From: Shigella phage vB_SsoS-ISF002
Direction: 5' to 3' (one strand)
Length of the DNA stretch: 50,564 nt
Sequence record: MF093736
In this document: positions 1 through 50,564 of the stretch, piece by piece
Layout of the letters: each line of letters opens with the position of its first letter
Position numbering within the stretch: position 1 is the stretch's first letter
Notes under the pieces: generated by a model
The model's database searches: none
What the model saw: only the letters and a program-made list of their open reading frames with translations
What the model was told of the DNA's origin: nothing
Program-made: the position numbers and the translations under genes

Positions 1-207
1 GATGTTATCACTGAGATCGCAAAGAAGAATAAAGGGCGCGCTCCTATTCATAGCATCGTTGCAAAGTGCCGTAACGTTACTCCGTTCAACGGTCAACAGA
101 AAGTATCTGAGCGAATCGATAGTCTTCTTATCACGCTCGAAGAGATGAACTACACTTGCCGGATTGATGATATTGTTTTCATTAATCCTCGACTGATGGG
201 TTAATAA
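1..207 (+). CDS. 3' end of a CDS that starts before position 1; frame 1 is open to a TAA at 205-207
   Basis: Open frame from base 1 (DVITEIAKKNKG...NPRLMG*). It is in-frame with the CDS that runs off the window end, if the sequence is circular. Confidence 0.4.
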
Positions 208-208
208 T

Positions 209-616
209 ATGCTTCTTCTTTTAGATCTGTTCAGGTTCTGCGAAGGTTACGACAAATACACTCGACAGCACATAGCGAAATTTATATACGCCCACAAGGA
301 AAGTGAGCGATTTGCTAAGGCCGCCGGAATGACTCGCCGTGAATTTACAAGCGCGCTATCTAAGGAGTTTTGCGCACGCTGCGTGACTGAGGGTTATCTT
401 GATTGCAAGGGTGGATTTTACTGGTGCAAGGGAAAGATCAAGCGCCCGGTAATGATGAAGCTGATGTGTATTGATGGCTACAACAATCGGTATACGTGGG
501 AAATGATGCACATTGGAGAGATGAGTGATGAAGATTTGTTTGGCGAACGTAGAAACATTGATAGATCGGAACGTCGAATTGTGCGCAAGGCTCCAGCTTA
601 CGAAAGAAGAATTTGA
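209..616 (+). CDS. hypothetical protein (135 aa)
   Basis: ATG-initiated ORF in the rightward arm; no recognisable motif. Confidence 0.4.
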   Translation: MLLLLDLFRFCEGYDKYTRQHIAKFIYAHKESERFAKAAGMTRREFTSALSKEFCARCVTEGYLDCKGGFYWCKGKIKRPVMMKLMCIDGYNNRYTWEMMHIGEMSDEDLFGERRNIDRSERRIVRKAPAYERRI

Positions 617-805
617 ACAAGGGTTGTTGAGTCTGTTACTCACTTCAATGAGGGCCAGTAACGAAAGCGAGCATAATCTTTGCGACAAGGAGGGGGAGTT
701 ACTCCTTCACGTAAAAAGGTACAAATAGCACTTTTTGTTAAAACACCCGATCTCGTATCGGGTATATTTGTTTCATCGAAACGAAGCGACCCGAAGGAAA
801 GCATT

Positions 806-1021
806 ATGTCTAACAAATTTTTAGTAGTTCGCGTTTACAACCACTCTAACGGTACTAGCAGTGAGATTCCTACTCTTTACAGTAAAGCTGATGGATGGAC
901 CGAAGAATCAGCGGTAGCTAATGAGAAGAAGATTGCTGAGATGTACGGTGACACTTGCGAGTTTGAAGTTCGAGAATATGCAAAACTCACTAACGAGAGT
1001 TACATGTGGGCAGATGCATAA
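806..1021 (+). CDS. hypothetical small protein (71 aa, start moved to internal ATG)
   Basis: ATG at 806 preceded by aaggaaag; followed immediately by the hairpin at 1025..1050. Overlaps the convergent spanin ORF. Confidence 0.35.
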   Translation: MSNKFLVVRVYNHSNGTSSEIPTLYSKADGWTEESAVANEKKIAEMYGDTCEFEVREYAKLTNESYMWADA

Positions 1022-1438
1022 AAGAAAAGGAGGCTTAGCCTCCTTTTTTTCGTCCTTACGAATTGAAAAATAAACCAGCAATAGGCCAATGAAAACGAGA
1101 GTCCATCCTGCAATTGCATCGTACCAGTTTTCTGGCTTTGTTACTGTGATGCTTTCAGCGTTAACCGTGTTAGCCTTAATGGTTGACACTTCAATTGACT
1201 TCTTCAAGGAAGAGTCAATCTTTCCTACATTGGACTTCTCAACTTTAACATCTCGCTTATCTTCGGATTTTGCGGTTACTCCTGCTAATTGCTTTGTGTT
1301 CTCCTCTCCGATTTGTGCTGTAACTTCCGGTTTAGATCCGATTAAACCGCTCAGGGCAGATGCCGTAGAGCAACCGGATAGAGAAATAACACCAACAGCC
1401 ACTGTAATCGCAATGCACGTTTTCTTCAGTTTCATCAT
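908..1438 (-). CDS. unimolecular spanin (N-terminal lipoprotein signal plus C-terminal transmembrane helix); true 3' end uncertain
   Basis: N-terminus [24 protein letters not shown] has a lipobox (LSGC); a hydrophobic helix [15 protein letters not shown] sits near residue 110-125. Position is downstream of the endolysin. The ORF continues through the 1025..1050 hairpin. Confidence 0.5.
1025..1050. terminator. bidirectional rho-independent terminator at the convergence of the two arms
   Basis: Perfect 10-bp stem aaaaggaggc / gcctcctttt with a 3-nt loop, flanked by an A-run and a T-run. Confidence 0.6.
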
Positions 1439-1923
1439 AATTCCTTAACGCAATACGCGTATTCTTCAGCGCGTCGGTTCTTGAGTCCTCTAGACACTTC
1501 TCGCTTTTTTGTTTTTGGGTTGTAGTAGTATACCCATCGCCATAACTGATTGCACGCTTCCTTGTGCTTACTCTGATTTATTAGCTTAAGCATTGTAGAA
1601 GATCCGAACGCGCCAGTTCCAACGTTGAAAGTGAAGCTGTACAGTGACGCGCGCATCGTTACCGGAATATCAACATTCACCTTTTTGTCAACGTATCGCT
1701 GAGCGACGCCGATATGTTTTATCAGCAATGCATCGCATTCTCGCTTAGTGTATTTCTTACCAGGTATGACGTCCGGCCCGGTTATTCCGCTGCATACGGT
1801 AGGGACTCCGGCTATATCGTAATACACCTCGTATTCTATACCTTCGATTCGTTCCAGTAGGGTAGGTGTCAACGTCAAAGCGGCCCCGATCGATGCGCCT
1901 ATAACGTTATTTTTTAAGCTCAT
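1435..1923 (-). CDS. endolysin, T4-lysozyme-like muramidase with a possible N-terminal signal-anchor (SAR) segment
   Basis: Catalytic triad spacing E-8aa-D-5aa-T in [19 protein letters not shown]; weakly hydrophobic Gly/Ala-rich N-terminus [17 protein letters not shown]; 162 aa. Confidence 0.8.
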
Positions 1924-2138
1924 TATCTCCCCCTGATCTTAAGCGCCTTATTTAGATCGCCATCGTTTAACGCTTCCTGAATTGCCTTACTATCACGATA
2001 CTTCCAGTATGCACCCCAGGCACCAAAAAGCAGAAAGCAAATGAATGTAGCGCCAGCAATATAAAGTTGCCCTGTCGCCGCCCCTACCAACGAAGCACCG
2101 CCCGTGCTTGACGTAGCTGCTGTTAAAAATTCTTTCAT
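1923..2138 (-). CDS. holin (71 aa from internal ATG; longer 92-aa form possible to 2201)
   Basis: Small protein with a hydrophobic core ([21 protein letters not shown]) and charged C-terminus, directly upstream of the endolysin. ATG at 2138 is preceded by ggtgag. Confidence 0.55.
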
Positions 2139-2256
2139 AATCTCACCATATATTTTTTGAACAAGTGAGTCGATTTTAACCTTCAAATTTACTTGATACA
2201 ACGCAAAAAGGCCAGCATGTAAATCATGCCAGCCTGTAAGGTGATGAATGATATTG

Positions 2257-2433
2257 TTAATCTAGCTCAATAAATTCCAGGTAATGACCGTTCAGAGGGG
2301 CTTGGATTGTTGAACCTCTACCATCGTAAATCTCAAACAATCCACCTCCGAAATCATAACCAACACTATAGATCTGATTTACGCGGAATGGAAGCGTTTT
2401 GGAATCATTTCGGATGCACTTAACTCGTTTCAT
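2257..2433 (-). CDS. hypothetical small protein (58 aa; not in the supplied ORF track)
   Basis: Hand translation MKRVKCIRNDSKTLPFRVNQIYSVGYDFGGGLFEIYDGRGSTIQAPLNGHYLEFIELD*; RBS agaggg before the ATG; a box-like element and inverted repeat lie upstream. Confidence 0.3.
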   Translation of the reverse strand: MKRVKCIRNDSKTLPFRVNQIYSVGYDFGGGLFEIYDGRGSTIQAPLNGHYLEFIELD

Positions 2434-2496
2434 GAAATACCCTCTTTGTTTTCTATGTGGTCAATATACCCGAATCCCTTCGGGCGTTTTTATCAA

Positions 2497-3648
2497 TTAG
2501 TGCGATCCTGTCATTTCTGGACGATAGATGAAGCGACCGATTTCCCCAAACTGCTTATCGTAAACAATTACAGCCGCCTGGCGATATGAGCGCCACCCTC
2601 CGCGTGCTGCGTATGCGTCTTTCGCGCCTAACTGACCGTGTACTTCATCAATACCAAGCGAGTGCTCAGTGATTGTCTGGTGATGCCAGTGACCACTATG
2701 AGTATACACATACTTGCTCTCACCGAAGTCTGATCGGAAATCTGCCGCCATTGCTGCAAGTCGCGTGTCTGCCTTTTTCATAGTGTGCCCGTGAGTGTAT
2801 CCCAACAAGGTATTTCCCCAACGAGTCTTATGCAGAATCATAGGACTAACGTCAACGAATACTCGCGGCTCGTCTTCATAATATGCCGACATTGCAGCTC
2901 GCAGCCAAATCATCCCAGACTGATCGTGGTTCCCTTCGATAACCTGGACCTCTACTTCTTTGTGTTTCATAAGCATTTTGTCGATGGCTCGGCGTACCGA
3001 ACGAATCGCAACATGCACTAATTTTGCGTATCGTGAATCCTGATCAAGAACGTGACCACTTGCCGGGGTAACTGCATCAAGGCCGTCAGAGTGAAGGAAG
3101 TCGCCGCCGATTAACAGAACGGCCTTCTCTGCGTTCGGTGCGATATCGATCGCGTAATTAAAGAAGTCGCTAAGCACTTTTTCCGCTACGTCGGTGGAAT
3201 AGTTCTCACCGCATTCATGCTTATGAGCAAGCGCGCCAATATGGAGATCGAATACCGGATAGAGTGCCAGCTTACCCATCGCTGTCGTAAGCCCTTGCGA
3301 GGTTAGTAGCTCGGTTGGCTTTGCTCGTGGCAGGTCTTCACAGAATGCAATACGCGCAGCTTCCATCATTGCCGCAATCTTCTCACGGTCCTGATCGGTC
3401 TTAACCCATCGCACTACCTCGGTACCATCGCCGCGAATCATCGTTGATGTGCCTTTTACCATGAATCCTTCCGGTACGTTCTTAGCAACATGCTCGTTAC
3501 CGTGGAAGTGACCTTCTTTTGCAAGTTTGGCGTGACGCGCTTCAACTGTGCGGATGTGCATACCGTACTTTTCCGCGATCTCGCGAAGTGTTAGGCCATT
3601 CATGCGCTCTTCGACAAGTTGTTCGGTAGTGATTTTAGCTTGTGACAT
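2497..3648 (-). CDS. calcineurin-like metallophosphoesterase with an N-terminal helix-turn-helix segment
   Basis: Phosphoesterase motifs GDFLHSD, EGNHD, GHTH and GHWHH; N-terminal LTLREIAEKYGMHIRTVEARHAKL resembles an HTH. Confidence 0.7.
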   Translation of the reverse strand: MSQAKITTEQLVEERMNGLTLREIAEKYGMHIRTVEARHAKLAKEGHFHGNEHVAKNVPEGFMVKGTSTMIRGDGTEVVRWVKTDQDREKIAAMMEAARIAFCEDLPRAKPTELLTSQGLTTAMGKLALYPVFDLHIGALAHKHECGENYSTDVAEKVLSDFFNYAIDIAPNAEKAVLLIGGDFLHSDGLDAVTPASGHVLDQDSRYAKLVHVAIRSVRRAIDKMLMKHKEVEVQVIEGNHDQSGMIWLRAAMSAYYEDEPRVFVDVSPMILHKTRWGNTLLGYTHGHTMKKADTRLAAMAADFRSDFGESKYVYTHSGHWHHQTITEHSLGIDEVHGQLGAKDAYAARGGWRSYRQAAVIVYDKQFGEIGRFIYRPEMTGSH

Positions 3649-3726
3649 ATTTTAATCCTTACATGATAATGAAATACATTACTAAAAATGAAATTAGCGG
3701 TGTCAATACTACAGCAAAATAAAGAT

Positions 3727-4128
3727 TCATGCCACAGCCTTTAACCAGAATCCTAGATCTGACGATTTAAACTCAACCAGCTTTCCGTCAACCTCAAGCA
3801 TCATACTGTTTCTACCAGGTGAGTAATAACCTATATGCAACTCCTGATCGATCCCTATGGTACACAGCACGTTTGCGAAGTCAGGAGGCAACCAATCAGA
3901 GAAAGGTATTTTCTTAACCTGCTTCTTTCCGATCCATATGGTCTGGTAATCGTCTTCGTTAATGTTTAAGCCTGGAAGGCTTGTTGTTCTTTGCTGCTTT
4001 TCGTTCTCTCTCAATTCTCTTTCCCTCTTCACGATAAAACTCAAGTGACGGAGTTGCTGGCACTCTATGCATTTTTCTCGGCATATCTTCCATAAATGAA
4101 ATCTTGCCGTTTGAAATAATGCTAACAT
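3727..4128 (-). CDS. hypothetical protein; 5' end uncertain
   Basis: ORF overlaps the 3' end of the 3959..4231 ORF in another frame; ATG at 4128 has a poor RBS; an internal TTG with an agggaaagaga RBS is an alternative start. Confidence 0.3.
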   Translation of the reverse strand: MLALFQTARFHLWKICREKCIECQQLRHLSFIVKRERELRENEKQQRTTSLPGLNINEDDYQTIWIGKKQVKKIPFSDWLPPDFANVLCTIGIDQELHIGYYSPGRNSMMLEVDGKLVEFKSSDLGFWLKAVA

Positions 4129-4231
4129 CCTTTATATCGAAGTATTTAGCAATTAATGCTATATCGCCTGAGATCCCGCATTCCTTTGCGTGCTCCCACA
4201 CTTCGCGCTTACCTTGCTTTTTTATCAGCAT
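3959..4231 (-). CDS. hypothetical protein (90 aa)
   Basis: ATG at 4231 preceded by ggagaaaa. Confidence 0.4.
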   Translation of the reverse strand: MLIKKQGKREVWEHAKECGISGDIALIAKYFDIKDVSIISNGKISFMEDMPRKMHRVPATPSLEFYREEGKRIERERKAAKNNKPSRLKH

Positions 4232-4433
4232 TAGTTATTTTCTCCACGTCAGAGATAAAGCCTTCGACTTCTTCAACCGAGCAACGGTAATAAGACATTT
4301 TAAGGAAGTTCATAGCAATATCCCAATCGAAGTTGCCGCCTTGCTTGTTCGTAATATGAACGGCCATTTTTGCAGACTGCTGGGCGATATTGAAAAAGTT
4401 TGCGTTAATGCGTGCCATCTTCTGATTCCTCAT
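4209..4433 (-). CDS. hypothetical protein (74 aa)
   Basis: ORF about 43 nt downstream of a box unit with a TATAGT -10-like hexamer. Confidence 0.4.
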   Translation of the reverse strand: MRNQKMARINANFFNIAQQSAKMAVHITNKQGGNFDWDIAMNFLKMSYYRCSVEEVEGFISDVEKITNADKKAR

Positions 4434-4475
4434 TTCGTTTCCATGAAATAACTATACCCGACTTTCGCCGGGTAG

Positions 4476-4494
4476 TTTTAGCAATTAGTGCTGT
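4476..4494 (-). promoter_or_regulatory. conserved intergenic box (variant)
   Basis: Plus strand reads ttttagcaattagtgctgt; it contains the stop codon of the gene above it. Confidence 0.45.
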
Positions 4495-4736
4495 GTGATT
4501 ATCTCAGAAGAAAGTTCTTCTACGTCTTTTTGGATGATTAATGGCCAATTCTCAATGTATTCATTCCTTATCTCTTCGAAAGACATATCAAGAGAACTAG
4601 TGAACTCCCACAGATCGCAACCAATAACATCCTTAGTCAATCCATTTCGCTCCATAATCTCGCAGCACGTAGCTCGATAAAGTAGCCATAAACCTTGCTC
4701 AGTTAATTTAACAGGAACCATTTTTTCGCTCATCAT
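4485..4736 (-). CDS. hypothetical protein (start at internal ATG overlapping the Dam stop, ATGA)
   Basis: RBS ggtgaggaaag before ATGATG; the start overlaps the upstream stop, suggesting translational coupling. Confidence 0.45.
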   Translation of the reverse strand: MMSEKMVPVKLTEQGLWLLYRATCCEIMERNGLTKDVIGCDLWEFTSSLDMSFEEIRNEYIENWPLIIQKDVEELSSEIITQH

Positions 4737-5446
4737 ACTTTCCTCACCTTTGCTCGTTTGTTTTTCACCGAAGGGCAAATGCTTGTGATTGGGATGTAGT
4801 GAGTCTGTTGCACCTCACCTTCTTTAAGTTCGCGCATAATAAAAATTACCGAACCTTTGTTATTACCGTCTACGGCCTTTCCAGTTTCACCGGATATGAA
4901 AGCCAGACGACCGGATCGTGCGTATTCATTGCCGTCAATATCCTCAGTCAAATCAGCTTCAATCCAGATGATTTCAGCCGCGTGCTGTCGAGCCTCAGTA
5001 AACCACGCAGTCGAGTTATCGGCAGGTAAAAGAATATCGATCTGGTTGTTGTGCTCCATTTGCTCAATCGCTTTCTTGACGAATATATCAGGTCGACTGT
5101 AAGGAGGGTTTAACCATACGTGCTTATTTTTACCCCACCAACGTTTTAAGCAGTTTGTTTCCTGGGAATAAAACTTCTCGCAAACTTTATTTTCTTCGCT
5201 TGCCGCAGCGTCGAGATCATATTTTCCGTAGCGACCCTCAAGGTATGCGATAACCTCGCGTGGGGTTGACCATAAATCACGAACTGCGTCAGGTGTATTG
5301 GTTCCCTTGTATCGACGTCCTGAAATCTCTTTGCAGGTTGGCGTTTTCAATGCTTGATAATAACCGCCTGATGCTATTGCTTCACGAGTGAATGAGCACC
5401 CAGTTTCTGCAAAGTCGATTGTTTCGATATCGTTAAAGTCTTTCAT
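4733..5446 (-). CDS. dam: DNA N6-adenine methyltransferase (phage Dam family)
   Basis: Motifs RDLWSTP and WLNPPYS. Confidence 0.8.
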   Translation of the reverse strand: MKDFNDIETIDFAETGCSFTREAIASGGYYQALKTPTCKEISGRRYKGTNTPDAVRDLWSTPREVIAYLEGRYGKYDLDAAASEENKVCEKFYSQETNCLKRWWGKNKHVWLNPPYSRPDIFVKKAIEQMEHNNQIDILLPADNSTAWFTEARQHAAEIIWIEADLTEDIDGNEYARSGRLAFISGETGKAVDGNNKGSVIFIMRELKEGEVQQTHYIPITSICPSVKNKRAKVRKV

Positions 5447-5498
5447 TTTTAATCCTCTCGTTTCGGTGAGATAATAATGCCAGATTCCATTCCGGCGG

Positions 5499-5517
5499 TT
5501 TTAACAAAAAGTGCTAT
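5499..5517 (-). promoter_or_regulatory. conserved intergenic box
   Basis: Plus strand ttttaacaaaaagtgctat; contains the VRR-NUC stop (TAG); about 55 nt upstream of the Dam start. Confidence 0.5.
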
Positions 5518-5930
5518 TTCGTTAAATCGTATATTGCCAGCTTGAATTGCTCAAATCCGTATGCAACGGCAGAGAATCCACCGCGATCCCGAACCTTTTT
5601 GAGAAACTCCCTTTGCTTATCGCTGACTGGTGACGCCTTTCCCTTGCCGGACTTATTAACCCGTTTGAGTTCGATAGCTGCGAACGGGTAACGTGAGTTT
5701 ACACCAATCAGGATAACGAAATCTGACACACCTTTAAGTAATCCAGCCTGCTCATCCCTGAGTGCTGAAGTGATTGTTTTTTCACCTTCATTTACAGTGT
5801 GCCAAAATAGAAGGTGTGGGAAGTTGTATTTCAGCCAGGAAACGCAATCTACCTGATGAGCGTCCTCCTTTCTCGTGTCGCTAGGATCTCTCTCGTAAAA
5901 TTCTAAATAATCACCTTTGTCTGTAATCAT
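5514..5930 (-). CDS. VRR-NUC domain nuclease
   Basis: PD-(D/E)XK-like arrangement (SDFVILIG ... AIELKR); directly downstream of and overlapping the helicase gene. Confidence 0.65.
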   Translation of the reverse strand: MITDKGDYLEFYERDPSDTRKEDAHQVDCVSWLKYNFPHLLFWHTVNEGEKTITSALRDEQAGLLKGVSDFVILIGVNSRYPFAAIELKRVNKSGKGKASPVSDKQREFLKKVRDRGGFSAVAYGFEQFKLAIYDLTK

Positions 5931-7945
5931 TCCGGGATATCCTCCATACCAAAGTCTTTTCGTGAGATAATATCTTCTTTCTTCTGGTTGCGACGATGAG
6001 TTACGCGCACCGGGTGAGCAATATGATGTGAGTATTGCAAAATCTTGATGGCGTTCTTCATTCCGATAAAGTATCGGCGCATTTTAGGATCCGATACGTG
6101 TGGCAATACACCTTTAGTTTTCCATAGCGTACCGCAAATCTTAGAGTCAGACTCGGGGAAGAATTTTTCATACGCCTTGAACTCATCACCATCATCGTTA
6201 ATAAGAGTGTATTTGTATATTATGCCTTTCTGGTTTTTGGTTAGCGTAACCTCAAAATTCTTTACTTCATACCAGTCATTCTTAGTGTACGCCTTACCGG
6301 ATAACTTCAGGTTAGGATCGACAAGCGAAACATCACAGCAACGACAGACTCGGGCCACAACGTCATTCTCTGCACCACATCCTTTAACAAGGATTTTTCC
6401 GGTGCGCTCGTCAACCTGGTCCTCACAAATCTGAGAAGTCCAGAAATGATCGCAGCGTTCACCATCAATGACATTAACGCATCGTCGAGCATAGAAGCTA
6501 TTTACGCAACCGCATTTCGGACATGTTTTCGGATCTTTGCCGTTTTCAAAACGCTTTTGGAATTGTGCCTGCTCAAGTATCGGATCGAAATAAAGCTGAC
6601 CCAATTCATCCATCGTACCTGCGAAATCCCATACCAGATGGTCCTGCTTAACCATTCCCTCAGCAACCTGCCAGGGTTTAAGCAGACGCATACCCCTACC
6701 CAAAAGTTGAATCAACAGTGTGAGCGACCCTATCTTGCGGAGTATGACACTGAAATCCCAATTTGGAACGTTAACGCCAGTAGTGAGTGCCATTACCTGA
6801 AAGGTGTATTTAATTTTCCCAGCCCTCACATCGTCCAAGATTTTCTTGCGCGTTTTGGTGTCTGTGTCGCCAGTAATGATTGCATAGGTGCTTCCTGGTG
6901 GAAGCGCTGCCGCCGCCTCCTTGCAGTGACGCACCCCGGCGCATGTAATCAGTACCGCGTTACGCTCTTCAGCCTTTTTGGCAACCATTTGCATGATTCG
7001 CTGCGTAAGAGATTTATCATGAAGGATCTCATCTTCCATTGCCTTCATATCTTTCTCTGTAAAGTCCTGCACTCCGTCCTCGCTCGACGCCTTGAACTTA
7101 TCCAGATCGTAGTGTACGCCGTCAGTTGAACCGAATATCGTCGGAACGACAGAGCCGAACTCAATCAGATAGTTTGTGTCGATATCAGTTACTCGCTCAC
7201 GCCAGAATCCCAATGCTTTCGGATTCTCTACCAGAATAGGAACTACGCCACGAAATTCAGATCCAGTCATACCAAATATTCTGAGATCGTGACCGTGAAC
7301 CTTTTTACAGCGCCGCATCATTTCCATGATTACGATCGTGTACTGACTGCGCTTAGTTCCAAGCAAAGGCTTTCCATCATTACCAATCAGGGGAATATCT
7401 CCATCCATGATGATTTTTCCCTTCTCGCCCCTCATTTGTTCCATTGTTTCCTTGCCCTCAATGGCTTGCGCAAGGTCTTCCCAATCCACCTGGTGACATT
7501 CGTCGATCCCAATTACATGCGGGACGAAATCAGCAAGCTCATTGTCGAGGCCATTTGCAACAGTACCCTCTGAGCCTACCACGATAGGAAAATAGCAGGA
7601 CTTAATACCTAATGAGGCTGAGAATATGGAGTTAGTTACCCCAAAGTTGTCAATCTCCTCGCTATCCTGATCGACAATCTCACCCTGGCGAGCCAGAACG
7701 AGCATTTTTAAGCCCATTTTCTGACACTGCTTTGCAACCATAGCAAAAATGATGGTCTTACCCGCAGATACTGACGCTTTAACAAAGAATGGATGCTCGT
7801 AATTTGATAGGCGTTTCGCGATCTCAGCATAAGCAACAACCTGATACGGATAAGGAACAACCTCACCGACAGTGAATCGCTCCTGAGTTCGCTTTATATA
7901 GTCCTCGCCAAGTAATGCAATCTGCTTTTTAATGTTCATTGTCAC
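5927..7945 (-). CDS. superfamily 2 DEAD/DEAH-box helicase with a C-terminal Cys-rich zinc-ribbon region
   Basis: Walker A-like SAGKT, DEAH-like GIDECHQ, and C-terminal CPKCGCVNSFYARRCVN...C cysteine cluster. Confidence 0.8.
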   Translation of the reverse strand: MTMNIKKQIALLGEDYIKRTQERFTVGEVVPYPYQVVAYAEIAKRLSNYEHPFFVKASVSAGKTIIFAMVAKQCQKMGLKMLVLARQGEIVDQDSEEIDNFGVTNSIFSASLGIKSCYFPIVVGSEGTVANGLDNELADFVPHVIGIDECHQVDWEDLAQAIEGKETMEQMRGEKGKIIMDGDIPLIGNDGKPLLGTKRSQYTIVIMEMMRRCKKVHGHDLRIFGMTGSEFRGVVPILVENPKALGFWRERVTDIDTNYLIEFGSVVPTIFGSTDGVHYDLDKFKASSEDGVQDFTEKDMKAMEDEILHDKSLTQRIMQMVAKKAEERNAVLITCAGVRHCKEAAAALPPGSTYAIITGDTDTKTRKKILDDVRAGKIKYTFQVMALTTGVNVPNWDFSVILRKIGSLTLLIQLLGRGMRLLKPWQVAEGMVKQDHLVWDFAGTMDELGQLYFDPILEQAQFQKRFENGKDPKTCPKCGCVNSFYARRCVNVIDGERCDHFWTSQICEDQVDERTGKILVKGCGAENDVVARVCRCCDVSLVDPNLKLSGKAYTKNDWYEVKNFEVTLTKNQKGIIYKYTLINDDGDEFKAYEKFFPESDSKICGTLWKTKGVLPHVSDPKMRRYFIGMKNAIKILQYSHHIAHPVRVTHRRNQKKEDIISRKDFGMEDIPE

Positions 7946-7958
7946 GTCTATTAATCCT

Positions 7959-7987
7959 TTGAATCGTTGTAACGTTTACGCTATAAT
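7959..7987 (+). promoter_or_regulatory. sigma70-like promoter for the plus-strand HTH and primase genes
   Basis: TTGAAT, 17-nt spacer, TATAAT. Confidence 0.5.
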
Positions 7988-8005
7988 ACACGGCATACAG
8001 TAAAC

Positions 8006-8026
8006 GTTTTTAGCAAAAAGTGCTAT
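8006..8026 (-). promoter_or_regulatory. conserved intergenic box upstream of the helicase
   Basis: Plus strand tttttagcaaaaagtgctat, about 60 nt upstream of the helicase ATG. Confidence 0.5.
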
Positions 8027-8038
8027 AGGAGAATTAAG

Positions 8039-8491
8039 ATGAGTATTCAACGTATCGCAGAGTCAACTGGTGAAATCGATAAACGTCACATCAATGGTAA
8101 CAACGGAACACGACGCGGTAAAGATAAAAAGCCTCGACAGCGCTGCGGCTTCTATATTCATAAAGAAGAAACACGCGCCGGATTGCGAGCGCGACTTGAT
8201 GCGCTTATCGAATATTATGGTGGCCCTGCGGCCTGCGCAAAAGCTCTAAAGGTTAGCAATCAGACGGTGCAAGGCTGGAAAGAACGCAACATGATTTCGT
8301 GGCAAGGTGCTGAAGCTGCGCATCGTGCTTACCGACGACAGGGGTGTAAAGGGTTTCGTGCCGCATGGTTGCGATTCGACCTGAAGTTTGACGGTAACGG
8401 CAAGTGCCTTGAGAAGCGATGCAAGAACAAGAAATTTATGCGCGTCGTGAAGAAGGAAGATATCGGGACGACCAATAGCATTTTTAGTTAA
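8039..8491 (+). CDS. helix-turn-helix DNA-binding protein (candidate transcription regulator)
   Basis: Cro/CI-type HTH-like segment AKALKVSNQTVQGWKE; basic N-terminus; RBS taggaga. Confidence 0.5.
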   Translation: MSIQRIAESTGEIDKRHINGNNGTRRGKDKKPRQRCGFYIHKEETRAGLRARLDALIEYYGGPAACAKALKVSNQTVQGWKERNMISWQGAEAAHRAYRRQGCKGFRAAWLRFDLKFDGNGKCLEKRCKNKKFMRVVKKEDIGTTNSIFS

Positions 8492-8494
8492 AAC
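8475..8494 (+). promoter_or_regulatory. conserved intergenic box overlapping the 3' end of the HTH gene
   Basis: atagcatttttagttaaaac; its TAA is the gene stop (...NSIFS*). Confidence 0.45.
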
Positions 8495-8499
8495 AAACG

Positions 8500-8537
8500 A
8501 CGCGTAGCGGGTTAACATCCTTCTACGCGTTTTTTAT
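8500..8537 (+). terminator. hairpin with T-run (candidate attenuator or terminator)
   Basis: 8-bp stem acgcgtag / ctacgcgt with a large loop, followed by ttttttatttt. Confidence 0.4.
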
Positions 8538-8552
8538 TTTGGAGATCTGGAA

Positions 8553-9488
8553 GTGAACGAAGAATTTATGATGTTTCAGAAAGAGGACGTTTTGCCGTAC
8601 ATGAAGGGGTTATGGCGCGAGGCTTTCCAGTCAGTCTGCGGGTTGCAGAATGAGGTGTTTAATAAGAAGCACCAACCTTGCCCCAACTGCGGCGGTAAAG
8701 ACCGCTTTCGATGGACCGATAACTTAAACACTCCGGGCGACGGCGGCGCGATCTGCAACTCATGCGGGAACGACTCCGGGATCGGGTGGCTAATGAAATT
8801 AACTGGTATGCCGTACAGTGAATGTATAAACATCCTGGGGAGATTTCTCGGAAAAGTTCCGCAGGAATATATCGTCAAGGCGAACAAGAAAGCGCGCCGG
8901 ACTCCGGTAGCTGGCGTCAATGTCATGATGGCAGATCATGAAGCGGTGATGAAAGTCATGGAGCGCACAGAGAAGCGCGTAAACACACCACTAAGCATGT
9001 TTGAGTCGCTACCTACTGAATCATTCGACGTTGGCGTAAAACGTCGCGATGATGGCGGGGAGAGCGTATTTCACACTATCCCGTGTCAACTTGTGCATGA
9101 GGACGGGCTTGATGACGAGTTTTGCAATATTTTGATTATTGACGAGGAAGGAAGGGAGTCATTTTACGCTAAGAAATACACAAGTTGCTCGGTTGCCGTG
9201 ACTGGTAAAACTGAGAAGGCGATCTACTTGTGTCTAAACTGGATTGACGCTCAGCACATAGCCTTTCACACAAAACAGGAAGTGTGGGCCTGCTTCACTC
9301 CTGAAAACCTAGAAATGGTTGCGTACAGATACAAGGGAGAGCGGGAGGTAAGGGTTGCGTGCGAACCATCTGATAAAGAAACTTTATACATGGCAGACGA
9401 CAGACAATTAAAAATAATCATCCCGAATCCTGGAGGATACCGCTCAGGAATGCAAGCCAAATTATTCTCAGCAAGTGACCTACTCTAA
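8553..9488 (+). CDS. DNA primase (N-terminal zinc-ribbon type)
   Basis: CPNCGGKDRFRWTD ... CNSCGNDSGIGW matches the primase zinc-binding ribbon pattern; GTG start with RBS ggag. Confidence 0.65.
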   Translation: MNEEFMMFQKEDVLPYMKGLWREAFQSVCGLQNEVFNKKHQPCPNCGGKDRFRWTDNLNTPGDGGAICNSCGNDSGIGWLMKLTGMPYSECINILGRFLGKVPQEYIVKANKKARRTPVAGVNVMMADHEAVMKVMERTEKRVNTPLSMFESLPTESFDVGVKRRDDGGESVFHTIPCQLVHEDGLDDEFCNILIIDEEGRESFYAKKYTSCSVAVTGKTEKAIYLCLNWIDAQHIAFHTKQEVWACFTPENLEMVAYRYKGEREVRVACEPSDKETLYMADDRQLKIIIPNPGGYRSGMQAKLFSASDLL

Positions 9489-9509
9489 CCGCCTTCGGGC
9501 GGTTTTTTA
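9487..9509 (+). terminator. rho-independent terminator after the primase gene
   Basis: Stem accgcc / ggcggt, loop ttcg, then tttttat. Confidence 0.6.
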
Positions 9510-9516
9510 TTGCCCA

Positions 9517-9545
9517 TTGCAAGGCAGGTGGCACAATGATAAAAT
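9517..9545 (+). promoter_or_regulatory. sigma70-like promoter for the tail fibre gene
   Basis: TTGCAA, 17-nt spacer, TAAAAT; followed by a box and the RBS aaggag. Confidence 0.5.
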
Positions 9546-9550
9546 CTGTG

Positions 9551-9568
9551 CTTAGCAATTCGTGCTAT
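9551..9568 (-). promoter_or_regulatory. conserved box inside the tail fibre 5' leader (orientation opposite to the gene)
   Basis: cttagcaattcgtgctat between the promoter -10 and the RBS. Confidence 0.4.
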
Positions 9569-9588
9569 TTACTTAAGGAGTTTATACT

Positions 9589-11382
9589 ATGGCTTTATAT
9601 AGACGCGGCACTGCATCAATGGATGCAGACGGCACGGTTCACGGAACCGATACAAAATGGAAAGATCAACTTGCTCTGATTCGAGTCGGTGCAACTATCG
9701 TATTCCTGGAGCAACCAATTAAGCTGGCGGTGATTAGCGATATCGTTAGCGACACAGAGTTAAAGGCTATCTCTACGGATGGTCAGACTGCCGCTGACGG
9801 TAAGTATGTGATCCTGCTTAACGATTCGTTGACTGTTAACGGATTAGCTCAAAACGTTGCTGAGACGCTTCGATACTATCAAAGCAAAGAGACTGAGATC
9901 GCGGCAGCTATAGATCTGATAAATCAGCTTGATATGAATAAACTTGAGCAAATAGTTGCTGATGTGAATCAGGCGAAATCTGATTCTCAAGCTGCGCAAA
10001 ATCAGGCTGAATTAGCGCGTGACGCAGCCAACGCTGCACGCGATGAAACTAACTCAATCAAGAATCAGACGCAACAGATTGTTGACGGTGCTGTCGGTAG
10101 CATCAATGCGGCTAAGGATCAGGCTATAACCGATGTGCAGCAAAAAGAAAATTCATCCATCACTCACATTGACTCAGAAGAAGCGGCGGCGATTCAGGCA
10201 ATTAATGACGCAAAAGGCGATCTGTCAGGTTACGTTAATGACGCTCAGACGGCAGCACAAACGGCGACCTCTGCAAAAAACGACGCTCAGGCAGCGCGTG
10301 ACGATGCGGTAAGCTCAAAAGATGCGGCTGCGGTAAGTGCTCAAGAAGCAAAAGACGCAGCTAACAGCATCAATGCTGAAAATCTTTTAACTAAGGATGG
10401 CAATCTAGCTGGTCTTGAGGATAAAAAAGAGTCAAGAAAAAATATTGGGTTAGGTGAAAATGATGCTGTTAACTTTCTTACTATTAACACCACTGGCGCT
10501 ATAGCTGCAGGAAGGAATTCATGGGACGGTTCTAGCTGGGGTAGTCAGTCCATATTGTCATCATTGATGATTATGTCACCTGATGGAATATCTACGCCAG
10601 GTATTTACGTCAGAAAAGAACGTAGCGATAATGGTTATGCTGGGACTTTATTATTTTATGAAGGGGCAAACTACTTCGAGACTAACAATAGATTTAGAGC
10701 CAATCAGTTTTTATGCCAGAAAACATCTATGGGTTACAACCAGATGTGGTCTGCTTCATGCTTCCAGGGTAATTCTTACACCGCCGATAGTGGCGCTGAA
10801 AACTATCAATCACTTGTTGCTGGATCGTGTGATACAAGGGGGCAAGGGTATGTTGGCGGCGTAGCATTTGGCATGATGACTACGGGTAATGCTGAATGGC
10901 CCAGAGCACAAATATCAGTAGGCACTCAAGATAGGGATGTAGCAGGCAATATTGGTCTGCAAATGCATTTCAGGTTTATGGCTTCAGGGCAAATATCTTA
11001 CGCTGGACCGCAAGGGGCTGGAAGTTTCCAACAGGTTCCGGCATCTGACAGAAATATAAAGCACAGCATAAAGGATGATGAATCAAGCATCGCATACAAC
11101 AACATAAAGTCAATGAGATTTAGGAACTTTATATTTAACGACGATGAGCAAGAAAGGGTAAGGCGAGGTGTTATAGCTCAGGAGATAGAAGAGATCGACA
11201 ATCTATATGTTAAGAGAAGGGTGTATGAGAGCCACGAGCTAAACGGGCCAAAAGTTGAAAGACTTGAGCTTGATACAACTCCTTTATTGCTTGACACTAT
11301 GAGAGCTTTACAGGATACAATAAAGAAAGTTGAAGAGTTACAAGAAAAGATAAAAATGTTGAAGAGTTACAAGAAGAGATAA
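9589..11382 (+). CDS. tail fibre protein with a C-terminal intramolecular chaperone domain
   Basis: Long Ala/Gln/Asp-rich coiled N-terminal half; C-terminal VPASDRNIKHSIKDDE...AQEIEEI resembles the autocleaving chaperone domain of phage fibres and endosialidases. Confidence 0.7.
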   Translation: MALYRRGTASMDADGTVHGTDTKWKDQLALIRVGATIVFLEQPIKLAVISDIVSDTELKAISTDGQTAADGKYVILLNDSLTVNGLAQNVAETLRYYQSKETEIAAAIDLINQLDMNKLEQIVADVNQAKSDSQAAQNQAELARDAANAARDETNSIKNQTQQIVDGAVGSINAAKDQAITDVQQKENSSITHIDSEEAAAIQAINDAKGDLSGYVNDAQTAAQTATSAKNDAQAARDDAVSSKDAAAVSAQEAKDAANSINAENLLTKDGNLAGLEDKKESRKNIGLGENDAVNFLTINTTGAIAAGRNSWDGSSWGSQSILSSLMIMSPDGISTPGIYVRKERSDNGYAGTLLFYEGANYFETNNRFRANQFLCQKTSMGYNQMWSASCFQGNSYTADSGAENYQSLVAGSCDTRGQGYVGGVAFGMMTTGNAEWPRAQISVGTQDRDVAGNIGLQMHFRFMASGQISYAGPQGAGSFQQVPASDRNIKHSIKDDESSIAYNNIKSMRFRNFIFNDDEQERVRRGVIAQEIEEIDNLYVKRRVYESHELNGPKVERLELDTTPLLLDTMRALQDTIKKVEELQEKIKMLKSYKKR

Positions 11383-11393
11383 AAATGTTGAAG
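11329..11393 (+). repeat. 29-bp tandem direct repeat (2.2 copies) spanning the tail fibre stop codon
   Basis: gttgaagagttacaagaaaagataaaaat followed by gttgaagagttacaagaagagataaaaat, then gttgaag. Confidence 0.9.
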
Positions 11394-11403
11394 TCCAAAT
11401 GAT

Positions 11404-11429
11404 AAAATCCCCGCATTGCGGGGATTTTT
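11404..11429. terminator. bidirectional rho-independent terminator between the tail fibre and ssb genes
   Basis: Perfect 11-bp stem aaaatccccgc / gcggggatttt with a 3-nt loop. Confidence 0.7.
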
Positions 11430-11430
11430 G

Positions 11431-11844
11431 TTAGAACGGGATATCATCATCGAAAGTTGATTGAGGATTTGGCTGTGGCTGTGATTGAGTTCGCTGTTGT
11501 TGCTGCGGTGCTCGTTGTTGATTGCTTTGTCCTCGTTGACTAAATACCAACTTCGGGAAGTCAGCGGCCTGCAATGAATTGTAAACCGTTCCATTGTGTT
11601 CACGGGATGAGATCTTCAATGTCTCGCATGATACTGATACGACGCGACCAACCTGGAACGCTTCACGATACCAATCAGCAAGGCCAGGCTTTCCACCATC
11701 GCTAAAAAAGAATGTGTAGTTTGTGTATTCTCGATCGCCATCACGAGGCTTATAGCTTTCTGCCAGTTCGATGATATAAGTATTGCCTCCGTTACGTTCA
11801 AGAATCTTAGGTTCTTTGCGGATCTCGCCAGTGATAATATGCAT
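11431..11844 (-). CDS. ssb: single-stranded DNA-binding protein
   Basis: OB-fold-like N-terminus, Gln/Pro-rich linker and acidic C-terminal tail DDDIPF. Confidence 0.85.
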   Translation of the reverse strand: MHIITGEIRKEPKILERNGGNTYIIELAESYKPRDGDREYTNYTFFFSDGGKPGLADWYREAFQVGRVVSVSCETLKISSREHNGTVYNSLQAADFPKLVFSQRGQSNQQRAPQQQQRTQSQPQPNPQSTFDDDIPF

Positions 11845-11889
11845 TATTTCTCTCCTAAAATTTATGGGCGACCGAAGCCGCCCTGATGA

Positions 11890-12537
11890 TTATTCGAAGT
11901 TGGTGATTGATTGAGATTGTACAGGCTTCGCGCTAGTTGCTTCAACCTGTTTTTTCTGTTCCGGTTGCGCCGGGCGAATACCGCGAGCCTTTCCGACCTC
12001 AAACTTCGCCTTAAGTGCGTTATAATGATCCTGAATGATTGATTTGCTCGCCGTGTCAGTCTGACGGTAGGCGCTGGCCCACACATCCTTCAGTGATTCT
12101 ATATCTTCGCACGCATCAAGTTCTTTTTTCCAGTCCTTGACAGATTTCACTGCAAGCTGAGCATCGTCATCACTCTGGCTAATCCCCAGCGCTGCGGCTA
12201 ATGAGTAACGTCGAGCATACGTCATTGCGGAACCTACGCCTTGCGGATCGCGCTTTGCAATCGGCATCATCATGAAGAATTTGGCCCACTGCCCGGATTT
12301 GTGAATCAGCATAGTTTCAAGGTGGAAGGTTGTTTCCGTGCTTGTATCCAGCATTGATTGCAGGATCATGATATCGTTGTCGGTCAACGCAGGACTAACT
12401 GCCGCCATCATTGCGTCAAGAGTTGCGTATGAGTTTTTCAGATGATTGTTTTTAGCGTCCTTCTTTGCTTTCGCGAATTTATTGCGAGCGTTAAACAGAG
12501 CCGGAAGGATTTCGTTGGTTTCTGGTGATAATTGCAT
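11890..12537 (-). CDS. Erf-family single-strand annealing protein (start moved to internal ATG with AGGAGA RBS)
   Basis: Erf-like segments NSYATLDAMM and MTYARRYSLAAALG; the RBS-supported ATG gives MQLSPETNE... Confidence 0.6.
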   Translation of the reverse strand: MQLSPETNEILPALFNARNKFAKAKKDAKNNHLKNSYATLDAMMAAVSPALTDNDIMILQSMLDTSTETTFHLETMLIHKSGQWAKFFMMMPIAKRDPQGVGSAMTYARRYSLAAALGISQSDDDAQLAVKSVKDWKKELDACEDIESLKDVWASAYRQTDTASKSIIQDHYNALKAKFEVGKARGIRPAQPEQKKQVEATSAKPVQSQSITNFE

Positions 12538-12611
12538 CTTAACTTCTCCTGATTGGTGTATGAGGTGCATTATAACACCTCATTAATTATTTGTTTAGCT
12601 ATTTGTGCCGT

Positions 12612-13676
12612 TTACTTGTTTTGATATCGTACCCATGACGGCGTTTCAAGTTCAATCTCGCTTGCATCGCCAGCGTATCCAGGCCAAACATCCATTTCAG
12701 AGCAAGCCTTGTAAGTGTGGACTACGCTAATGTACTGGTTACGACCGATCCTGATTTGCTCCATAGTCATACGGTAAGCTAGTGCGATATAAGGTTCTTT
12801 TTTCTCCTGCGCAAGCAATCTAACCACGATCGGGATATCTTCCGGGAAGTTTCCTTCAAAAGCGCCAGCCTGGATTGCGCGTCGTAGCAGGTCATGCTGT
12901 AAGGCCATTTTCAGATAATACCCGTGATTGTATGCCAGTCGCGGGAACTCTAACGGGTTGGCGCTCATCGTAGTTTTGAAGTCAGTAATAATCAGCGCTT
13001 CCGGGAAAATTACGTCTTCATACACCGGATCGCCATTCTCATCATAACCAGTCAGGACACGACCTGGAACATTCTCCTTGTAATCAAGGTGGTCAAGTCG
13101 AACCTTAACCTTGACGCCGGATATCTCACCGAAGATTGAAATCTCACGCTGCGCCGTTTCGCTGTTGATACACGCTTCATGATCCGGATTTTGCTCAAGT
13201 ATGGCTCTCATCTTCATGCAGGCGTCGTATTTATCAGCGTCAACGAGTTTCTTTCCTTCAGCGCGCGCCTCAGCTTCTGCGATCAGTTCAATCAGGTATT
13301 GAACGTTGAGTTCTTCACCGCAATCAACCATCATTTTGATGAGGTCAGGGTACTGCTTCCCGGATGTACCTTTCAGGCCAAATGATTTTAATTTTGCCGC
13401 TAGTGCAGCTTGCGAAGTAATGAGATCTTTAAACTCTGCCGGAGCCGGGCAACGGGCATACGATGCAGTAAACAGATCTCGGCTCTCAAAGTTGGTGTGC
13501 GACTGAGTACCAAACTCCAGCGCTTTAGTCGTCTCGTTCTTCTTGAATCGCCAGTTAGCCGGGCAAGTCTGATAAATTTCTGCAAGGCTCGAACCGCTTA
13601 CATACTCTGCCGCCCAACCTTCGTTACTATGATACTCGTCATTAGAAAGCTGACTTGATGTGAATACTTGGAACAT
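12612..13676 (-). CDS. PD-(D/E)XK-type recombination exonuclease (RecE/Cas4-like fold, tentative)
   Basis: Nuclease-like core (ITDFKT ... YxxxK); sits next to Erf and SSB as in phage recombination modules. Confidence 0.5.
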   Translation of the reverse strand: MFQVFTSSQLSNDEYHSNEGWAAEYVSGSSLAEIYQTCPANWRFKKNETTKALEFGTQSHTNFESRDLFTASYARCPAPAEFKDLITSQAALAAKLKSFGLKGTSGKQYPDLIKMMVDCGEELNVQYLIELIAEAEARAEGKKLVDADKYDACMKMRAILEQNPDHEACINSETAQREISIFGEISGVKVKVRLDHLDYKENVPGRVLTGYDENGDPVYEDVIFPEALIITDFKTTMSANPLEFPRLAYNHGYYLKMALQHDLLRRAIQAGAFEGNFPEDIPIVVRLLAQEKKEPYIALAYRMTMEQIRIGRNQYISVVHTYKACSEMDVWPGYAGDASEIELETPSWVRYQNK

Positions 13677-14203
13677 TGCGTTTATCTCCTTCGTTTACGA
13701 TGAATCCATTATAGCCATTAACGGCGTTTAGTCAATCGAATACATGTAATTGGTGTGTAATAGCGTGTCTATATCGCTCAAGTTACAACCAGCATTAACG
13801 GAATCAATTGCTTAAGTCTATTTTTATGTGATGTCTACTGTGTAATACTTGTAACCGCTTTTTCTTAGAAATACAGAGATAGCTACAAGTAGAATCCATA
13901 TTGATTAAATTTTGAACATATATGATAGAAATTTGACGAATCAATCAAATCACCAGTTACACGATAGACAACTGTTACACAACAATAATTATATATATAA
14001 AGCTAAAATTAAATATTATCTATCTATATATATTATATAGAGTTTTTATCATATCCCTCTGCTGTCGGGTGGGGTGGATTTTGTAACACCCGCTCCGGTT
14101 ACAAAAATAGACACCCGTTACACGAAAAAAACTGTAATCGTGCTATTGCAATAAAAGTAAATGCGACATACAATGCAATCACACTAACGACGAGGACATA
14201 CAA
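13677..14203. promoter_or_regulatory. AT-rich divergent intergenic control region
   Basis: 527 bp non-coding; atatata tracts; GTTACAC repeats; palindrome TTGTAAC-N10-GTTACAA at about 14080..14103; TAGACAACTGTTA element shared with the 44.9-kb region. Confidence 0.5.
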
Positions 14204-14434
14204 ATGAAAAAGTTAATCACCATTATTGCTGCGGCATTCATCCTGACTGGTTGTGCTCAGAATCTTAAAAATGGCGACTGCGTTACTTACGCGTACGGCT
14301 CTTGCATGATGCGATTCGTTGATGGTAAAAAGGTTCCGGCTGGCGAAATTGACATGCGATTCAAAGGTCTGTCATCCGACGACGATCAGGGCAACTTTAG
14401 CGGCAAGGTATCAATCAAAACTAAAGAGTGGTAA
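14204..14434 (+). CDS. small outer-membrane lipoprotein, candidate superinfection-exclusion protein (Cor/Llp-like)
   Basis: Signal peptide with lipobox MKKLITIIAAAFILTGC; 76 aa; immediately upstream of a candidate receptor-binding protein. Confidence 0.5.
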   Translation: MKKLITIIAAAFILTGCAQNLKNGDCVTYAYGSCMMRFVDGKKVPAGEIDMRFKGLSSDDDQGNFSGKVSIKTKEW

Positions 14435-14436
14435 TT

Positions 14437-15393
14437 ATGGGGCAAGGAATATACATAAATCTAAATGACGGTCGCCCGGCAATGGAGATAACTTCAGGGC
14501 TTCGCGCCCCGTCATGGTGCGGACCTATACAGGCTGACGGGGTTGATTCATCTGGATCGGTTTTTGATTTTGGTTTGCAAATGAGTCCAGGGTCTACTGC
14601 TTTTTGCCTTCCATCTCAGGCTATCTACATAGACGATATGGATTACATCCCGGAGGTGTATTATTTGACCAGTTTTCAGAAGGTCAATGATTCAACCGGA
14701 CGAATAACGGTAGGTAATTTTAACGGGCATGGTGGAAGGAGGATGAGATTTTATGGAAACTGCTACGAAATCCTCCCCGCTCAGGCTGGAAATCAGGGGA
14801 TACTTGTTAACGATTCAACGAACTTCGCAGCGATACCTAATAACGCAAGATTGATGAGCGCTGCATTTGTTGGCGGGATTCAGGTTAACGGTCAGGCTCA
14901 GTTGCCAGTACAGGGCGTTCCTTTCGGTATGTGGGATAATCCAAACGTAACACTTGAATCTGACGGCAATACAATATGGTGCAGGGATGCAAACTATAAC
15001 GGGATTGATGACGTTGGCGCTAGCGTATACGTGCAACTCGTAATATTTAATAACACTCCACCACCTCCTGGGCCAGGAATAACTATGAGTAACCCTGCTG
15101 GTCAGATCGTTTTCTCAAGCGTTAGACGCCCCTTCGTTCTTGGCGGGACTATGGCGATAAATGATGGTTGGCAGTGGTGCGGTGGATTTTTCCCAATACT
15201 GAGAACAGGTACGATATGCAGAGTTACAGGTGGATATAATAACATTCGATACAAGGGCGTTTGCATGAGCGGCGGTAACGTGAGAAGCGCACCCGGAACA
15301 AGGGTAGGTAACTATTCTACTCAGAGCGGCGCTCAATTTCCCTTCAATATAAACATTTCAATGCCAATTCCTTTCACTCCAAACATGTATTAA
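14437..15393 (+). CDS. candidate receptor-binding tail protein (function inferred from context only)
   Basis: 318-aa Gly/Asn-rich protein with a PPPPGPG linker; co-oriented with the lipoprotein and convergent on gene J across a shared terminator. Confidence 0.35.
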   Translation: MGQGIYINLNDGRPAMEITSGLRAPSWCGPIQADGVDSSGSVFDFGLQMSPGSTAFCLPSQAIYIDDMDYIPEVYYLTSFQKVNDSTGRITVGNFNGHGGRRMRFYGNCYEILPAQAGNQGILVNDSTNFAAIPNNARLMSAAFVGGIQVNGQAQLPVQGVPFGMWDNPNVTLESDGNTIWCRDANYNGIDDVGASVYVQLVIFNNTPPPPGPGITMSNPAGQIVFSSVRRPFVLGGTMAINDGWQWCGGFFPILRTGTICRVTGGYNNIRYKGVCMSGGNVRSAPGTRVGNYSTQSGAQFPFNINISMPIPFTPNMY

Positions 15394-15420
15394 AAAAAAG
15401 GGGCCAATCAGCCCCTTTCT
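15392..15420. terminator. bidirectional terminator between the receptor-binding candidate and J
   Basis: Stem aaaggggc / gccccttt, loop caatca, with flanking A and T runs. Confidence 0.6.
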
Positions 15421-15421
15421 G

Positions 15422-18400
15422 TTACCAGACACCAACAACCACTCGGCCCCCGTTAGGTAGGTTAACCGTGATCCCGTTATTGTTTATCTGAACCGTGTTA
15501 TTTGTTCCGTTAAATGCAAACGATCCGTTATCCGCATACAGAGCACCCCTTACGGTAGCATTCATGAAGTACGCAGCACCATTCTTGTTAATATGCCACC
15601 CTTGATTTCCATCCCAATTGTTAGACTGAATAGCGTTACCAATCATTGCGTTAGTAATAAATCCATCCTTGATGATCGCGCTACTTAGAATAACCTGACC
15701 ATTCTCAACAACGAATGGATACTGAGTCTGACCGTTCATGCCAGTCATGATTGCAAATCGAGATGCCTCAAAAAGAATCTGAGCCTTAACAGCCGCACCA
15801 GAACCAATCAGAGACATAGCCATACCTGCGCTGTATTCCTGACCATTATACTTAAGGCCCAGCTTGACGCCGTACATTGCACCAGTCGAATCGGCGTTAC
15901 TCCACGAGTCAAGTTTTTGAGAAAGTGCTGCCTCGTTATTCCCAAGTCGCGCGCTTAACGTTAAGTCAGCTTGCGTTCTCGCCTCAGTCTCGTTCGCGAT
16001 GGCTTCACGGATATCGGTCAAACTTGCCTGAATATCATCACCAATCTCTGCCTTGAGTTGGTCAATCTCACGAGATAGCGCCCCTGTCTCAGTTGCGATA
16101 ACTTCACGCAATTCACTATTGCTTGCGCTAATCTGATCGCCAAAACTTGCTTTCAATTGCTCGATCGCCGTCACTCGTGCCTGCGTCTCATCAGCAATAA
16201 GTTTCAGTGATTTCGTGTACTCAGCCTTTCGTTTTCCGTTCTCCTTCTTCATATAGATCGCGTCTTTGTCATTAGCTAACGCGTTCTCAATTGACGCTTC
16301 CGCGTTCGCTGCGTTCTGCGCCGCGTTGCCTGTTGCGTTATCAACAAGCCACTTGTAGCCAGGCGAGTTTTCTATATCGACAGAAATCTCTCCGATGATA
16401 TCGTCAACGTTTGTTGATGCCATACCTCTGACAAAATCAGTCCACTGAGACACATTACCGATCCTGTCAACCGTCCTTACCCGATACCACACAATATTCC
16501 CGCCCGGCATCGGTGAATGATAATACTCATGCTGCGGATACGGGATCAGAGAGAGTAAACTCGCATTGTCAACCGTTCCATCCGGTGACTGTTGCAACTC
16601 TGTATAGGCCGTATCTCCAGAACCATCAGAGAACCCCCATTTTGTACGGATACCAAAAACAACATCATCAGTAGCCGTAAGGTTAATCGGTCTGCCCGGC
16701 TCACCTTGTTTGCCAGTCAGCGTCGCAGCTACGATATTTGACCATCCTGAAGTCGTACCGGAACCAGCTACGGAGCGAACGCGAACCTGATAGTTGCCAG
16801 CGTAAATACCCTCAACGTAAACCTCTTTGTTTGCTGTCTGCGGAACGTTTTGCCAGTTGCCGTTATCCTTTCTCCACTGTACGTCATAGAAAACTGCGTA
16901 CGGCACTTTATCCCAGCTAACAATCATCGTTTCTACGCTCATCCCCTGGACGATTCTCGACTCTGAGGACACTTGCACGTTTTCCGGTCTAGGGATCTGA
17001 TCTGGTTCAACGATGCTCGTCGGTCGGTCGTCGATGTTAACTCCGTAATCAATCTCGTCGTACTTGTTAGGATCGTACTCCACCGCCGTGATTTTGTAGG
17101 TAAATTCCTCGTCATCATCGCCCTTATCGATTTTTGTCACGACGTACTGTTGTAGCGCAATGTCGGTGCGGTCGATAGCGAATACCGTGTTAGGCTTCAC
17201 AGGAAAGCCAAAGCCAATGTTAACCTCTATAGTCTTACCATCCGCACTAACACTTGAGATTGTGCGCTTCACGGGCTTGCCGTCGGGCTTATTTACGATA
17301 ATAAAGTCACCTGCGCGCGCATCCACACGGAACGGCAAGAAAATCTGGCTTCCAGACACTTCAAGCAAGCGCCCTGATAGGTTCATAGTCAAGTTGCTTG
17401 ACCAGAAGTTGTCGGCTATTGCCACAACATCACCTATTGTCGGGATCATACCTTCAAGCCCGGTAGCGAAGTTTACCGTAGTGCTGCGGAGGTTAGTTTT
17501 CAGAATCCATCTCCCGCGTCGGTTTGCCTCACTTCGACGTGTGCAGCCGATCGCTGTAATGCTCGTTACGTTGTTCCCGAACCGTAGAGTAGCCTCACGA
17601 TCGAATACTGGCTCAACGTCCTGCTGATACATGTTTTGCTCGTCATCAAACATCACATTACACGTCGTGTACATACTCTTTTCGCTTGCGAACGTGTAGG
17701 AGAAGTCACCATTAACAACGTTGTCGTTAGTGAAGATGTACGCAGGTTCACGCGGCCTGTCGATGATTACCGAAATGCTTTCGCCATTCCAAAAGCTCAT
17801 ACCTCGAAAGATTGAGCAAATATCTCGAATAACCTTGTAAGCGTCAGTCTGAGACTGGATTATCACGTCGCAAAGGTATCGAGGCTCCGTCCCTCCCTTC
17901 CCATCAGGAACCATCTGATCGCAATATTGCGCGGCCTCGTAGAGCGCCCATTTATCGACGGAGATCCCAAGCTCCTTCTGATCCAGTCCGTAGCGCTGAT
18001 TAATCATCAGGTCGTATAGAACCCATGCCGGGTTGTTAGTCCAAGCCTTCTTGAAAGTCCCATCCCAATTTCCGTTGTAGGTTCGAGACTCAGGGTCGTA
18101 ATTAGATGGAACGTTAATAATCTTCCAGCGCTTACGAATTGAGATCGTAGGCAGCTGGTTTGGGAACATTTTCGAATCAAACTCGACAAAAAGAAGACCA
18201 GTCAGAGGATAACGGAATTTGGCATCAATCACCTCGGCATAGCTTTTCACCTGAATTGCATCAACGACATTCGAGTCACTTGAGTCAGGAGTCTTTCGAA
18301 CAACTCTGAATATTACCTGGTTGTTGAAGTTCGGCAGGTTTACGCGACGGCTTCGATCATAACCCGACATTGTTTTGCCTTCGATTACATCAGTAAGAAC

Positions 18401-18871
18401 AGTCTCAAACGAACCGCCATCAACCGCTTGCTGCACCTCGTACTCAACGCGAACGCCGTTTTTATCGCCGTTACTTTCAATTCGTACGCCGCGAGGCATG
18501 AACATTTTGATACGGATTGCCGACAGCGTTTTGTTGGTTACTGAGATCGTGTATGGGTTATCGGTAGTAACCTCACGATTTACAGTTACCTCGCTGGAGC
18601 TATCTTCCATGCCCTTGATGTATTCCTGCGTCTGAGTTCCCGACCTGAACTCAGCCTTTACCCCTTCGAAGTTGAACGATCCATCCTCGTTTTGCACCGG
18701 AACTGAGTTAAACATCAACTGCTTTAGGCTGAATGTTTCGTCAATTTCACCATCAGATACAGCTAACAGGATTTTGATTTTGTTGATTGAGATTAGATTG
18801 TCTTCCATCTCAACTGGGTTATGAGGCTTCTGTGACCCACCCTTAGATCCACTTATCACTTTTTGAATCAT
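15422..18871 (-). CDS. tail tip / central fibre protein (lambda J-like host specificity protein)
   Basis: 1149-aa protein downstream of I, K, L, M homologues; C-terminal coiled segments. Confidence 0.8.
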   Translation of the reverse strand: MIQKVISGSKGGSQKPHNPVEMEDNLISINKIKILLAVSDGEIDETFSLKQLMFNSVPVQNEDGSFNFEGVKAEFRSGTQTQEYIKGMEDSSSEVTVNREVTTDNPYTISVTNKTLSAIRIKMFMPRGVRIESNGDKNGVRVEYEVQQAVDGGSFETVLTDVIEGKTMSGYDRSRRVNLPNFNNQVIFRVVRKTPDSSDSNVVDAIQVKSYAEVIDAKFRYPLTGLLFVEFDSKMFPNQLPTISIRKRWKIINVPSNYDPESRTYNGNWDGTFKKAWTNNPAWVLYDLMINQRYGLDQKELGISVDKWALYEAAQYCDQMVPDGKGGTEPRYLCDVIIQSQTDAYKVIRDICSIFRGMSFWNGESISVIIDRPREPAYIFTNDNVVNGDFSYTFASEKSMYTTCNVMFDDEQNMYQQDVEPVFDREATLRFGNNVTSITAIGCTRRSEANRRGRWILKTNLRSTTVNFATGLEGMIPTIGDVVAIADNFWSSNLTMNLSGRLLEVSGSQIFLPFRVDARAGDFIIVNKPDGKPVKRTISSVSADGKTIEVNIGFGFPVKPNTVFAIDRTDIALQQYVVTKIDKGDDDEEFTYKITAVEYDPNKYDEIDYGVNIDDRPTSIVEPDQIPRPENVQVSSESRIVQGMSVETMIVSWDKVPYAVFYDVQWRKDNGNWQNVPQTANKEVYVEGIYAGNYQVRVRSVAGSGTTSGWSNIVAATLTGKQGEPGRPINLTATDDVVFGIRTKWGFSDGSGDTAYTELQQSPDGTVDNASLLSLIPYPQHEYYHSPMPGGNIVWYRVRTVDRIGNVSQWTDFVRGMASTNVDDIIGEISVDIENSPGYKWLVDNATGNAAQNAANAEASIENALANDKDAIYMKKENGKRKAEYTKSLKLIADETQARVTAIEQLKASFGDQISASNSELREVIATETGALSREIDQLKAEIGDDIQASLTDIREAIANETEARTQADLTLSARLGNNEAALSQKLDSWSNADSTGAMYGVKLGLKYNGQEYSAGMAMSLIGSGAAVKAQILFEASRFAIMTGMNGQTQYPFVVENGQVILSSAIIKDGFITNAMIGNAIQSNNWDGNQGWHINKNGAAYFMNATVRGALYADNGSFAFNGTNNTVQINNNGITVNLPNGGRVVVGVW

Positions 18872-18918
18872 GATGTTTACCTTTTTGTGCTATTTATCGG
18901 TGGACTCATTATACAGGC

Positions 18919-18944
18919 GAAAAAAAACCCGCGCAAGGCGGGTT
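18919..18944 (-). terminator. terminator-like hairpin between I and J
   Basis: aaaaaaacccgcgcaaggcgggtt; 7-bp stem; U-run on the minus-sense transcript. Confidence 0.45.
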
Positions 18945-18948
18945 AATT

Positions 18949-19548
18949 TTAACTCATATCCTCGGCATAAGAACCTGCTGAGAAAGTTGCGCCACCTCCG
19001 GCGCGATATCCATACGGGACCGGGAGAGGGTATCCCGCCGCCGTCGTATTGACAGCACCGCCGAACGCGTACGAAGGTTTATTCTTGCTTGATTGAACTT
19101 CAAAGTTTGCGCCACCCGGCTGCGGTGAAATCATCTGCATCACGCCGCCCAGCACCATAGCGCCGCCCATCATAAACAGAGACGAGGACATTGTGCCCAT
19201 TAAAGCCAGAGACGCGCCGCCAGTATAGAATGCTGCAACCATTATTGCCGCGCCCAATACAACCTGGAATAGACCTCCTGTCTTAGAGCCAGTAGGGATC
19301 GGTACGATTCTTATCTCTTTCGCGCACTTGAATTTTTCCTCTTCATGGTGTCCAACGTTAACGCCATCCACAAATATTGCAAACTTGCTACGAGATCCTA
19401 TCTCGCTTTGCATGTATTCTTTGAATCCATCCACCTGACTGGATAGCGCCCGGATAGCTTCCGGGTAAGAGTCAACGGCGAATCTGTGAAAGACGCCGAA
19501 GCGCCTTCCAAGTGAACCTGATAATTTGATTACTTTTACATCATTCAT
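18949..19548 (-). CDS. tail assembly protein (lambda I-like)
   Basis: Position after K; Gly/Ala/Met-rich hydrophobic C-terminal half typical of I proteins. Confidence 0.65.
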   Translation of the reverse strand: MNDVKVIKLSGSLGRRFGVFHRFAVDSYPEAIRALSSQVDGFKEYMQSEIGSRSKFAIFVDGVNVGHHEEEKFKCAKEIRIVPIPTGSKTGGLFQVVLGAAIMVAAFYTGGASLALMGTMSSSLFMMGGAMVLGGVMQMISPQPGGANFEVQSSKNKPSYAFGGAVNTTAAGYPLPVPYGYRAGGGATFSAGSYAEDMS

Positions 19549-20279
19549 AATTTAAGATCCTTATGGCGAACAATTAAAACAGTATGATCCTGATACCAGC
19601 CGGAATAGATATCACGTCGCGAAAGTTTGCCAAAGGCGTGATGCAAGATCTGATTATCACCCAGGTAAATGCCTGCGTGGTTCCATACCGGAACATTTTG
19701 CCCTATCTGCATGATTACCATATCCCCGGATGATGGGTTATTCTGATCTGGAATCTCAACGAATCCATCTTGCTTGTAATAATCCTGATAGAGATTAATT
19801 CCGTACTCCGGTTTCCACCATTCAAAATTCAATCGGCGATCGCGTAACTCTACGCCGTGCTCTTTGTGCCACGCCATAACAAGACCGTAACAGTCGAATG
19901 ATCCTAATGACCACGGACGACCAATCAGAGGTAATTTCTCTGGCTTCACAAATCGCATATCCCCTTCAGGCACGCTAACAATGATCCAGGTAACTTCCAT
20001 CTCGTTGCACATGCACGTATCGTGAGCGCTTGGTAGAGTTGTAGCCCCGTCTCCTGTATGACTATGAACAATTGCGATCGTAGTTGATTCCGCATCGTCC
20101 TCAATGCAAGCGTATTGTACAGCATCCATCATGAAATGATTCTCGGGATCACGATGCACATTATCAATGCGATGGTATTTTTGCACTCGGCCCTTTTGGG
20201 TGACTACCCCGCAGCATTCGCGTGGGTATTCTTCTTGAGCGTGAGTCATAATTTCAAGTTTAATTTTTGCACTAATCAT
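19545..20279 (-). CDS. tail protein with MPN/JAMM and NlpC/P60-like domains (lambda K-like)
   Basis: JAMM-like HSHTGDGATTLPSAHD and a C-terminal Cys/His-containing domain; start at the internal ATG next to the L stop. Confidence 0.7.
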   Translation of the reverse strand: MISAKIKLEIMTHAQEEYPRECCGVVTQKGRVQKYHRIDNVHRDPENHFMMDAVQYACIEDDAESTTIAIVHSHTGDGATTLPSAHDTCMCNEMEVTWIIVSVPEGDMRFVKPEKLPLIGRPWSLGSFDCYGLVMAWHKEHGVELRDRRLNFEWWKPEYGINLYQDYYKQDGFVEIPDQNNPSSGDMVIMQIGQNVPVWNHAGIYLGDNQILHHAFGKLSRRDIYSGWYQDHTVLIVRHKDLKL

Positions 20280-21058
20280 TGATTTTTCCTCTGTAGTGAA
20301 GCGACAGCGCAACCACCAAAATCCAATTCATTGTTTGCACCGAATCTCAGGCGGCAGGCCGTTACCGTACCCGGGCAAAAGTCCAGTGAAGGATCATCTA
20401 CCGGATTATTGTCTTTATCAAAGTAACCGTTTTGCCCGTTATATCCGCAGCCCTTCCCGGTTTTATACCATCCACGCTGCGCCCAATAGCATACGCTTTG
20501 CGTGAGTCGAGACGGAATCATGATGCCGTCCATATCGTAAGGTGATGTGAGATCGAACCGCGCAACGCTTTTATCAACATAGTTCGGACGCTCGATATAG
20601 TATACCAGTTTGCGGTAAGCTCCATCAGCGATTGAGCCATCGGAGTTAATAAGCTCACGCTGAGTTATCCAGATAGTCACCTTAGCTTGCATTAGTCCGT
20701 TATATGCACGAATCATCGCAGATACGCGACTATCAATGTTTGCCACCGTTAATTGTGGTTTTGTTGCCTTGCCTGAACTGTCAAATGAGATCCCGGATAT
20801 ACCGAAAGGTCGCGCCCCGTATTTCTCGCCACGGAATGTAATTTCCTTCGGCGGTAGCGTTCCAGTTTGCTGGGCCTGCATGATTTCTTCTGGAGTGTAC
20901 TGGATATTCTCACCGTGGAATCGGTACACCTGAGCGCCGAACTTACTACCATCAACTTCGATGAGAGTGATTATCTCTCCCGGATATAGTGATTGTAGGC
21001 AGTTGTGAAACAGGCTTCTTCCGCTTTCTTCATCATAAAGTTTTTTGTTTTCGCTCAT
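20276..21058 (-). CDS. minor tail protein (lambda L-like)
   Basis: C-terminal cysteine cluster (CYWAQRGW ... CGYNGQNGY ... CPGTVTACR); start at ATG with RBS agaggaaaaa. Confidence 0.7.
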   Translation of the reverse strand: MSENKKLYDEESGRSLFHNCLQSLYPGEIITLIEVDGSKFGAQVYRFHGENIQYTPEEIMQAQQTGTLPPKEITFRGEKYGARPFGISGISFDSSGKATKPQLTVANIDSRVSAMIRAYNGLMQAKVTIWITQRELINSDGSIADGAYRKLVYYIERPNYVDKSVARFDLTSPYDMDGIMIPSRLTQSVCYWAQRGWYKTGKGCGYNGQNGYFDKDNNPVDDPSLDFCPGTVTACRLRFGANNELDFGGCAVASLQRKNQ

Positions 21059-21099
21059 TGATTTTTCCTCTTGTTTACCTGCAACCATTCTACAGCTAC

Positions 21100-21128
21100 A
21101 AAAAAACCCGCGCAAGGCGGGCTTTTGT
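21100..21128. terminator. hairpin between L and M, sharing a 22-nt core with the hairpin at 18919
   Basis: aaaaaaacccgcgcaaggcgggcttttgtt. Confidence 0.4.
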
Positions 21129-21137
21129 TATGTGGCG

Positions 21138-21491
21138 TTAATCCATAGATGTAAACTGCTCCATAAACGTGACGTTAATCTCCATCACGTCGCGTGATAC
21201 TGGCTTCGCGCCCAGGCTGTTAGGCTTAACAACCCATATCCCGATCTTTCCGTCCGGCGGCGTCCATGCGAACGGTTTAATGCGGTGAGAATCACAGAAG
21301 TCGTAAACAGCCATGAAATCTTCCCCGGCATAGATAACCGAATACTCGCGTCTCGTGGTGTTAAATCCAGATGATGCAAGCTGCATGTAGCCGTTTCCAA
21401 ACTGTATGGATCTGTCATTGTTGGTAGTGGTAAGGGAGCCGCCGCCCCCTTGAACCTGCGTGCACCAACTGAAAGTATCAAGTGCCGCCAT
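21138..21491 (-). CDS. minor tail protein (lambda M-like)
   Basis: 117 aa, directly downstream of the tape measure gene. Confidence 0.65.
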   Translation of the reverse strand: MAALDTFSWCTQVQGGGGSLTTTNNDRSIQFGNGYMQLASSGFNTTRREYSVIYAGEDFMAVYDFCDSHRIKPFAWTPPDGKIGIWVVKPNSLGAKPVSRDVMEINVTFMEQFTSMD

Positions 21492-21493
21492 TA

Positions 21494-24367
21494 TTAGCCT
21501 CCTGTTTTTTCCTGAATGTAATTGTAAACCTCACCGCCCTGCGAACAAGACTCTCGAATCATTTTTTTGAACATCATTTCTACGCCCTGAGAAATTCCTC
21601 TCGGATCTGAACCGTTGTCAACTTTAACCTCCATACCCCTAACATCAACGACCGTCCCGCCTGCTGATTGGTTTACTGCCTTCGGCGCTGATTTAGATGC
21701 GTTAAATCCAGAGGTTGCAACACTACCCGCAGCGGCGGCAAGCGAGGTAACAGCGACACCCGAAGATAAAGACCTAAAACCAGAGGCGGCAGGCGTAGGA
21801 GTTGCCTGTGATGCCGCAGAAGCACCAGGAGACACCCCTCCAGCAAAACTCCACGTCTTACCGCCCATCATGCCTGAGATCGTATTGAATATTACCATCT
21901 GAGCAATCATCTTGATAATCATGCTAATGATGTTTTTCGCAAAGTCCTCAAAGTTTGCCTTACCTGTAGTGAGGAATTGGGTCATCATATCACTCATTCC
22001 ATTAAGTGAACTTGACGCGATATCATATACGTTACCATACATATCCATTGCAGAATCGCCGTAATCTGCAAATGCGCTTTCAGCACCAGCTAACCAGTCA
22101 GCGCGTTTGGCATCTTCCGCAGCGTAGTAATCATTTTGCGCCTTAATCATGTTCTGGAGTTTTTCGTCTCCCTCACTACCTCCAGAGTTGATGTAATCAG
22201 TGGTTATTTTAGCCAGTTCCGCTTGTCGTTCCATCTCGCGCGTGCTAAGACCGCGTGACGCGTTAAGCTGTTCTGTCGCCGCCGTCATCTCATTGACAAA
22301 CTTCAGAGATTTATCGGTAAGATCATTCAACTGTTGTTGCTTAACAATCTGATCGCCAATCTCGGCCTTCTGTTTTGCAAGCTCAATAACTCTCTCCTGA
22401 CTTGCCAGCAACGCTTTCTCTTCCGCAGACAACTGACGCTTAGAACTGGCTTCACGAAGAACAGCAATCGTTGCCTCGGTCGTAAACAGCGCTTTTCTCT
22501 GTGCGGAAAGTTTTTGCCCGATCTCCTTGTGCTCCTGCAATACCTTAAGTTGAGCCTTGAGTGAAATTAACTCCTTGTCGAATTGCTCTGTCGGTGAGCG
22601 TACAATTTTCGACTGCTTATTTCGTTCTCGGTTTCGCTTCTCGATCTCTTCTGCTTCTTTCCTTATTGCTTCCTTAGTTTCCTCGCTGTACTGCTTTTCA
22701 AGAGTGCGACGCTGCCTCATTGCTTCAATGTATCCCATCTCGCCTTTTTCTACACGAGCGTTAATAGCGTCAAGCTCTGAAGCCAACTGGTCGTAGTTGT
22801 CGCGAGAACTTTTTACGATGTTCTCCTGCTCCTTCAGTACATCAGCGCCGAAATCACTCATTCCAGGCAGTGACTGAGTTGCCTTTATGGCTGAGGCGAT
22901 AAAGTTTGAGATGTACTCATCACCCTTCGCTAGAATCATTTTGACCTGAATCACTGTACCCTGAACAACGTCGATAATCAGGTTTAGCGCCCCGAGTGTA
23001 TGATCACCAACCCATCCCCACGCGTCCGAAGCCCATTGTTTAATATCGCTCCACATCTTTTCCAGAGGAGTAGCGTTATCCGCGATCGACTTCATTCGCT
23101 TTTCCATTACGTCTGCGAATAGTTTGGTAGCCTCTGATACAGCCTCAGTTTCTCCTTTCGTCCGGCTTAATGTATCGATATAGGTAAGCTGCCCTTTTTC
23201 AAGGAAATTATATTGCTCGTTTAACTTCTTCAGACCTTTTACCGGATCGCTTGCGATTTTGTCGAACTCAGAAATAATTTGACTTGCTGACTTTCCTGTT
23301 GACGCTGACCACTCTGCGGTAGCCTTAGTGATGTTCTGGATCTGCTCGCGGGTGTACTTACCAGAACTTGCCAACTCCGTTACAATCTCGCGAATACTCC
23401 CAATGGTTGAGTTGCTTGTCTGAGCCACCTTTTTAGCAACAGAATCAAGCTCTTCAGCCGTGACTCCTGCATAACCTCCAGTCTCAACAAGAGCCTTCTG
23501 CATATCAGTTATTGACTTGTAAGAGTCATAACCAGCTTTCGCAAGAAGACCTAAAGAGCCGACAAGAACACCAACACCAACTGTGACCGGATTAATATAG
23601 CTGAGCAATACCTTAAATGTATTCCCGATCCCGCCGAACGAGTCCTTGATTTGACCGCCTTGCTGGATGGCAACCATCCAAACTGGCATACCTGACGCAA
23701 GAGATGTAACGACGTCGGTAATCTGCGCGGGAAGCATTCGCATTGCCTGCCTATATTGCCCAGCGCTAATACCTGCGGCATTCATAGCTCGACCCTGCTC
23801 TTTCAGTTTTGCGATCAGTGGCGCTGCTTCATTTGATAGTCCAAGCTGAGCCGCTTTCAGTTCCATTAACTCTGCGTGAGTTTTGCCAATAGCGTTAACC
23901 TGACTGTTCAGGGAATCCATGAACGCTTTGTTTTTCGCTGCTGCCTGATCTTTTGCTTTCGCTTCCTGCAATGCTGCCTGACCCTCTTCAGTAAGCATGG
24001 CTCGGCTGCGAGCAAGTTTTGCATTTTGCATGTCCAGCATTTCACCCAAACGGAAAAATGTTTCATCTGGAACAACGCCCTTTTGCCAGAGTTTATCAAG
24101 CTGCTGAGATGCAATCTTCAGCCTTTCCATTTTTGATACTGTAGGATCGATTGCCTTTTCTACAGCCTCGTACTCTTTGCGCTGGCGCTTAAGTTGCTCA
24201 GCGTGTTCTTTAGCCTTCTGTTTTGCAACCTCGGCCTCATTGATTAAAGACCCCATAGAGTCAGCGGCTTGGTCGTTAGCTTTTGAAAACTCTTTCAATG
24301 ACTTGACGGCGCGCTGCACTGTCGACACATCAACGTCAAGCGATAGACCTGCTACCTTATCAACCAT
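21494..24367 (-). CDS. tail tape measure protein
   Basis: 957 aa, long coiled-coil regions, hydrophobic Gly-rich C-terminal segment ([23 protein letters not shown]). Confidence 0.85.
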
Positions 24368-24406
24368 ACAACCCCCTTATATACAAAAAAACCGCCAGAC
24401 GGCGGC

Positions 24407-24733
24407 TTAGTTATTCTGCTTAGCAATCATTTCAAGCGCTTTCGCTTCCATGATCCTAACGTCCTGCAATGCCAGTTCTTCATCTTCTATTTTATAGATT
24501 TTAAACAACATAGGCAAAACATTATAGTCAAGACCATAAGCGCCAGCGCCTGAACTTCTCCACTGAGTGAGCATTGATGTAAAAACATTCCAAGCCTTCA
24601 CCATTTCAGCGTCGCCAATTATCGTTTCAGGTTCCTCGTCTTCATAGTCTGAAAGACTTAAACCAACCGATCGCAATTGTTCCTCTGTTGGCGGCTTCTG
24701 ATATAACAGATAGACCGCCTTTTTTAGTTTTTT
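24407..24733 (-). CDS. T segment of the tail assembly chaperone, reached by -1 frameshift from G (fusion product 25041 down to 24407)
   Basis: Frame is open upstream of the annotated TTG start and overlaps the end of G in the -1 frame. Confidence 0.55.
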   Translation of the reverse strand, partial: KKLKKAVYLLYQKPPTEEQLRSVGLSLSDYEDEEPETIIGDAEMVKAWNVFTSMLTQWRSSGAGAYGLDYNVLPMLFKIYKIEDEELALQDVRIMEAKALEMIAKQNN

Positions 24734-25041
24734 GCGCGGTGTCCGGCAAGAGCCTTGATGTAAGTCGCTGTCAGGTTGTACGCTGCTGAAGGATAATACT
24801 GAACCAGTTTTCGCGCATTTTCTTCGTTAAATTCTTCTTCAAGGTTCCATCCTGACGCGATCTTGGTAATGAACTCGCTGTCGTTCATTTCTCCCTGGTT
24901 GGCATACATATCCTGAACTTCTTTACTGGAAAGGTGGCGTACAGTGAAAATGATCGTTGCATCTTCACCGTTAGGCATGGTGAAGGTAACTGGAAGTTTG
25001 AAGTCTGGAAGTTGACCAAGAATAAAATTAAATTTAGCCAT
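24724..25041 (-). CDS. tail assembly chaperone (lambda G-like)
   Basis: 105-aa acidic protein between the major tail protein and the tape measure gene. Confidence 0.7.
   Translation of the reverse strand: MAKFNFILGQLPDFKLPVTFTMPNGEDATIIFTVRHLSSKEVQDMYANQGEMNDSEFITKIASGWNLEEEFNEENARKLVQYYPSAAYNLTATYIKALAGHRAKN
24727..24733 (-). other. slippery heptamer A_AAA_AAC for programmed -1 ribosomal frameshifting
   Basis: Minus-strand reading gca aaa aac taa; the heptamer sits immediately before the G stop and the -1 frame continues open. Confidence 0.6.
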
Positions 25042-25062
25042 GATATTTCTCCTGATTGGTTA

Positions 25063-25082
25063 ATGGCACTTTTTGTTAAAAG
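25063..25082 (+). promoter_or_regulatory. conserved box in the tail-module leader (inverted relative to the gene)
   Basis: atggcactttttgttaaaag. Confidence 0.4.
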
Positions 25083-25124
25083 AGAATAGTGCAAACTTGA
25101 TACGATGATTTTACAGAAATGAAT

Positions 25125-25144
25125 AAGGGGGCGCAAGCCCCCTT
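25125..25144 (-). terminator. hairpin after the major tail protein gene
   Basis: 8-bp stem aagggggc / gccccctt with loop gcaa. Confidence 0.5.
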
Positions 25145-25155
25145 GTGGATATGAT

Positions 25156-25824
25156 TTAGGCACCAGGTGATGCCAGAGCGGATGAAACGAAAGTGAAATC
25201 ACCCTTCAGGGATACGGCGAGTTGTACCGTTTCCATTTCGTTTACTTGCGTAGATGGAATGTCGTTAAAAGACAAGATACCAGCCCACATGCGCATCTCG
25301 TTCGCTTTTGGAACATACATCCGAACCGCAGTTACCTGACCAGAAGAATCCAGCTTACGCAGAATAGGGTAGATCGGGTTATCAAATTCGTGCGCGAATG
25401 TGTAAGTTAGCGAGATCGCAGATTTAAACGTTGGGATCTGCTGTTCTTTATCGTCGGACAAGCACTGATAAGTATAATACTGCTGCTCGCCGCCGTCCTG
25501 ACCAATCTCCTGTACGCAAGGAATCTCAGTCCAGCCAGTAATCTTTGCAAAGCTCATCGTGCCGCCAGCCGGGAAAACAAGAGTATCAGAGGTGTCAATC
25601 CCAGCGAGAGTGATGCTTGTTTCCTGAGCGTCAGTAACAATCAGCACTCGACTGACCATCTTGGCCCAGGTTGACTGAGTTACAATAACGTAATCGCCTT
25701 TTACTAAGTCGCCCTTAGATGCAACTGTAGCAACAGGATTTTCTGCGTTAGTAATAGCGGTTGCCTCAATCTCTTCTCCGCGAGAGGTTTCCACGAAAAT
25801 TTGCGCGCCATTTGGTAAGTGCAT
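25156..25824 (-). CDS. major tail protein (start at internal ATG with aaggaga RBS)
   Basis: Position, size (223 aa) and a strong RBS; followed by a hairpin as is common for abundantly expressed structural genes. Confidence 0.65.
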   Translation of the reverse strand: MHLPNGAQIFVETSRGEEIEATAITNAENPVATVASKGDLVKGDYVIVTQSTWAKMVSRVLIVTDAQETSITLAGIDTSDTLVFPAGGTMSFAKITGWTEIPCVQEIGQDGGEQQYYTYQCLSDDKEQQIPTFKSAISLTYTFAHEFDNPIYPILRKLDSSGQVTAVRMYVPKANEMRMWAGILSFNDIPSTQVNEMETVQLAVSLKGDFTFVSSALASPGA

Positions 25825-25826
25825 AA

Positions 25827-26225
25827 TTAAGTCTCCTTTGTGTCTACTCGTACTGTAAAGCGAACCGGAATCATCCACCCGCTTTCATGTTTAACAATTT
25901 GATGCACGATTGCACCCTCGAAAATATAACCAACGTTAAGCATTTTACCATCTTTGAAAAAATCAGCAATCTCTTTTGCTTTCAATCTTGCTTCGTCAAC
26001 GCCGGATCCTGGAGGGAACACTACTCCGATCTGAACGATTGCGATGTAAGATTTACACTTTCTGTCAATGGATAGATAAAGCGTATCCCCTTCAATGTAG
26101 TTGAACCTCAGCCACATCCCGCCATCCTTCGGCGGTATGAAATTTCTGTTTTCCATGTAGTGAGGAAAGTCTCTGTACTTTGACAGAAAGGCGGATCGCG
26201 CCGCCGCTGATAACTCATAGTGCAT
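25827..26225 (-). CDS. tail terminator / tail completion protein (tentative)
   Basis: Position between head-tail joining genes and the major tail protein. Confidence 0.4.
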   Translation of the reverse strand: MHYELSAAARSAFLSKYRDFPHYMENRNFIPPKDGGMWLRFNYIEGDTLYLSIDRKCKSYIAIVQIGVVFPPGSGVDEARLKAKEIADFFKDGKMLNVGYIFEGAIVHQIVKHESGWMIPVRFTVRVDTKET

Positions 26226-26658
26226 TTTGTTGTCTCCTTGCTTGCTTTATTGCGTCTGCCATATACGATCGCAATCTCAATGCAACCAGCCCGACGACGC
26301 CGTTTGGTGCTTGTTGTGAATGACCGTACTCAAGAGAGTTTGCATAAATCAACATGTTTGAGAAGTGAACGGATGTTATCGCGCCCCCACGGCTGAACAT
26401 GCCATAAGTTTTGGCTTGCTCCTCACTACGGACAACGCCGCCAGTTTTATCGTATCGATTTAATGCGTAGTTAGGGATTTCGTTAAAAGTTATCTGCCAG
26501 TTACCCTTAAAGCGCCCCGTGTCGACGGGAGAACGGCTAACGAGCGCGTCGTGAACATCCCTTACAAATATCTCAATGGAATGTTCTAACGTGCTTTCAG
26601 CGGCCTTAATCCACGCATCAATCTCACCTTGAAATCTACGAATCTGATAATTAGCCAT
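26215..26658 (-). CDS. HK97 gp10-like tail component protein
   Basis: Segment SPVDTGRFKGNWQ typical of the HK97 gp10 family. Confidence 0.5.
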   Translation of the reverse strand: MANYQIRRFQGEIDAWIKAAESTLEHSIEIFVRDVHDALVSRSPVDTGRFKGNWQITFNEIPNYALNRYDKTGGVVRSEEQAKTYGMFSRGGAITSVHFSNMLIYANSLEYGHSQQAPNGVVGLVALRLRSYMADAIKQARRQQNAL

Positions 26659-27031
26659 CTACTGATACCCTCCGCAATACTGGGCGATAGGCGACTGGTT
26701 TCAGTGACGCCTGAACCGGGCGAGCATCAACGACAACATGACGAACGCCGTCAATCTCTATATAGTCACCTTCGTTTATTTCATGGTCGTTATTGAAGAT
26801 CCCCAAAAGGTCTGAGGCGCGGATAGTCTCCCCGTCAATCTCACGCGCGTTCGGTCTTCGCGTCGCGCCGGATATTGGAATAACCTGTTCCATCGGTGGG
26901 ATCTCGAATCCGTTTTCATCATATCCGTATTCACCTTGCTTTATCAGGTTCATAGGTCTTGATGCATCGGTGAAGAAAGCCACGCCTTTGCGAGCCATCC
27001 TTTCGATCTGTGAGTAGTTCATTGGTGGCAT
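26651..27031 (-). CDS. head-tail adaptor / head closure protein (tentative)
   Basis: Position and size. Confidence 0.4.
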   Translation of the reverse strand: MPPMNYSQIERMARKGVAFFTDASRPMNLIKQGEYGYDENGFEIPPMEQVIPISGATRRPNAREIDGETIRASDLLGIFNNDHEINEGDYIEIDGVRHVVVDARPVQASLKPVAYRPVLRRVSVDG

Positions 27032-27441
27032 CCTCCACGGAGTCCTGTCATTAATGCGAATCGACCACGGCGTCGCGCTTTAAGCTGTTCGAACATCTTA
27101 CCCCACGGCGTCGAAAGCATCATGTTCTCTGACTGGTTCTTCGTCACCTCTCCAAAAGTCTGGCTAAATTCACCGCTCAGGGAGAATGACGTAACGCGTC
27201 GTGAGTACGATTCAAGATCCTCATCTTCACCTTTTAGCGCCCCATCAAGGAAAGCAAGGTGCAATGCATAAAGAGCAAGCGCCTTGACGTATGCATCTTT
27301 AAAGGTCTTCTGGCATACAAATAGCTCAGCCATTTCTACCCATGCATAAAGCGTTTCGTCTGGAACCTTGCGAAGTGCCGGAACCAGCTTTCTCATTTGC
27401 TCGACCACTTTGTTTAATGTTTCTTGATCCATAATTTCCAC
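27019..27441 (-). CDS. head-tail connector protein (tentative)
   Basis: Position and size. Confidence 0.4.
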   Translation of the reverse strand: MEIMDQETLNKVVEQMRKLVPALRKVPDETLYAWVEMAELFVCQKTFKDAYVKALALYALHLAFLDGALKGEDEDLESYSRRVTSFSLSGEFSQTFGEVTKNQSENMMLSTPWGKMFEQLKARRRGRFALMTGLRGGCHQ

Positions 27442-27445
27442 CTAT

Positions 27446-27469
27446 AAAAAAAGGCGCATTAAGCGCCTT
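27446..27469 (-). terminator. terminator-like hairpin
   Basis: Stem aaggcgc / gcgcctt, loop attaa, preceded by an A-run. Confidence 0.45.
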
Positions 27470-27474
27470 GTTGA

Positions 27475-27765
27475 TTAATAGTATTCGCCGCCGTCTTCAA
27501 GCTCTTTTACGCTCATCTTATCCCACGGATCAGGTTTTTTAAGTTTAGCCATCTCTGCGCGGATTTCCCGGTTGGTGGCACTGTCGTCTTTTACTTCGAT
27601 TTCTTCGCGAGCAATCAAGCAACGCAGCCCGGGCAATTCAAGTGCGGATGCTGGGAGTGTCACCTCTTCATCCGGGAGAACCTTTGCGAATGAGCCATCT
27701 TCAAGACGGAACATCTGAAGCGCTACACCAACGTTTACGATAACAACAGTTTTTTCTTTAGCCAT
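27475..27765 (-). CDS. hypothetical structural protein (96 aa)
   Basis: ORF between the major capsid and connector genes. Confidence 0.45.
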   Translation of the reverse strand: MAKEKTVVIVNVGVALQMFRLEDGSFAKVLPDEEVTLPASALELPGLRCLIAREEIEVKDDSATNREIRAEMAKLKKPDPWDKMSVKELEDGGEYY

Positions 27766-27780
27766 TTTGATTTCTCCAAT

Positions 27781-27807
27781 AAAAAAGGGACCAACTAAGT
27801 TAGTCCC
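27781..27807 (-). terminator. hairpin after the major capsid gene
   Basis: aaaaaagggaccaactaagttagtccc. Confidence 0.45.
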
Positions 27808-27814
27808 TATAATA

Positions 27815-28774
27815 TTACACGCCAGTGATTAAGACAATAGTCATCGGACGATAAATTGTAAGGCCAGTACACTTGGAGGTGCAAGGCACTTTAAAGTGAA
27901 GGTCTTTCGGCTGCGCTGGCAGCATGTTAAATGCTTCCGGGATCTCGATGGACATATTCATCGGATTTTTTTCGTACACCAGTACGCCTTTAGTACCCGC
28001 ACCGTCGATATCTTCAAGCTCTGCGATAGAGTCGATTTCGATACCAGCATTCTGAGACTTGAAATAGTCCAGGTAAGACATGGTAGTTTCAGGCATACGG
28101 ATCGCCAGAACCTTACGCATGGACGGCGGGATCAGAATGTTGGTTGCACGATGCTGACCGCGAGTAATCGTCTCGATGGTTTCAATCGCCTGAGTCAATT
28201 CCGCTTCAGCCGTTTCCGGCTTCGGAGTTGAGACATTCATCCACTTACCGGAGGTAATTTTGGTGATGTTCGGATGGTTGAACACGGACACGATCTTGTG
28301 CGGCGCGGAACCTTTGAACACCAGACGGTTAACCAGTTGGTCATGCGCTAACTGACACGCGCTTGCCTTGCGGGTTGACAGCGGTCGACCAGTTGCCTGA
28401 CCTGCTTTGATTTCGTCGATTGAAATCAGGTACGCGTTACCCAAGCGGAACACCTTACCGAACTCAGAAGTACCAAGCGCATCAACCAGAGGCAGGTCAT
28501 CTGTATAGTCAGCGATAATCTGCGCAGTACCAACCTTATCAAAGGTCATATACTCAAACGTCTTGTCGGTCGGAGATAGATCGGTAGTAACCGGGAATAC
28601 TCGAAGTGCGGAGCCTACCGGGTAGTCTTCTTCATAGGACTGGCTTTTGATGCGGTGTAGTTCCTGAGCGGTCCAGATACCCATCGTTGCGGCTGCATCC
28701 TGTTTTACGCCAGCCTGGATCAGATACATTTCAACATTGCTCTTATCTGCTTCATCAAATTTTTTAGTAGTCAT
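27815..28774 (-). CDS. major capsid protein
   Basis: 319 aa, strong RBS aaggaga, flanked by hairpins, located after the scaffold and decoration-like genes. Confidence 0.7.
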   Translation of the reverse strand: MTTKKFDEADKSNVEMYLIQAGVKQDAAATMGIWTAQELHRIKSQSYEEDYPVGSALRVFPVTTDLSPTDKTFEYMTFDKVGTAQIIADYTDDLPLVDALGTSEFGKVFRLGNAYLISIDEIKAGQATGRPLSTRKASACQLAHDQLVNRLVFKGSAPHKIVSVFNHPNITKITSGKWMNVSTPKPETAEAELTQAIETIETITRGQHRATNILIPPSMRKVLAIRMPETTMSYLDYFKSQNAGIEIDSIAELEDIDGAGTKGVLVYEKNPMNMSIEIPEAFNMLPAQPKDLHFKVPCTSKCTGLTIYRPMTIVLITGV

Positions 28775-28829
28775 GATTACTTCTCCTTAGTTAATAAAAA
28801 AAGCCGTGATTATGTTCACGGCTTCAATA

Positions 28830-28848
28830 ATAGCACTTTTTGTTAAAG
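28830..28848 (+). promoter_or_regulatory. conserved box upstream of the major capsid gene (inverted relative to the gene)
   Basis: atagcactttttgttaaag. Confidence 0.4.
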
Positions 28849-28866
28849 CGTCAAAGTATTTTTGTG

Positions 28867-29634
28867 TTATGACTCTTCTTCTTCGGCTGGCGCAGCATCA
28901 AAAACATAAGTGATCGATTCTTTAGTTTTGCTGGCATCGTTAGCCGTCCAATTTACGATTACGCTACCTGCCGCATCTCCACCAATTGGAGTAAGAACGC
29001 CAGATTTTGGATCTATTGTCGCAATATTTTCAGCATCAACAGACCACACGCCAGTTTTATCGGTGGCATTGTCAGGTTTTACAGCAACGTTAAATTGCAC
29101 AGGTGCATTGTTTGGCTGAGGACTCTCCTTGTTAGTTGTAATCGTCGCAGACTCAACAAGAACCACGGGAGGGGGTGGAGGTGGAACAATAAAGGCATTT
29201 TGCTTAACCTGAACCTCAATAATGTACCCGTCCTCGTGCTTAACAAATCCACCAGCAAAAGTCCAACCTACGGAACCAGAGCTACCAGTAACAACACCAC
29301 CAGATCCAAATTGTAACTTTGAGAACAAGGCCGGAGCTTCATCAAGAGAAGTTAGCGTCCACACGCGACCATGAGAAACGACGTTGCAAACTTCACCGTC
29401 GAGGATTTTACCGCTCAGGTGTTCATATTGGGAACGGAAAGCGATTCCGTAAGGTGTTTCACCATCAGTAAGCGTGGAAACAACCTTAACGCCGTCAACA
29501 ATACCGATAACTTTAACAGCGGAGCCGAACTCAATATCGCCTTGAGCAACACAAGATCCATCAATATTGTAGGTTGAAGTATCCGAAAGATTACCAGGGC
29601 ACGCCGGGCGTAACATTAAATTTTCGTAAGGCAT
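28867..29634 (-). CDS. structural protein, paralogue of 29694..30170 with a Pro-linker and Ig-like C-terminal extension (possible capsid decoration)
   Basis: N-terminal 140 aa align with the upstream paralogue (NIDGSCVAQGD ... HGRVWTLTSLDEAPALF); then PPPPPP and a beta-rich domain. Confidence 0.5.
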   Translation of the reverse strand: MPYENLMLRPACPGNLSDTSTYNIDGSCVAQGDIEFGSAVKVIGIVDGVKVVSTLTDGETPYGIAFRSQYEHLSGKILDGEVCNVVSHGRVWTLTSLDEAPALFSKLQFGSGGVVTGSSGSVGWTFAGGFVKHEDGYIIEVQVKQNAFIVPPPPPPVVLVESATITTNKESPQPNNAPVQFNVAVKPDNATDKTGVWSVDAENIATIDPKSGVLTPIGGDAAGSVIVNWTANDASKTKESITYVFDAAPAEEEES

Positions 29635-29693
29635 AGTATTTTCTCCATAAAAAAAGGACTACCCAAAAGGATAGTCCCCATATTAAACACTAA

Positions 29694-30170
29694 TTACAGT
29701 TGATGCAACTGAACTTCAACAAGCTGAATGTCTTTATATTTGGTCCAGCCGCCAGCGTAGGTCCAAGTTGTTTCGATCGTACCATCAGATTTCTCTTGAC
29801 CGTCAACGTCAAGTTTTACAGCGGTCCCGAAGGTTGGTGCTTCTTCTGATTTGGAAAGCATCCAGACTCGCCCGGAGGTCATGACGTTGATAGCACCGCC
29901 ATCTTCGTAAATCATCTGATTATCTTTGTTCACAGTCTGCCAGTGAGATCGAATAGCTACGCCATACGGCACTTTAGACGATTCCATAGCCTTAACCAAT
30001 TTATGGCCGTCAACGGCTTGGGCTTGAACAACCTGTACGGCAGCGCCAACAAAAACATCACCTTCGTTAACGACGCAAGCGCCATCAATATTATACTTCG
30101 AAGTATCCGCAACCATACCCGGAAGCGCAATAGCCATGTCTCGCTGATAAGATGCATTAATCTGTGCCAT
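29694..30170 (-). CDS. structural protein, paralogue of 28867..29634 (possible capsid decoration or cement)
   Basis: NIDGACVVNEGD ... SGRVWMLSKSEEAPTFG parallels the downstream paralogue. Confidence 0.5.
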   Translation of the reverse strand: MAQINASYQRDMAIALPGMVADTSKYNIDGACVVNEGDVFVGAAVQVVQAQAVDGHKLVKAMESSKVPYGVAIRSHWQTVNKDNQMIYEDGGAINVMTSGRVWMLSKSEEAPTFGTAVKLDVDGQEKSDGTIETTWTYAGGWTKYKDIQLVEVQLHQL

Positions 30171-30181
30171 GATATTTCCCC

Positions 30182-31294
30182 TTACATTACTTTGCTTAAA
30201 CGTGAATTTGGCGTAACAGGTGCGGCGTCGTTTTTCTCTTCCGGCTTACCGCCTTCGATAGAATCGCCTTTTACCGCCTTACGCTGAATAGCCATAATAT
30301 CAGAATCCTTAGCAACATCAAACATAGCGTCGATATATGCGTCTGATTTTTCGCTAACATCTTTATCAAGCATAGCTTTGACAACAGCGACCTTAACGTC
30401 TTTGATATCAAGACCATCATGTTTAACGCCTGCGGTTTCCGCTACTGCGGTGACTTCAGCACGCGCTGCGGCGTCAGCTTTTTGCTTCTCTACTTCGGCC
30501 TTCACCAGTTCCGGCAGGGAGTCAACCTTAACCTTCAGCGCATCGCGCTCAGCTTCTAAGCCATCAGCTTTCCCCTGAATGGTGGCAATCTGCGCGGTTA
30601 ATTTTTCGATATGGTTCGCAACATCTTCGGTCACTTCCACATCAACTGAGTCGATCTTAATTTTTTTCATTTGCTTGTCCTCGTTAGTTAATTGAACGTT
30701 ATTATCATACGGGAACTCCTGCTCGGCATCAAGGTTTAATTTAGCAATTCCAGCGCGACCCTTGAAAACAAGTGCAATGTGGTTTACCTTGATGTTTGTT
30801 TGAACAGCATCGAATTTAACCCAACCTTCAGGCGGCGCTTCGTCCTGTTTCATATCCTCTTCGAAGATATATTCTCCAGTCTCATTTGAACCCCATCCCG
30901 GCTTATCAATATCTACTGACGTGTAGCCAACAGATAATTCACCAGCTTCTTTTGCTTTAGCCTTGCTGATCGCGTAGTCGCTGTAAATGCTCAAAGGGAC
31001 TTCAACTCCAACGCCTGAAGCAATACCAGCGCCAGCGCACGATCCTACAACAACGTCCTTAGCATTTTGCGGAGTCACCGTTACGTGACCTACTGTGATC
31101 GGCTTGCCTGCAAAACTTTGCAAGGAATCTTGCTTGAAAACTTCGGACGCCGGACGGAACTCAACGCGATCGCCGTGGGGAGTCTTGTAAACCTGAGCAC
31201 CGATTCGCGCCACGATGGGACGGTCAACCAAAAAACCATTATCATCAAAGTGCGCCTTGATTTTTACCGAGTCGAATCTTTGCTTTGCCTTCAT
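30182..31294 (-). CDS. capsid scaffolding protein, possibly with an N-terminal prohead protease-like domain
   Basis: C-terminal coiled coil rich in A/E/K; placed between the head morphogenesis and capsid genes; start at the internal ATG next to the upstream stop. Confidence 0.5.
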   Translation of the reverse strand: MKAKQRFDSVKIKAHFDDNGFLVDRPIVARIGAQVYKTPHGDRVEFRPASEVFKQDSLQSFAGKPITVGHVTVTPQNAKDVVVGSCAGAGIASGVGVEVPLSIYSDYAISKAKAKEAGELSVGYTSVDIDKPGWGSNETGEYIFEEDMKQDEAPPEGWVKFDAVQTNIKVNHIALVFKGRAGIAKLNLDAEQEFPYDNNVQLTNEDKQMKKIKIDSVDVEVTEDVANHIEKLTAQIATIQGKADGLEAERDALKVKVDSLPELVKAEVEKQKADAAARAEVTAVAETAGVKHDGLDIKDVKVAVVKAMLDKDVSEKSDAYIDAMFDVAKDSDIMAIQRKAVKGDSIEGGKPEEKNDAAPVTPNSRLSKVM

Positions 31295-31296
31295 TT

Positions 31297-32058
31297 TTAA
31301 TCTCCTGTAGAAAAGTCTGGAACAGCCCAACAGCGGCAATTGTATTCTTCACCAGGGAATACGTGATCGGAATCTACCGCTATCCGCTTACCTTCCCATC
31401 TTACATGTTTTTCACGTTCGCGTAAATCCATCACCCCGCGCCAGAAATAGTAATAGACTCCAGCGTCTTTTATGCGCTGCCGCATCAGTCTACTGTTCCA
31501 GGTTCCGACAATTCCCGACGCTCTATTTTTGGCCCAATTCCGGTAAATACCAAATCGCTCCTTAGCAAGATCAACAACAAAATCATTGCTTTTACCCTGA
31601 CCGGATGCCGCACGAAGTTTATCAGTGAAATCAGTAACCATGTTGGCGGCAAATTTCCTGATAGAAGTAGTCACCTGCGATCGCCACAGATTATATTGTC
31701 CTGAGTACCAGTTTTCGGCAGCGGTAGGACCAATCAGGGCAAGTAGCATTACGGCTTGATTCTTCTTACCTCCAGCATTTCGAGCTATTCGCAACCACTG
31801 CTTAGAGTTGAATTTATAGATAGTTAGCGCGACGGATGATAGAGATCCGATAATCGGCGCGATTAGAGATTCGACGTAATCAAGCAATGACCTTTCCGCT
31901 TTGTCTATCTCTTCGTCGGTAGCGTCAAATTTCATCGGCTTTAATTCGTCACGCATTTTTTCAGTTAGTTTGGCTGCAACATCCTGTAGGGAGCGCGACA
32001 TTGCGCGCTCGCTCATTTCAGGATAGCGCCACTGTGTTGCAACGCCATTAATCTTCAT
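31297..32058 (-). CDS. minor head / head morphogenesis protein (Mu F-like)
   Basis: C-terminal YNCRCWAVP motif; position after the portal. Confidence 0.65.
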   Translation of the reverse strand: MKINGVATQWRYPEMSERAMSRSLQDVAAKLTEKMRDELKPMKFDATDEEIDKAERSLLDYVESLIAPIIGSLSSVALTIYKFNSKQWLRIARNAGGKKNQAVMLLALIGPTAAENWYSGQYNLWRSQVTTSIRKFAANMVTDFTDKLRAASGQGKSNDFVVDLAKERFGIYRNWAKNRASGIVGTWNSRLMRQRIKDAGVYYYFWRGVMDLREREKHVRWEGKRIAVDSDHVFPGEEYNCRCWAVPDFSTGD

Positions 32059-33331
32059 CTTCTAACTTCTCCCCTAATCCCGGCTCCGGCTCTGTTGTTT
32101 CTTCCGGTTCGCGAATGTTGATGTTATTACCATCCTTGAGTTTGAACTCAGGCGCAATGGATCGCAACGTGTCGCGAGCTTCTTCCAGATCGATGATTTG
32201 CTCGGTGATGGCTTTCGTTACCGACTCAATGTTGTTCTTCGTGATCTCGGATTCTTCTTTCTTGCTCGGGACCGACAGCGGCTCAAACTCGATGGACCAC
32301 TCTTCTTCGTCAACAATGAATGGCAAAATAAACTCAAGAAGCGGCCTGTAATCCTCTTCTCGTTTACGATCGATTAACTTATAGAAAGTCTCAAGCGCTG
32401 TGTTCTGACTGGCTGATACGCCACCAACGTTCTTATTCTTGATGATAATCTCATGAATACCAGAAAGCGAGACAATGCGGTCCATCTTGCTTGATAGGAA
32501 CTCAGGAACTCCGCTGATATCAGAGTTTAGAACGTCGTATTCTTCCGTCTCGGCATCGATACCGATCGCACGGCCAACACCTGAATTATCGTCAACCTGA
32601 GCCAGTCTCAAGCGCGCTGCATACTGAGCATCATCATCATCACACATTTCAGCAAGACCTTTGACTTTCCATACCGCCTGCTGCTTACGCCTCAGGATCT
32701 GAGTCGCTAGAGATTCGCAGTAGTCGTAATCGCAGATCGCATCAATCAGTGACTTGTTCAAAACTGAAGCACCCCACCCTTGATTCTGCTTTCGAATCTG
32801 AGGTGTTACTCGCTCACCATCAGCAATAAAAATTCTTGTGTGGTGGATTAAGTAAGGTTGAAGATTATCACCAGGAGATACCTTGTATATCTCAGGCTCA
32901 CCATAGCGAGGCGATCGAGCATTGGTTACTCTTTTTTCGATTGTAATTGCGAATCTATCATAAACACGCACACCTTCAAGTTTAGCTCCAGGTTTAACAG
33001 GGCTGGTTAACATTCTGTTGTCATTAATGATCGCTACAATAGCCGCTCCACCGTATAGGCGCGCCCAGCAAAGAACATCAACCAAGCTAGGATCAATTTT
33101 GTAACTATCCCACAGAGATTTGAACTCCTTTTCATCCTTGACTCCTGATATTTTAAAACCAGCCGTAACCATCTCTTCAGGGATCACGTCGACAATTCTT
33201 TTCGCTGTCGCGTTATCGTTATAGAATGAGCCGACGTTATATGACGCATCAACCATAAAAAATGGTTTAGGTGAGCCGTCCGCGCCGCCGTTAAAGATAT
33301 CGTTATAACCATCATGCTTAACAATTTTCAT
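32048..33331 (-). CDS. portal protein
   Basis: 427 aa immediately downstream of the large terminase; acidic C-terminus. Confidence 0.75.
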   Translation of the reverse strand: MKIVKHDGYNDIFNGGADGSPKPFFMVDASYNVGSFYNDNATAKRIVDVIPEEMVTAGFKISGVKDEKEFKSLWDSYKIDPSLVDVLCWARLYGGAAIVAIINDNRMLTSPVKPGAKLEGVRVYDRFAITIEKRVTNARSPRYGEPEIYKVSPGDNLQPYLIHHTRIFIADGERVTPQIRKQNQGWGASVLNKSLIDAICDYDYCESLATQILRRKQQAVWKVKGLAEMCDDDDAQYAARLRLAQVDDNSGVGRAIGIDAETEEYDVLNSDISGVPEFLSSKMDRIVSLSGIHEIIIKNKNVGGVSASQNTALETFYKLIDRKREEDYRPLLEFILPFIVDEEEWSIEFEPLSVPSKKEESEITKNNIESVTKAITEQIIDLEEARDTLRSIAPEFKLKDGNNINIREPEETTEPEPGLGEKLEDED

Positions 33332-33387
33332 ACTTTCCCTCCAATAAAAAAGGCCGTCAATTGACAGCCTTGATTATATCTCATTTA

Positions 33388-34989
33388 TTACCGCTTAACC
33401 ATCCCAGCGAGTCGCTTCATTCTCTCGATAGGATCATCAATGGTCAGCAATTCGATGTTCGCCGCATCCATGAAGTTATCGACGATATCATCATGCGGAT
33501 GGGTGTCATCGTAAGTGAAGGAGCTATGTTCTGCGATGATTTCCGCAAGCATAGGGTGCTCTTCTGGAAGAACCACGCGCCCTGCCTTAATTACTGGCTG
33601 AGCATCCATAGCTCGGGTAACTTTATCTTTGTTACGCTGCAATGGTGTGATTGAGATCGGAGTCTTTTTCCTTAAGTTCTGAATCAAGCCCGTCCCGCTC
33701 GCCTTATCTTCCACGTAGATTTTGCGAAGCACGCCCATTGATTTATTGTGCCTCCATGCCTGATTCACAAAGGCGGTAAATTGTTTCTCCATATCAGGCG
33801 CTTCCCACTTGCCGCGAATGCCGTCGATAAAGTAAACCTTATCGTTTTTCTTACCCCATAAACAAAAGACTGTGTAGTCGTTTAGCTCACCTGTCTTCTG
33901 AGCGGTATCAGCGGTGATAAAACGGTAATCATATTTACCCGGATCTGGCTCGTCAGCGTCAAGGCTGCTTCCGTAATAAGTCCACCACTCCGAGTTAAAC
34001 ACGGAGCCACCAAGCGCTATCGGCTTCTGCTGATACTGAGAGTCAAAGGTATACTGGTCCGCTTCTCGAAGAGCTAACAGGTCGTGAACGCTTTCCTTGC
34101 TGGGCCAGAATGAGTAATGCTTAACTCCATCCAATTCTACATACTCAGACGACAAAACGTCGCGCTCGAAGTATGGTTGTAACCAGTCAGGAAGCGTCTT
34201 TCCGTATTCCTCAGTTACTAGTGCCGGAATCGAGATCTGATCAAACTCAATACCCATACCTCCATTCATCATAAACCAAGTTGAATCCTGCGCGTGCAGT
34301 CGCTGCTGGATTGCGATAATCGGCGTCTCGTTGTGCATACGACGGGATCGTATGGTGTTCTTTAATAGCATGTGAGTACGCTCACGCTTAACCTTTGAGA
34401 ACATATCGTCAGGCTTGTCTATATCGTCGAGCATTACCATCCCGGAGAATCCTGGCGTCATGTAGCCGCCACGCGAACCTGTAATTCGACCGCCAGCCGC
34501 TGCGGAGATTAGTTCGAACCAGACCTTACCGTCGCTGTTAAGGACTTGCATCTCTTCGTCTTTTGATGTGCCGAACTTACAGGGCCATAGCTCCTGGAAC
34601 TCGTTGCTGCTGATAATCTCACGCACTCGCTTACTGTTACGCTTAACCAGACTATCGGCAAACGACACGTTAAGGTTTCGCACCTTCTTACACTTGAGCA
34701 TCGCGTAAACCGGAAGGTGGATTGAGAACACCTCAGTCTTACCGGAACCGGGCGTGACGTTAAAGATAGTATTCCCGCGTCGGCCTGCAATAATTTCCTC
34801 CACTTCGTGGCATAGGTAAAGGTGATGCCAGTTAGGCTGGAACTGCTGCGCCTGCATAAGCTGGAACCAGATCCGAATCATTTTTTCGAAATTGGCCTCG
34901 CTCATTTTCTTGATCGCTAACTTCTGAGTTGCGTCGAGTTCTTCCCATTGAATCATATCAATTCTCCTGTATGGGCGCTTGCGCGCCAC
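33388..34989 (-). CDS. terminase large subunit
   Basis: Walker A TPGSGKT, ATPase then nuclease domain order, 533 aa. Confidence 0.85.
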   Translation of the reverse strand: MARKRPYRRIDMIQWEELDATQKLAIKKMSEANFEKMIRIWFQLMQAQQFQPNWHHLYLCHEVEEIIAGRRGNTIFNVTPGSGKTEVFSIHLPVYAMLKCKKVRNLNVSFADSLVKRNSKRVREIISSNEFQELWPCKFGTSKDEEMQVLNSDGKVWFELISAAAGGRITGSRGGYMTPGFSGMVMLDDIDKPDDMFSKVKRERTHMLLKNTIRSRRMHNETPIIAIQQRLHAQDSTWFMMNGGMGIEFDQISIPALVTEEYGKTLPDWLQPYFERDVLSSEYVELDGVKHYSFWPSKESVHDLLALREADQYTFDSQYQQKPIALGGSVFNSEWWTYYGSSLDADEPDPGKYDYRFITADTAQKTGELNDYTVFCLWGKKNDKVYFIDGIRGKWEAPDMEKQFTAFVNQAWRHNKSMGVLRKIYVEDKASGTGLIQNLRKKTPISITPLQRNKDKVTRAMDAQPVIKAGRVVLPEEHPMLAEIIAEHSSFTYDDTHPHDDIVDNFMDAANIELLTIDDPIERMKRLAGMVKR

Positions 34990-34994
34990 TAACG

Positions 34995-35519
34995 TTAAAG
35001 CATATCAAGAATGCTGTTTACTGCCTCTTTCATTGCATCCTCAGTAGTGGCGACTACTGTCGATGCGGAAGCTGACGAGTTTTCGATATTGATTGAGGCT
35101 GGCTTATCGATTCCCAAATCCTTACCGATAAAGGAGGCGTTAATCACACCGTTGGCAGCAAGCTGGAATTTTTGCTCGTTGATTACAGATTCCACGAACT
35201 CCATAACCTCACTGTACTCTTCCTCGCGTTTCCATTTAATGATTGCGGCCTCGCTTGCTCCTATGAATAGTCGGTATCCGGTCCAAGTGAAGACGCGCGG
35301 CTTATGAACAAGTGACTCGTAAACGCCACCCTGGAAGCTGGCTGATTCTGACGCCTTGATCGCATTATCTTCGGCCCATTCAAAATACTTAACTGACAGA
35401 TCGAATAATTGCTCAGGAGTCATTGCCCGATTCTTCGCAAGAACAGTGCCAAACTTTTTCTTGTATAGCTCTTTGAAATTACCTCCCTGAACTACAGGGG
35501 CGTTCTTAGGTTCACTCAT
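34995..35519 (-). CDS. terminase small subunit (tentative)
   Basis: 174 aa directly upstream of the large terminase; first gene after a box and hairpin. Confidence 0.5.
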   Translation of the reverse strand: MSEPKNAPVVQGGNFKELYKKKFGTVLAKNRAMTPEQLFDLSVKYFEWAEDNAIKASESASFQGGVYESLVHKPRVFTWTGYRLFIGASEAAIIKWKREEEYSEVMEFVESVINEQKFQLAANGVINASFIGKDLGIDKPASINIENSSASASTVVATTEDAMKEAVNSILDML

Positions 35520-35534
35520 AAATCAATCCTCTTC

Positions 35535-35553
35535 GTTTAACATTTAGTGCTAT
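35535..35553 (-). promoter_or_regulatory. conserved box (variant) at the start of the packaging/structural operon
   Basis: Plus strand ttaacatttagtgctat. Confidence 0.4.
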
Positions 35554-35577
35554 TTTACCATATTGCAGGCATAAAAA

Positions 35578-35595
35578 AACCCGCCGTAGCGGGTT
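35578..35595 (-). terminator. hairpin upstream of the terminase operon
   Basis: aaacccgccgtagcgggtt preceded by an A-run. Confidence 0.45.
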
Positions 35596-35603
35596 ATTGA
35601 TTA

Positions 35604-35831
35604 TCACGATAATCGTCGTTTAATGCCTTTATGGTGTAGCCGTGCTTTAGAATAGCAGTGAGCAAGATCACCAATCATTTCCCACTGGTCCTTCTTAGGT
35701 GAGTAGGTCAGCCATACGCCAGTTTTATCTTTTGCTTCCATAGCCATCATGAACGCTACAAGAACGAAGCCAGAAAATAAACCAGCACCAAAAATAACGA
35801 TACAAGCGATAATCCATAAAAAAATTTCCAT
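35604..35831 (-). CDS. small membrane protein
   Basis: Hydrophobic N-terminal segment IIACIVIFGAGLFSGFVLVAFMMAM. Confidence 0.45.
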   Translation of the reverse strand: MEIFLWIIACIVIFGAGLFSGFVLVAFMMAMEAKDKTGVWLTYSPKKDQWEMIGDLAHCYSKARLHHKGIKRRLS

Positions 35832-35832
35832 G

Positions 35833-36018
35833 TTAAATCTCCTTAATTAATTCAATGTTTATTTTGTGAGTGTCAAGGTTAGCGCCGGAAAGTTTTTTTG
35901 CTTTCGTGATGGCTTCATCCTGACTGGTTGCTGATAATTCAGTCTCGAAAGATTGTTTGCATGATTGGCAAAACATCCCCATCTTTCGAATGATTAATTT
36001 AACTTTGAATCGCTTCAT
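35833..36018 (-). CDS. hypothetical protein (61 aa)
   Basis: ORF with ATG start. Confidence 0.4.
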   Translation of the reverse strand: MKRFKVKLIIRKMGMFCQSCKQSFETELSATSQDEAITKAKKLSGANLDTHKINIELIKEI

Positions 36019-36160
36019 CTTCTTGCGCCTTAATCATAACGCCATCGATGCGACCAATAACGGCCTCTCCAGGATTTAACCGCTTTTTATAACGAGTCGT
36101 TTTGCCGTTGCGAGTTACTTTAATTTCGATTTTGACTGATTCGTCTTTGATATTTTGCAT
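35999..36160 (-). CDS. hypothetical small protein (53 aa; not in the supplied ORF track)
   Basis: Hand translation MQNIKDESVKIEIKVTRNGKTTRYKKRLNPGEAVIGRIDGVMIKAQEDEAIQS*; RBS agagga. Confidence 0.3.
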   Translation of the reverse strand: MQNIKDESVKIEIKVTRNGKTTRYKKRLNPGEAVIGRIDGVMIKAQEDEAIQS

Positions 36161-36324
36161 TATGCAATCCTCTGGAATTGTTGCCGCTTACGGGTCTGCG
36201 GCGTTGCTTAACCACTATGCAACCGAGCTTGTTAGCTGGAAGTGTGAGAATCGTCTCACGCGTTGCGCTTCTTTGCGCCTCGTCTGTCTACGGGATTAAT
36301 ACTATCACCGCTCAGCGATTCAGG

Positions 36325-36528
36325 TCAATCATTAATTTCGAATTGTCCCTTAGTCATATCCTGCGGGTAATCAATCTCATGCAAGTTTCCATCGTCGCCG
36401 TACACATATACGAGTCTCTTTGCTTTACTAACCTTTTCCACATCGTAAGAGCATCCCGCTGAGAAAGCATCACTATTGCGTGATGTAATGCATCGAACCT
36501 GATCGCCTTTCTTCGGTAAGTTAGCCAT
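36325..36528 (-). CDS. hypothetical protein (67 aa)
   Basis: ORF in the early leftward arm. Confidence 0.4.
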   Translation of the reverse strand: MANLPKKGDQVRCITSRNSDAFSAGCSYDVEKVSKAKRLVYVYGDDGNLHEIDYPQDMTKGQFEIND

Positions 36529-36758
36529 TATTCGTAATCCCCCTCTTTGTTACCTACACGCCCTGCGATATACCCGGCAGTCCAGACAAACTTGTATCGG
36601 TCAATGAGTAGCTCAACCTTTTTGTGATGAGTTGAGATCACATCAATCATAATCTTTTCGTTTTTGCGATCTTCTTTCTTCATTCCGCTAACGAATTTAT
36701 TCAATTCCTTCGCTGCGCGCTTTACTACGTTCCATTCCGCTTCACTTAAACCGAACAT
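36528..36758 (-). CDS. hypothetical protein (76 aa)
   Basis: ORF whose start overlaps the upstream stop. Confidence 0.4.
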   Translation of the reverse strand: MFGLSEAEWNVVKRAAKELNKFVSGMKKEDRKNEKIMIDVISTHHKKVELLIDRYKFVWTAGYIAGRVGNKEGDYE

Positions 36759-37102
36759 TATTTACCTCTCCCAAATGAAAAATTAACACCTAAAACCTGA
36801 TTGCAAACTGATTCCATGTATCGCAACTGATATTGAGCAACCTTTGAAGGGCTTAATTCATCAGTAAATAAGTCATCAACATTGATTTCTTTTTTATGCT
36901 TGCGCTTCCATGCCTTGATGATATTTGGCAGGATTCGCTCGCTTTTCCAGGCTGCAAACTCAGCTTGATTCGTTGACACAGGAGTAAGTTGTTTTTCGAT
37001 CTGGTTTAGCAACTCGGCGGCTGCTCCTTTTATATGCAACTGGTCGCCGATCGCATCAAGGATTTCACGAGCTTGCTTCTCTGACAGGTTAATCGTAATC
37101 AT
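36758..37102 (-). CDS. hypothetical protein (114 aa)
   Basis: ORF whose start overlaps the upstream stop. Confidence 0.4.
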   Translation of the reverse strand: MITINLSEKQAREILDAIGDQLHIKGAAAELLNQIEKQLTPVSTNQAEFAAWKSERILPNIIKAWKRKHKKEINVDDLFTDELSPSKVAQYQLRYMESVCNQVLGVNFSFGRGK

Positions 37103-37308
37103 GCCTCTTCCCCCTCATCTTCGATCGGTGTAAAAAACTGAGTGTTCACTGCCGGGTTGTAATAAACCCCGTCATCATAGTCGCTTTCTTTCACTTCAAT
37201 GAAAACGTCGCAACCGTCATGCATGAAATCACCGTTATCAGTATGAACGAGTTCGAATACTTCAGAAGTTTTATTGCAAGTGAAAAACTTATCAGTTGAC
37301 ACCATCAT
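37099..37308 (-). CDS. hypothetical acidic protein (69 aa)
   Basis: ORF preceded by a box unit and the leader catcgacaacgaa. Confidence 0.45.
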   Translation of the reverse strand: MMVSTDKFFTCNKTSEVFELVHTDNGDFMHDGCDVFIEVKESDYDDGVYYNPAVNTQFFTPIEDEGEEA

Positions 37309-37364
37309 TTCGATTTTCTCTCTTCGTTGTCGATGAGGTGACTATATCAAATCACCCCACCGAC

Positions 37365-37384
37365 GTTTTAGCAATTAGTGCTAT
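37365..37384 (-). promoter_or_regulatory. conserved intergenic box
   Basis: Plus strand gttttagcaattagtgctat. Confidence 0.5.
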
Positions 37385-37953
37385 TTGTTGATGAACGTAG
37401 CGGCTATGTGCTGAGCGGTAATTTCAGGATGACCCTCAACAGAGAAGAAATCACATTCCTGATAACCGTTAACCCCGATCATATCGTCCAGGTAGATATA
37501 ATCGCGACTGTCGTTATCGAAGTTGCAACCGTTGCGATGTATGCGGCATAGCTTGACCTGGATATCGCCTTCAATCATTTGCAAGATCTCGTCTTTGAAT
37601 CCCCCGTCAGTAAATACCGAAAGTGAGTGCGACTCTTTAACCTTACTTTCCGCTCGCATACCGAAGAATCGATTTCCGAACTGCGGCTTGATGACTTCCT
37701 CGCTAATCCAGATCATAAACTGGCGCGGGCTTTTACCGTTCAGGATTGACGCTGGCTCTTCTTTGTAACGACGGTCCTCATACAAGAACATGAAATACTC
37801 GTAGTTAGTTTCACCCAAGATTGCCCGAGCAATCTCAAACATTGGTGCTTTGAAGCTGCGGAGCGCTACGTGATCGTAAGTGTCAGCCAGGATGCATCCG
37901 ATAGTGTCTTTTCCCGCTCCAGGTGCGCCGTTTAAAATGATAGCTGTTTTCAT
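37381..37953 (-). CDS. P-loop kinase, candidate polynucleotide 5'-kinase
   Basis: Walker A GAPGAGKDT at the N-terminus; paired with a HAD phosphatase gene. Confidence 0.55.
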   Translation of the reverse strand: MKTAIILNGAPGAGKDTIGCILADTYDHVALRSFKAPMFEIARAILGETNYEYFMFLYEDRRYKEEPASILNGKSPRQFMIWISEEVIKPQFGNRFFGMRAESKVKESHSLSVFTDGGFKDEILQMIEGDIQVKLCRIHRNGCNFDNDSRDYIYLDDMIGVNGYQECDFFSVEGHPEITAQHIAATFINK

Positions 37954-37954
37954 G

Positions 37955-38065
37955 TTAGTATCTCCCTAAAAATAACTTTGCCACATTGATGATAGTGTGA
38001 TTGATGATTAACAGGATGATAACCGTCAATACCGGATGTGCTGCAATAAATTCGTATAGGTTCAT
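37955..38065 (-). CDS. small hydrophobic peptide (36 aa; not in the supplied ORF track)
   Basis: MNLYEFIAAHPVLTVIILLIINHTIINVAKLFLGRY*; its ATG overlaps the phosphatase stop (ATGA). Confidence 0.3.
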   Translation of the reverse strand: MNLYEFIAAHPVLTVIILLIINHTIINVAKLFLGRY

Positions 38066-38595
38066 TCATCCACCCCGTGAGATTTTAAATGATCGTGAAC
38101 GTTATCGCCATAGTCAACTACAGCGTAAGTGGTTATTCCAAGCGAGCGGAATAATGGAATAATTTGCGGTGAGTCATCCCAGGCCGCCAGAATGTTATCA
38201 ATGCCGATCGCGCGCACCGCCTCTTCTTTCATTACTGTGTCTTTCCGGTTATCGGTGTGTGGTCGCATAATCAGGTAATCATATCGAGCGCCGTGATGCT
38301 TAAGCCACAACTCAGATGCGTAACGCACCTCATCACTTCGCCCGGTTAAAATGATCACATGATAACCAGCGGAAAACATAGAGTTCATCACATCGATCGT
38401 GCTTTGGATAGGGTTGTCAAATATTGCCGCGCGGTTAAACTCGGACCAGCTTTCAGTCAAGTGCAAATCTTTTGTCGGCAGCAAATGAAGTCTACCGGAT
38501 CCGTCACTAAGTGTCCCGTCAAAGTCAAAGATTGCGACGCGGCGCGGACCGAGAAACAGGTTGATTGTCTGGCCCCAAATGGTGATTTTATCCAT
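38062..38595 (-). CDS. HAD-family phosphatase, candidate polynucleotide 3'-phosphatase
   Basis: HAD motif I FDFDGTLSD near the N-terminus; downstream motif ILTGRSD. Confidence 0.6.
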   Translation of the reverse strand: MDKITIWGQTINLFLGPRRVAIFDFDGTLSDGSGRLHLLPTKDLHLTESWSEFNRAAIFDNPIQSTIDVMNSMFSAGYHVIILTGRSDEVRYASELWLKHHGARYDYLIMRPHTDNRKDTVMKEEAVRAIGIDNILAAWDDSPQIIPLFRSLGITTYAVVDYGDNVHDHLKSHGVDE

Positions 38596-38660
38596 GATTT
38601 ATTCCTCTGATTGGTTGCTTAACTCAACGAAGGGCATTCTAACAAATGCCCTTGAGCAAG

Positions 38661-38679
38661 TTTTAGCAATTCGTGCTAT
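38661..38679 (-). promoter_or_regulatory. conserved intergenic box
   Basis: Plus strand ttttagcaattcgtgctat. Confidence 0.5.
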
Positions 38680-39125
38680 TACCAGCATCTGATCTCGTAT
38701 TCAGCCCAATCGTCAAAATCACTTTGGCAGAATGTGCCACTATAATTTTCCATCATTTTATCGATCAGGAAGTAGCGCGACTCACCGTTACGATAGAAGT
38801 ATGAATCAGCAACGTTACGCGCCCAGCGCCCAGCCTCCTTCTTGCTCATCTTCCAGTGCTTCATTGCAATCTTCTTGAATGCACGCACGACGCGCTTGCG
38901 GATCTTAATGTGCTTGTACACCGCGTTGCATCCGTAGGCCATATATTCGTTATCGCCAAGATTCTGCATAATGTACGGATTTACTTCTTTTGACGTAATC
39001 ATCAGATCGCCATCGCCGCGACGAGCATCATAAATACCTGCTGTCATGTAGTGACCTTTGAACATACCAATGCCGTGCAGAGTGTACTCATCGTTAGGCG
39101 TTTCAATGCAAATTAAGTGTTTCAT
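38679..39125 (-). CDS. hypothetical protein (148 aa from RBS-supported ATG)
   Basis: RBS gaggaag before ATG; MKHLICIETPNDEY... Confidence 0.45.
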   Translation of the reverse strand: MKHLICIETPNDEYTLHGIGMFKGHYMTAGIYDARRGDGDLMITSKEVNPYIMQNLGDNEYMAYGCNAVYKHIKIRKRVVRAFKKIAMKHWKMSKKEAGRWARNVADSYFYRNGESRYFLIDKMMENYSGTFCQSDFDDWAEYEIRCW

Positions 39126-39180
39126 GAGTGCTTCCTCGTTTGTTGGTGTAGGGGAATCATAGCGCATTCCCCTTGATAGG

Positions 39181-39199
39181 TTTTAGCAATTCGTGCTAT
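39181..39199 (-). promoter_or_regulatory. conserved intergenic box
   Basis: Plus strand ttttagcaattcgtgctat; contains the upstream gene's TAA. Confidence 0.5.
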
Positions 39200-39401
39200 T
39201 CGTTTTAATAGTGATGCAAAAATAATTTTTTAAGCACGTCACCACTCGCGCTGAATCGACTTGTGGGAGCCTTAAAATTTCGTGGGCCAATTGCACTGCC
39301 GACACCTCAGATTTGTAGTAGTGTGCGATTCTGGAGGTATTTGGGCGCATTCCTTCCACTGCGTCACGCGCTGCATCTTCTGCTGTCATGATAGTAGCCA
39401 T
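39183..39401 (-). CDS. hypothetical protein (72 aa)
   Basis: ORF with ATG start. Confidence 0.4.
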   Translation of the reverse strand: MATIMTAEDAARDAVEGMRPNTSRIAHYYKSEVSAVQLAHEILRLPQVDSARVVTCLKNYFCITIKTNSTNC

Positions 39402-39549
39402 AAAACCCCCTTAAGAGATAATGTCAGGACCAGGAGGCAGAATAGCAACTCCTGAAATGATGGCGGCTCGTTATTCCAGTTAGAAAAGTCTGGCATAGTG
39501 TTTTCTCCAAAAGAAAGGGGAACCGCTCAGAGTCGATTCCCCGTTAAAA

Positions 39550-40188
39550 TTACATGATGAACATCAGCGAAATCGAAGCGACCAGGAGAACAAGAGCGAT
39601 AGCTAGGCCAGACAAGTCTGCTTTCTCTTCAAACTTCATTGCTGGCTTGCGGTCAACATTAATAGGCTTGACGTTGCTAATCTTGCTGGTGTTGATCTTG
39701 CCATTGACGCGGGAGGTGCGCTTGCGCTTCTTGCCGAACGTTGCGAACTTAGTGCCTCCACTGTTCCAACGAAGACCTTCGCCATTATGCGTTACGGTAG
39801 CGATGCGGTGACGGCCCGTGTCGTCAGTAAGCGCTACAGTGTGCTTTGCGTGCTCAGTAGGAACGTCGTAGATTTTTCCAACAGTAAATTTTTTGGTGTT
39901 ATCGCTGATACATTCAAATTTCATAAATTTTACCTCTTTATTATGCAGTTGATTGATTGCTTCGATTACGTCTCTAAATTTAACACCATCCACGATTCGA
40001 TGGAAGATATATTTTGAACTACCGCAATACGGCAGGAAAATTTCCTGGTACTCGTGACGACGGATGATGTTAACGTTGCTACCGTGCTCATCCACGACAA
40101 CGAAGCTGTCGTCATTGACGTGAGCGCCTTCGTAGATTTTTCCCCACTTAAAGCCCGATCCGTTACTTGATACGCATTCAAATTTCAT
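39550..40188 (-). CDS. membrane-anchored protein with an internally duplicated N-terminal domain
   Basis: Two repeats beginning MKFECVSSNGSGFKWGKIYEG and MKFECISDNTKKFTVGKIYDV; basic linker; C-terminal helix LSGLAIALVLLVASISLMFIM. Confidence 0.5.
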   Translation of the reverse strand: MKFECVSSNGSGFKWGKIYEGAHVNDDSFVVVDEHGSNVNIIRRHEYQEIFLPYCGSSKYIFHRIVDGVKFRDVIEAINQLHNKEVKFMKFECISDNTKKFTVGKIYDVPTEHAKHTVALTDDTGRHRIATVTHNGEGLRWNSGGTKFATFGKKRKRTSRVNGKINTSKISNVKPINVDRKPAMKFEEKADLSGLAIALVLLVASISLMFIM

Positions 40189-40472
40189 GGTCTAACCTTC
40201 CTATAAGGCTTGATTGATAACATCACGTATTGCGTGAAGTCGCATTCCTGATCGTCATACCCGCGATTGATGTATGGAGTCACGTCTGTAACATCGGATA
40301 CCCTGGCGTGAACTTCCCACCCGGTAAACTCACCGCGATCGAACTCTCGTAGCTCCAAGATATCGCCAATCTGGAAGTTGCGGTCATTGATGCGGAACTC
40401 TGCCGTTTTGGTTCCGTTCATTACTCCAATGAAATGTACCGGGTTAATTTTTAACTTATGACTCTTGCTCAT
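40185..40472 (-). CDS. hypothetical protein (95 aa), possible PUA/ASCH-like fold
   Basis: Weak resemblance only; start overlaps the downstream gene. Confidence 0.35.
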   Translation of the reverse strand: MSKSHKLKINPVHFIGVMNGTKTAEFRINDRNFQIGDILELREFDRGEFTGWEVHARVSDVTDVTPYINRGYDDQECDFTQYVMLSIKPYRKVRP

Positions 40473-40535
40473 GATGCCTCACTGATTGGTTGCCATTCTT
40501 CAATAAGGCCACTATATCAAATGGCCTTGCGGAAG

Positions 40536-40554
40536 GTTTAGCAATTCGTGCTAT
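40536..40554 (-). promoter_or_regulatory. conserved intergenic box
   Basis: Plus strand gtttagcaattcgtgctat; contains the TAG stop of a small ORF. Confidence 0.5.
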
Positions 40555-40700
40555 CGTTTAACGCACATAGTTTTTACTTCATATCCGAACGGCTTGTTTT
40601 CTGCAATCACCTCCCGAGCTTTTTCGCATGATTGCTGACTTTCCATGTATACGTGATCCGGCCCGGTGCTCATCAAGATAATCAAGACCCATGCAGCCAT
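40551..40700 (-). CDS. hypothetical small protein (49 aa; not in the supplied ORF track)
   Basis: MAAWVLIILMSTGPDHVYMESQQSCEKAREVIAENKPFGYEVKTMCVKR*; ATG overlaps the upstream stop; its stop lies inside a box like other genes. Confidence 0.35.
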   Translation of the reverse strand: MAAWVLIILMSTGPDHVYMESQQSCEKAREVIAENKPFGYEVKTMCVKR

Positions 40701-41206
40701 TATTTCACCTCATAGCGGACGAGCGTTCCGCGCCTAATGCTGATTTCACCTGATACCGTCTTGTTCTTGAAGCCGCCGTGATGCAATAGAATCGTGATGA
40801 TATCGTCGTGCACCTCAATAGTTTTTGGTGTCGCGGTAATCTCAATCCAAGAATCGCTGCTAATCTGGACACCTTTTAGCGTTGCGCTAAGTGGCACATT
40901 CTCGATCTGAGTGCACTGTAGCGATGGCTTGATTTCTGGCTTTGCAGCTTTGAATATTGAGCCTTCAATCTTCCAGCTATCATACAAGCTGTAAGTATTC
41001 TGATTGTCGCTCATAATGTAGTAGTAGTCCTTATCTGGTGAATTTTCTTTATTCACTCCGTTATGTCTGGCAATAAACCACTCCAGCTTAAGCTGCGATA
41101 CCTCATCAGTGGCCCACGTTCCCTTATCTTCACTGGTGAACGTAATTTCACCACATCCCATGCTGATAAATTTGATCGGGAATTTGACATCTTCTAATTT
41201 CAACAT
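40700..41206 (-). CDS. hypothetical protein (168 aa)
   Basis: ORF preceded by a box unit. Confidence 0.45.
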   Translation of the reverse strand: MLKLEDVKFPIKFISMGCGEITFTSEDKGTWATDEVSQLKLEWFIARHNGVNKENSPDKDYYYIMSDNQNTYSLYDSWKIEGSIFKAAKPEIKPSLQCTQIENVPLSATLKGVQISSDSWIEITATPKTIEVHDDIITILLHHGGFKNKTVSGEISIRRGTLVRYEVK

Positions 41207-41262
41207 AATGATTTCCTCTTAGTGGTTGATATGGGGATTGTACCAGTCAGGCCAAATCCCCT

Positions 41263-41281
41263 TTTAACAATTCGTGCTTAG
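41263..41281 (-). promoter_or_regulatory. conserved intergenic box (variant)
   Basis: Plus strand ttttaacaattcgtgctta. Confidence 0.45.
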
Positions 41282-41766
41282 TAAACCAACTCGCACTCAA
41301 TATCGAACGGCTCGGCGTTGCAGTGGAAGAAGCAAAGTGCCTCTTTATTCATCCCGCCGATAAATCCAACGGCTCGCAACTGCTCATCGTTAACGTATGC
41401 CAGGTTGCTAGTAATTCTTTCAAAGTCAACGATAACCGGGAACGTGCGATTCTCATACCCCGAGCGCATCGGGTAGCCGCCATTACTGAGAAGTCGAACC
41501 TTGCGCGGCTTAGGATTTGCTTGGACTTCCCATTCGAAGAAGAACATCGTTCCGTCATTCTCGTTAAAGTCAGCCGGACCAAATACATGGCTAACCGAAA
41601 GTCCATAGTCCAGATCGTACACGCCAGCTTTAACCAGATCGTCAACCTTAACGCGGTAGCCTCTAGTGCTGGAATCACACTTCACCGCATCAACCACGAT
41701 AGGGTCAGCTTCCAGGTCGCGAGTAAAGCCTTTGTAACCGCCAGTGCACAGTAATTTAATTTTCAT
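41278..41766 (-). CDS. hypothetical protein (162 aa)
   Basis: ORF preceded by a box unit and the leader catcgacaacgaa. Confidence 0.45.
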   Translation of the reverse strand: MKIKLLCTGGYKGFTRDLEADPIVVDAVKCDSSTRGYRVKVDDLVKAGVYDLDYGLSVSHVFGPADFNENDGTMFFFEWEVQANPKPRKVRLLSNGGYPMRSGYENRTFPVIVDFERITSNLAYVNDEQLRAVGFIGGMNKEALCFFHCNAEPFDIECELVY

Positions 41767-41821
41767 GTTATCGTCCTCGTTCGTTGTCGATGTGGTTACT
41801 ATATCGCAACCACATGATCGC

Positions 41822-41841
41822 GTTTTAACAAAAAGTGCTAT
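41822..41841 (-). promoter_or_regulatory. conserved intergenic box
   Basis: Plus strand gttttaacaaaaagtgctat. Confidence 0.5.
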
Positions 41842-42029
41842 TCTTTAATTTCGAAGCAATCCGTATCTTCATCGAATACCCAGGGATCGCCATTATCATC
41901 AAGCAATGAGATGTTACCGAAGCTGGTTAGCGAAGCGTTATAAGGCTTGTCGACAGTAAAGCACTCCTTTACTTCCTCATCTTCGCTACCTTTGAATACT
42001 GCAATCATTTGGTGCATAAAATCAGCCAT
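41838..42029 (-). CDS. hypothetical protein (63 aa)
   Basis: ORF with ATG start. Confidence 0.4.
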   Translation of the reverse strand: MADFMHQMIAVFKGSEDEEVKECFTVDKPYNASLTSFGNISLLDDNGDPWVFDEDTDCFEIKE

Positions 42030-42038
42030 TTTTAAATC

Positions 42039-42212
42039 CTATTCGCAAGTGATCTCATTTGATGTGATTGGTAGCAAAACATTGCCAACCATCACAAACG
42101 TAGTAACCTGGCTCCCGGTCTTGTGACAGCTATCTCTGACCTCTCCGCAGCCTGAAACTATCAGGATAGCCAGAGCGACCGACACCATCATGCAAATCAA
42201 TATTCGCATCAT
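42039..42212 (-). CDS. small lipoprotein (57 aa from the ATG overlapping the upstream stop)
   Basis: MMRILICMMVSVALAILIVSGCGEV has a signal peptide and lipobox (VSGC). Confidence 0.4.
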   Translation of the reverse strand: MMRILICMMVSVALAILIVSGCGEVRDSCHKTGSQVTTFVMVGNVLLPITSNEITCE

Positions 42213-42319
42213 TCGAACGCCCCAGCACACAAGAGCAACATTACCACGATGCCAACCATGACGTGACCCATGCAGAAGAACCAGACGGCAGACCATAAAG
42301 CAATTGTATTGAAGTTCAT
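42209..42319 (-). CDS. small transmembrane peptide (36 aa from RBS-supported ATG)
   Basis: MNFNTIALWSAVWFFCMGHVMVGIVVMLLLCAGAFE; RBS gaggtg. Confidence 0.4.
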   Translation of the reverse strand: MNFNTIALWSAVWFFCMGHVMVGIVVMLLLCAGAFE

Positions 42320-42543
42320 TTTAGCACCTCGATCTTGTTGTTGCCGATTGAGTTCTCTACGATCGCTTGCGAGTTTTCTCCCGTGATTCGTATGTAGAAG
42401 TTGCCAATCGCCGCGAAGTTCCACTGACCGCGCCATTTGAAATAAATTCCGTGCTTTGCACCCATAGCGTAGTGAGTGGATTTTGCCGGAATCATGTACC
42501 CGTTTACGTGGGTGAGTTTAGTCTGTTTATTGTAACGTGGCAT
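42316..42543 (-). CDS. hypothetical protein (75 aa)
   Basis: ORF whose stop overlaps the next start. Confidence 0.4.
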   Translation of the reverse strand: MPRYNKQTKLTHVNGYMIPAKSTHYAMGAKHGIYFKWRGQWNFAAIGNFYIRITGENSQAIVENSIGNNKIEVLK

Positions 42544-42549
42544 AATTAT

Positions 42550-42780
42550 TTATTCCTCAATTAAGGTGCTGATATCATCAAAGCCCTGGAGGTCTGCATT
42601 CCAGACTAGGAAGTTTGCAAGGTTTTCGCACCACACCCACTTTCCGTTATCTTCCATGTAGGTTTTGTATCCACCCGGCACGGCTTTGACTGCAAAGCGG
42701 CGACCTATCGATGTGATGAAAATAGCAAAGCGGTTGTTATTGGTTGAATCGATGGCTTGCTGGTTCTTGACGATTGACAT
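42550..42780 (-). CDS. hypothetical protein (76 aa)
   Basis: ORF preceded by a box unit. Confidence 0.45.
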   Translation of the reverse strand: MSIVKNQQAIDSTNNNRFAIFITSIGRRFAVKAVPGGYKTYMEDNGKWVWCENLANFLVWNADLQGFDDISTLIEE

Positions 42781-42843
42781 GGTTAATCCTCTGATTGGTA
42801 TCTCGTTTCGATGGGGTAACTATAGCAAGATGCCCCGATCCGG

Positions 42844-42862
42844 TTTTAACAATTCGTGCTAT
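42844..42862 (-). promoter_or_regulatory. conserved intergenic box
   Basis: Plus strand ttttaacaattcgtgctat. Confidence 0.5.
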
Positions 42863-43329
42863 TTAGTGAGATACTTTACGCCACTTCCGGCAACCTCATT
42901 CCAGCCATCCTCAAAGTGTACGCTATAGCAAGTTGCAGAACGCTGGCGAACCTTCGACACAGTGCGCCACACCTTACGGCCCGAGTAACCAGTCAGTACA
43001 CGCATCCCTGGCAACAACTCACCCGACTTTCTCACCTTAATGGCAACATCTGAACCAAGCTCGAACGACTCAAGGAAAACTGGGTCAATCATATCGCACA
43101 TGCGGCGAACTTCGTTCTCGTCTGCCCATTCACAGCCATCTCTTGACTTGATAACTTCAATAAAACAAACCAATTTCTCAGTTAGTGAGTTTGAAGCATA
43201 TGTGTCTATATCAATAACCGTGCAGTGACTGTACATATGCCAATGCGATCCGGTTTTATGCTCAAACGCGAAGAATGACATTTCATCATCAAGCTCATCT
43301 TTAGCCAGAAATACGGTAATGGTTGTCAT
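42859..43329 (-). CDS. hypothetical protein (156 aa)
   Basis: ORF with ATG start. Confidence 0.45.
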   Translation of the reverse strand: MTTITVFLAKDELDDEMSFFAFEHKTGSHWHMYSHCTVIDIDTYASNSLTEKLVCFIEVIKSRDGCEWADENEVRRMCDMIDPVFLESFELGSDVAIKVRKSGELLPGMRVLTGYSGRKVWRTVSKVRQRSATCYSVHFEDGWNEVAGSGVKYLTK

Positions 43330-43331
43330 GA

Positions 43332-43526
43332 TTAAGCCTCTGCAAAGTAAGTGTTAAAGCCTTTGAGTTTGTAGTCGCTACCAACTCGCACCACGTTCCA
43401 TGTCAGACCCGAGTGATACGCAACCATATCCTCAAGGTCGATCGTGATTTCGGTTCCTTTCTTGAACAGACCCTTCTCGTGAGTTGAGTCGCGCTGAACA
43501 ACCACTACGTCAATTTGCGTTTCCAT
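43332..43526 (-). CDS. hypothetical protein (64 aa)
   Basis: ORF preceded by a box unit, a TGGTATAGT extended -10 and the leader catcgacaacgaa. Confidence 0.45.
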   Translation of the reverse strand: METQIDVVVVQRDSTHEKGLFKKGTEITIDLEDMVAYHSGLTWNVVRVGSDYKLKGFNTYFAEA

Positions 43527-43582
43527 CTTTGTTTCCTCATTCGTTGTCGATGGGATAACTATACCAGGTTATCCCGATCCGG

Positions 43583-43602
43583 TTTTAACAAAAAGTGCTA
43601 TT
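43583..43602 (-). promoter_or_regulatory. conserved intergenic box
   Basis: Plus strand ttttaacaaaaagtgctat; contains the TAG stop of the upstream gene. Confidence 0.5.
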
Positions 43603-43933
43603 CTACAATGAACTCGACGTCGGTGATTTCCCACCCTTCCGGCTGCGTAATGTTCATAAGCTCACAGTGCGGAACCTCAAGGCTTTTCATCTTGAGGGTT
43701 ATCTTGTACTGATTCTTGATTTCGTGAATAAGTCTAAGAACCTTCACTGACGCCTCTTTCTTGCTAAGACCCCTTACGTCGTACGTTGGGCCAATAGTAT
43801 TAAGGTTTACTTTGATTAATTTTTTACCAGTCACGGCATCAGCTATCTTCTTGATGTTCTCTTCCTGCTTCTCGCTTTCCAGCTTTCGTCTTTCCATCAC
43901 CTTCGTATCAAACATGTTAGTAAACATAATCAC
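43598..43933 (-). CDS. hypothetical protein (111 aa)
   Basis: ORF with ATG start. Confidence 0.45.
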   Translation of the reverse strand: MIMFTNMFDTKVMERRKLESEKQEENIKKIADAVTGKKLIKVNLNTIGPTYDVRGLSKKEASVKVLRLIHEIKNQYKITLKMKSLEVPHCELMNITQPEGWEITDVEFIVE

Positions 43934-43939
43934 TCCCCC

Positions 43940-44515
43940 TTACAGTCCGCACTTTTCAATATGCGCTTTCATCTGGCGAACCAGGTCGCGCACGGCACTT
44001 ACAGTTATGTCGCCTTTCTCAATGTCATCAATATCAGGAACAAACGAGTCAAGGCAGTCAGCCAGGCTAACTTTTTTCCGGCTGCGGCGCTTCTTCACCG
44101 GAACCTCTTCGTCACTCACGGAAATAGTAACGACTCGCAACTTCTCATCGTTCATGGTCACGCTCACCTTGACCGACTTGCCGATTTTGGAGAAGTGTCG
44201 CGATACGATCGGGGTGATGAATGAGGATTTAAACTTCTCGTTAATCTCTTCGGTCTTCCCAAGCAACCAGGACCCGGCGCACTCGACAACATCATAATCG
44301 TCGGCGTCTGGCATTGACTTCCTCACAGCGGCCTCAGCCATCTGAGTAGCGTCGAATGTGAACTCAGTATTCTCGCCATCACCATAAAGCTGATCGCAAG
44401 CGGCCCGGATAACATCAGTCACCTTAGCCTCCTGGCGCTGCTCAACCGTTACCCCTGCCTTCTCGTAAGCTGCCTGTATTGCTGCCTGAACCGCATCTGA
44501 TTGGTAAGAACTCAT
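43940..44515 (-). CDS. hypothetical protein, first gene of the leftward arm (191 aa from RBS-supported ATG)
   Basis: Strong RBS aaggagaaacct before ATG (MSSYQSDAV...). Confidence 0.45.
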   Translation of the reverse strand: MSSYQSDAVQAAIQAAYEKAGVTVEQRQEAKVTDVIRAACDQLYGDGENTEFTFDATQMAEAAVRKSMPDADDYDVVECAGSWLLGKTEEINEKFKSSFITPIVSRHFSKIGKSVKVSVTMNDEKLRVVTISVSDEEVPVKKRRSRKKVSLADCLDSFVPDIDDIEKGDITVSAVRDLVRQMKAHIEKCGL

Positions 44516-44605
44516 AGGTTTCTCCTTAGTTTCAATATACACAATGATTAACGCGTAACAGCGCGTCTCTAATTGCAGTGTTACACGACGACCCGCCTGC
44601 GTCAA

Positions 44606-45217
44606 GGCTTGCAGGTCGATTTTAAGTGTGGTTAATCGTGTTAATCGTGTTAATCGCTTTCCCCATATAAATATGAGCCGATAAAACTACTGTATATATA
44701 AACATGAATACAATAATCAGAGCATCCAACGATTAACATAGTAGACACGCTATACAACCATATTACAGATAATAGTATCTATATATATAAATAAAAAAAA
44801 TACTTATATATTATATATATACATATAGATATATGTATATTATAAGGCGTAATTTGGTGTAATTTTGTCTACTATTGAGATTCAGGCAAATTGTAGACAA
44901 CTGTTAACACACGGTCAAGTGTAACCGTAATCGATAGCACGTTTTGCTAAAAATGGAGATAACCACCAGGCGAACCGGGTAACACCAGATCCTCCCTCTC
45001 ACAATCATTGCATTCTAAGCAACAAATAAACCAACTGTTGCACACCGTGCAATAATCACGTTTCATCATTCGTAATCAATAACAATCAAGGTTATTACAC
45101 CTATTCCAGTATTGATGGAATAATGAGCAATTATTGGAATAGCATTTTTTGCTAACGACTCGGTCGGGTAGGTCGGGTATAGTCCGGCCCATAAACCAAT
45201 CAGAAGAGGAAGCAACA
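44606..45217. promoter_or_regulatory. AT-rich divergent control region between the two arms (candidate origin, packaging or early-promoter hub)
   Basis: 612 bp non-coding; tatatata tracts; 3 tandem GTTAATCGT 9-mers at 44631..44657; boxes at 44934 and 45138; CAACTGTT elements at 44897 and 45034. Confidence 0.5.
44631..44657. repeat. three tandem 9-bp repeats (gttaatcgt, gttaatcgt, gttaatcgc)
   Basis: Direct reading. Confidence 0.9.
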
Positions 45218-45922
45218 ATGAAATTAATCTGGTCACTATTCGACGGTTCAGGTCTTGCAGGTCATGAGCTAGCAAAGCAAGGCCATAAGGTGATGTGCTT
45301 CAACTTTGACGGAGCCGATCACGGAGATTACGCAAAGTACAACGCCAGGGTTGAGCATCATAACATTGAGTATGTGAACGTCTTTATTAATGAGAAGTTC
45401 GAACGTGATGCTATCGCGGGTGTGTATGGCAAGCCTGATTTCATCATGGCATTTCCTCCATGCACTGACCTGGCTGTTAGTGGCGCTGCTCACTTCGCAA
45501 GAAAGCGTGAGCGAGATCCGTTATTCCAGGAGAAGGCTGTTGCTACCGCCCGGATTGCTGCGAATATTGGCGACTCTCTTGGCGTGACTTACATAATTGA
45601 GAATCCGGTGAGTGTCCTGTCATCTGCCTGGAGAAAACCAAATCACTCCTTCAACCCCTGGGAGTATGGCGGCTATCTTCCTGAGAATGACGCACACCCC
45701 TGGTTCCCTATGTATATTGCGCCGCGCGATGCTTATCCGAAGAAAACTTGTCTTTGGACCTCGGACGATTTTGTCATGCCGGAGAAAAAACCTGTAAGCC
45801 TGCCTGACGGGTACTCTACGCAACACAGCAAGCTGGGCGGCAAGTCGGCAAAGACGAAGCTGATACGATCCCTGTCGCCTCGTGGATTTTTCAAAGCGAT
45901 CGCAAATAGCACTTTTTGTTAA
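45218..45922 (+). CDS. compact DNA (cytosine-5)-methyltransferase-like protein
   Basis: Motif I-like LFDGSG, catalytic PC-like FPPCTDLAVSG, ENV-like IIENPVS; start at ATG with RBS gaggaagcaaca. Confidence 0.5.
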   Translation: MKLIWSLFDGSGLAGHELAKQGHKVMCFNFDGADHGDYAKYNARVEHHNIEYVNVFINEKFERDAIAGVYGKPDFIMAFPPCTDLAVSGAAHFARKRERDPLFQEKAVATARIAANIGDSLGVTYIIENPVSVLSSAWRKPNHSFNPWEYGGYLPENDAHPWFPMYIAPRDAYPKKTCLWTSDDFVMPEKKPVSLPDGYSTQHSKLGGKSAKTKLIRSLSPRGFFKAIANSTFC

Positions 45923-45925
45923 AAC
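45906..45925 (+). promoter_or_regulatory. conserved intergenic box overlapping the 3' end of the methyltransferase gene
   Basis: atagcactttttgttaaaac; its TAA is the gene stop. Confidence 0.5.
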
Positions 45926-45982
45926 TCGATCGGTGCGATTTGGCATAATTACCTCATCGAAACGAGATTGAGGAAAAACAAA

Positions 45983-46168
45983 ATGGCACGTCGCATCACT
46001 AAAGACCTTAAAGTTCTGAACAAAGAAAACGTAGTTAAAATCCTGGTTATTTGGGGATACAACGAAGAGTCAGCAAAGCAGAAGGTAGAGGCTGGTTATG
46101 ACTTGGCTGTCAAGGCAATGCCTAACGACGATGCCAAAGGCATTGCAAACTATGTAGCATTCTTCTAA
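45983..46168 (+). CDS. hypothetical protein (61 aa)
   Basis: ATG with RBS gagga. Confidence 0.45.
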   Translation: MARRITKDLKVLNKENVVKILVIWGYNEESAKQKVEAGYDLAVKAMPNDDAKGIANYVAFF

Positions 46169-46183
46169 TTAACGGGCTAACAA

Positions 46184-46369
46184 ATGAAAACGAAATTAGT
46201 GCATAAATCAGAAATCAAGATCGGCGATACTGTGATTCACAACGGAGAGTTAAGGACGGTTGATAAGCAGTCAATAAGCAGAGATGAATTTATGGGTCTG
46301 TTGTTGTTCGGCGACTCATATCGCCTAGGATACAAATTTGTCGAGCTTGTTGAGGATGTAAAATTCTAA
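46184..46369 (+). CDS. hypothetical protein (61 aa)
   Basis: ORF followed by a box. Confidence 0.45.
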   Translation: MKTKLVHKSEIKIGDTVIHNGELRTVDKQSISRDEFMGLLLFGDSYRLGYKFVELVEDVKF

Positions 46370-46378
46370 ATAGCACTT

Positions 46379-46398
46379 TTTGTTAAAACACGCCCGGT
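46379..46398 (+). promoter_or_regulatory. conserved intergenic box
   Basis: atagcactttttgttaaaac. Confidence 0.5.
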
Positions 46399-46444
46399 TA
46401 ATCAGGGTATAACTCCAACATAAACCAATCAGGAGAATGACTAG

Positions 46445-46825
46445 ATGACAGATTCAAAACTTCGGGCAGCAATTGACCGCGCAAATGAGAAGGGATTCAC
46501 AGTTGAGATTTGCAATCGCCTGGTGGGCGGGATAATCCACCCCAGCAACCGGGTTGTTATCACGCAACGCGATACCGGGATCAGTATCACGGATATCTTT
46601 ACCATTGAAGAGCATAAAAGCATGATTTCTTATATCAATCGTTACGTAGGATCGGTTGAGTTCGGAAAGCTGGACGGTGACGAGAAGGAGGCTATCATTG
46701 ACAACCTTCTCGAAGAGGTGAGTCTCGCGTTCGAAGAGCGACCGGATAACGGAACGACTCGTTGGGATTGCGACAAGATGGACGCAATCAACCGTATCCG
46801 TGAAATCCTGGAGGAAAGATTATGA
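46445..46825 (+). CDS. hypothetical protein (126 aa)
   Basis: RBS caggaga within the recurring accaatcaggag leader. Confidence 0.45.
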   Translation: MTDSKLRAAIDRANEKGFTVEICNRLVGGIIHPSNRVVITQRDTGISITDIFTIEEHKSMISYINRYVGSVEFGKLDGDEKEAIIDNLLEEVSLAFEERPDNGTTRWDCDKMDAINRIREILEERL

Positions 46826-46995
46826 TCGTATATATCGTTATGGGCGGCGTTACATATGAGGGTGAATATGTAGAGACTGTTCACCTTGATGAGAAGAAGG
46901 CGAAGCAGTACGAAAACAGAATGAAGGAACAGATTCGCGCCGGAAAAAGCATGTACGACTACACGACGATTGTTGAGAAGGAAATTACCGAATAG
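46822..46995 (+). CDS. hypothetical small protein (57 aa; not in the supplied ORF track)
   Basis: MIVYIVMGGVTYEGEYVETVHLDEKKAKQYENRMKEQIRAGKSMYDYTTIVEKEITE*; RBS ggagga; its stop TAG is inside a box. Confidence 0.4.
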   Translation: MIVYIVMGGVTYEGEYVETVHLDEKKAKQYENRMKEQIRAGKSMYDYTTIVEKEITE

Positions 46996-47010
46996 CACTT
47001 TTTGCTAAAC
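46992..47010 (+). promoter_or_regulatory. conserved intergenic box
   Basis: atagcactttttgctaaac, followed by the inverted repeat gggatgac / gtcatccc around tggtatagt. Confidence 0.5.
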
Positions 47011-47066
47011 GCTCATCCGGGATGACTGGTATAGTCATCCCATCAACAGCAAGCGAGGAAAGAGTT

Positions 47067-47438
47067 ATGTTTAAGCATTTCACAGATCTGGACTTCTCAG
47101 CCAGCACAGCAATCCAGACTGACGAGAAAGAAAGCGTAGCGATCGAGAACATCGAGCGCAAGATTTACAACAAGCAAGAGAAGGCCGTGAGAGCAGCTCT
47201 AACCGCCTATTATGGTGTAAGTGATGCAATGGAGTGCGTTAACCGCGTAACGCGCGTGGTGGACCGTTTGGGTGTGTCTAGTTTCGTCGATAAAGACACT
47301 GGAGAGGTAATCATCCAGCTAAACAACCCATCTATGCGTACTGAGTTAGGCAATATTGCACTGTGGGGAGTTGCTAACTATTCAATCACCGTCAACTCAT
47401 GTGTAGCGGATCGTGTTAAGGAGGCATTGTATGAATGA
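47067..47438 (+). CDS. hypothetical protein (123 aa)
   Basis: ATG with RBS gaggaaagag. Confidence 0.45.
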   Translation: MFKHFTDLDFSASTAIQTDEKESVAIENIERKIYNKQEKAVRAALTAYYGVSDAMECVNRVTRVVDRLGVSSFVDKDTGEVIIQLNNPSMRTELGNIALWGVANYSITVNSCVADRVKEALYE

Positions 47439-47631
47439 TAATATTTACCGCGTAGTTGCGATCTCACGCAAAACGCAAAAGAGTGTGATCGCTTACATGG
47501 GTAGTAGCGCCATTGAAGCTACGGATGCCTTCGAATTATTGAAGAACAACGAGGGATTTATGAACACGTTCCGCGTTCGACTTGAGCGCCTCGAGCCTGT
47601 TATCATTGATGAAGCGCGAAAGCTATCCTGA
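47431..47631 (+). CDS. hypothetical protein (66 aa)
   Basis: ATG with RBS aaggagg. Confidence 0.45.
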   Translation: MNDNIYRVVAISRKTQKSVIAYMGSSAIEATDAFELLKNNEGFMNTFRVRLERLEPVIIDEARKLS

Positions 47632-47648
47632 CTGGTTAAGGGGGAGCA

Positions 47649-47969
47649 ATGAAACACACTTACAAAATCACAACGAAGTCACCGAAGATTAACGGAAGCA
47701 CGGTTGCGGCACTGAATAACGCGGCGGCAATTCACGAAAAAAATATCATGGAGCGCGTGAAGGCGGCGGTAGGTAGATTCTACGGGATCAATGCCGACAT
47801 TGCCGACAGCAAGCGACTGTTCAAATACGTTCCAGGTCATCCATATGGCAGGATGATTGATATCAAGCATGAAAAAGAATTGGTTCGAATCGGATCGCTA
47901 AGCATTGATGAGTTCGATCATAGCATCAACCTGGTGACGGCGTATCAAACTTGGGACGGTAAAAAATGA
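47649..47969 (+). CDS. hypothetical protein (106 aa)
   Basis: ATG with RBS aagggggag. Confidence 0.45.
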   Translation: MKHTYKITTKSPKINGSTVAALNNAAAIHEKNIMERVKAAVGRFYGINADIADSKRLFKYVPGHPYGRMIDIKHEKELVRIGSLSIDEFDHSINLVTAYQTWDGKK

Positions 47970-48109
47970 TTTATATTCACACTTTCTATACTGGCAAATT
48001 TAACAGCGTAAAAAATGTTCGCGTTTACGATAGCCACCAAACAGCAATGATGCAGAGAGTAGTTCTAGGCGGCACAATCAAAGAGTGCAAAGTAATTTCT
48101 GAGTACTGA
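47966..48109 (+). CDS. hypothetical small protein (47 aa; not in the supplied ORF track)
   Basis: ATG overlaps the upstream TGA (ATGA); stop just before a box variant. Confidence 0.3.
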   Translation: MIYIHTFYTGKFNSVKNVRVYDSHQTAMMQRVVLGGTIKECKVISEY

Positions 48110-48185
48110 TAGCACGAATAGCTAAAGACAATCAGCAGGGAGTAAGGTATATTACTCCCACACCAAACAAACAAAGGAATTAAAA

Positions 48186-48410
48186 ATGAGCATTAAAGTT
48201 GAGAATATCATCAAGCACCTGAACGCGAAAGGCCGTGTAGTTATCAAAATGGATAAGTCTTCCGGTTTTATTTCAATGACGGTAACTAAGACTCGTAACG
48301 GTAATAACGTTATCGGCAGCACGCCAGGCTCGCGCTTAGTAAATGCAACAGATGCTGATGTGCGCGCTACGCTTGAGGCTAACTCAATTTACATTAATTC
48401 ATGGAGTTAA
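48186..48410 (+). CDS. hypothetical protein (74 aa)
   Basis: ATG with RBS aaaggaa. Confidence 0.45.
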   Translation: MSIKVENIIKHLNAKGRVVIKMDKSSGFISMTVTKTRNGNNVIGSTPGSRLVNATDADVRATLEANSIYINSWS

Positions 48411-48413
48411 TTG

Positions 48414-48626
48414 ATGGAACGGGATAATTTCTGGACTCGTTATTTTGCCGCTCTTGATGCCGGGCTTAGTGCGGAATGGTGTATCAAGGTTGCATATAAA
48501 GAAATTACGCTTGACGAAGCGCTAGGGAATATGGATATGGACGCAGAAAGTGAATATAATCCCGACTTCGAGATGCCAGACGATGATATTGGTGATAATG
48601 ACGACGACGATTATATTCCCTGGTAA
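48414..48626 (+). CDS. hypothetical protein with a strongly acidic C-terminus (70 aa)
   Basis: C-terminal DDDIGDNDDDDYIPW. Confidence 0.45.
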   Translation: MERDNFWTRYFAALDAGLSAEWCIKVAYKEITLDEALGNMDMDAESEYNPDFEMPDDDIGDNDDDDYIPW

Positions 48627-48645
48627 ATAGCACGATTTGTTAATA
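48627..48645 (+). promoter_or_regulatory. conserved intergenic box (variant)
   Basis: atagcacgatttgttaata. Confidence 0.45.
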
Positions 48646-48706
48646 TTGCCGTAAGGTCATTTGATAAAGTGACCTTATTCAAGATAACCAATCAGGAGTT
48701 AACGAA

Positions 48707-49123
48707 ATGAAATCCATCAAACTGAAATGCACTTACGCAGATAAAATCACAGGATTTGAAGTAAACAACCTATACAAGGGTCGTGAGCGCTATGATGGCA
48801 CTCGCGAAGTAAAATTAAAATGCGGCAAGTATTTAAAACTTGAAAAGCATGATGAATTACAGATTCACGGATCTGATGAAATCTTCTTCGCGAAGTTCAC
48901 TGAGTTGAAAACAAAGACGCTCAAGTGTACCGGGCTTGACCATCGCAACCCAATGAAAAAATCATTCAAAGTTGGCAAGCGTTACCAGGTTGAAAGCGGT
49001 CGCGCTCTCGGTGGCGTAGCTGGTTACATCTTTGATGAAGATGGTTGTCGCTGGACCTTATTTCGCGAAGAGGTTGGTTTTAGTATCGCAGACGGCACAA
49101 CCTTTGAGGCCAAATACTTATAA
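48707..49123 (+). CDS. hypothetical protein (138 aa)
   Basis: RBS within the accaatcaggag leader. Confidence 0.45.
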   Translation: MKSIKLKCTYADKITGFEVNNLYKGRERYDGTREVKLKCGKYLKLEKHDELQIHGSDEIFFAKFTELKTKTLKCTGLDHRNPMKKSFKVGKRYQVESGRALGGVAGYIFDEDGCRWTLFREEVGFSIADGTTFEAKYL

Positions 49124-49126
49124 CCA

Positions 49127-49145
49127 ATAGCACTTTTTGCAAAAC
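49127..49145 (+). promoter_or_regulatory. conserved intergenic box
   Basis: atagcactttttgcaaaac, followed by the inverted repeat ggtgta / tacacc around tatcat. Confidence 0.5.
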
Positions 49146-49199
49146 GCGTGTACCATTGGCGGTGTATCATTTACACCGTCAACTAAGGAGTTTATTGTG

Positions 49200-50564
49200 A
49201 TGTTTAATATTAAGCCAAAACTGAATTACCAACAGATTATTGAGATCGCCAATAGCACTGGAGTTAATCCGGTGGCGATCGCAATTCGTGAAAACAGCTA
49301 TGGTGACTCAGTTTCATTTTGGCAAGATCCGATCGATATCAATAGCGGCAACGATAAGTTCCCTCTGATTTCGTTAGGTGGCGATAACCTGGTATTCGAA
49401 TATGCAAAAGCAAAGGCCGAGTCTGTACAGTTCCCTGTTTCGTCTGCGTACGCTCATTTCATTGGGTGCATCTCAGCCGCGATGCTCGGGAAGTTTTGGG
49501 TGCAATATCACGGAGAAGAGCAACCTACCGCTCTTTACATGGTAATCAGCCAGCCACCTTCAACAGGTAAATCTGCGATTAACTCCGCAGCGATTACGCC
49601 TATGCGCGCAGAGATTCAGCGACTGAATGAAGAGCGAAAAAAGGAACGTATCCGTTTAACCAGTCAGCTACGTCAGGTCGAGAAGGAAATTAAAAACGAC
49701 CCGAAGGGTAACACGACGGCGGCGCTGTACGAGGACAAAGAAAAACTGGAAGAAAAGATCAAGAAGATGGCTGATATTGTTTTCGCGGTATCAGATCCTA
49801 CACCTGAAGGTCTTGCGAAGGTGGCGGCTGTTCAAGGTCACTTCTCAGTAATCTCTGATGAGGCGACAGCAATCAATACATTGCTCGGACTGACTTATGG
49901 CGGTTCTGATAAGAAATCAAACAGCGAACTTATCCTTAAGGCGTGGGATAAAAACCATATGGAGGTCGCGCGTTCAAACCAAGACAACAACTTATCTCTT
50001 TGCCCGGTCGGTTCGATCTGCGTCATTGCGCAGGATGAAACAATCAAGGGTATCATGGACGCAGGCCAGAGAGGCATCGGCGTATCTGAGCGTTTCCTTT
50101 TAGTTCGTGAGGAACCGCTTTTAGGTACTCGTATTCTTTGTGATGAAAATGGTGATGCGCTGTATAAGGAAGTCGATCGAGGATTGGTGAGTAAATATTA
50201 TCGACTCGTACACAACATCATGAAAGAGGATAACGTTGTTTTATCTGTAAGCCGTAATGCTATGCGTGAATTAAACCTTGCGCGTCAGGCGATGGAACCG
50301 GATTTCGCCGCAGGTGGGAAATACTCTCACTCAATGCTACGCGGTCATCTCGGCAAGTTCGATAAGCACGCCTTGCGTATTGCTTCAGTTCTCCACACGA
50401 TAAAGAATTGGGAGGGTGAATCACCGAACCGTTCCAACCGTGAGATTGACCTTGAAACAATGCAGGAAGCAATCATGATCTTTAATGAGCTTTCCAGGAC
50501 TTATCTGTCGTCTGCCAGCGCTGCCGGGTATGCTGGTGATGATGCTGAATCTCGTAAGCTGATT
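49200..50564 (+). CDS. 5' part of a large P-loop-containing protein; the ORF runs off the window end in-frame
   Basis: ATG at 49200 with RBS aaggag; Walker A-like VISQPPSTGKSAI; no stop before base 50564; the last full codon ends exactly at the window end. Confidence 0.5.
   Translation, partial: MFNIKPKLNYQQIIEIANSTGVNPVAIAIRENSYGDSVSFWQDPIDINSGNDKFPLISLGGDNLVFEYAKAKAESVQFPVSSAYAHFIGCISAAMLGKFWVQYHGEEQPTALYMVISQPPSTGKSAINSAAITPMRAEIQRLNEERKKERIRLTSQLRQVEKEIKNDPKGNTTAALYEDKEKLEEKIKKMADIVFAVSDPTPEGLAKVAAVQGHFSVISDEATAINTLLGLTYGGSDKKSNSELILKAWDKNHMEVARSNQDNNLSLCPVGSICVIAQDETIKGIMDAGQRGIGVSERFLLVREEPLLGTRILCDENGDALYKEVDRGLVSKYYRLVHNIMKEDNVVLSVSRNAMRELNLARQAMEPDFAAGGKYSHSMLRGHLGKFDKHALRIASVLHTIKNWEGESPNRSNREIDLETMQEAIMIFNELSRTYLSSASAAGYAGDDAESRKLI

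Follow-up and report, generated by a model that had tools for sequence, protein, structure and literature searches.

The window analysed here is the whole 50,564-bp genome of Shigella phage vB_SsoS-ISF002, a T1-like phage (Tunavirus, Drexlerviridae), and its left end is occupied on the minus strand by a T1-type lysis cassette in which holin, endolysin and spanin follow one another in that order. The holin (1923..2138, minus strand) is of the T1 type, with 71 aa from an internal ATG, and matches phrog_2877 over residues 22-92 of a 92-aa open reading frame. The endolysin (Phage_lysozyme; 1435..1923, minus strand) has a stop codon that overlaps the spanin start (ATGATGA). As deposited, the spanin ORF (908..1438, minus strand) begins MMKLKK and encodes 176 aa from the ATG at 1438, while the public record starts at the second ATG, at 1435, for a product of 175 aa. 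The ORF converges on a plus-strand gene of 71 aa (806..1021) that matches phrog_27210 over its full length (E 1.9e-51) and is also annotated in ADB-2, ISF001 and LeonhardEuler. Rfam scans at gathering thresholds and tRNA scans across the entire 50,564-nt window yielded no matches.

The spanin ORF product is identical to the database entry “Rz-like spanin [Shigella phage vB_SsoS-ISF002]” (175 aa), which is the sole member of its protein cluster and the one database protein to span the ORF in full. It matches phrog_1804, annotated as Rz-like spanin, with an E-value of 4.9e-47 over residues 7-132 only, and the T1/JMPW2 U-spanin cluster at 79% identity (E 1.7e-57). Direct reading of the translation places a lipobox, the signal of an outer-membrane lipoprotein, at L20-S21-G22-C23 in the context VISLSGC (1370..1381, minus strand), and a C-terminal transmembrane helix at residues 108-126 (1061..1117, minus strand; Kyte-Doolittle 19-residue mean of 2.2), so the hallmarks of a unimolecular spanin that the earlier note had recognised, LSGC and one helix, are upheld together with the family matches. 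The periplasmic domain (residues 24-107) contains zero cysteines; all 58 surveyed u-spanins likewise have no cysteine in this domain (PMC6139136). The prototype of the class, gp11 of phage T1 (AAP49988.1; PMC6139136), is also encoded last, after holin and endolysin, and at approximately 79% identity shares the same LSGC lipobox, the Cys-free periplasmic domain and the C-terminal transmembrane helix (PMC6139136). With a lipobox, a single C-terminal helix, homology, cassette position and a Cys-free periplasmic domain all present, ORF 908..1438 is predicted to be an ordinary T1 gp11-type unimolecular spanin, with a lipoprotein signal, a periplasmic domain and an inner-membrane helix near the C-terminus. 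The one feature of this type that it lacks is the short cytoplasmic end of 7-8 residues with a stop codon in the loop of a hairpin and a length of about 133 aa, and it lacks this feature only because its sequence is one base short.

The shortfall lies past the helix, where the coding strand reads CGT AAG GAC GAA AAA AAG GAG GCT AAG CCT CCT TTT. By direct reading, the run of seven A bases (A7; 1044..1050, minus strand) encodes Lys-Lys, serves the plus-strand gene as terminator T-tract, and is one base shorter than in the nearest relatives. Adjoining it is a predicted bidirectional intrinsic terminator hairpin (1025..1047, both strands) with the sequence AAAAGGAGGC-TAA-GCCTCCTTTT, whose arms at 1047..1038 and 1034..1025 form a 10-bp stem around a TAA loop (1035..1037) and are followed by CTTTT. 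The hairpin has a folding energy of -17 to -19 kcal/mol and is also detected by a consensus terminator scan, and the layout of A7, 10-bp stem and then TTTTCTTTT falls between the convergent stops at 1019..1021 and 1035..1037. On the plus strand the same A-run reads as a T7 tract after the stem, and gene 806..1021 ends with its TAA (1019..1021) 3 nt short of the hairpin; the element is therefore predicted to be a bidirectional rho-independent terminator common to both convergent genes. In the earlier note the A-run was placed at about 1045..1051 and the hairpin at 1025..1050; the run of seven and the 10-bp stem both stand, with positions corrected to 1044..1050 and 1025..1047, respectively.

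The TAA in the hairpin loop (1035..1037, minus strand) is the normal stop position of the family, and here it is out of frame by one base. Adding a single A to the run gives ...RKDEKKGG followed by TAA at 1037..1035, a 134-aa product that differs from phiD2-2 GP04 and FCWL1 gp63 at 2 residues (V/I and A/V), and this repaired translation confirms the earlier expectation that an extra A would yield KDEKKGG, a stop and a protein of about 134 aa. The inferred native coding region (1035..1438, minus strand) encodes 133/134 aa, closes with KKGG-TAA, and is reached only if the run has an eighth A or the frame shifts by -1 within it. We infer that this 133/134-aa form ending in KKGG is the working protein of the phage. 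As deposited, the frame instead reads through the hairpin and overlaps the convergent ORF 806..1021 by 114 nt, as was originally described, and continues for 44 codons past K132, or 42 residues beyond the 134-aa form. This frameshift tail (K135..R176 plus stop; 908..1034, minus strand), antisense to gene 806..1021, ends at a TGA (908..910) and holds a second hydrophobic stretch at residues 137-156 (Kyte-Doolittle 1.79) in addition to three cysteines.

A protein search over 5.8 billion proteins returned 72 homologues besides the record's own protein. In 68 of the 72, the spanin ends inside the terminator hairpin with a terminus of the KKEA, KKGG or NKGA type followed by the stop codon; the remaining four are Sfin-2, a homologue in a different genomic context, and two entries whose frameshift lies further upstream. 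The close homologues (n = 52) are nearly all 133 aa in length. At the DNA level, more than 20 loci have the stop codon in or at the loop, invariably 18 nt from a conserved CGTAAG, against 17 nt from CGTAAG to the loop TAA in vB_SsoS-ISF002. Several combinations of run and loop arrive at this spacing. A7 with GGAGGC-GTAA-GCCTCC ends in KKEA and TAA (T1, JMPW2, ADB-2, LeonhardEuler, Eco_BIFF, SH6 and IME18), and A7 with GGAGGC-TTA-GCCTCC ends in KKEA and TAG (JMPW1, DELF2, Shfl1, pSf-2 and the metagenome contigs L020-L025), as does GG followed by A6 with a TTA or CTA loop (Sfin-1, Sfin-6 and Sfin-3). A TAA loop is read as KKGG and TAA after GG and A7 (L029) or after A8 (phiD2-2 and FCWL1), and as IKGG and TAA after AAATAAAA (ISF001). 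The 18-nt spacing is thus kept by pairing changes in the A-run with changes in the loop, which explains the conserved KKEA, KKGG and NKGA termini. Phage T1 shares with vB_SsoS-ISF002 both the A7 tract and the GGAGGC/GCCTCC stem of the terminator, but its GTAA loop puts A7 in frame and gives KKEA and 133 aa, whereas the TAA loop combined with A7 misses the stop; T1 also differs in being without the 71-aa convergent gene.

The hairpin extends beyond the close relatives. In homologues at approximately 40-63% identity, the stop codon is still in the loop, with stems of GGAGCC/GGCTCC and AGCCCC/GGGGCT in individual folds. These were used as RNAalifold on a MAFFT alignment of the hairpins from 14 loci returned no structure, the indels having misaligned the arms. 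The hairpin is retained in every relative whose spanin is last in the cassette and faces a convergent gene, and as it is kept in relatives with three different stem sequences (GGAGGC/GCCTCC, GGAGCC/GGCTCC and AGCCCC/GGGGCT), it is more than a chance occurrence. Two homologues in which the next gene is co-directional have no such hairpin. In the arrangement proposed here, the last four codons of the spanin would be built from the terminator A-tract and the left stem arm (Lys-Lys-Glu/Gly-Ala/Gly), with the stop in or at the hairpin loop. From these sequence comparisons, the C-terminus of T1-like u-spanins appears to be dictated by the predicted terminator that they share, and such an origin of the C-terminus would explain why frameshifted ORFs recur at this site in deposited genomes.

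The earlier note had pointed to the spanin genes of related phages as a check on the length of the run, and the three nearest records (phiD2-2, FCWL1 and ISF001) all have 8 bases where there are 7 here. The nearest alleles are those of FCWL1 (gp63; 99.4% identical over 461 nt) and phiD2-2 (GP04; 98% over 701 nt), with an identical TAA-loop hairpin and T-tract; both differ in carrying A8, which leads to KKGG and 133/134 aa, against A7 in vB_SsoS-ISF002. In 1.8 kb around the site, the local topology is ((vB_SsoS-ISF002, ISF001), (FCWL1, phiD2-2)), with 36 shared sites supporting the split, and the variable positions all either set ISF001 alone apart or separate the first pair from the second. 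A TAA loop with an 8-nt run is common to the three neighbours, so the most parsimonious change is that vB_SsoS-ISF002 alone lost one A, which would make A7 a derived state private to this record. ISF001 is itself a doubtful record whose independence from the vB_SsoS-ISF002 record is uncertain, though it is one of the three witnesses to the 8-nt run. A 64-nt segment spanning the site matched 63 phage records by BLAST, none of them at 100%, so that the allele is unique among them. The earlier note had also held that homologues of the same extended length would speak against its explanation, and none was found among the 72 proteins or with this allele among the 63 phage records. No copy of the exact allele, CG followed by A7 and GGAGGCTAAGCCTCC, turned up in IMG/VR, JGI metagenomes or GTDB genomes, but neither did the positive control (the A8 allele of phiD2-2 and FCWL1), and these scans are without power and are not counted as evidence, in contrast to the phage-record BLAST and the protein search, which do have power.

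The vB_SsoS-ISF002 state is one step from several in-frame alleles, reached by adding an A in the run, adding a G in the loop, or changing the loop A to T. The possibility that it represents an ancestral bridge between the KKEA and KKGG alleles was considered and rejected, as vB_SsoS-ISF002 is sister to ISF001 inside the 8-nt clade (36 sites). Alternatively, the stop may have been lost by substitution, from an ancestor with A7 and a TTA loop (GCT TAG), as in JMPW1, Shfl1 and L020-L025, in which TAG became AAG through a single T-to-A substitution within the loop. Those metagenome contigs align gap-free over 701 nt, and their local 60 nt differ at the loop base only; however, they are 94.7% identical overall, compared to 98-99.4% for the records with A8 and a TAA loop, and substitution requires more steps given that the three other members of the clade all have the TAA loop and the 8-nt run. 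We regard this route as improbable. A different proposal is that the deposited protein is a new, longer spanin variant with a functional C-terminal extension, acting for instance in regulation or as an additional membrane segment. The ORF is open, the stretch in the tail is hydrophobic enough for a membrane helix, and the 175-aa form is annotated in RefSeq, but none of the 72 homologous proteins has the tail, and the cytoplasmic end in relatives is 7-8 residues long. Within a 111-nt overlap, the 12-15 nt differences from relatives produce 2-4 amino-acid changes in the plus-strand gene compared to 11-14 in the tail frame, which is thus unconstrained. The tail also sits past the conserved terminator, and its length is fixed by a chance stop that is placed elsewhere in relatives. 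In all 12 relatives checked, the antisense frame stays open over 34-66 codons and yet is not read, which makes the tail's length a passive property. By these comparative data a functional tail is effectively refuted and scarcely credible, and the 42 residues do not appear to be a selected coding sequence. More probably, the frame would skip the loop TAA and then drift antisense through the neighbouring gene to the chance TGA at 908..910.

A further alternative accepts A7 as real and assigns the missing base to decoding. The run forms an A_AAA_AAG heptamer, a dnaX-type slippery sequence, in the zero frame (1043..1049, minus strand), and a -1 slip would read GGA GGC TAA, so that spanin could be made either by -1 frameshifting on the heptamer or by RNA polymerase slippage adding an A, in each case ending at the loop TAA, with the hairpin as a stimulator. 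The zero-frame product would then be a non-stop or extended dead end, in an accidental “savior-indel” style that throttles spanin dosage. The -1 product would be exactly the family-standard KKGG-stop, no -1 heptamer shifts more readily in E. coli than A_AAA_AAG (PMC5009743; PMC4066793), and “savior” indels rescued through low-level frameshifting are on record (PMC5009743). In E. coli dnaX, an identical zero-frame heptamer is followed by a stable hairpin 3' of it, and the -1 frame stops almost at once, but vB_SsoS-ISF002 differs in having no spacer, no Shine-Dalgarno-like element at the right distance, and a layout that is not conserved. Known frameshift stimulators such as that of dnaX lie approximately 5-9 nt downstream of the heptamer. 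Here the final base of the heptamer (1043) is already the first of the G-C stem, leaving a spacer of 0 nt and a stem already melted with AAG in the A site, and the Shine-Dalgarno-like AAGGA ends 3 nt upstream rather than at about 10 nt. Efficient transcriptional slippage is known for runs of 9 or more, and A7 falls below this length. In reporters, heptamers without stimulators reach only 2-10 times a background of 0.055% (PMC4066793), which argues against efficient use of this one. The out-of-frame layout is found in none of the 63 phage records and none of the 72 proteins, and T1-type alleles have the same heptamer already in frame, so it is better read as a by-product of the terminator A-tract than as a recoding signal. 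The heptamer itself is present, but no sign of programmed frameshifting was found in stimulator spacing or conservation. Recoding as the source of the spanin is thus quite unlikely, slightly more so even than loss of the stop by substitution, and -1 slippage at A7 is most likely a trickle only.

The account that remains best supported is that a private A-run, one base short, frameshifts an ordinary u-spanin past the loop TAA, and we hold it to be very probable that this, and not a new kind of spanin, accounts for the long tail. Whether the base is missing from the record or from the phage is a closer question, for which the earlier note had offered a homopolymer-length error or a genuine variant. 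The frameshift is private and located at the A-run, as suspected, and the choice between the two rests on record-level comparison, which leans towards error. The change is private, lies in a homopolymer, and contrasts with n+1 bases in the nearest relatives, as expected of a homopolymer error. In a three-way comparison over 46.3 kb, vB_SsoS-ISF002 has at most 19 private substitutions, all of them explainable by noise in ISF001, together with two private frame-changing indels, namely the missing A and a 29-bp imperfect tandem duplication (copies at 11329..11357 and 11358..11386, with one base different between them). The duplication rewrites the C-terminus of the tail fibre from ...EEIKMLKSK to ...EKIKMLKSYKKR and looks like a mis-resolved assembly bubble with two alleles placed in tandem. 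A genome with essentially no private substitutions but two private frame-changing indels leans to an assembly artefact. Across the whole genome, the alignment to ISF001 forms one block with four indels only, the A-run among them, and among the annotated genes a private C-terminal extension compared to FCWL1 and phiD2-2 is confined to the spanin. On the opposite side, the genome looks clean apart from the two indels, with no other gene broken relative to FCWL1 and phiD2-2 and no general excess of broken genes. A candidate second frameshift at approximately 45756 (GG, compared to GGG in FCWL1 and phiD2-2) was rejected, as the 234-aa form matches the “DNA methylase” of ISF001 and SH6 and the relatives are the odd ones. 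A sister genome from the same laboratory was assembled with SOAPdenovo at default settings, which counts towards an error, from Illumina reads at more than 1000x coverage (PMC6667099). If the same platform was used here, consensus errors in an 8-base homopolymer would be uncommon, which speaks against a record error, as do the natural variability of the run (A5-A8 in the family), which makes real slippage plausible, and the fact that the change touches only the last two residues and the cytoplasmic tail, where a real frameshift is best tolerated. In total, the evidence leans towards a consensus or assembly error as the origin of the missing base, with a very recent, real replication slip, in a lineage that had otherwise undergone essentially no change, as the somewhat less probable origin.

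The real slip overlaps with a rival reading of A7 as a genuine, tolerated mutant allele, which differs only in holding that this allele is the one the phage actually expresses. If so, termination at the hairpin would leave the mRNA without an in-frame stop, ribosomes would stall at its 3' end, and the product would be tmRNA-tagged and degraded (trans-translation), whereas transcription past the hairpin would allow the 176-aa protein to be made, with 50 residues in its cytoplasmic tail. The phage would survive either because laboratory culture requires spanin function under some conditions only or because the tail does no harm. For lambda Rz/Rz1, the spanin-null phenotype is mainly visible when divalent cations stabilise the outer membrane, and a conditional phenotype of this kind is consistent with tolerance of the allele. 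Tolerance is also in keeping with the intact lipobox, periplasmic domain and transmembrane helix, and with the alleles ending in KKGG, which must have passed through a stop-less intermediate in coming from KKEA alleles. Natural variation in the run offers a partial parallel in a second deposited Tunavirus record, Sfin-2, whose run (A5) is one A short of that of its siblings Sfin-1 and Sfin-6 (A6) and whose 144-aa ORF (Sfin2_64) also continues through the terminator, although in a different frame, with 11 extra residues and a TTA loop. Sfin-2 is, however, labelled a “partial genome” and has its tape-measure gene split in two, and its short run may be an error too. Against a tolerated allele also stand its uniqueness among the 63 phage records and 72 proteins, the backbone essentially free of private substitutions, and the second hydrophobic stretch and three cysteines, which one would hardly expect in a cytoplasmic tail, a segment of 7-8 residues in all relatives. 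We therefore treat a tolerated, expressed allele as possible but doubtful, well ahead of the substitution, recoding and functional-tail proposals.

Earlier cases of a damaged u-spanin frame are on record among deposited T1-like genomes, Sfin-2 being one of them. In Escherichia phage ADB-2, the deposited frame of the T1-family u-spanin (B508_00385) is damaged, which Kongari et al. attributed to a sequencing error (PMC6139136); the damage there is N-terminal, with loss of the lipoprotein signal, whereas in vB_SsoS-ISF002 it is at the stop codon. On the comparisons above, the spanin gene of vB_SsoS-ISF002 would belong to a known type and carry a private defect of one base where slippage is prone to occur, rather than represent a new architecture for spanins. 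What is publicly annotated in this phage as “Rz-like spanin, 175 aa” is most likely a frameshifted ORF whose native form is 133/134 aa and ends in KKGG, and the spanin in this record needs repair or re-sequencing before it is used in spanin surveys or in lysis-cassette engineering. If A7 is real, the phage would instead be a natural test, of modest interest, of the amount of cytoplasmic tail that a u-spanin can bear and of non-stop rescue at a terminator.

Homopolymer length differs from the nearest relatives at more than the spanin gene. The window contains 17 long A/T runs (at least 7 nt), and three of these have a length unlike that in Escherichia phage FCWL1 and phage phiD2-2: the run in the spanin ORF (1044..1050, minus strand) and those at 14125..14131 and 28796..28802. 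Run-length polymorphism is common between the window and these two relatives.

A second Tunavirus record with a spanin run one A short was also encountered, that of Shigella phage Sfin-2 (MK972831.1, locus 646..1080), in which GG is followed by A5, compared with A6 in its siblings Sfin-1 and Sfin-6. The Sfin-2 spanin reads as a 144-aa ORF that extends across the terminator, and that record carries no annotation for the convergent 71-aa gene.

Several other genes differ from their counterparts in the relatives. A polynucleotide kinase/phosphatase homologue (38062..38598, minus strand) lacks the C-terminal 25 residues found in FCWL1 and phiD2-2, with approximately 74 nt of FCWL1 (5770..5843) absent from the window at this gene, and the gene is annotated as similarly short in Shigella phage vB_SflS-ISF001. 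Near position 45756, the window, ISF001 and SH6 read GG where FCWL1 and phiD2-2 read GGG; the additional G truncates the methylase-like gene to 182 aa in the latter two, compared with 234 aa for the form in the window (45143..45922, stop-to-stop). At the 3' end of the tail-fibre gene (9577..11382, plus strand), the window carries a private 29-bp tandem duplication (11329..11386), the copies of which are one base apart (GAAAAG vs GAAGAG). This duplication shifts the frame, such that the tail-fibre C-terminus changes from ...EEIKMLKSK in ISF001 and phiD2-2 to ...EKIKMLKSYKKR in the window, each followed by a stop codon. From its sequence, the duplication looks like a mis-resolved assembly bubble.

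The layout of two records also bears description. The linear window record is cut within a gene, with 49200..50564 joining 1..204 to form a single 522-aa ORF of the same length as FCWL1 gp66, a "DNA helicase" (DUF3987 family), and the record has no terminal repeat at its ends. In the FCWL1 record (PP558327.1), all 78 of the 78 annotated CDS lie on the plus strand, and BLAST orientations show that the minus-strand blocks of relatives are each inverted in place, examples in window coordinates being 679..1022, 209..617 and 49200..50564. The gene blocks of FCWL1 seem to have been individually reverse-complemented.

The ISF001 record (MG049919.1) originates from the same laboratory as the window. 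It aligns to the whole window as one collinear 50-kb block at 96.96% identity, with 1,475 evenly distributed mismatches, 58% of which exchange A for T or G for C, in either direction. Across the four genes checked, nonsynonymous differences outnumber synonymous ones by 49 to 5, compared with 8 to 17 for phiD2-2, and other phages side with the window at nearly all sites of difference. Judged by these comparisons, the ISF001-window differences do not match the pattern of natural divergence, and for this reason the ISF001 record looks like the backbone of the window with noise added. The AAATAAAA found at the ISF001 spanin run is probably an A8 carrying one noise-type change.

Follow-up and report, generated by a model that had tools for sequence, protein, structure and literature searches.

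In the class II promoters described for the mar/sox/rob regulon of Escherichia coli, a forward box overlaps the -35 region, as at micF, where it is centred at -41.5. In the cryo-EM structure of the Rob–RNAP–micF complex the box spans -50 to -31, and Rob contacts G-47, A-45, G-38, T-37 and the A:T pairs at -35 and -34. The published marbox consensus is AYnGCACnnWnnRYYAAAY(n), and ChIP of MarA-type regulators in Salmonella yields 22–56 peaks per regulator in the whole genome. Among phages, a 21-nt direct repeat, aaATAGCACnnnTTGnTAAAA, was published in 2024 for TLS, and also for T1, Rtp and Rogue1, with its function left open (PMC11447400). That repeat runs with the direction of transcription, about 76 nt ahead of start codons; a stoperator, an enhancer or an UP element was offered as its function, and a marbox, a fixed -10 or a class I copy is not mentioned there (PMC11447400). 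The PeSL cassettes of the T4-type phages RB49 and phi1 line up an upstream stop codon, a promoter, a stem-loop, an SD and an ATG (PMC2839356).

The window analysed here, the whole 50,564-nucleotide stretch of Shigella phage vB_SsoS-ISF002 (record MF093736), comes from a T1-like Tunavirus with 96% identity to Shigella phage ISF001. Its repeated box is the same element as the TLS repeat, with the same three N3 sub-classes, the same orientation and the same placing ahead of start codons (PMC11447400). An earlier reading of this DNA, made from the sequence only, held that nothing in the coding annotation explains the element; the published repeat, though described without a function, makes that statement outdated. 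What is new here is the recognition, by sequence comparison, that the box fits the E. coli marbox/soxbox/robbox. We found no binding, footprint, start-site or genetic evidence for the box in the searchable literature.

Sequence and distribution of the box

Scanning ISF002 with the consensus ATAGCACNNNTTGYTAAAAC (ATAGCAC-N3-TTGYTAAAAC, 20 bp, at most 3 mismatches) gave 26 sites against 0.33 expected, a number reached by none of 100 shuffled sequences; the unrelated E. coli phage TH23, taken as a control, has 1 site as against 24–30 in ISF002. The sequence-only reading had found the element at every coordinate that it listed, but with a spacer of N5 instead of the true N3, and the N5 form has no match in ISF002 even at 3 mismatches. 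Two of its positions need adjustment, 46379 to 46370-46389 and 45138 to a weaker copy of 19 bits, and it lacked sites at 725(+) and 4143(-) as well as weak copies at 12592(-), 18874(-) and 5107(-). The intergenic enrichment that it proposed to check is borne out: in a window that is 88.6% coding, 26/26 strong sites are intergenic or overlap only the last 17 nt or fewer of the upstream gene. Thirteen boxes hold the upstream stop codon, as TAG at box positions 2–4, TAA at 15–17 or TAA at 8–10. The boxes were rightly described as co-oriented with the early genes, except that the one at 44934 runs against the rightward genes: it is a class I site, placed backward at the promoter of the leftward early arm.

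Positions 4, 5, 6, 13, 16 and 17 are invariant in 26/26 boxes; W stands at position 10 in all 26 and Y at position 14 in 25 of them. Comparison with related genomes, also proposed earlier, revealed family-wide conservation: T1, Rtp and Klebsiella phage Sushi have the same box at the same spacing. Capsid proteins are only 49–55% identical among these phages, and a box that stays unchanged despite such divergence points to a very conserved reader.

Likeness to the host marbox

Scanned with the published marbox consensus, ISF002 shows 24 sites at one mismatch or fewer, versus 1.15 expected, and the degenerate positions of that consensus also agree with the phage boxes (position 10 W, position 14 Y). 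The MarA motif from ChIP-seq, GCAHWWWWTGYYAAA, equals box positions 4–18; exact copies number 14 in ISF002, 11 in T1, 9 in Rtp, 8 in Sushi and 0 in the control phage. The bases contacted by Rob are box positions 4, 6, 13, 14, 16 and 17 and nearly coincide with the phage invariants. Run on E. coli, a PWM built from the phage sites recovers the known mar, micF and ybjC marboxes, while other host sites score poorly. By sequence, orientation and spacing, the box is rather likely to be a marbox (soxbox/robbox). Its consensus, its contacted bases and its class I and class II geometry are indistinguishable from those of the host box, and the earlier label of a phage-specific signal finds no support.

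Like E. coli class II sites of the micF type, the phage boxes are asymmetric 20-bp elements with GCAC and YAAA, lying forward over a poor -35. E. coli micF (ACAGCACTGAATGTCAAAAC-18-TAGAAT) and the phage copy at 38660 (ATAGCACGAATTGCTAAAAC-18-TAGAAT) share hexamer and spacing, and ybjC, with 19 bp from box to -10, falls within the phage range of 17–19 bp. Unlike the E. coli class II sites, the phage boxes are near-consensus, number about 25 per 50 kb (comparable to the Salmonella peak counts) and stand in stem-loop cassettes. The marRAB class I layout, a backward box 15–16 bp upstream of a good -35/-10 pair, recurs at 44934, where it drives a phage early operon: marO reads GATTTAGCAAAACGTGGCAT-16-TTGACT-17-TATTAT and the phage promoter TTTTTAGCAAAACGTGCTAT-15-TTGACC-17-TACAAT, with a spacer 1 bp shorter. 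T1 keeps this layout (box-15-TTGATT-17-TATGAT).

Promoter cassettes and operator-like copies

In about 23 cassettes (Table 1) the box is forward and a -10 hexamer follows 17–19 bp downstream, exactly 18 bp in 20/23. The best -10 lies exactly 18 bp past the box at 20/30 sites in ISF002, 14/24 in T1, 16/20 in Rtp and 12/17 in Sushi, and, in viral contigs, at 310/427 sites taken without selection. A -35 element is lacking from the cassettes (on average the region scores -0.9 bits, against 7.8 for the consensus), and 12/23 have a TGn extended -10. Relative to the predicted start sites, the class II boxes occupy -50..-31, with their centre at -40.5. In agreement with the earlier suggestion of a protein-binding regulon signal and not a simple -35, the box appears to belong to promoters without being their -35 element.

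Table 1. Boxes of the window and the promoter elements associated with them (position of the -10, with its distance from the box in brackets where given).
Coordinates	Strand	Layout	Box	-10	Other features
725..744	+	class II cassette	ATAGCACTTTTTGTTAAAAC	TATATT 763-768 (18 bp)	upstream of gene 806..1021; hairpin separates box from -10
2487..2506	-	class II cassette	ATCGCACTAATTGATAAAAA	TATATT 2463-2468	holds stop of 2497..3648; hairpin CCCGAA/TTCGGG
4143..4162	-	class II-like, weaker	ATAGCATTAATTGCTAAATA	TGn + TAGCAT 4119-4124 (18 bp)	no hairpin; next gene start 128 nt downstream
4475..4494	-	class II cassette	ACAGCACTAATTGCTAAAAC	TATAGT 4451-4456	terminator-like hairpin immediately before -10
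5498..5517	-	class II cassette		TGn + CATTAT 5474-5479	precedes Dam methylase gene
8007..8026	-	dual site		TATTAT 7983-7988	class II box of leftward helicase promoter
8475..8494	+	class II-like		-10-like TAACAT 8513-8518, within true terminator hairpin, then T-run	holds HTH gene stop codon; primase gene downstream
9549..9568	-	operator-like, backward			about -3..+17 of tail-fibre sigma70 promoter (TTGCAA 9517-9522, TAAAAT 9540-9545)
12592..12611	-	degenerate box	ACGGCACAAATAGCTAAACA	TGn + TATAAT 12569-12574 (17 bp)	precedes Erf gene; hairpin GAGGTG/CACCTC
18874..18893	-	weak box			10.8 bits; marbox consensus with 1 mismatch; tail J start codon 2 nt downstream; conserved in T1
25063..25082	+	box against late genes		TACGAT (18 bp, own strand; T1: TAAGAT)	just upstream of RBS of 24724..25041(-)
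28830..28849	+	operator-like, backward			fills spacer of major-capsid promoter (-): -35 TTGACG 28849-28854, -10 TATTAT 28827-28832
35534..35553	-	forward box			14 nt before TerS start codon, after early-arm terminator
37365..37384	-	class II cassette		TGn + TATAGT 37341-37346	-10 in hairpin loop
38660..38679	-	class II cassette	ATAGCACGAATTGCTAAAAC	TGn + TAGAAT 38636-38641 (18 bp)	precedes PNK gene
39180..39199	-	class II cassette		TATGAT 39156-39161	hairpin AGGGGAAT/ATTCCCCT
40535..40554	-	class II cassette		TGn + TATAGT 40511-40516	
41261..41280	-	class II cassette	TAAGCACGAATTGTTAAAAG	TGn + TACAAT 41237-41242	
41822..41841	-	class II cassette		TATAGT 41798-41803	hairpin stem with one compensatory change vs T1
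42843..42862	-	class II cassette		TGn + TATAGT 42819-42824	
43582..43601	-	class II cassette		TGn + TATAGT 43558-43563	hairpin GGGATAAC/GTTATCCC ends at -1; predicted +1 within conserved CAT
44890..44953	-	class I promoter of leftward early arm	44934-44953, backward (written on +)	TACAAT 44890-44895	15 bp from box to TTGACC 44913-44918; 17 bp from there to -10
45139..45158	+	class II box, weaker	ATAGCATTTTTTGCTAACGA	TATAGT 45178-45183 (19 bp)	promoter of methylase gene, first of the rightward early ones
45906..45925	+	class II cassette		TGn + CATAAT 45944-45949	
46370..46389	+	class II cassette		TATAAC 46408-46413	
46992..47011	+	class II cassette		TGn + TATAGT 47030-47035	hairpin GGGATGAC/GTCATCCC
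48109..48128	+	class II cassette		TATATT 48148-48153 (19 bp)	
48627..48646	+	class II cassette		TGn + TAAAGT 48665-48670	
49127..49146	+	class II cassette		TATCAT 49165-49170	helicase gene downstream

Could RNA polymerase alone read the box, as an upstream, UP-like element or an unusual -35 substitute, making these constitutive strong early promoters? The T-tract and A-tract do resemble UP elements, as suggested for TLS (PMC11447400), and the extended -10 in half of the promoters could work without a -35. We nevertheless regard this as quite improbable, given that the invariant bases G4, C5, A6 and G13 form no A/T tract and that TTGYTA, 22 bp from the -10, is too distant for a -35. The box spans -50..-31 and not the usual UP-element region of about -40 to -60. 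It would also be left unexplained why one copy stands backward, 15 bp ahead of a promoter that is already complete, and why others lie over late promoters.

Each early box comes together with a GC-rich stem-loop, a conserved leader and a ribosome-binding site, and each early unit is a terminator–promoter cassette of the PeSL kind, with the same order of elements. In PeSLs, as in these cassettes, the stem-loop either separates the upstream element from the -10 or overlaps the -10; PeSLs repeat between small early genes, their stem-loops are terminators and the cassettes appear mobile (PMC2839356). PeSLs have a consensus -35 and need no activator (PMC2839356), whereas the ISF002 cassettes have a marbox in place of the -35. 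Recombination between cassettes, by PeSL-style shuffling or gene conversion, might then be what mainly keeps the repeats alike, rather than a binding protein: the cassettes are built like PeSLs, through which shuffling takes place (PMC2839356), and a complete cassette also occurs in the unrelated T4-type phage KP15. This seems very unlikely, because conservation is position-specific, with N3 and Y14 varying freely and the contacted bases fixed, and because the stem sequence differs at every copy while the box is conserved across subfamilies; moreover, such recombination is compatible with activation by host proteins and no substitute for it. The T4 middle promoters (MotA box, AsiA/MotA) likewise form a regulon that lacks a -35 and combines an activator box with a good -10. 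The MotA box, centred near -30 as against -40.5 in ISF002, has phage proteins as its readers; among the ISF002 proteins, Pfam gave no match to a MotA or AsiA family.

Boxes also adjoin or overlie the two sigma70 promoters that had been read beside them, at 7959-7987 and 9517-9545. The dual site also lies at about +13..+32 of the rightward HTH gene promoter (TTGAAT 7959-7964, TATAAT 7982-7987), and the -10 hexamers of the helicase and HTH promoters overlap on opposite strands. On its own strand the tail-fibre copy is not followed by a -10 at 18 bp. At three late-gene or regulator promoters the box covers the core or the start site, a position like that of a repressor. The box at 25063 may belong to an antisense promoter or serve as an operator, and that at 35534, with no -10 downstream, is possibly a roadblock or an operator. 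Four or five boxes (25063, 35534, 18874, 4143, 5107) fit no clean class I, class II or operator layout; the degenerate box upstream of the Erf gene is an exact match to the literature marbox consensus.

The boxes might instead be stoperator-like sites that block elongation, or an RNA-level signal that works with the stop codon and hairpin in read-through mRNA. The boxes are indeed intergenic, have a single orientation relative to transcription, are transcribed in read-through RNA and contain stop codons. Of all the explanations considered this is the least probable: the -10 keeps a strict distance of 18 bp and is accompanied by a conserved start-site motif, the phage is virulent with no repressor or integrase annotated, and functional-looking copies occur on either strand relative to the genes.

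Candidate readers of the box

What protein would read the box? No AraC-type domain was found in the 51 phage proteins, and a MarA query had no match among 546 six-frame ORFs of ISF002. Two phage proteins had been put forward as binders. The phosphoesterase (2497..3648) has no Pfam DNA-binding match and finds no support in this role. The HTH protein (8039..8491), a single-HTH protein of Cro/YdaS type, is present in ISF002, T1, Rtp and Sushi and is the only PHROG "transcription regulation" match. A phage regulator, most plausibly this Cro-type protein, could bind as a dimer, activating from about -42, like lambda cI at PRM, and repressing where the box overlaps promoters, including that of its own gene, whose leader carries a box. 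The box, correctly called a poor palindrome before, does contain a partial inverted repeat, TAGCA-N5-TGCTA, with half-site centres 10 bp apart. We consider this explanation unlikely. The site is strongly asymmetric: the near-invariant A1, C7, T11 and A17 do not mirror each other, C and T are about equally frequent at position 14, opposite the invariant G4, and orientation is fixed relative to the -10. The protein is only 50–53% identical across subfamilies and its putative recognition helix varies at about 6/10 positions, yet the box is constant. The box copies the host marbox position by position, and with it the rules of class I and class II alike, which follow from the shape of MarA-type monomers. 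Its single HTH also counts against the phage protein.

The explanation that we favour, with fair confidence, is that the box promoters depend on host MarA, SoxS or Rob (or RamA) and are set in terminator–promoter cassettes; ISF002 would then probably borrow these host proteins to run its early genes. As a marbox, the box would belong to the asymmetric 20-bp sites that are read by a monomer of the host AraC-family activators MarA, SoxS and Rob, and by RamA in Klebsiella and Salmonella. At the roughly 23 early and middle class II units, the box would replace the missing -35 of an activator-dependent sigma70 promoter of the micF type, with the activator contacting sigma region 4 and the alpha-CTD. 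The first leftward early promoter (44934), with its good -35/-10 pair, would be activated in class I fashion in the marRAB layout. The same protein bound at the tail-fibre promoter, at the capsid promoter and in the leader of the phage regulator gene would repress. According to published reports, most Rob is sequestered and inactive unless an inducer is present, and cells make MarA and SoxS only on induction; whether enough active protein is present at infection is therefore questionable, which counts against reading by the host. The TGn promoters, half of the set, may fire without an activator.

The repressor-like position may have a host parallel. MarA reportedly represses E. coli rob via a marbox between -35 and -10. 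In both rob (...AAAATGCTATTAT) and the phage capsid promoter (...AAAGTGCTATTAT) a backward box-like sequence is fused to a -10 TATTAT, the rob site being a weak match, at 5 bits.

A marbox-like element at the gene boundaries

The phage under study is a Tunavirus, collinear with Shigella phage ISF001 at ~96% identity. The sequence-only reading had reported an element of about 20 bp recurring at some 25 gene boundaries, and that observation stands with corrections. In the spelling given there, ATAGCAC-N5-TTGYTAAAAC, the element has no match in the window even with three mismatches, the true spacer being three bases; ATAGCACNNNTTGYTAAAAC finds 26 sites at ≤3 mismatches where 0.33 are expected, and 0 of 100 shuffles come close. 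A copy was confirmed for every entry in its list of positions, with 46379 to be read as 46370, and copies at 725 and 4143 had been overlooked. A weight matrix brings in four weaker copies (45139, 12592, 18874 and 5107). Although 88.6% of the window is coding, all strong copies of this box are intergenic or reach no more than 17 nt into the end of the upstream gene, whose stop codon falls inside the box in 13 copies. An unrelated E. coli phage of equal size, taken as control, holds one such site.

The repeat itself is already known. The 2024 re-annotation of phage TLS describes a direct repeat of 21 nt, aaATAGCACnnnTTGnTAAAA, that occurs at 21 positions, oriented along transcription ~76 nt upstream of start codons and found also in T1, Rtp and Rogue1 (PMC11447400). 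Its authors located only three sigma70-like promoters, guessed at stoperators, enhancer sites or UP elements, and left the function of the repeat among their open questions (PMC11447400). The searchable literature beyond that paper holds no further mention of the repeat, and we found there no start sites or transcriptomes for Drexlerviridae, a PNAS 2026 transcriptome being that of a T5-like phage; the KanT1 paper is silent on promoters, and a review of TolC draws no link between the TLS repeats and marboxes. Within the literature that could be searched, the new point is the proposed identification of the repeat as a host-type marbox, the site of MarA, SoxS and Rob, placed as in class II and class I promoters and in operator-like positions. 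Such a reading addresses both the open question about the TLS repeat and the scarcity of ordinary sigma70 promoters.

How closely does the phage box follow the host site? The published marbox consensus, AYnGCACnnWnnRYYAAAY(n), is asymmetric and spans 20 bp. Used as an independent probe of the window, it finds 24 sites at ≤1 mismatch, four of them exact, against 1.15 expected, and these sites coincide with the phage boxes. The MarA motif from ChIP-seq, GCAHWWWWTGYYAAA, corresponds to box positions 4-18 and occurs in exact copies 14 times in the window, 11 times in T1, nine in Rtp, eight in Klebsiella phage Sushi and not at all in the control phage. The degenerate positions agree with the marbox as well, position 10 being A or T in 26/26 and position 14 C or T in 25/26. 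A cryo-EM structure shows Rob and RNA polymerase at micF and numbers the 20-bp box -50 to -31; in it Rob contacts G-47, A-45, G-38, T-37 and the pairs -35/-34, and these translate to box positions 4, 6, 13, 14, 16 and 17. Invariant across the 26 phage boxes are positions 4, 5, 6, 13, 16 and 17, with C7 near-invariant (24/26), so that the conserved bases match those contacted by the two helix-turn-helix (HTH) motifs at the A site (GCAC) and B site (YAAA) of the marbox. The element had earlier been called a poor palindrome; the asymmetry is real, and it is what a monomer carrying two unlike helix-turn-helix motifs would need. The phage box thus fits the E. coli marbox/soxbox/robbox and is a candidate MarA/SoxS/Rob site. 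The searchable literature contains no data on binding of these proteins to the phage box, and the host promoters inaA, sodA and nfo gave no match to the phage weight matrix, whose stringency is too high for host sites as degenerate as these.

The promoter cassette and its two geometries

With all copies aligned in box orientation, the conserved unit proves far larger than the box first described. After the 20-bp box come 18 bp in which a GC-rich stem-loop lies or begins, then a -10-like hexamer (TATAGT, TATATT, TAGAAT, TACAAT and similar), six bases, a conserved C-A-T, the leader CATCGA(A/C)AACGA, a ribosome-binding block, often ACCAATCAGGAG, and the start codon, 41-73 nt past the box. Within a 22-nt search range the best -10 match lies exactly 18 bp past the box at 20 of 30 sites, and a TGn extension is present in 12 of 23 cassettes. 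None of these 23 has a -35 element at 16-18 bp (mean score -0.9 bits versus 7.8 for the consensus). TTGYTA was rejected as a -35, being separated from the -10 by 22 bp. The C-A-T is conserved at the predicted -1/+1/+2; if its A is +1, the box would span -50 to -31, and its predicted centre in the forward-box cassettes is -40.5.

This layout has host counterparts. In class II mar/sox/rob promoters a forward box overlaps the -35 position, that of micF being centred at -41.5, and in class I a backward box lies farther upstream. Measured on the E. coli promoters, micF reads ACAGCACTGAATGTCAAAAC, exactly 18 bp, TAGAAT; ybjC has a forward box, 19 bp, TACAGT; and the marRAB control region has a backward box, 16 bp, TTGACT, 17 bp, TATTAT. 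The phage cassettes are built exactly like micF, with the same 18-bp gap, and show the class II layout: a forward box over the -35 position, 18-19 bp to the -10 and a weak -35. Box 44934, which lacks a same-strand -10 and initially looked like an orphan, lies backward and upstream of a recognisable -35, as in class I (see table); its distance to the -35 is 15 rather than the 16 bp of marRAB, and the -35/-10 spacer is 17 bp in both. T1 holds the same class I layout with other hexamers, and a class I-type regular expression found no match in Rtp and Sushi. The presence of both orientation rules points to a box reader with MarA-type shape and RNA-polymerase contacts, and is hard to explain otherwise. 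Recognition of the box by RNA polymerase alone is disfavoured both by the backward copy and by the invariant G/C bases. On this evidence the marbox promoters would belong to a known type of activator-dependent system, here in an unexpected place.

Promoters and associated features (window coordinates unless a phage is named)
Feature	Location (strand)	Elements	Box
Class I promoter, strongest leftward early promoter	box 44934	15 bp, TTGACC, 17 bp, TACAAT	backward
Tail fibre promoter		TTGCAA-17-TAAAAT	backward, ~-3..+17
Major capsid promoter		TTGACG-16-TATTAT	backward, fills spacer
Cro-like gene promoter		TTGAAT-17-TATAAT	+13..+32
Exonuclease VIII promoter	predicted start ~13701	TTGACT-16-TATAAT	none
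Overlapping -10s, HTH gene and helicase	7959-8026	-10 at 7982-7987 (+) and 7983-7988 (-)	helicase promoter box-dependent
Late-region box	25063-25106 (+)	TACGAT (TAAGAT in T1)	-10-like hexamer at 18 bp
Late-region box	28830-28873 (+)	TGtTATGAC	-10-like hexamer at 18 bp
Hairpin at predicted capsid start	28774-28832 (-)	AAGCCGTGA...TCACGGCTT, then T7	
Conserved leader, example	43540-43551 (-)	CATCGA(A/C)AACGA at predicted +1..+12	
Leader after exonuclease VIII promoter	13676-13700 (-)	CATCGA(A/C)AACGA	
Second conserved block	38600-38615 (-); 46425-46440 (+); upstream of 25041	ACCAATCAG(A)GGAG	
383-aa 'DNA repair exonuclease'	2497-3648 (-); Sushi homologue 32110-33240		
KP15 cassette	10066-10085 (-)	ATAGCACTTTTTGTTAAAAC, 18 bp, TATAGT	
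KP15 90-aa ORF	9739..10011 (-)		
Rtp late-region cassettes	6316, 8425, 16303, 21393 (+)		forward

Other known elements were set against this anatomy and rejected. In sigma54 promoters a GG and a GC element lie at a distance of exactly 10 bp (TGGCAC-N5-TTGC), and the spacing is wrong: the phage spacer is N3, positions 3-4 read AG, and the N5 version has no match. UP elements are A/T-rich alpha-CTD sites at about -40 to -60; the phage box, predicted at -50 to -31, has G4, C5 and G13 invariant and C7 near-invariant. Stoperators of the L5 type are repressor sites within the transcription units of temperate phages that lack an associated promoter; here a -10 stands at a fixed 18 bp, and no repressor or integrase is annotated. 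More generally, a stoperator or an RNA-level signal would leave a -10 at so rigid a distance unexplained.

The cassette stem-loops differ in sequence at each copy, and 15 of 22 fold with z < -2 versus shuffles (mean -3.0). In one type the stem-loop lies between box and -10, and the T-rich -10 then resembles a terminator tail; in the other the -10 sits in the loop and the 3' arm ends at -1. Related records annotate these structures as rho-independent terminators. Between the window and T1, a very close relative, changes occur at 0.042 per position in stems versus 0.083 in unpaired bases, and hairpin pairs include one compensatory, five wobble-compatible and four broken changes, T1 being too close for a powered test. 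Because it is too close for covariation, the case for the hairpins rests on the stem differences among paralogous copies and on the folding z-scores.

The leader is kept in T1, Rtp and Sushi and recurs after the sigma70 promoter of the exonuclease VIII gene, which has no box; among its possible roles are those of an RNase site, of a target for the DUF3850 'RNA-binding' protein of the phage, and a part in promoter escape. A second conserved block forms the ribosome-binding region of some cassettes and also stands before some late genes.

Candidate readers of the box and a possible switch

Which protein reads the box? Among 51 non-structural phage proteins Pfam detects neither an HTH_18 nor an HTH_AraC domain, and phmmer with MarA finds nothing among 546 six-frame ORFs. 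The sole annotated regulator, and the only one in PHROGs, is the Cro/YdaS-type protein encoded at 8039..8491, which has a single HTH and was rejected as a MarA homologue. It had been put forward earlier as a possible binder. Recognition by a dimer of this protein would suit the partial palindrome, the universal conservation of its gene and the box in the gene's own leader. Against such a reader stand the asymmetric site, its match to the marbox, the occurrence of both promoter geometries and a recognition helix that varies. Between subfamilies the protein is 50-53% identical, and its putative recognition helix varies at ~6/10 positions. At that distance, where capsid proteins are 49-55% identical, the box keeps its sequence, orientation and 18-bp gap, and 310 of 427 further sites on ~60 viral contigs show the 18-bp offset. 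Because box and geometry are constant while the phage protein varies, and because the phage has no MarA-type protein of its own, a conserved host protein is the simplest reader. We infer that the choice falls on such a protein and consider that host MarA/SoxS/Rob-type proteins, whose motifs are reported to be indistinguishable, probably read the box.

The Sushi homologue of the 'DNA repair exonuclease' is annotated with sigma70 region-4-type and metallophosphatase domains; Pfam on the window protein returns nothing at E ≤ 0.01. A sigma-region-4-like domain there would be of interest, the promoters being without a -35.

Canonical sigma70 promoters are few, and three of them, those of the tail fibre, major capsid and Cro-like genes, carry a box where a bound protein would block them. 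In E. coli, the rob promoter has a box-like sequence fused to TATTAT, as in the phage capsid promoter, and according to McMurry and Levy rob is reportedly repressed by MarA. This arrangement suggests that one protein could activate the early genes and hold down late and regulator promoters. The -10 of the HTH gene overlaps that of the box-dependent helicase promoter, which means that RNA polymerase can sit on one promoter or the other, never on both; the box would tip the balance towards the leftward helicase promoter, and the overlap may act as a switch.

We also entertain, as a rather doubtful extension, that T1-like phages (Drexlerviridae) rely on the host's MarA/SoxS/Rob/RamA pool to sense conditions and to time expression. 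In this scheme the activator would switch on ~23 early promoters and simultaneously cover the capsid, tail-fibre and Cro-like regulator promoters, and at 7982-7988 it would decide between the leftward helicase promoter and the rightward regulator/primase/tail-fibre promoter. Upon replication, we speculate, hundreds of genomes with ~25 consensus boxes each could out-titrate the activator and flip expression from early to late; a whole host genome, that of Salmonella, by comparison has 22-56 ChIP peaks per regulator. If so, hosts over-expressing MarA, RamA or SoxS, among them many multidrug-resistant isolates, would differ in permissiveness, and bile salts, salicylate or redox drugs would alter it, also for the Klebsiella Webervirus phages used in therapy. 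The searchable literature reports no virulent phage family with most of its early promoters wired to a host stress activator, here the multidrug-resistance activators. Wiring of this kind would tie phage susceptibility to the physiology of antibiotic resistance and to gut signals, bile salts among them, would bear on phage-antibiotic combinations, and would offer synthetic biology compact, insulated, activator-dependent promoter cassettes.

Boxes 25063, 35534 and 18874 matched no clean layout. The late-region boxes 25063 and 28830 each have a -10-like hexamer on their own strand, the spacer at the former having diverged in T1, and may drive antisense transcription into late genes. The predicted capsid start lies inside the 5' arm of a strong terminator hairpin; a transcript from the capsid promoter would carry only a truncated stem, which may serve as an attenuator or as terminator bypass.

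Mobility of the cassette

The PeSL cassettes of T4-type phages have stem-loops shown to terminate transcription and repeats that mediate gene shuffling (PMC2839356). Like them, the T1-type cassette is an intergenic repeat between small early genes, with a stop codon, promoter, stem-loop near the -10, SD and ATG; it differs in that the consensus sigma70 -35 is absent and the marbox stands in its place. The T1-type cassette amounts to a PeSL-like unit carrying a marbox instead of a -35. Recombination that homogenises the repeats explains their mobility and leaves the position-specific pattern unaccounted for.

In KP15 (GU295964), a 174-kb T4-type Klebsiella phage, a complete T1-type cassette at ~10.0 kb, with its -10 inside a GGGGTA/TACCCC hairpin and a CATCGAAAC leader, precedes a 90-aa ORF. 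Across 12 kb of flanking DNA, no window protein found a match and no T1-like genes were seen; the region is common to 146 T4-type records. In Rtp, four forward cassettes inside the late structural region precede genes inserted between structural genes (two HNH endonucleases and the small rtp22 and rtp34), so the cassette is not confined to the early arms. Together, the KP15 and Rtp cassettes suggest movement as a module.

Follow-up and report, generated by a model that had tools for sequence, protein, structure and literature searches.

Here, we describe a predicted nuclease of Shigella phage vB_SsoS-ISF002 (sequence record MF093736), a 383-amino-acid (aa) protein with an N-terminal helix-turn-helix (HTH), a family-specific linker and a calcineurin-like metallophosphoesterase (MPE) domain. 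At present, it is probably the strongest candidate for the enzyme by which T1-type phages destroy the host chromosome. Two questions meet at its gene: which gene serves T1-like phages in degrading and recycling the host chromosome, and what the DRT7/UG10 defense senses. The window (the whole stretch of DNA analyzed, 50,564 nucleotides) is a complete Tunavirus genome, ~98% identical to that of Shigella phage ISF001. The protein itself is already known; databases contain near-identical copies, and the GenBank entry for T1 gp16 dates from 2004.

PHROG profiles matched by the 383-aa protein were 704 (E 3.6e-157, protein residues 4-380, profile positions 2-389 of 390) and 284, and the full-length profile match together with conserved Drexlerviridae synteny places it in the PHROG 704/T1 gp16 orthologous group. 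Syntenic, full-length orthologues were T1 gp16 (72% identical), Bas01_0050 (66%) and TLS gp66 (63%); DNA identity to ISF001 gp06 was 97.7%. All four share the layout of HTH, linker and MPE domain (63-98% identical over the full length). The slot is common to ISF001, T1, TLS and Bas01, with the gene upstream of holin, a helicase/VRR-NUC block (plus dam where present) on one side and a holin-endolysin-spanin cassette on the other; the gene ends the replication block, adjoins the lysis genes and lies outside the earliest genes. T1, TLS and Bas01 carry a homing-endonuclease gene beside the orthologue, whereas none is present next to the gene in the window. Over its first 60 residues, the protein is 97% identical to T1 gp16 and over the remainder ~65%, indicating mosaic exchange. 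Deposited annotations conflict ("DNA repair exonuclease" for ISF001 gp06, "proof-reading exonuclease" for TLS gp66 and "nucleic acid-targeting phosphoesterase" for Bas01_0050), and further labels within the PHROG 704-type family include "phosphoesterase," "DNA binding protein," and even "LysR regulator." A sigma-70-like sequence 5' of the gene (TTGACA-N16-TAGTAA(T), 3706-3678), picked out by eye only, was rejected because it fails the -10 criteria of the promoter scan.

Table 1. Coordinates of the gene, its encoded domains and associated features in the window
Feature	Position	Strand	Basis or details
Complete CDS, 383 aa plus stop, ATG start	2497..3648	-	ORF list; orthologue of T1 gp16 (ST16), TLS gp66, Bas01_0050 and ISF001 gp06; PHROG 704
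Shine-Dalgarno AAGGA, 7 nt 5' of ATG	3656..3660	-	Direct sequence reading
N-terminal three-helix HTH, residues 8-44	3517..3627	-	I24-A25...Y28-G29-M30...V35 pattern; recognition helix 32-44
Family-specific linker module, residues 57-105	3334..3480	-	Beta-hairpin 62-71 + 77-86, helix 88-103; G75 and W81 near-invariant
MPE catalytic domain, residues 123-383	2500..3282	-	Motif I D134/H136, II G182-D183 (+ H186), III N240-H241, IV H286, V G319-H320-x-H322
Drexlerviridae box copy TCGCACTAATTGATAAA, 1 mismatch	2489..2505	-	Overlaps the gene's last codons and stop; a hairpin follows it
Phage deoxynucleoside monophosphate (dNMP) kinase	37381..37953	-	phrog_139, E 5.1e-47

The five motifs that define the calcineurin-like MPE superfamily (D-x-H / G-D / G-N-H-[DE] / H / G-H-x-H) are all present, as D134-x-H136, G182-D183, G239-N240-H241-D242, H286 and G319-H320-x-H322, and the domain has the alpha/beta-sandwich fold of the superfamily. 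The initial annotation had recognized an MPE motif series in the 383-aa protein, and three of its strings were recovered (GDFLHSD at 182-188, EGNHD at 238-242 and GHWHH at 319-323); its "GHTH" has no literal match, as the motif IV region reads G-Y-T-H-G-H-T (THGH at 285-288), and motif I (F-D134-L-H136-I-G) had been overlooked. Two conservation alignments (134 and 114 sequences, with members 30-84% identical to the query) gave D134, H136, G182, D183, N240, H241, H286 and H322 as invariant in each; H186 and H320 were at least 90% conserved in both, and G319 was invariant among the 134 sequences and at least 90% conserved among the 114. Conserved residues specific to the family are E145, T194-P195, D202, D204, R206, R262, D344 and R356. 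The gathering threshold of Pfam PF00149 (Metallophos) was not reached by the protein (16.0 bits versus a cut-off of 21.5, E 0.017); 26 of the 114 relatives matched PF00149 at E ≤ 0.01 (best, 2.7e-5). With metal ligands conserved throughout, the MPE domain is predicted to be an active enzyme, and the invariance of the catalytic residues argues against a degenerate sensor.

The HTH-like N terminus that had been proposed was borne out by structure prediction and by relatives, and the combination of HTH and MPE domain is the architecture of the whole family. AlphaFold placed helices at residues 8-16, 21-27 and 32-44 (pLDDT 94-96), giving a tri-helical HTH with a canonical turn and with A25, G29 and V35 in the expected places. 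Domain searches, which the initial annotation had named as a check, were divided: like Metallophos, the Pfam HTH models stayed below threshold in the 383-aa protein (Sigma70_r4_2, E 0.011; HTH_23, E 0.014; residues 10-46; best score, 15.8 bits versus a gathering threshold of 25.7), but relatives gave significant HTH matches (down to E 1.5e-9) and PHROG 704 was matched over the full length. The family profile matched GerE among PDB sequences at E 0.021, and a sub-HMM of the N-terminal region was positive in 131 of 146 representative clusters and in 77 of 96 copies from bacterial genomes. With a pI of 8.2, the HTH domain is not strongly basic. The linker module is retained in distant relatives lacking an alignable HTH, and the alignable part of distant phage homologues starts at about residue 58-66.

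The closest solved folds to the AlphaFold model (pLDDT 92.5) were PolD DP1, Mre11 and SbcD, which led by a small margin. A search of PDB sequences with the single 383-aa protein returned nothing meaningful (E ~1), and the only MPE matches of the family profile in the same collection were to Thermotoga maritima Mre11/SbcD (E 0.09, not significant alone). That profile alignment included D-x-H and set G-D-L-L-H-S of the T. maritima protein over G-D-F-L-H of the family, so that the His following the metal-binding Asp of Mre11-type motif II (G-D-L-[FL]-H) is found here in G-D-F-L-H186. The motif II His has a catalytic role in Mre11. Mre11/SbcD, a group that also includes T4 gp47 and T5 D13, has a C-terminal capping domain for DNA specificity, which is absent from the 383-aa protein, whose chain ends with the MPE core and which has the N-terminal HTH instead; nor does this protein have a counterpart of the cognate Rad50/SbcC ATPase. 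No Rad50/SbcC gene was found in the annotation of the ISF001-type genome, next to relatives from four further groups of phages or among the recurrent neighbors in 111 bacterial loci. Curated models were similarly silent on SbcD/Mre11, with NCBIfam giving only PdeM (E 0.095) and a sigma-70 model (E 0.072) and Pfam giving no Mre11-specific match. Archaeal PolD DP1, a 3'-5' proofreading exonuclease, is 12% identical, but no OB-fold/DP2-interaction region was identified in the 383-aa protein, and the ISF001-type genome annotation contains neither a DP2 partner nor any DNA polymerase gene.

Phages T1 and TLS break down host DNA and recycle its nucleotides, and a 2024 paper assigns no gene to this activity (PMC11447400). 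Bas01_0050 was mutated in all Bas1 escapers of DRT7 defense, its expression was toxic in Escherichia coli, and frameshift mutants in it were viable and formed plaques; lambda escapers of the same defense mapped to gam, the RecBCD inhibitor (bioRxiv 10.64898/2026.02.16.706125). Literature searches turned up no account of escape mutants or of function in the family other than this preprint. In T5, A1 is both required for the breakdown of host DNA and sufficient for it, and is a predicted metallophosphatase with likeness to double-strand break (DSB) repair and proofreading nucleases (bioRxiv 10.64898/2026.04.02.716235). A1, which has the DNA-binding protein A2 as a partner, resembles the T1-type protein in being a predicted metallophosphatase that is encoded by a phage and stands alone; it is toxic when expressed by itself, as is Bas01_0050. 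Both families have motif III in the form [GS]-N-H-D-x2-S-x-W-L, and many A1 homologues (~530 aa) bear an N-terminal HTH at about residues 6-46, matching the PHROG 704 family in position and type (hhalign between the two HTHs, E 1e-4, probability 56%). Specific homology to A1 was nevertheless rejected: the catalytic domains gave hhalign probabilities of 13-14% and aligned at motif III only, both in sequence-profile comparison and in profile-profile comparison with two A1 alignments. As the catalytic domains do not align with A1, homology beyond the superfamily was dropped and the A1 analogy is a functional one only. The two are also separate families by profile, since A1 matches only phrog_1745 and the 383-aa protein falls in PHROG 704. 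A1 (556 aa) is essential, pre-early and required also for second-step DNA transfer, whereas the T1-type gene is dispensable and lies outside the first-expressed region. A2 showed no similarity to the HTH of the 383-aa protein.

The reading that we tentatively prefer, and to which we give somewhat less than an even chance, is that the protein is a stand-alone, HTH-tethered DNase that degrades host DNA for nucleotide salvage. That the substrate is DNA, that the target is host DNA and that the purpose is salvage are our inferences. The HTH and the beta-hairpin/helix module would hold the enzyme on duplex DNA, and a binuclear center (D134, H136, D183, N240, H286, H320 and H322) would cleave phosphodiester bonds, with H186 and H241 taking Mre11-like roles and with no dependence on a Rad50/SbcC-type ATPase. 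The host chromosome would be attacked during infection and its nucleotides reused via the phage dNMP kinase; such a gene could be dispensable for plaques and toxic to the cell, and the nuclease activity or its DNA products may expose T1-like phages to DRT7. The protein would then be a functional counterpart of A1, whose relatives also bear an N-terminal HTH. Support for a nuclease comes from conservation, namely, metal ligands that are invariant or near-invariant in relatives 30-84% identical and an HTH kept in ~80-90% of members. The initial annotation had also offered a DNA-binding nuclease in host DNA processing, and this part of its proposal is plausible and now the leading hypothesis, given the Mre11-type motif II (G-D-[FL]-L-H-S), the salvage neighbors, the orthologue's toxicity, DRT7 escape and the unassigned T1/TLS gene; its alternative of a regulator was not supported.

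The family is very large. It counts 2039 phage records and forms 4648 clusters at 50% identity, and bacterial chromosomes carry further members in prophage-like loci. A degenerate DNA pattern derived from G-D-x2-H-x-D-x5-T-P-x6-D-x-D-x-R located 120 bacterial loci, of which the family HMM confirmed 111, and prophage-like copies were common on megabase chromosomal contigs. In 24 of the 111 loci, whose MPEs are only ~39% identical to one another, the MPE gene is adjoined by a dGTP_diPhyd_N, dNMP kinase or DUF1937/deoxyribosyltransferase-like gene. Among phages, roseophage DSS3phi2 groups its family gene with dCMP deaminase, dNTP pyrophosphohydrolase and thymidylate synthase, and in one metagenomic contig dUTPase_2 is encoded two genes downstream of the family member. 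The dNMP kinase encoded in the window (Table 1) would supply the salvage step for dNMPs from degraded DNA, as a partner in the same pathway; TLS, too, has a dNMP kinase, Gp14 (PMC11447400).

Several observations count against a role on host DNA. Prophage-like copies are common, and temperate phages would be less likely to destroy host DNA wholesale; the gene stands beside the lysis genes and not among the earliest; the nucleotide-gene neighborhood is partial (24/111 loci) and the HTH pI is only 8.2; and the Mre11 sequence match is at E 0.09, with the likeness to A1 limited to superfamily motifs. A nuclease acting elsewhere, on DNA ends or hairpins during recombination-dependent replication (SbcD/Mre11-type, with phage RecE/Erf/SSB), or a perturber of RecBCD-dependent end metabolism, neither of them aimed at host DNA, is unlikely without being far-fetched. 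Mre11, SbcD and DP1 are equally its structural neighbors, the phage has a RecE-like exonuclease VIII, Erf and SSB, the gene lies inside the replication/recombination block, and the finding of DRT7 escapers in both lambda gam and Bas01_0050 suggests a common effect on DNA-end metabolism. However, the gene does not adjoin the recombination genes, across the family the neighbors are genes for lysis, terminase and nucleotide metabolism and not recombinases, there is neither an SbcC/Rad50 partner nor a capping domain, and strong toxicity of the protein on its own better matches indiscriminate DNA damage. More doubtful still is a small-molecule phosphodiesterase acting on cyclic (oligo)nucleotide immune signals, nucleotides or alarmones, in anti-defense or metabolism, with the HTH serving autoregulation or localization. 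Neighboring dNTP pyrophosphohydrolases, dUTPase and deoxyribosyltransferase-like genes would also suit a nucleotide-pool enzyme, and the Bas1 orthologue is non-essential, but such an enzyme fits poorly with an HTH kept in 80-90% of members, the Mre11-type His in motif II and toxicity in E. coli without phage. Loss of the gene, moreover, aids escape from defense rather than sensitizing the phage, and the 383-aa protein matched no PADLOC or known anti-defense family.

Returning to the host-DNA nuclease, a broader and more speculative form of it, which we regard as possible at roughly the level of a minority view, holds that the HTH-MPE protein is the T1-type enzyme of chromosome destruction and nucleotide reuse, a single-chain counterpart of T5 A1(+A2); that its breakdown products or the load of DNA ends activate the DRT7/UG10 reverse-transcriptase defense; and that HTH-tethered solo MPE DNases are a widespread, previously unrecognized class of host-takeover enzymes. 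If so, the sequenced phages with such a DNase would number more than 2000, and many prophages would carry one too. Since host-DNA degradation governs the frequency of generalized transduction, the gene would matter for the safety of therapeutic Drexlerviridae.

The Drexlerviridae box TAGCAC-N4-TG-N-TAAA occurs in 26 copies (0.27 expected), and one copy overlaps the 3' end of the gene (Table 1). In Bas01, bas01_0050 is followed by the same arrangement (5133-5149 of the Bas01 locus). The copy at the 3' end of the gene is probably where the next unit (a small ORF and the lysis genes) begins, with no part in the function of the protein. A transcription factor that binds this box and controls phage gene expression, as had been suggested from the HTH, is the least credible reading and a very improbable one. 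The HTH does resemble sigma-70 region 4 and LuxR/GerE types; few sigma-70 promoters are seen in T1-like genomes and the box has no assigned binder (PMC11447400); and a box copy abuts the gene. Among the loci compared, however, the box was limited to Drexlerviridae, with no copy in the Dhillonvirus, Jerseyvirus, Vibrio-phage or roseophage loci and with copies in only 2 of the 120 bacterial loci from the pattern scan (111 confirmed as family members). The plaques formed by Bas1 frameshift mutants are hard to reconcile with a factor required at more than 20 gene starts, the invariant catalytic residues speak for an enzyme, and the genome encodes a separate predicted transcriptional regulator (ISF001 gp13/T1 ST23). 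The box DNA TAGCACTTTTTGTTAAA has a hairpin alongside.

The gene, a 383-codon ORF starting with ATG, is preceded by a Shine-Dalgarno sequence (AAGGA) 7 nt upstream. The initial annotation described its product as a metallophosphoesterase (MPE) with a helix-turn-helix (HTH)-like N terminus, an observation confirmed here with small corrections only. Three of the quoted motifs were located (GDFLHSD, residues 182-188; EGNHD, 238-242; GHWHH, 319-323); the fourth, "GHTH", was not literally present (the motif-IV region is GYTHGHT), and motif I (F-D134-L-H136-I-G) had been overlooked, so the full five-motif set of calcineurin-like MPEs is present. A domain search, proposed there as a check, gave matches to both parts in the single protein, each sub-threshold (Pfam Metallophos, 16.0 bits against a cut-off of 21.5; several HTH families, E values of 0.011-0.1, residues 10-46), and alone would thus not have settled their identity.

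Within a known superfamily, the protein belongs to a known phage family, of which it is an unexceptional and highly conserved member; PHROG 704 ("DNA repair exonuclease") spans it end to end (E value, 3.6e-157). Homologues were found with tblastn in 2039 phage records (among them Drexlerviridae, Dhillonvirus, Jerseyvirus, N4-like roseophages, and phages of Vibrio, Campylobacter, Aeromonas, and Sinorhizobium), and an exhaustive HMMER scan of 1.84 billion representatives returned 4648 clusters at E ≤ 1e-3, of which 966 reached E ≤ 1e-30. One record, MG065688.1 ("Campylobacter phage A110b", 44 kb), encodes a protein copy 96.8% identical to that of the Escherichia coli phage Bas03 gene and is probably mislabelled or a contaminant. 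Bacterial assemblies were scanned with a degenerate DNA pattern on a family-specific stretch after motif II; the family HMM confirmed 111 of 120 loci, several on megabase contigs or complete chromosomes, so that prophage-like elements, chiefly those of Proteobacteria, carry the family as well. Two alignments, one of 134 members and one of 114, covered sequences sharing 30-84% identity with the query; D134, H136, G182, D183, N240, H241, H286, and H322 were invariant in both, G319 was invariant in the first and conserved at ≥90% in the second, and H186 and H320 were conserved at ≥90%. Family-specific near-invariant residues were G75, W81, E145, T194-P195, D202, D204, R206, R262, D344, and R356. 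Such conservation is the signature of an active enzyme held by purifying selection rather than of an MPE scaffold that has degenerated.

The AlphaFold2 model (134-sequence alignment; pLDDT, 92.5; pTM, 0.79) placed an MPE sandwich behind N-terminal helical and hairpin elements (see table). Its fold neighbours were the PolD DP1 proofreading exonuclease (score, 16.1), Thermotoga maritima Mre11 (14.8), Staphylococcus aureus SbcD (14.6), MJ0936 (13.9), LpxH (13.7), and other Mre11 structures (about 13); Foldseek mixed Mre11 and DP1 with Vps29, GpdQ, and Rv0805 at low TM-scores, and the BFVD matches were for the most part to viral proteins lacking characterisation, a number of them carrying the label "DNA polymerase II small subunit". 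Against PDB sequences, the catalytic part of the family profile matched only T. maritima Mre11/SbcD, with a weak E value and with D-x-H and G-D-L-L-H-S opposite the family G-D-F-L-H, and the N terminus matched GerE/LuxR-type HTHs, also with weak E values. On these comparisons the nearest part of the superfamily is its nuclease branch, though by a small margin; the PDB search yielded no close solved relative.

The HTH-like N terminus was borne out by the model helices, by matches in relatives, and by a sub-HMM. I24-A25-x2-Y28-G29-M30-x4-V35 fits the classical HTH turn, and Pfam HTH matches among 114 relatives included HTH_1 (23), HTH_8 (15), Sigma70_r4_2 (12; best E value, 1.5e-9), HTH_50 (12), HTH_28 (9), HTH_23 (9), GerE (6), and others. 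The sub-HMM of the N-terminal 52 residues matched 77 of 96 complete bacterial copies and 131 of 146 representative clusters, the latter test being circular in part, since many of these sequences had gone into the HMM. A second HTH, or a different extension of 120-210 amino acids, occurs in some members, and others have no detectable HTH; the hairpin-helix module (residues 57-105) is kept even in members whose HTH fails to align.

The window is collinear over its whole length with the annotation of ISF001 (Shigella phage) and is therefore a complete T1-like genome (Drexlerviridae, Tunavirus). The gene is 97.7% identical at the DNA level to ISF001 gp06, shares 91-96% identity with many Tunavirus genomes, and lies in the minus-strand order helicase, VRR-NUC, Dam methylase, three small ORFs, HTH-MPE gene, 58-aa ORF, holin, endolysin, spanin. 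Proteins in the same slot are identical over their full length at 72% (T1 ST16, gp16), 66% (Bas01_0050), and 63% (TLS gp66). The first 60 residues (window 3469-3648) are 97% identical to T1 gp16 (T1 locus L130, 40822-41955) and the remainder about 65%, a jump indicating that the N-terminal module is exchanged by recombination, with a joint near the HTH/core boundary. Unlike in T1, TLS, Bas01, and a Vibrio phage (see table), no homing-endonuclease gene lies beside the gene in the window. In Jk06 and Shigella phage 2019SD1, the orthologue apparently lies in pieces, as several ORFs or at several places, and the same cause may underlie fragment-length matches from Salmonella phage 36 and roseophage RDJL Phi 1; the gene looks like a homing-endonuclease hotspot.

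Coordinates of features in the protein, the window, and related phage loci
Feature	Position	Strand	Remark
HTH-MPE gene	window 2497-3648	-	383 aa
Three-helix bundle	residues 8-16, 21-27, 32-44		AlphaFold2 model
Beta-hairpin	residues 62-71, 77-86		AlphaFold2 model
Helix after hairpin	residues 88-103		AlphaFold2 model
Linker			AlphaFold2 model, lower confidence; between helix and MPE sandwich
MPE sandwich	residues 123-383		AlphaFold2 model, pLDDT 95-98
dNMP kinase	window 37381-37953	-	phrog_139, E 5e-47; early region; in ISF001 annotated just as hypothetical
Short polynucleotide kinase/phosphatase-type protein	window 38062-38595	-	phrog_415; adjoins dNMP kinase
Box copies (examples)	window 726-742, 45907-45923, 46993-47009	+
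Box copies (examples)	window 5500-5516, 8009-8025, 37367-37383, 38662-38678, 41824-41840, 43584-43600	-
AAAAAAACCCGC...GCGGG element	window 18907-18951, 21086-21130, 24382-24405, 35559-35603		repeated between late genes
TATATA-type repeats	window 13988-14039, 44769-44838		AT-rich
T1 ST15	L130 42028-42510		HNH gene adjoining orthologue
TLS endY	L131 3966-4637		HNH gene adjoining orthologue
bas01_0051	L003 5204-5689		HNH gene adjoining orthologue
Vibrio phage HNH gene	L008 6064-6573		adjoins orthologue
T5 A1	L132 1706-3376
Copy in MG065688.1	27516-28643

No Rad50/SbcC-type ATPase was found in the window genome or beside relatives in four other phage groups. Neighbouring ORFs were clustered in the 111 bacterial loci (windows of only about 8 kb), and none was universal. 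Recurrent neighbours were endolysins (three families, upstream; 37 loci), a trypsin-like protease (16), a dATP/dGTP diphosphohydrolase domain (immediately downstream; 13), a dNMP kinase (10), a DUF1937/nucleoside deoxyribosyltransferase-like protein (6), and the large terminase (6). One or more of the three neighbours with a role in nucleotide metabolism occurred in 24 of the 111 loci; the MPE proteins of these 24 share only ~39% identity with one another, so the link is not confined to one lineage. The window kinases (see table) point the same way, as do roseophage DSS3phi2, where the gene comes after dCMP deaminase, dATP/dGTP pyrophosphohydrolase, and thymidylate synthase, and a metagenomic contig with dUTPase_2 two genes downstream of a family member.

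For toxicity, the escape locus, host-DNA breakdown by T1 and TLS, and the T5 A1 phenotype, the source is published work on orthologues or analogues. Every sequenced Bas1 mutant that escaped the reverse-transcriptase defence DRT7/UG10 carries missense or frameshift mutations in Bas01_0050, termed "a nucleic acid-targeting phosphoesterase", which is toxic in E. coli and for that reason could not be co-expressed with DRT7; lambda escapers map to gam (bioRxiv 10.64898/2026.02.16.706125). We confirmed bas01_0050 as the syntenic orthologue; the gene is thus not required for plaques, harms cells, and has a functional tie to DNA metabolism. T1 and TLS break down the host genome enzymatically and re-use its nucleotides, and TLS gp66 is listed as a "proof-reading exonuclease" in the 2024 re-annotation of TLS (PMC11447400). 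The HTH-MPE gene is a concrete, easily testable candidate both for the T1 host-DNA degradation gene and for what makes Bas1 sensitive to DRT7.

T5 A1, a predicted metallophosphatase structurally like double-strand-break repair and proofreading nucleases, is toxic, necessary and sufficient for host chromosome digestion, and acts with the DNA-binding protein A2 (bioRxiv 10.64898/2026.04.02.716235). It belongs to a different family (PHROG 1745), and profile-profile comparison of the catalytic domains recovered only the motif-III-centred [GS]-N-H-D-x2-S-x-W-L (13-14% probability); homology beyond the superfamily is therefore not claimed. In many A1 homologues (~530 aa, 45-49% identical to A1; for example, proteins P0342, P0344, P0345, P0372, and P0384), an HTH of the HTH_23/HTH_38/GerE kind at residues 6-46 replaces the first ~70 residues of A1 and aligns at the equivalent position with the T1-type HTH (hhalign E value, 1e-4; probability, 56%). 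Two distinct phage MPE families thus share an HTH plus solo MPE design, and the separate A2 of T5 suggests a split-versus-fused relationship. Host-DNA degradation has been demonstrated for one of the two, that of A1 (bioRxiv 10.64898/2026.04.02.716235).

The protein is probably a catalytically active MPE with nucleic acid as its substrate. Beyond the directly observed ORF, motifs, fold class, orthology, distribution, and contexts, we infer DNA as the substrate, host DNA as the target, and salvage as the purpose. The best explanation as a whole, held tentatively, is a stand-alone HTH-tethered DNase that would attack host DNA during infection; the resulting dNMPs would feed the phage dNMP kinase, and the DNA damage or end load would produce toxicity and render the phage detectable by DRT7. 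Counted against it are the small structural margin, the occurrence of the family in prophages, and the partial neighbourhood signal; we also know of no way in which phage DNA is spared. An end- or hairpin-processing nuclease serving recombination-dependent replication or RecBCD interplay is unlikely, and a small-molecule phosphodiesterase more doubtful still.

Of the two roles proposed by the initial annotation, action on host DNA as a nuclease is plausible, and binding of the conserved box, as a regulator, is very improbable. The box (TAGCAC-N4-TG-N-TAAA) occurs in 26 copies in the window against 0.27 expected, mostly oriented along transcription, with three copies (9551, 25064, and 28831) against the flanking genes, and corresponds to a 21-nt direct repeat that was described in TLS and mentioned in the same paper for T1 and Rtp (PMC11447400). 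One copy overlaps the last codons of the HTH-MPE gene, as in Bas01, and belongs to the next transcription unit. Among the loci examined, the box was confined to Drexlerviridae among phages, with none in the Dhillonvirus, Jerseyvirus, Vibrio phage, and roseophage loci, and just 2 of the 120 bacterial loci had it; this distribution and the viability of frameshift mutants of the Bas1 orthologue argue against a dedicated box binder.

A hairpin comes after most intergenic box copies, with stems that vary by copy and mostly remain complementary and with TATAGT or TATAAT in its loop and 3' arm; in many copies a conserved CATCGA(A/C)AACGA, a ribosome-binding site, and ATG come next. On the opposite strand, the hairpin and the box TAAAA read as an intrinsic-terminator-like site. 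The TATATA-type repeats, which may have an origin-like or regulatory role, lie at the two divergent-transcription switch regions, where the GC skew turns. Read on the minus (coding) strand, the AAAAAAACCCGC...GCGGG elements appear as a GC-rich hairpin followed by a T-run and are thus probable intrinsic terminators separating late transcription units.

Follow-up and report, generated by a model that had tools for sequence, protein, structure and literature searches.

The genome of Shigella phage vB_SsoS-ISF002 (MF093736) raises the question of whether it encodes two DNA methyltransferases of different classes, which bases these enzymes would modify and what the phage would gain from them. The whole stretch of DNA that was analysed, referred to here as the window, is 50,564 bases long. 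A reading of the sequence alone had proposed one Dam-type N6-adenine enzyme and one compact enzyme resembling the C5-cytosine methyltransferases, and both open reading frames were found, with their motifs, where that reading had placed them. The span 4733-5446, under which the pair had been filed, is that of the dam gene only; the compact gene lies outside it. It is very probable that the pair consists of the Dam of phage T1, acting on GATC, and a compact C5 methyltransferase, called Dcm here, that makes 5-methylcytosine (5mC), probably in CCWGG, both of them orphans. Neither gene is new: near-identical genomes already published carry annotations for both, and an experimentally studied counterpart exists for each.

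A T1-like genome with two orphan methyltransferase genes

When compared with phage T1 by BLASTN, most of the 50,564 bases were covered at 81-95% identity. The 3-kb stretch around the second methyltransferase gene matches Shigella phage vB_SflS-ISF001 at 95% identity, and over 140 other T1-like sequences match it as well. The genome of ISF001, a Drexlerviridae phage in the genus Tunavirus, is 50,552 bp long, and in it the equivalent compact gene is annotated 'DNA methyltransferase'. The coverage by T1 and the identity to ISF001 therefore mark the window as a complete T1-like phage genome, that of a Tunavirus.

The dam gene (4733..5446, minus strand) encodes an N6-adenine DNA methyltransferase of 237 residues that belongs to the PF05869/TIGR01712 phage-Dam family. 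The DLWSTP motif (residues 57-62; 5261..5278, minus strand) and the NPPY catalytic motif (residues 113-116; 5099..5110, minus strand), on which the Dam-like assignment had been based, are both present in the translation and in its alignment to T1 Dam. NPPY is the (D/N)PPY motif IV of the amino-methyltransferases. The protein matches Pfam PF05869 with an E-value of 4.8e-69 (231.8 bits, cut-off 28.1), the NCBIfam equivalog model TIGR01712 with 1.4e-71 (239.4 bits, cut-off 97.05) and the PADLOC orphan methyltransferase model with 3.2e-172 over 237/237 positions. It is identical at 235 of 237 residues to the protein of phage T1 ST20 (YP_003925.1), which has the same length, and the two conservative substitutions (I138M and H155N in T1) are functionally unremarkable. 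The position of the gene after the helicase and VRR-NUC genes is likewise common to T1 and the window. Judged by its sequence, the reading frame is the Dam of phage T1 (M.EcoT1Dam). A Pfam search returned PF05869 only and gave no match to D12, the family to which E. coli Dam belongs; the protein is a Dam by function and not by orthology.

The chemistry of this enzyme can be taken from the literature on its near-identical T1 counterpart. T1 DNA from a dam- host is still DpnI-sensitive, which shows that T1 Dam makes G6mATC independently of the host Dam, and CRISPR deletion of T1 dam leaves all GATC sites unmethylated (PMC10470545, where biochemical papers of 1987 and 1990 on T1 Dam are also cited). 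By analogy with this 99%-identical protein, the Dam of the window would use AdoMet to methylate the adenine of GATC at N6. This site occurs 251 times in the window and is not depleted.

The neighbours of dam and dcm comprise a VRR-NUC protein, which belongs to the conserved helicase module of T1, a DUF7421 protein, a weak DUF7174 match and small proteins without matches. No restriction endonuclease gene was found next to either dam or dcm, and PADLOC gave no defence match. The earlier description of the two enzymes as orphans is thus upheld.

Each of the two stand-alone genes is preceded by its own copy of a repeated promoter-like module. The module begins with a box, a 19-nt element of the form AATAGCAC-N3-TTGYTAAA, of which 30 copies were found when up to 3 mismatches were allowed, where 1.16 would be expected. 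In the approximately 21 intergenic copies examined, the box has the same orientation as the genes beside it. A hexamer resembling TATAGT or TATAAT, often preceded by TGn, is found some 20-22 nt downstream of the box and is followed by a conserved leader (CATCGAAACGA), the ribosome binding site (RBS) and the ATG. A hairpin stands between box and leader, the arms of which vary from copy to copy while their complementarity is kept, and in most copies the -10-like hexamer is inside it. The fold score of the hairpin was below z = -1.5 in 17/21 copies, with a mean z of -3.4. In the T1 record the equivalent hairpin before dam (T1 38973-39001) is annotated as a terminator. Comparison of the hairpins of the window and T1 gave 4 double compensatory and 14 pair-breaking changes, counts that derive from few substitutions, some of them from paralogous matches.

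The module before dam (5474..5518, minus strand) consists of the box AATAGCACTTTTTGTTAAA at 5518-5500, a hairpin with the arms CCGGA..TCTGG and a -10-like CATTAT at 5479-5474, and the ATG of dam is 27 nt downstream of CATTAT. The module and RBS before dcm (45138..45212, plus strand) consist of the box AATAGCATTTTTTGCTAAC at 45138-45156, TATAGT at 45178-45183 and AAGAGGAAG at 45204-45212. A further box AATAGCACTTTTTGTTAAA (45905..45923, plus strand) runs over the last five sense codons of dcm (N-S-T-F-C) and its TAA stop at 45920-45922, just as had been noticed for the 3' end of the gene; this copy is part of the module of the gene that comes next (ATG 45983).

Motifs, fold and family of the compact protein

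The compact dcm-like gene (45218..45922, plus strand) encodes 234 residues and falls in the phrog_757 family. Its start codon is the ATG at 45218, as homologues start there and GAGGA is found 7 nt upstream. A 257-residue version from TTG 45149 was considered and rejected, because the promoter-like TATAGT would then fall inside the coding sequence and homologues start at the ATG.

The motif order of the C5 methyltransferases, which had been proposed for this protein, is kept: FDGSG, PPC and ENP follow one another as motif I (FxGxG), motif IV (Pro-Cys) and the motif VI glutamate. FDGSG (residues 8-12; 45239..45253, plus strand) corresponds to the AdoMet-binding FxGxG and is invariant or nearly so in the alignment of homologues. 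PPC (residues 80-82; 45455..45463, plus strand) carries the putative catalytic cysteine C82, and ENP (residues 128-130; 45599..45607, plus strand) the ENV-type glutamate, the V of ENV being replaced by P throughout the compact family. In an alignment of 78 diverse homologues, 30-54% identical to the window protein, C82, E128, P130, P147, Y173, W180 and P188 were invariant, all of them present in the window protein, and F79, P80, N129, K175, T177, R217, S218, P221 and G223 were conserved in at least 90%. The invariance of C82 and E128 in this set indicates that the catalytic cysteine and glutamate are under strict selection.

Standard sequence models hardly detect the protein. Pfam PF00145 gave 11.4 bits (E 0.21, residues 6-105 only), below its cut-off of 22, and matched 16 of 23 close homologues weakly, with a best E-value of 2e-5. 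The compact protein had no match in NCBIfam and PADLOC searches, and a PDB sequence search with the single protein and two family profiles (HMMER) gave no significant match. The C5-methyltransferase matches in that search, DNMT2 (E 0.32) and M.HaeIII (1.2), were non-significant and covered motifs I-IV. Motif I also aligned, non-significantly, to the motif I of DNMT2, M.HaeIII and E. coli Dcm.

An AlphaFold2 model built from 23 sequences reached a mean pLDDT of 87.1 and a pTM of 0.86, and the best PDB matches in Foldseek were the catalytic domains of DNMT3A and DNMT3B (E 2.5e-7, probability 1.00, TM 0.4-0.5). The predicted structure has the fold of a C5 methyltransferase. Identity to the DNMT3A/DNMT3B catalytic domain (PDB 6u8p, 4u7t, 6f57) is 13-17%, and the phage protein, which has no regulatory domains, falls short of that domain by a further 50 residues or so. 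The motifs differ as well: DNMT3A has PCN, ENV and an R-x-R motif VIII in place of PCT, ENP and K-K in the phage protein. The catalytic core would be that of DNMT3 and M.HhaI, with an FxGxG site for AdoMet, a PC cysteine as the nucleophile and an ENx glutamate.

The name Dcm calls for a comparison with the host enzyme. E. coli Dcm and M.EcoRII (472 residues) resemble the compact protein in presumed chemistry and presumed target only (5mC in CCWGG), and hence comes the annotation 'Dcm-like'. The compact protein is half that size and is without the large target-recognition domain (TRD), and whereas vsr adjoins E. coli dcm, none adjoins the phage gene. With E. coli Dcm, BLASTP gave a best E-value of 8.2 and hhalign a probability of 0.2-0.3% in alignments touching motif I or IV only. 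'Dcm-like' is therefore a functional label only, for an analogue and not an orthologue, and on the same two comparisons a truncated host-type Dcm is rejected.

The family itself is large. Against PHROGs the protein matched phrog_757 ('DNA methyltransferase') with an E-value of 4e-83 over residues 1-231. It has 4,926 homologous clusters at 90% identity and at least 2,000 representatives at 50% identity, 190 of them with E <1e-30. By tBLASTn the enzyme was detected in 1,513 of 50,697 phage records, many of which annotate it as 'Dcm-like C5 cytosine methyltransferase'; most of these phages infect Escherichia, Klebsiella or Salmonella, and others infect Campylobacter, Vibrio and Arthrobacter. Members are mostly 225-250 residues long among the homologues listed, and mostly 210-260 in the best 150 representatives. 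The short enzyme had been called unusual. It is far shorter than canonical C5 methyltransferases, but the size is normal within its own family, where it is a stable property and not the result of truncation. A scan of the longer members for recognition domains fused to them gave one informative case, a distant member (P0257) that is joined to a D12 DNA adenine methylase.

A single member of the family has been studied biochemically, the Dcm of phage K42. In the comparison made here it is represented by the 'Dcm-like C5 cytosine methyltransferase' of phage KarlJaspers (Bas06), which is 55% identical to the window protein (E 2e-87; 234 against 236 residues) and has C82, E128, K175 and K176 at identical positions; the K42 genome is 95.4% identical to that of KarlJaspers and carries a 711-bp dcm (bioRxiv 10.1101/2023.08.16.553469). 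In both K42/KarlJaspers and the window the gene is an orphan among small early genes of a Drexlerviridae phage, although those phages belong to Hanrivervirus and the present one to Tunavirus. In the K42 study, phage escapers of the retron Ec86 had dcm lesions in 4/4 cases and expression of K42 Dcm was toxic only when the retron was present. By LC-MS, 5mC on the Ec86 msDNA was high with the wild-type enzyme and was not raised with the C82A/E128A/K175A/K176A mutant, K175 and K176 being named as substrate-binding residues (all bioRxiv 10.1101/2023.08.16.553469). That 5mC placed by K42 Dcm on the msDNA of retron Ec86/Eco1 triggers the defence is taken as established in later papers. By analogy with such homologues the compact enzyme of the window would make 5mC.

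Two more distant counterparts come from phages that also carry a T1-type Dam. The gp52 of Pantoea phage AAS23 is 50% identical to the window protein, and AAS23 DNA was described, from digests, as Dam- and Dcm-methylated, the dcm status of the host not being given (PMC8004638). KP36_073 of Klebsiella phage KP36, a 41% identical family member with FPSC for FPPC, is annotated 'hypothetical'. KP36 DNA is completely EcoRII-resistant at 155 sites; the host species has its own Dcm, and the authors, who found no cytosine methylase gene, credited the methylation to the host (PMC3620542).

Biological role of the two enzymes

It had been suggested that two orphan methyltransferases would give broad protection against restriction. 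This is not supported. In the BASEL study most Drexlerviridae were very sensitive to restriction-modification systems, and their variable sets of methyltransferases showed no pattern with resistance. Each of the two enzymes guards one short motif, and the protection would be a narrow one, against restriction enzymes that read GATC and CCWGG. Support for any role against restriction is weak, with dcm absent from T1 and apparently frameshifted in IME18 and ADB-2.

In addition, Dam would contribute to burst size. Deletion of T1 dam lowers the burst by about 40%, a loss that occurs in hosts without the restriction system and in dam+ hosts as well; methylation of T1 DNA by the host enzyme is only partial (PMC10470545). 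Since the loss is seen without restriction, the role of Dam is not purely anti-restriction. It is possible to go further and to propose that the main role of one or both enzymes is in the transactions of phage DNA, such as replication, packaging, avoidance of repair or gene timing. The burst defect and the partial action of host Dam fit this proposal, as does the missing link between methyltransferase sets and restriction resistance in the Drexlerviridae. The arrangement of the genes points the same way: dam sits within the phage gene block beside the helicase and VRR-NUC genes, dcm is the first gene after a divergent intergenic region, and each has a promoter-like module to itself. Several observations speak against it. 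The dcm gene is dispensable, as T1 without dcm and the dcm-deletion escapers of K42 still grow. In the deposited T1 genome the entire segment 45053-46989 is missing by BLASTN, and with it dcm. The dcm copies of two phages appear frameshifted, that of IME18 near codon 190-204 and that of ADB-2 at codon 120, either of which may be a sequencing error. Moreover, classical work (Wagner et al. 1979) attributes the escape of T1 from host restriction to its methylation. A main role outside restriction is somewhat unlikely, and narrow protection together with a contribution of Dam to burst size is the preferred explanation.

The absence of dcm from T1 and the lesions in relatives identify it as an accessory gene, and it is also a liability, because Dcm triggers retron Ec86. 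By inference from K42, the Dcm of the window could do the same. IME18, with its apparent frameshift, was isolated on BL21(DE3), the strain that naturally harbours retron Ec86 (bioRxiv 10.1101/2023.08.16.553469).

Target site of the compact enzyme

In canonical C5 methyltransferases the motif VIII QxRxR and motifs IX/X (GN) flank a TRD of about 50 to more than 100 residues. In the compact protein K175-K176 (45740..45745, plus strand) open a motif VIII-like strand, KKTCLW, of which residues 177-181 form the strand in the model. K175-K176-T would stand at the motif VIII position, an equivalence based on comparison with the motifs of DNMT3A. KKTCLWTGNGF may correspond to the DNMT3A motif VIII region RARYFWGNLPG, and IRSLTPRGF to GRSWSVPV of DNMT3A, resemblances that we treat as a lead. 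After the strand T177-W180 the model has about 29 residues with one short helix (182-210; 45761..45847, plus strand), the only stretch in the position of a TRD. The conserved C-terminal helices KTKxIRSLxPRGF (KTKxIRSLTPRGF) come after it. P188 and LGGKS are conserved within or near the segment. The model has low confidence in three stretches, and the segment includes one of them (pLDDT 63-73 at residues 201-220). The segment is among the most divergent parts in the comparison with KarlJaspers Dcm (DKDNPGW against DGYSTQH in the window protein). The impression that there is little room for target recognition was therefore a sound one, with about 30 residues at that position. We infer from the model that segment 182-210 is a mini-TRD, the usual domain being cut down to this size. 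The family-specific conserved segment 146-176 (P147, Y173, K175) could contact DNA.

CCWGG is probably the target, an assignment that was made by analogy in the Ec86 study as well, and mutation of the CC in the CCTGG of the msDNA abolished the Ec86 defence there (bioRxiv 10.1101/2023.08.16.553469). The window contains 89 CCWGG sites, with no depletion. T1, without a dcm gene, has the same frequencies of GATC and CCWGG as dcm-carrying phages, so the composition of sites is uninformative on specificity. A literature search found no base-resolution methylome of any member of the compact family.

The compact enzyme may be an active DNA C5-methyltransferase with a target that is not CCWGG, or not CCWGG alone. 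With a small recognition surface the enzyme could recognise a motif that is shorter or degenerate, or methylate a cytosine other than the one chosen by host Dcm. In favour of this are the mere 29 or so residues that separate the motif VIII-like strand from the C-terminal helices, and the lack of any similarity in sequence to E. coli Dcm and its recognition domain. DNMT3A and DNMT3B, the closest enzymes in structure, read a dinucleotide only, and in the Ec86 work CCWGG was assumed and not mapped. E. coli MG1655 is dcm+. Its msDNA had little 5mC before expression of the phage enzyme (bioRxiv 10.1101/2023.08.16.553469), which is in small tension with a specificity identical to that of host Dcm. 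Set against these points are the CC mutation in the msDNA, with its loss of defence, and the DNA of two phages that carry homologues, which behaved as Dcm-methylated in AAS23 and as EcoRII-resistant in KP36. The Ec86 study also reported that Dcm over-expression alone was toxic, an effect that does not separate specificities. A target other than CCWGG, or one beyond it, is on this evidence unlikely. The broader idea, that the lineage of about 230 residues has a novel way of reading DNA (by the 30-residue mini-TRD and the loop 146-176, or as a DNMT3-like dimer) with a target other or broader than CCWGG, we hold with the same reserve. CCWGG remains the most probable site.

It is very improbable that the protein is no DNA methyltransferase at all and is instead a Dnmt2-like tRNA C5-methyltransferase, a transferase of another group (e.g. 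carboxymethyl) or an inactive remnant: DNMT2 is the sole C5-methyltransferase with E <1 in the PDB sequence search, non-significant as it is, and PF00145 stays below threshold, but LC-MS found 5mC in DNA when the K42 homologue was expressed and not when the mutant of its active site was, the invariant cysteine and glutamate argue against a remnant, one member is naturally fused to a DNA adenine methylase, and the best structural matches are DNA enzymes.

The compact Dcm family is missed by the standard domain models and has been overlooked before, as in KP36. The biochemical question that remains, how so small an enzyme chooses its site, concerns the entire family and not this locus in particular. 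For the phage itself, the DNA is expected to carry N6-methyladenine at GATC and probably 5mC at CCWGG, and this would affect cloning, restriction mapping and nanopore basecalling. By analogy with K42, possession of Dcm also predicts that the phage would be sensitive to hosts with retron Ec86 such as BL21(DE3).

Genomic setting of dcm

The deposited T1 genome contains nothing equivalent to 45053-46989 of the window, a 1.9 kb segment that carries dcm and three or four small ORFs; the flanks of this segment map exactly to the opposite ends of the record (T1 positions 2 and 48753). Because the segment is absent from T1 and is flanked by sequences lying at the record ends, dcm is, on this comparison of sequences, located in a part of the genome that varies and that corresponds to the termini of T1. 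Upstream of dcm, a gene-poor region of roughly 600 bp (44606-45137) separates divergent early gene blocks. Within it are three GTTAATCGT units arranged in tandem (44626-44653), as well as a tract of very high AT content (about 44760-44840) in which TATATA is abundant and an inverted repeat is present (44764-44790 / 44811-44837). This region may be an origin, a pac or a regulatory region.

Repeated box modules between early genes

A 19-nt box, AATAGCAC-N3-TTGYTAAA, occurs 30 times in the window as against 1.2 copies expected. Examples are found on the plus strand (724-742, 45138-45156, 45905-45923, 46369-46387 and 46991-47009) and on the minus strand (5500-5518, 37367-37385, 41824-41842, 42845-42863 and 43584-43602), and in about 21 intergenic copies examined the orientation of the box was that of the coding strand of the neighbouring genes. 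A -10-like TATAGT is located 20-22 nt downstream of the box, a gap too long for the two to be a sigma-70 -35/-10 pair, and both are followed by a conserved leader, CATCGAAACGA. The modules also contain a hairpin whose arms are copy-specific yet complementary and which usually includes the -10-like hexamer; the fold gave z < -1.5 in 17 of 21 copies. The box modules look like combined terminator/promoter units between early genes.

Members of the compact Dcm family

KP36_073 of Klebsiella phage KP36 (19553-20245, minus strand), annotated as 'hypothetical protein', is a member of the compact Dcm family and is 41% identical to the window dcm product. It was reported in 2013 that KP36 DNA is resistant to EcoRII; the phage was considered to be without a cytosine methylase and the host was credited (PMC3620542). 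A metagenomic protein of 563 aa (P0257) is a natural fusion of an N-terminal compact Dcm-like domain with a D12-class N6-adenine DNA methyltransferase, residues 303-546 matching PF02086 at 2.5e-48.

At least 90% of 78 diverse members of the family have Asp at residue 29, the acidic position after strand 2; the window dcm product has Asn there, as do 22/22 close relatives from enterobacterial phages, the KarlJaspers enzyme among them. An acidic residue at this position (motif II) would be expected to bind the ribose of AdoMet.

Split orthologues and CCSGG depletion

In phages IME18 (NC_047959.1 15895-16598) and ADB-2 (NC_019725.1 2450-3153), the dcm orthologue is split by a frameshift, which lies near codons 190-204 in the former and at codon 120 in the latter. 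The host of IME18 is BL21(DE3), a natural carrier of retron Ec86. The frameshifts could have resulted from counter-selection by the retron or could be sequencing errors.

Over 50 kb of phage KarlJaspers (MZ501090.1 1-50000), CCSGG is found at just 2 sites (observed/expected 0.17), whereas CCWGG, with 125 sites, is as frequent as expected. Such CCSGG depletion was not seen in the window (72 sites) or in T1 (65 sites). This pattern suggests that the KarlJaspers lineage has been under selection against a restriction enzyme reading CCSGG or CCNGG.

Follow-up and report, generated by a model that had tools for sequence, protein, structure and literature searches.

The plus-strand island and its neighbours

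The window, the whole 50,564-nucleotide stretch of Shigella phage vB_SsoS-ISF002 (MF093736) that was analysed, is a complete T1-like genome (Drexlerviridae, Tunavirus). Across 7900-11900 it is about 97% identical to Shigella phage ISF001 at matching coordinates, and all the close nucleotide matches of this region are Tunavirus. Here an HTH regulator, a primase and a 597-residue tail fibre are encoded on the plus strand with minus-strand genes on both sides, and the GC skew is positive across 8-12 kb. The features at the locus are as follows.

7959..7987, plus: sigma70-like promoter candidate before the regulator gene, TTGAAT-17-TATAAT, 10/12 (promoter scan)
8009..8026, minus: copy of the family-wide 21-nt repeat (ATAGCACTTTTTGCTAAA), facing the helicase gene (sequence)
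8039..8491, plus: putative HTH (Cro-like) transcriptional regulator, 150 aa (phrog_2856, E 1e-76)
8500..8535, plus: terminator hairpin ACGCGTAG...CTACGCGT with a T-run, in the regulator/primase gap (fold)
8553..9488, plus: DNA primase with a zinc-ribbon primase domain (Zn_Ribbon_Prim, E 5e-16; phrog_510, E 1.6e-109)
9487..9510, plus: intrinsic terminator overlapping the primase stop codon, 7-bp stem (5 GC), TTCG loop, T6 (scan, fold)
9517..9545, plus: predicted extended -10 promoter of the sigma70 type, TTGCAA, 17 nt, TGaTAAAAT (scan, conservation)
9552..9568, plus: the genome-wide repeat in reversed orientation (TTAGCAATTCGTGCTAT), within the leader of the fibre gene (sequence)
9575-9580, plus: Shine-Dalgarno sequence of the fibre gene, AAGGAG (sequence)
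9589..11382, plus: lateral tail fibre gene, 597 aa (phrog_1980, E 2.6e-99; Pfam Peptidase_S74)
11404..11429, both strands: bidirectional intrinsic terminator, 8 bp, between the convergent fibre and ssb genes (sequence, fold)
11431..13676, minus: recombination module that separates the fibre gene from the tail module, with SSB (11431-11844), Erf-like annealing protein (11890-12570) and exonuclease VIII (12612-13676) (profile matches)
14204-15393, plus: lipoprotein/DUF6453 pair, preceded by a 0.5-kb non-coding stretch after exoVIII
15422-18871, minus: J

The preliminary description of this DNA had placed the fibre gene apart from the tail module containing J and in a plus-strand island with primase, and both statements hold, as SSB, Erf and exoVIII intervene between the fibre gene and J. 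The match of the regulator to P22_Cro (23.6 bits) is under the Pfam cut-off of 30.2. The promoter candidate at 7959..7987 falls in the divergent region common to the regulator and helicase genes.

When gene order was compared in 17 genomes from three subfamilies, including T1, eight other Tunavirus, SRT8, four Tempevirinae and two Braunvirinae, regulator, primase and fibre were found to follow one another without change, converging on ssb-erf-exoVIII, in Tunavirinae, Tempevirinae and Braunvirinae, and in all 17 the fibre gene lies on the strand opposite to the structural genes. The sole exception to this order among the genomes compared is a single Webervirus genome, in which the recombination module is repositioned.

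Terminators, predicted promoter and repeats

Strong terminators had been described at 9487 and 11404, and both hairpins are present and fold well. The first has the sequence AACCGCC-TTCG-GGCGGTT followed by T6, and the 46-nt stretch 9470-9515 folds with -13.3 kcal/mol. Its stem is unchanged in 10 of 10 Tunavirus genomes, and the other genera examined that have the same gene order carry a different GC hairpin with a T-run at the equivalent place, so that a strong hairpin and T-run lie between the primase and fibre genes in all 17 genomes having this order. The downstream hairpin, ATCCCCGC-ATT-GCGGGGAT at 11407-11425 with T-rich runs on either strand, was read directly in the sequence, as the terminator scan did not list it; it folds with -17.7 kcal/mol on the plus strand (z -3.9) and -17.0 on the minus strand (z -5.4). 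Across genera the position of this terminator is kept and the hairpin sequences differ, and the T1 record has terminators annotated on both strands at the equivalent place. The regulator/primase terminator, which is also annotated in the T1 record, lies in a 61-nt stretch (8485-8545) with a folding energy of -19.6 kcal/mol (z -4.1). Bracketing by terminators is no peculiarity of the fibre gene. In the structural-gene region (15.4-35.4 kb) there are about nine terminator hairpins of comparable strength on the minus strand, which is that of its genes, and most of them fall between ORFs.

The promoter TTGCAA-17-TAAAAT that had been described ahead of the fibre gene is present, with the -35 at 9517-9522, TG at 9537-9538 and the -10 at 9540-9545. 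It scores 9/12, only 4/6 of this in the -35, and a single match of this kind is at chance level, as 9.9 promoter-like sites were expected in the 6 kb scanned and 10 were found. We call it a promoter because of its conservation and not because of the match alone. In 10 of 10 Tunavirus genomes the -35, TG and -10 are invariant, and the spacer between the hexamers keeps its 17 nt but not its sequence. A GC hairpin with a T-run and then TGnTAnnnT precede the fibre gene in eight of nine Drexlerviridae lineages; TGnTAnnnT was expected in 1.26 of them and none of 20000 shuffles reached eight, although this test overstates independence since the compared lineages share kinship. Webervirus PhiKpNIH-2 keeps the terminator-promoter-fibre layout despite having ssb and not primase as the upstream neighbour. 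CF1 (Tlsvirus) is without the TG, and by eye only TTGCAT-17-CATAAT can be picked out there.

It could be argued that the fibre gene has no working promoter, that TTGCAA-17-TAAAAT is fortuitous and that the gene depends on read-through of transcripts begun at the regulator and primase genes, because it lies downstream of primase on the same strand, promoter-like matches occur at chance frequency, and the TLS authors, who applied strict in silico criteria, predicted no promoter before the TLS fibre gene (PMC11447400). This is unlikely, however, as the hairpin and T-run separate the two genes wherever this order occurs, the hexamers stay invariant while the spacer drifts, and the extended -10 recurs across lineages, including the Webervirus with another upstream gene. 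Judged from these sequence features the fibre gene is very probably transcribed as a unit of its own; a full-text literature search found no transcript data for this phage or any T1-type phage. The regulator and primase transcripts would then stop at the 9487 hairpin and host sigma70 RNA polymerase would restart at the extended -10 promoter, giving a transcript whose leader carries the reversed repeat and a strong Shine-Dalgarno sequence and which would end at the two-way 11404 terminator, where the converging ssb transcript would be halted too.

Forward copies of the repeat ATAGCAC...TTGnTA, about 20 of them, lie at a constant 22 nt upstream of a -10-like hexamer, and for the copy at 8009..8026 this hexamer is TATTAT. 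The spacing puts the centre of the forward copies near -42, which is where class II activator sites lie. The copy in the fibre leader is reversed and lies at roughly +7 to +23, assuming that transcription starts about 7 nt past the -10, and no -10-like hexamer was found on the minus strand after it. This leader copy is present in 10 of 10 Tunavirus genomes, with one spacer-base change in JMPW1 and SH6, and also in Braunvirinae, where that of ACG-M12 is identical and that of DTL has the JMPW1/SH6 spacer variant, and IsaakIselin (Tempevirinae) has a close match to it. A tentative and rather doubtful reading is that the leader repeat is an operator, and that one factor activates the small-gene arms and keeps the fibre promoter in check until titration depletes it. 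This factor may be the same one that acts at the forward copies, and the neighbouring HTH regulator (8039-8491) would be the obvious candidate for it. If true, the operator would give a simple timing switch to T1-type phages, which lack an RNA polymerase or sigma factor of their own, as is stated for TLS (PMC11447400).

The fibre protein and the position of its mosaic boundaries

The fibre gene can be divided into the following parts, all on the plus strand.

9589..9963: aa 1-125, virion-anchor domain common to the whole family (tblastn; Depo32 homology)
9964..10431: aa 126-281, repetitive and rich in Ala, Asp, Gln and Asn, read as a shaft, conserved in Tunavirus
10432..10455: aa 282-289, SRKNIGLG junction motif, at the Tunavirus 5' mosaic boundary
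10456..11043: aa 290-485, allele-specific distal part, presumed receptor binder (homologue distribution)
11044..11379: aa 486-597, C-terminal intramolecular chaperone, Peptidase_S74 (Pfam PF13884)
11320..11393: 29-bp tandem repeat, 2.5 copies

The two ends of the protein differ in their distribution. In tblastn 846 phage records were matched by aa 1-125, in 834 cases over nearly the full length, and nearly all of the matches listed are in genomes of Drexlerviridae size (43-52 kb); the N-terminus is 55-58% identical to Webervirus and Tempevirinae fibres. For the segment aa 286-597 no more than 44 phage records gave a near-full-length match. Twenty-eight records are at least 90% identical and 12 are 60-80% identical, the latter including Dhillonvirus phage Gluttony, whose fibre gene adjoins J. 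Within the shaft stretch, phage SH2 is without 10046-10305. At the end of the gene the 29-bp repeat has one extra copy relative to five close relatives, which shifts the frame so that ...KSK* becomes ...KSYKKR*.

Residues 1-163 match the N-terminus of Depo32 (7VYV/7VZ3) with E 1.5e-42, a part that is named the N-terminal anchor domain in PMC10581125. At the other end, PF13884 matches aa 486-536 with 33.8 bits against a cut-off of 22, and aa 444-593 match PDB chain 8HQZ_d ('L-shaped tail fiber assembly') with E 1.9e-10. The S74 match opens with SDRNIK (aa 486-491), in which, as read from the sequence, Ser and Lys stand five residues apart, and a Ser and Lys so spaced at the start of an S74 domain are the cleavage dyad known from endosialidase. 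Chaperones of the S74 family cut themselves off after trimerisation, and by analogy with the family the same would be expected here. The anchor would presumably fix the fibre on the tail, aa 126-281 would form the shaft, aa ~290-485 presumably bind a surface glycan, and the chaperone (aa 486-597) presumably cleaves itself once the trimer has formed. That the product is instead some other protein with tail-fibre-like domains and not a virion fibre is extremely improbable. It is true that the identification of the 78-kDa structural band of TLS as Gp55 is a suggestion of its authors (PMC11447400), but the anchor is homologous to that of Depo32, which its authors modelled as virion-attached via this domain, S74 chaperones of this kind occur in fibre and spike proteins, and the protein is matched over its whole length by PHROG tail-fibre families.

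The positions at which similarity breaks off show where the gene is exchanged. When the region was compared with T1, JMPW1, SH6 and ADB-2, nucleotide similarity was unbroken past the upstream terminator and the promoter and ended at 10407-10443 (aa 273-285), and protein similarity with the T1, JMPW1 and SH6 fibres ended at aa 286-303. Compared with SRT8, similarity broke at 9914 (aa ~108), where matches to several other genera stop too. Thus the break between genera is at aa ~108-125 and that within Tunavirus at aa ~273-303. Similarity resumes at 11404 in T1 and JMPW1 and at 11424/11425 in SH6, ADB-2 and SRT8. No break was found across 9487-9588 against any Tunavirus relative, similarity being continuous from the helicase gene on. 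Recombination patches of about 100% identity are spread over the helicase, regulator, primase and fibre genes with no visible tie to the terminators. The 5' mosaic boundary is therefore within the fibre gene, at aa ~108-125 or ~273-285, and not at the upstream terminator, and together with the 3' boundary at the 11404/11425 terminator this makes the distal part of the fibre the exchanged piece.

These boundaries bear on the proposal in the preliminary description that the fibre gene is a separately exchangeable, independently transcribed cassette with recombination breakpoints at its flanking terminators. The breakpoint expected at the downstream terminator was found and independent transcription is very probable from the sequence, whereas the 5' boundary falls within the coding sequence. 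The gene order is the same in 17 genomes, and mosaic boundaries are present. For the whole promoter-gene-terminator unit moving between phages, with breakpoints at both terminators, one can cite the 3' boundary, the Webervirus in which the terminator-promoter-fibre unit stands after ssb, and the lipoprotein island, which is exchanged as a block. Such movement is nonetheless very unlikely, because Tunavirus similarity runs unbroken from helicase to codon 270-285, the first ~110-125 codons are conserved in other genera, and an order constant in three subfamilies means that the cassette is not moving as a unit; the lone Webervirus rearrangement repositions the recombination module.

The explanation that we favour, and consider likely, is that this is an ordinary T1-type lateral fibre gene in the usual Drexlerviridae position, probably with its own promoter and terminators, whose distal part is swapped. 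Host-range variation would arise by homologous recombination that swaps this distal part, with one crossover within conserved codons, either past the anchor or at SRKNIGLG, and the other at the terminator or in the end of the ssb gene that is conserved.

Comparison with known systems

Earlier publications (PMC11447400, PMC8594841) already report where the gene lies, that 'transcriptons' are flanked by terminators, that the fibre locus is variable and that the repeat occurs genome-wide. From the BASEL collection the Drexlerviridae lateral fibre was described as a single, highly diverse gene downstream of primase, related only at the far N-terminus, which is thought to be the virion attachment site, and the fibres were proposed to bind O-antigen glycans with a putative role in reversible adsorption (PMC8594841). 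IsaakIselin (Bas10) of that collection has the same gene order as found here. Breakpoint coordinates and an analysis of promoters or terminators are absent from that paper and are given here.

T1 (NC_005833) has the same order, with regulator ST23, primase ST24 and fibre ST26 converging on ST27 (ssb-like), erf and exoVIII. Its primase-fibre spacer is also 100 nt and has the same terminator, which is unannotated in the T1 record, the same -35 and TGaTAAAAT and the reversed repeat. The T1 fibre, however, has 728 residues and matches only aa 1-288 of this one (85% identity), its distal part being unrelated, and T1 has cor and a two-gene locus where this genome has the lipoprotein/DUF6453 island.

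The TLS paper (PMC11447400) describes T1 'transcriptons' flanked by terminators and a 21-nt TLS/T1 repeat, aaATAGCACnnnTTGnTAAAA, that is intergenic and spread genome-wide. In TLS it places terminator T57, the counterpart of that at 8500..8535, after the regulator gene and T56 after primase, and annotates P57 at the place equivalent to 7959..7987 and DR11 as the equivalent of the repeat copy at 8009..8026. Before the TLS fibre gene it lists no repeat and no promoter, whereas here and in Braunvirinae the reversed repeat lies in the leader, and the constant 22-nt distance from repeat to -10-like hexamer that we observed is not mentioned in the sections and table of the paper that were compared.

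In Webervirus PhiKpNIH-2 a hairpin with a T-run and TGcTATTAT precede the fibre/depolymerase gene, and in the Webervirus genome examined exoVIII-erf-ssb lies upstream of the fibre gene and shares its strand, and the next gene, converging with it, is J. The anchor of Depo32 (Klebsiella phage GH-K3) is homologous, but the distal beta-helix capsule depolymerase of Depo32 is unrelated to the distal part here. With 8HQZ_d, which we take to be the L-shaped tail fibre of T5-like phages, the C-terminal ~150 residues are homologous, whereas the rest of the protein, the genome context and the phage family differ.

Gene neighbourhood and gene order

Judged by its sequence, the window holds the complete genome of a T1-type siphovirus in the genus Tunavirus (Drexlerviridae, Tunavirinae). 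Across 7900-11900 it shares 97.1% identity with Shigella phage vB_SflS-ISF001 at nearly equal coordinates, and the 28 records with a coverage of 80% or more of this region all fall in one group of phages of Shigella and E. coli. The features of this region are as follows.

Features around the fibre gene
8039-8491, plus strand: Cro-like HTH protein (phrog_2856)
8553-9488, plus strand: zinc-ribbon primase
9487-9510: upstream terminator, AACCGCC-TTCG-GGCGGTT followed by T6, overlapping the primase stop codon
9517-9545, plus strand: putative promoter, TTGCAA-17-TAAAAT, with TG at 9537-9538
9589-11382, plus strand: tail fibre of 597 aa (phrog_1980, E 2.6e-99; Peptidase_S74 at aa 486-536)
11407-11425, both strands: downstream hairpin ATCCCCGC-ATT-GCGGGGAT, with T-rich runs on either side

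The HTH, primase and fibre genes form a plus strand island with minus strand genes on both sides, and the GC skew is positive across 8-12 kb. Downstream of the fibre gene the minus strand encodes SSB, an Erf-like annealing protein and exonuclease VIII, beyond which come a 0.5-kb non-coding stretch, a lipoprotein/DUF6453 pair on the plus strand and then J (15422-18871), and because all of these intervene the fibre gene lies about 4 kb from the tail module. Thus, the preliminary description was correct in placing the fibre gene in a plus strand island with primase and in stating that the recombination genes separate it from the J-containing tail module. The non-coding stretch between exonuclease VIII and the lipoprotein gene (13677-14203) is AT-rich, with many copies of GTTACA(C/A) in both orientations and (TA)n runs, which make it a candidate origin of replication. 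L003, the Webervirus Klebsiella phage PhiKpNIH-2, has a comparable stretch at 9100-9530, between primase and exoVIII, which is likewise non-coding and carries GTAAGAT repeats.

When gene order was compared, the order regulator-primase-fibre, convergent with ssb-erf-exoVIII, was common to T1 (NC_005833, whose order is that of the window) and eight other Tunavirus genomes, and the same order was found in Sertoctavirus SRT8, in four Tempevirinae (W011D, IsaakIselin, CF1 and haarsle, the last with four additional plus strand genes downstream of the fibre gene) and in two Braunvirinae (ACG-M12 and DTL). The only change of order among the Drexlerviridae compared was in the one Webervirus genome (L003, 9000-14600), in which primase is followed on the plus strand first by exoVIII-erf-ssb and then by the fibre gene, which converges directly on J. 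A single inversion as the origin of this order is ruled out because the fibre gene keeps its strand, and for the same reason it is the recombination module that has been repositioned and not the fibre cassette that has moved. The earlier proposal of a separately exchangeable cassette therefore finds no support in synteny, the order being fixed in Tunavirinae, Tempevirinae and Braunvirinae. Insertion of the fibre gene as a recent moron-like element is also disfavoured, since its equal position in three subfamilies argues that the location is ancestral.

Terminators and probable promoter of the fibre gene

The downstream hairpin was absent from the output of the terminator scan and was read in the sequence; its folding energy is -17.7 kcal/mol on one strand and -17.0 kcal/mol on the other and, with T-rich runs on both sides, it would be able to end transcripts of the fibre gene and of ssb alike. 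That the fibre gene is bracketed by terminators (9487 and 11404), as had been proposed, is borne out. However, some nine terminator hairpins of comparable strength are present on the gene strand of the structural-gene region at 15.4-35.4 kb, mostly between ORFs, and bracketing is therefore not special to the fibre gene.

The sequence TTGCAA-17-TAAAAT is present as the preliminary description stated. A scan for promoter-like sites found 10 compared to 9.9 in shuffled sequence, and since this is at chance level the match alone carries no weight and comparison between genomes was used as support instead. In 10 Tunavirus genomes the terminator stem, TTGCAA and TGATAAAAT were all invariant within the 100-nt primase-fibre spacer, and the 17 nt inside the promoter had many variable positions at a constant length. 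In more distant lineages the spacer could not be aligned at the DNA level, yet the layout recurred as a GC-rich hairpin of other sequence, a T-run and then an extended -10.

Extended -10 sequences before the fibre gene
SRT8: TGcTAAAAT
IsaakIselin: TGcTATAAT
W011D and haarsle: TGcTATTAT
ACG-M12 and DTL: TGcTACAAT

In PhiKpNIH-2, too, a hairpin, a T-run and TGcTATTAT precede the fibre gene although its upstream neighbour is ssb and not primase. The pattern TGnTAnnnT was found in eight of nine lineages where 1.26 were expected, and none of 20,000 shuffles reached eight; because the lineages are related, this is support and not proof. A full-text literature search found no transcript maps of T1-type phages. 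Taken together, the comparison of genomes favours a promoter at this place, and the fibre-gene promoter is probably real. The terminator and the promoter are thus kept with the fibre gene across subfamilies, and the reversed copy of a repeat in the fibre-gene leader is likewise kept in two subfamilies.

The 21-nt repeat

The core TAGCA-N5-TGCTA occurs 24 times in the window compared to 1.5 expected, and it is the 21-nt repeat aaATAGCACnnnTTGnTAAAA described by the authors of the TLS study, who list its function as an open question (PMC11447400).

Repeat sites
725, 8009, 9551, 28830, 37367, 38662, 40537, 43584 and 46992, among about 30: 21-nt repeat ATAGCACnnnTTGnTAAA

When looser matches were taken (31, with at most three mismatches to a longer consensus), 22 of the 31 had a -10-like hexamer (TATAGT, TATATT or similar) 22 nt after TTGnTA, give or take one base, which would place the centre of the repeat near -42. 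No -35 at the usual 17-nt spacing was found at the repeat units with a -10-like hexamer. The repeat may be an operator, an activator site or a UP-like element, and the fixed spacing, which we did not find in the sections and table consulted of the TLS paper (PMC11447400), makes its role testable.

In the fibre-gene leader the repeat (9552-9568) is in reversed orientation, and no such -10-like hexamer accompanies it. This copy is identical in ACG-M12, it has a close match in IsaakIselin, and a one-base spacer variant is common to DTL, JMPW1 and SH6. That it might serve as an antisense promoter into primase was rejected, as there is no -10-like hexamer 21-25 nt on along the minus strand. It can form a 5-bp stem, but its action as an RNA stem-loop is unsupported, since the 55-nt leader folds about as well as its shuffles (z -0.19).

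Further observations concern other copies of the repeat. At 28800-28854 on the minus strand a reversed repeat overlaps the best promoter match of the structural region, TTGACG-16-TGcTATTAT, which precedes the gene that T1 annotates as major head protein; this match is directly upstream of a strong hairpin (28825-28800) and starts from it would therefore fall inside the hairpin. Hairpins are also found at many repeat units (37380-37400, 38675-38700, 40550-40575, 43595-43620, 46998-47030 and others) as short inverted repeats of variable sequence (e.g. GGGATGACT-ggtat-AGTCATCCC) that span or abut the -10-like hexamer, and a transcript from that hexamer would include only part of the hairpin. Such a hairpin may be the terminator or processing hairpin of the upstream gene overlapping the next promoter. 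Finally, at 8475-8535 a degenerate copy, ATAGCATTTTTAGTTAAA, lies at the end of the regulator gene, with TAACAT 22 nt after it within the loop of the terminator hairpin that precedes primase. No other obvious promoter for primase was found, and DR10 of TLS is at the equivalent place (PMC11447400).

Recombination joints, the fibre protein and known systems

In a table of identities made in 200-bp steps from helicase through the tail genes, patches of about 100% identity to differing relatives were scattered with no visible tie to terminators, and similarity was lost completely in two blocks only, the fibre gene and the lipoprotein island. The 5' break in the fibre gene against T1, JMPW1, SH6 and ADB-2 is at 10407-10443 (aa 273-285, with the motif SRKNIGLG at aa 282), and against SRT8 it is at 9914 (aa ~108), where matches to several other genera also stop. 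Similarity is regained at 11404, the first base of the terminator, against T1 and JMPW1, and at 11424/11425, immediately beyond the hairpin where the conserved end of ssb lies, against SH6, ADB-2 and SRT8. Breakpoints had been anticipated at both flanking terminators, and this holds downstream but not upstream, where terminator and promoter lie within unbroken similarity and the break is inside the gene. In T1, SH2, JMPW1 and ADB-2 the place of the lipoprotein island is taken by cor and two minus strand genes. One joint (14253) falls within the lipoprotein/cor signal-peptide region and the other (15618) within the final ~65 codons of J, which means that the end of J is exchanged together with the island.

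Residues 1-125 match 846 phage records, in 834 cases over nearly the full length, and the records listed are almost all Drexlerviridae-sized genomes. Residues 1-163 match the N-terminus of Depo32 of Klebsiella phage GH-K3 (7VYV/7VZ3, E 1.5e-42), a region that its authors named the conserved N-terminal anchor domain (PMC10581125). Residues 126-281 are repetitive and rich in Ala, Asp, Gln and Asn; phage SH2 is without 10046-10305 (about 80 residues of this part), and the length of the repetitive part probably varies by unequal recombination. Overlapping repeated blastp matches were also seen in the middle part of the SH2 fibre. For residues 286-597 no more than 44 records gave a match over nearly the full length. 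At 90% identity or more there were 28 matching records (those listed being Tunavirus) and at 60-80% there were 12, including Dhillonvirus phage Gluttony. The Gluttony fibre (L016, 4167-5945) shares aa 144-592 at 51% identity without the Drexlerviridae anchor, and its gene lies directly after J, receptor-binding-protein genes and cor, which points to exchange of shaft and tip between unrelated siphovirus groups. Residues 444-593 match PDB chain 8HQZ_d ("L-shaped tail fiber assembly", E 1.9e-10), and the Pfam S74 match starts at the motif SDRNIK (aa 486). The protein is a usual modular fibre of fixed adaptor, presumed shaft of variable length, exchangeable tip and a chaperone that would be removed. 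A tandem repeat of 29 bp (11320-11393) is present with one additional copy compared to ISF001, S2_02, pSf-2, Shfl1 and SH2, and although the extra 29 bp shift the frame, the protein end is altered only from ...IKMLKSK* to ...IKMLKSYKKR*. The change falls in the chaperone part, presumed to be cut off, and may reflect either genuine slippage or a mistake in the assembly.

With the homologies, gene order, breakpoints and conserved layout observed here, the feature is an ordinary lateral tail-fibre transcription unit of a T1-type phage; the original observation is confirmed and its interpretation is supported in part only. For its operation we infer promoter activity, terminator efficiency, timing, cleavage and receptor. 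Transcripts arriving from the regulator and primase genes would stop at 9487, host RNA polymerase would initiate at the extended -10 promoter and the fibre message would terminate at the two-way terminator. The fibre would then trimerise aided by its C-terminal chaperone, which would cleave itself off, and would join the tail via the anchor. New specificities would arise when the distal part is swapped by homologous recombination between a crossover within conserved coding sequence and a second one, located either at the terminator or at the end of ssb. For host-range engineering of T1-type phages the analysis provides exact joints, one following aa ~125, one at SRKNIGLG and one at the 11404 terminator.

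The T1 record (NC_005833) annotates a two-way terminator after the fibre gene and a terminator after the regulator gene, and terminators after the primase and regulator genes are listed for TLS (PMC11447400). It has been reported that the lateral-fibre locus of Drexlerviridae is very diverse, with relatedness at the far N-terminus only, which is the probable attachment point of the fibre (BASEL, PMC8594841). The joint coordinates, the test of promoter conservation and the Webervirus contrast are added here; their practical value is small and they leave existing knowledge unchanged. The finding is already known in substance, because the position is given by the T1 annotation, the variable locus by BASEL, and the terminator-flanked units and the repeat by the T1/TLS papers.
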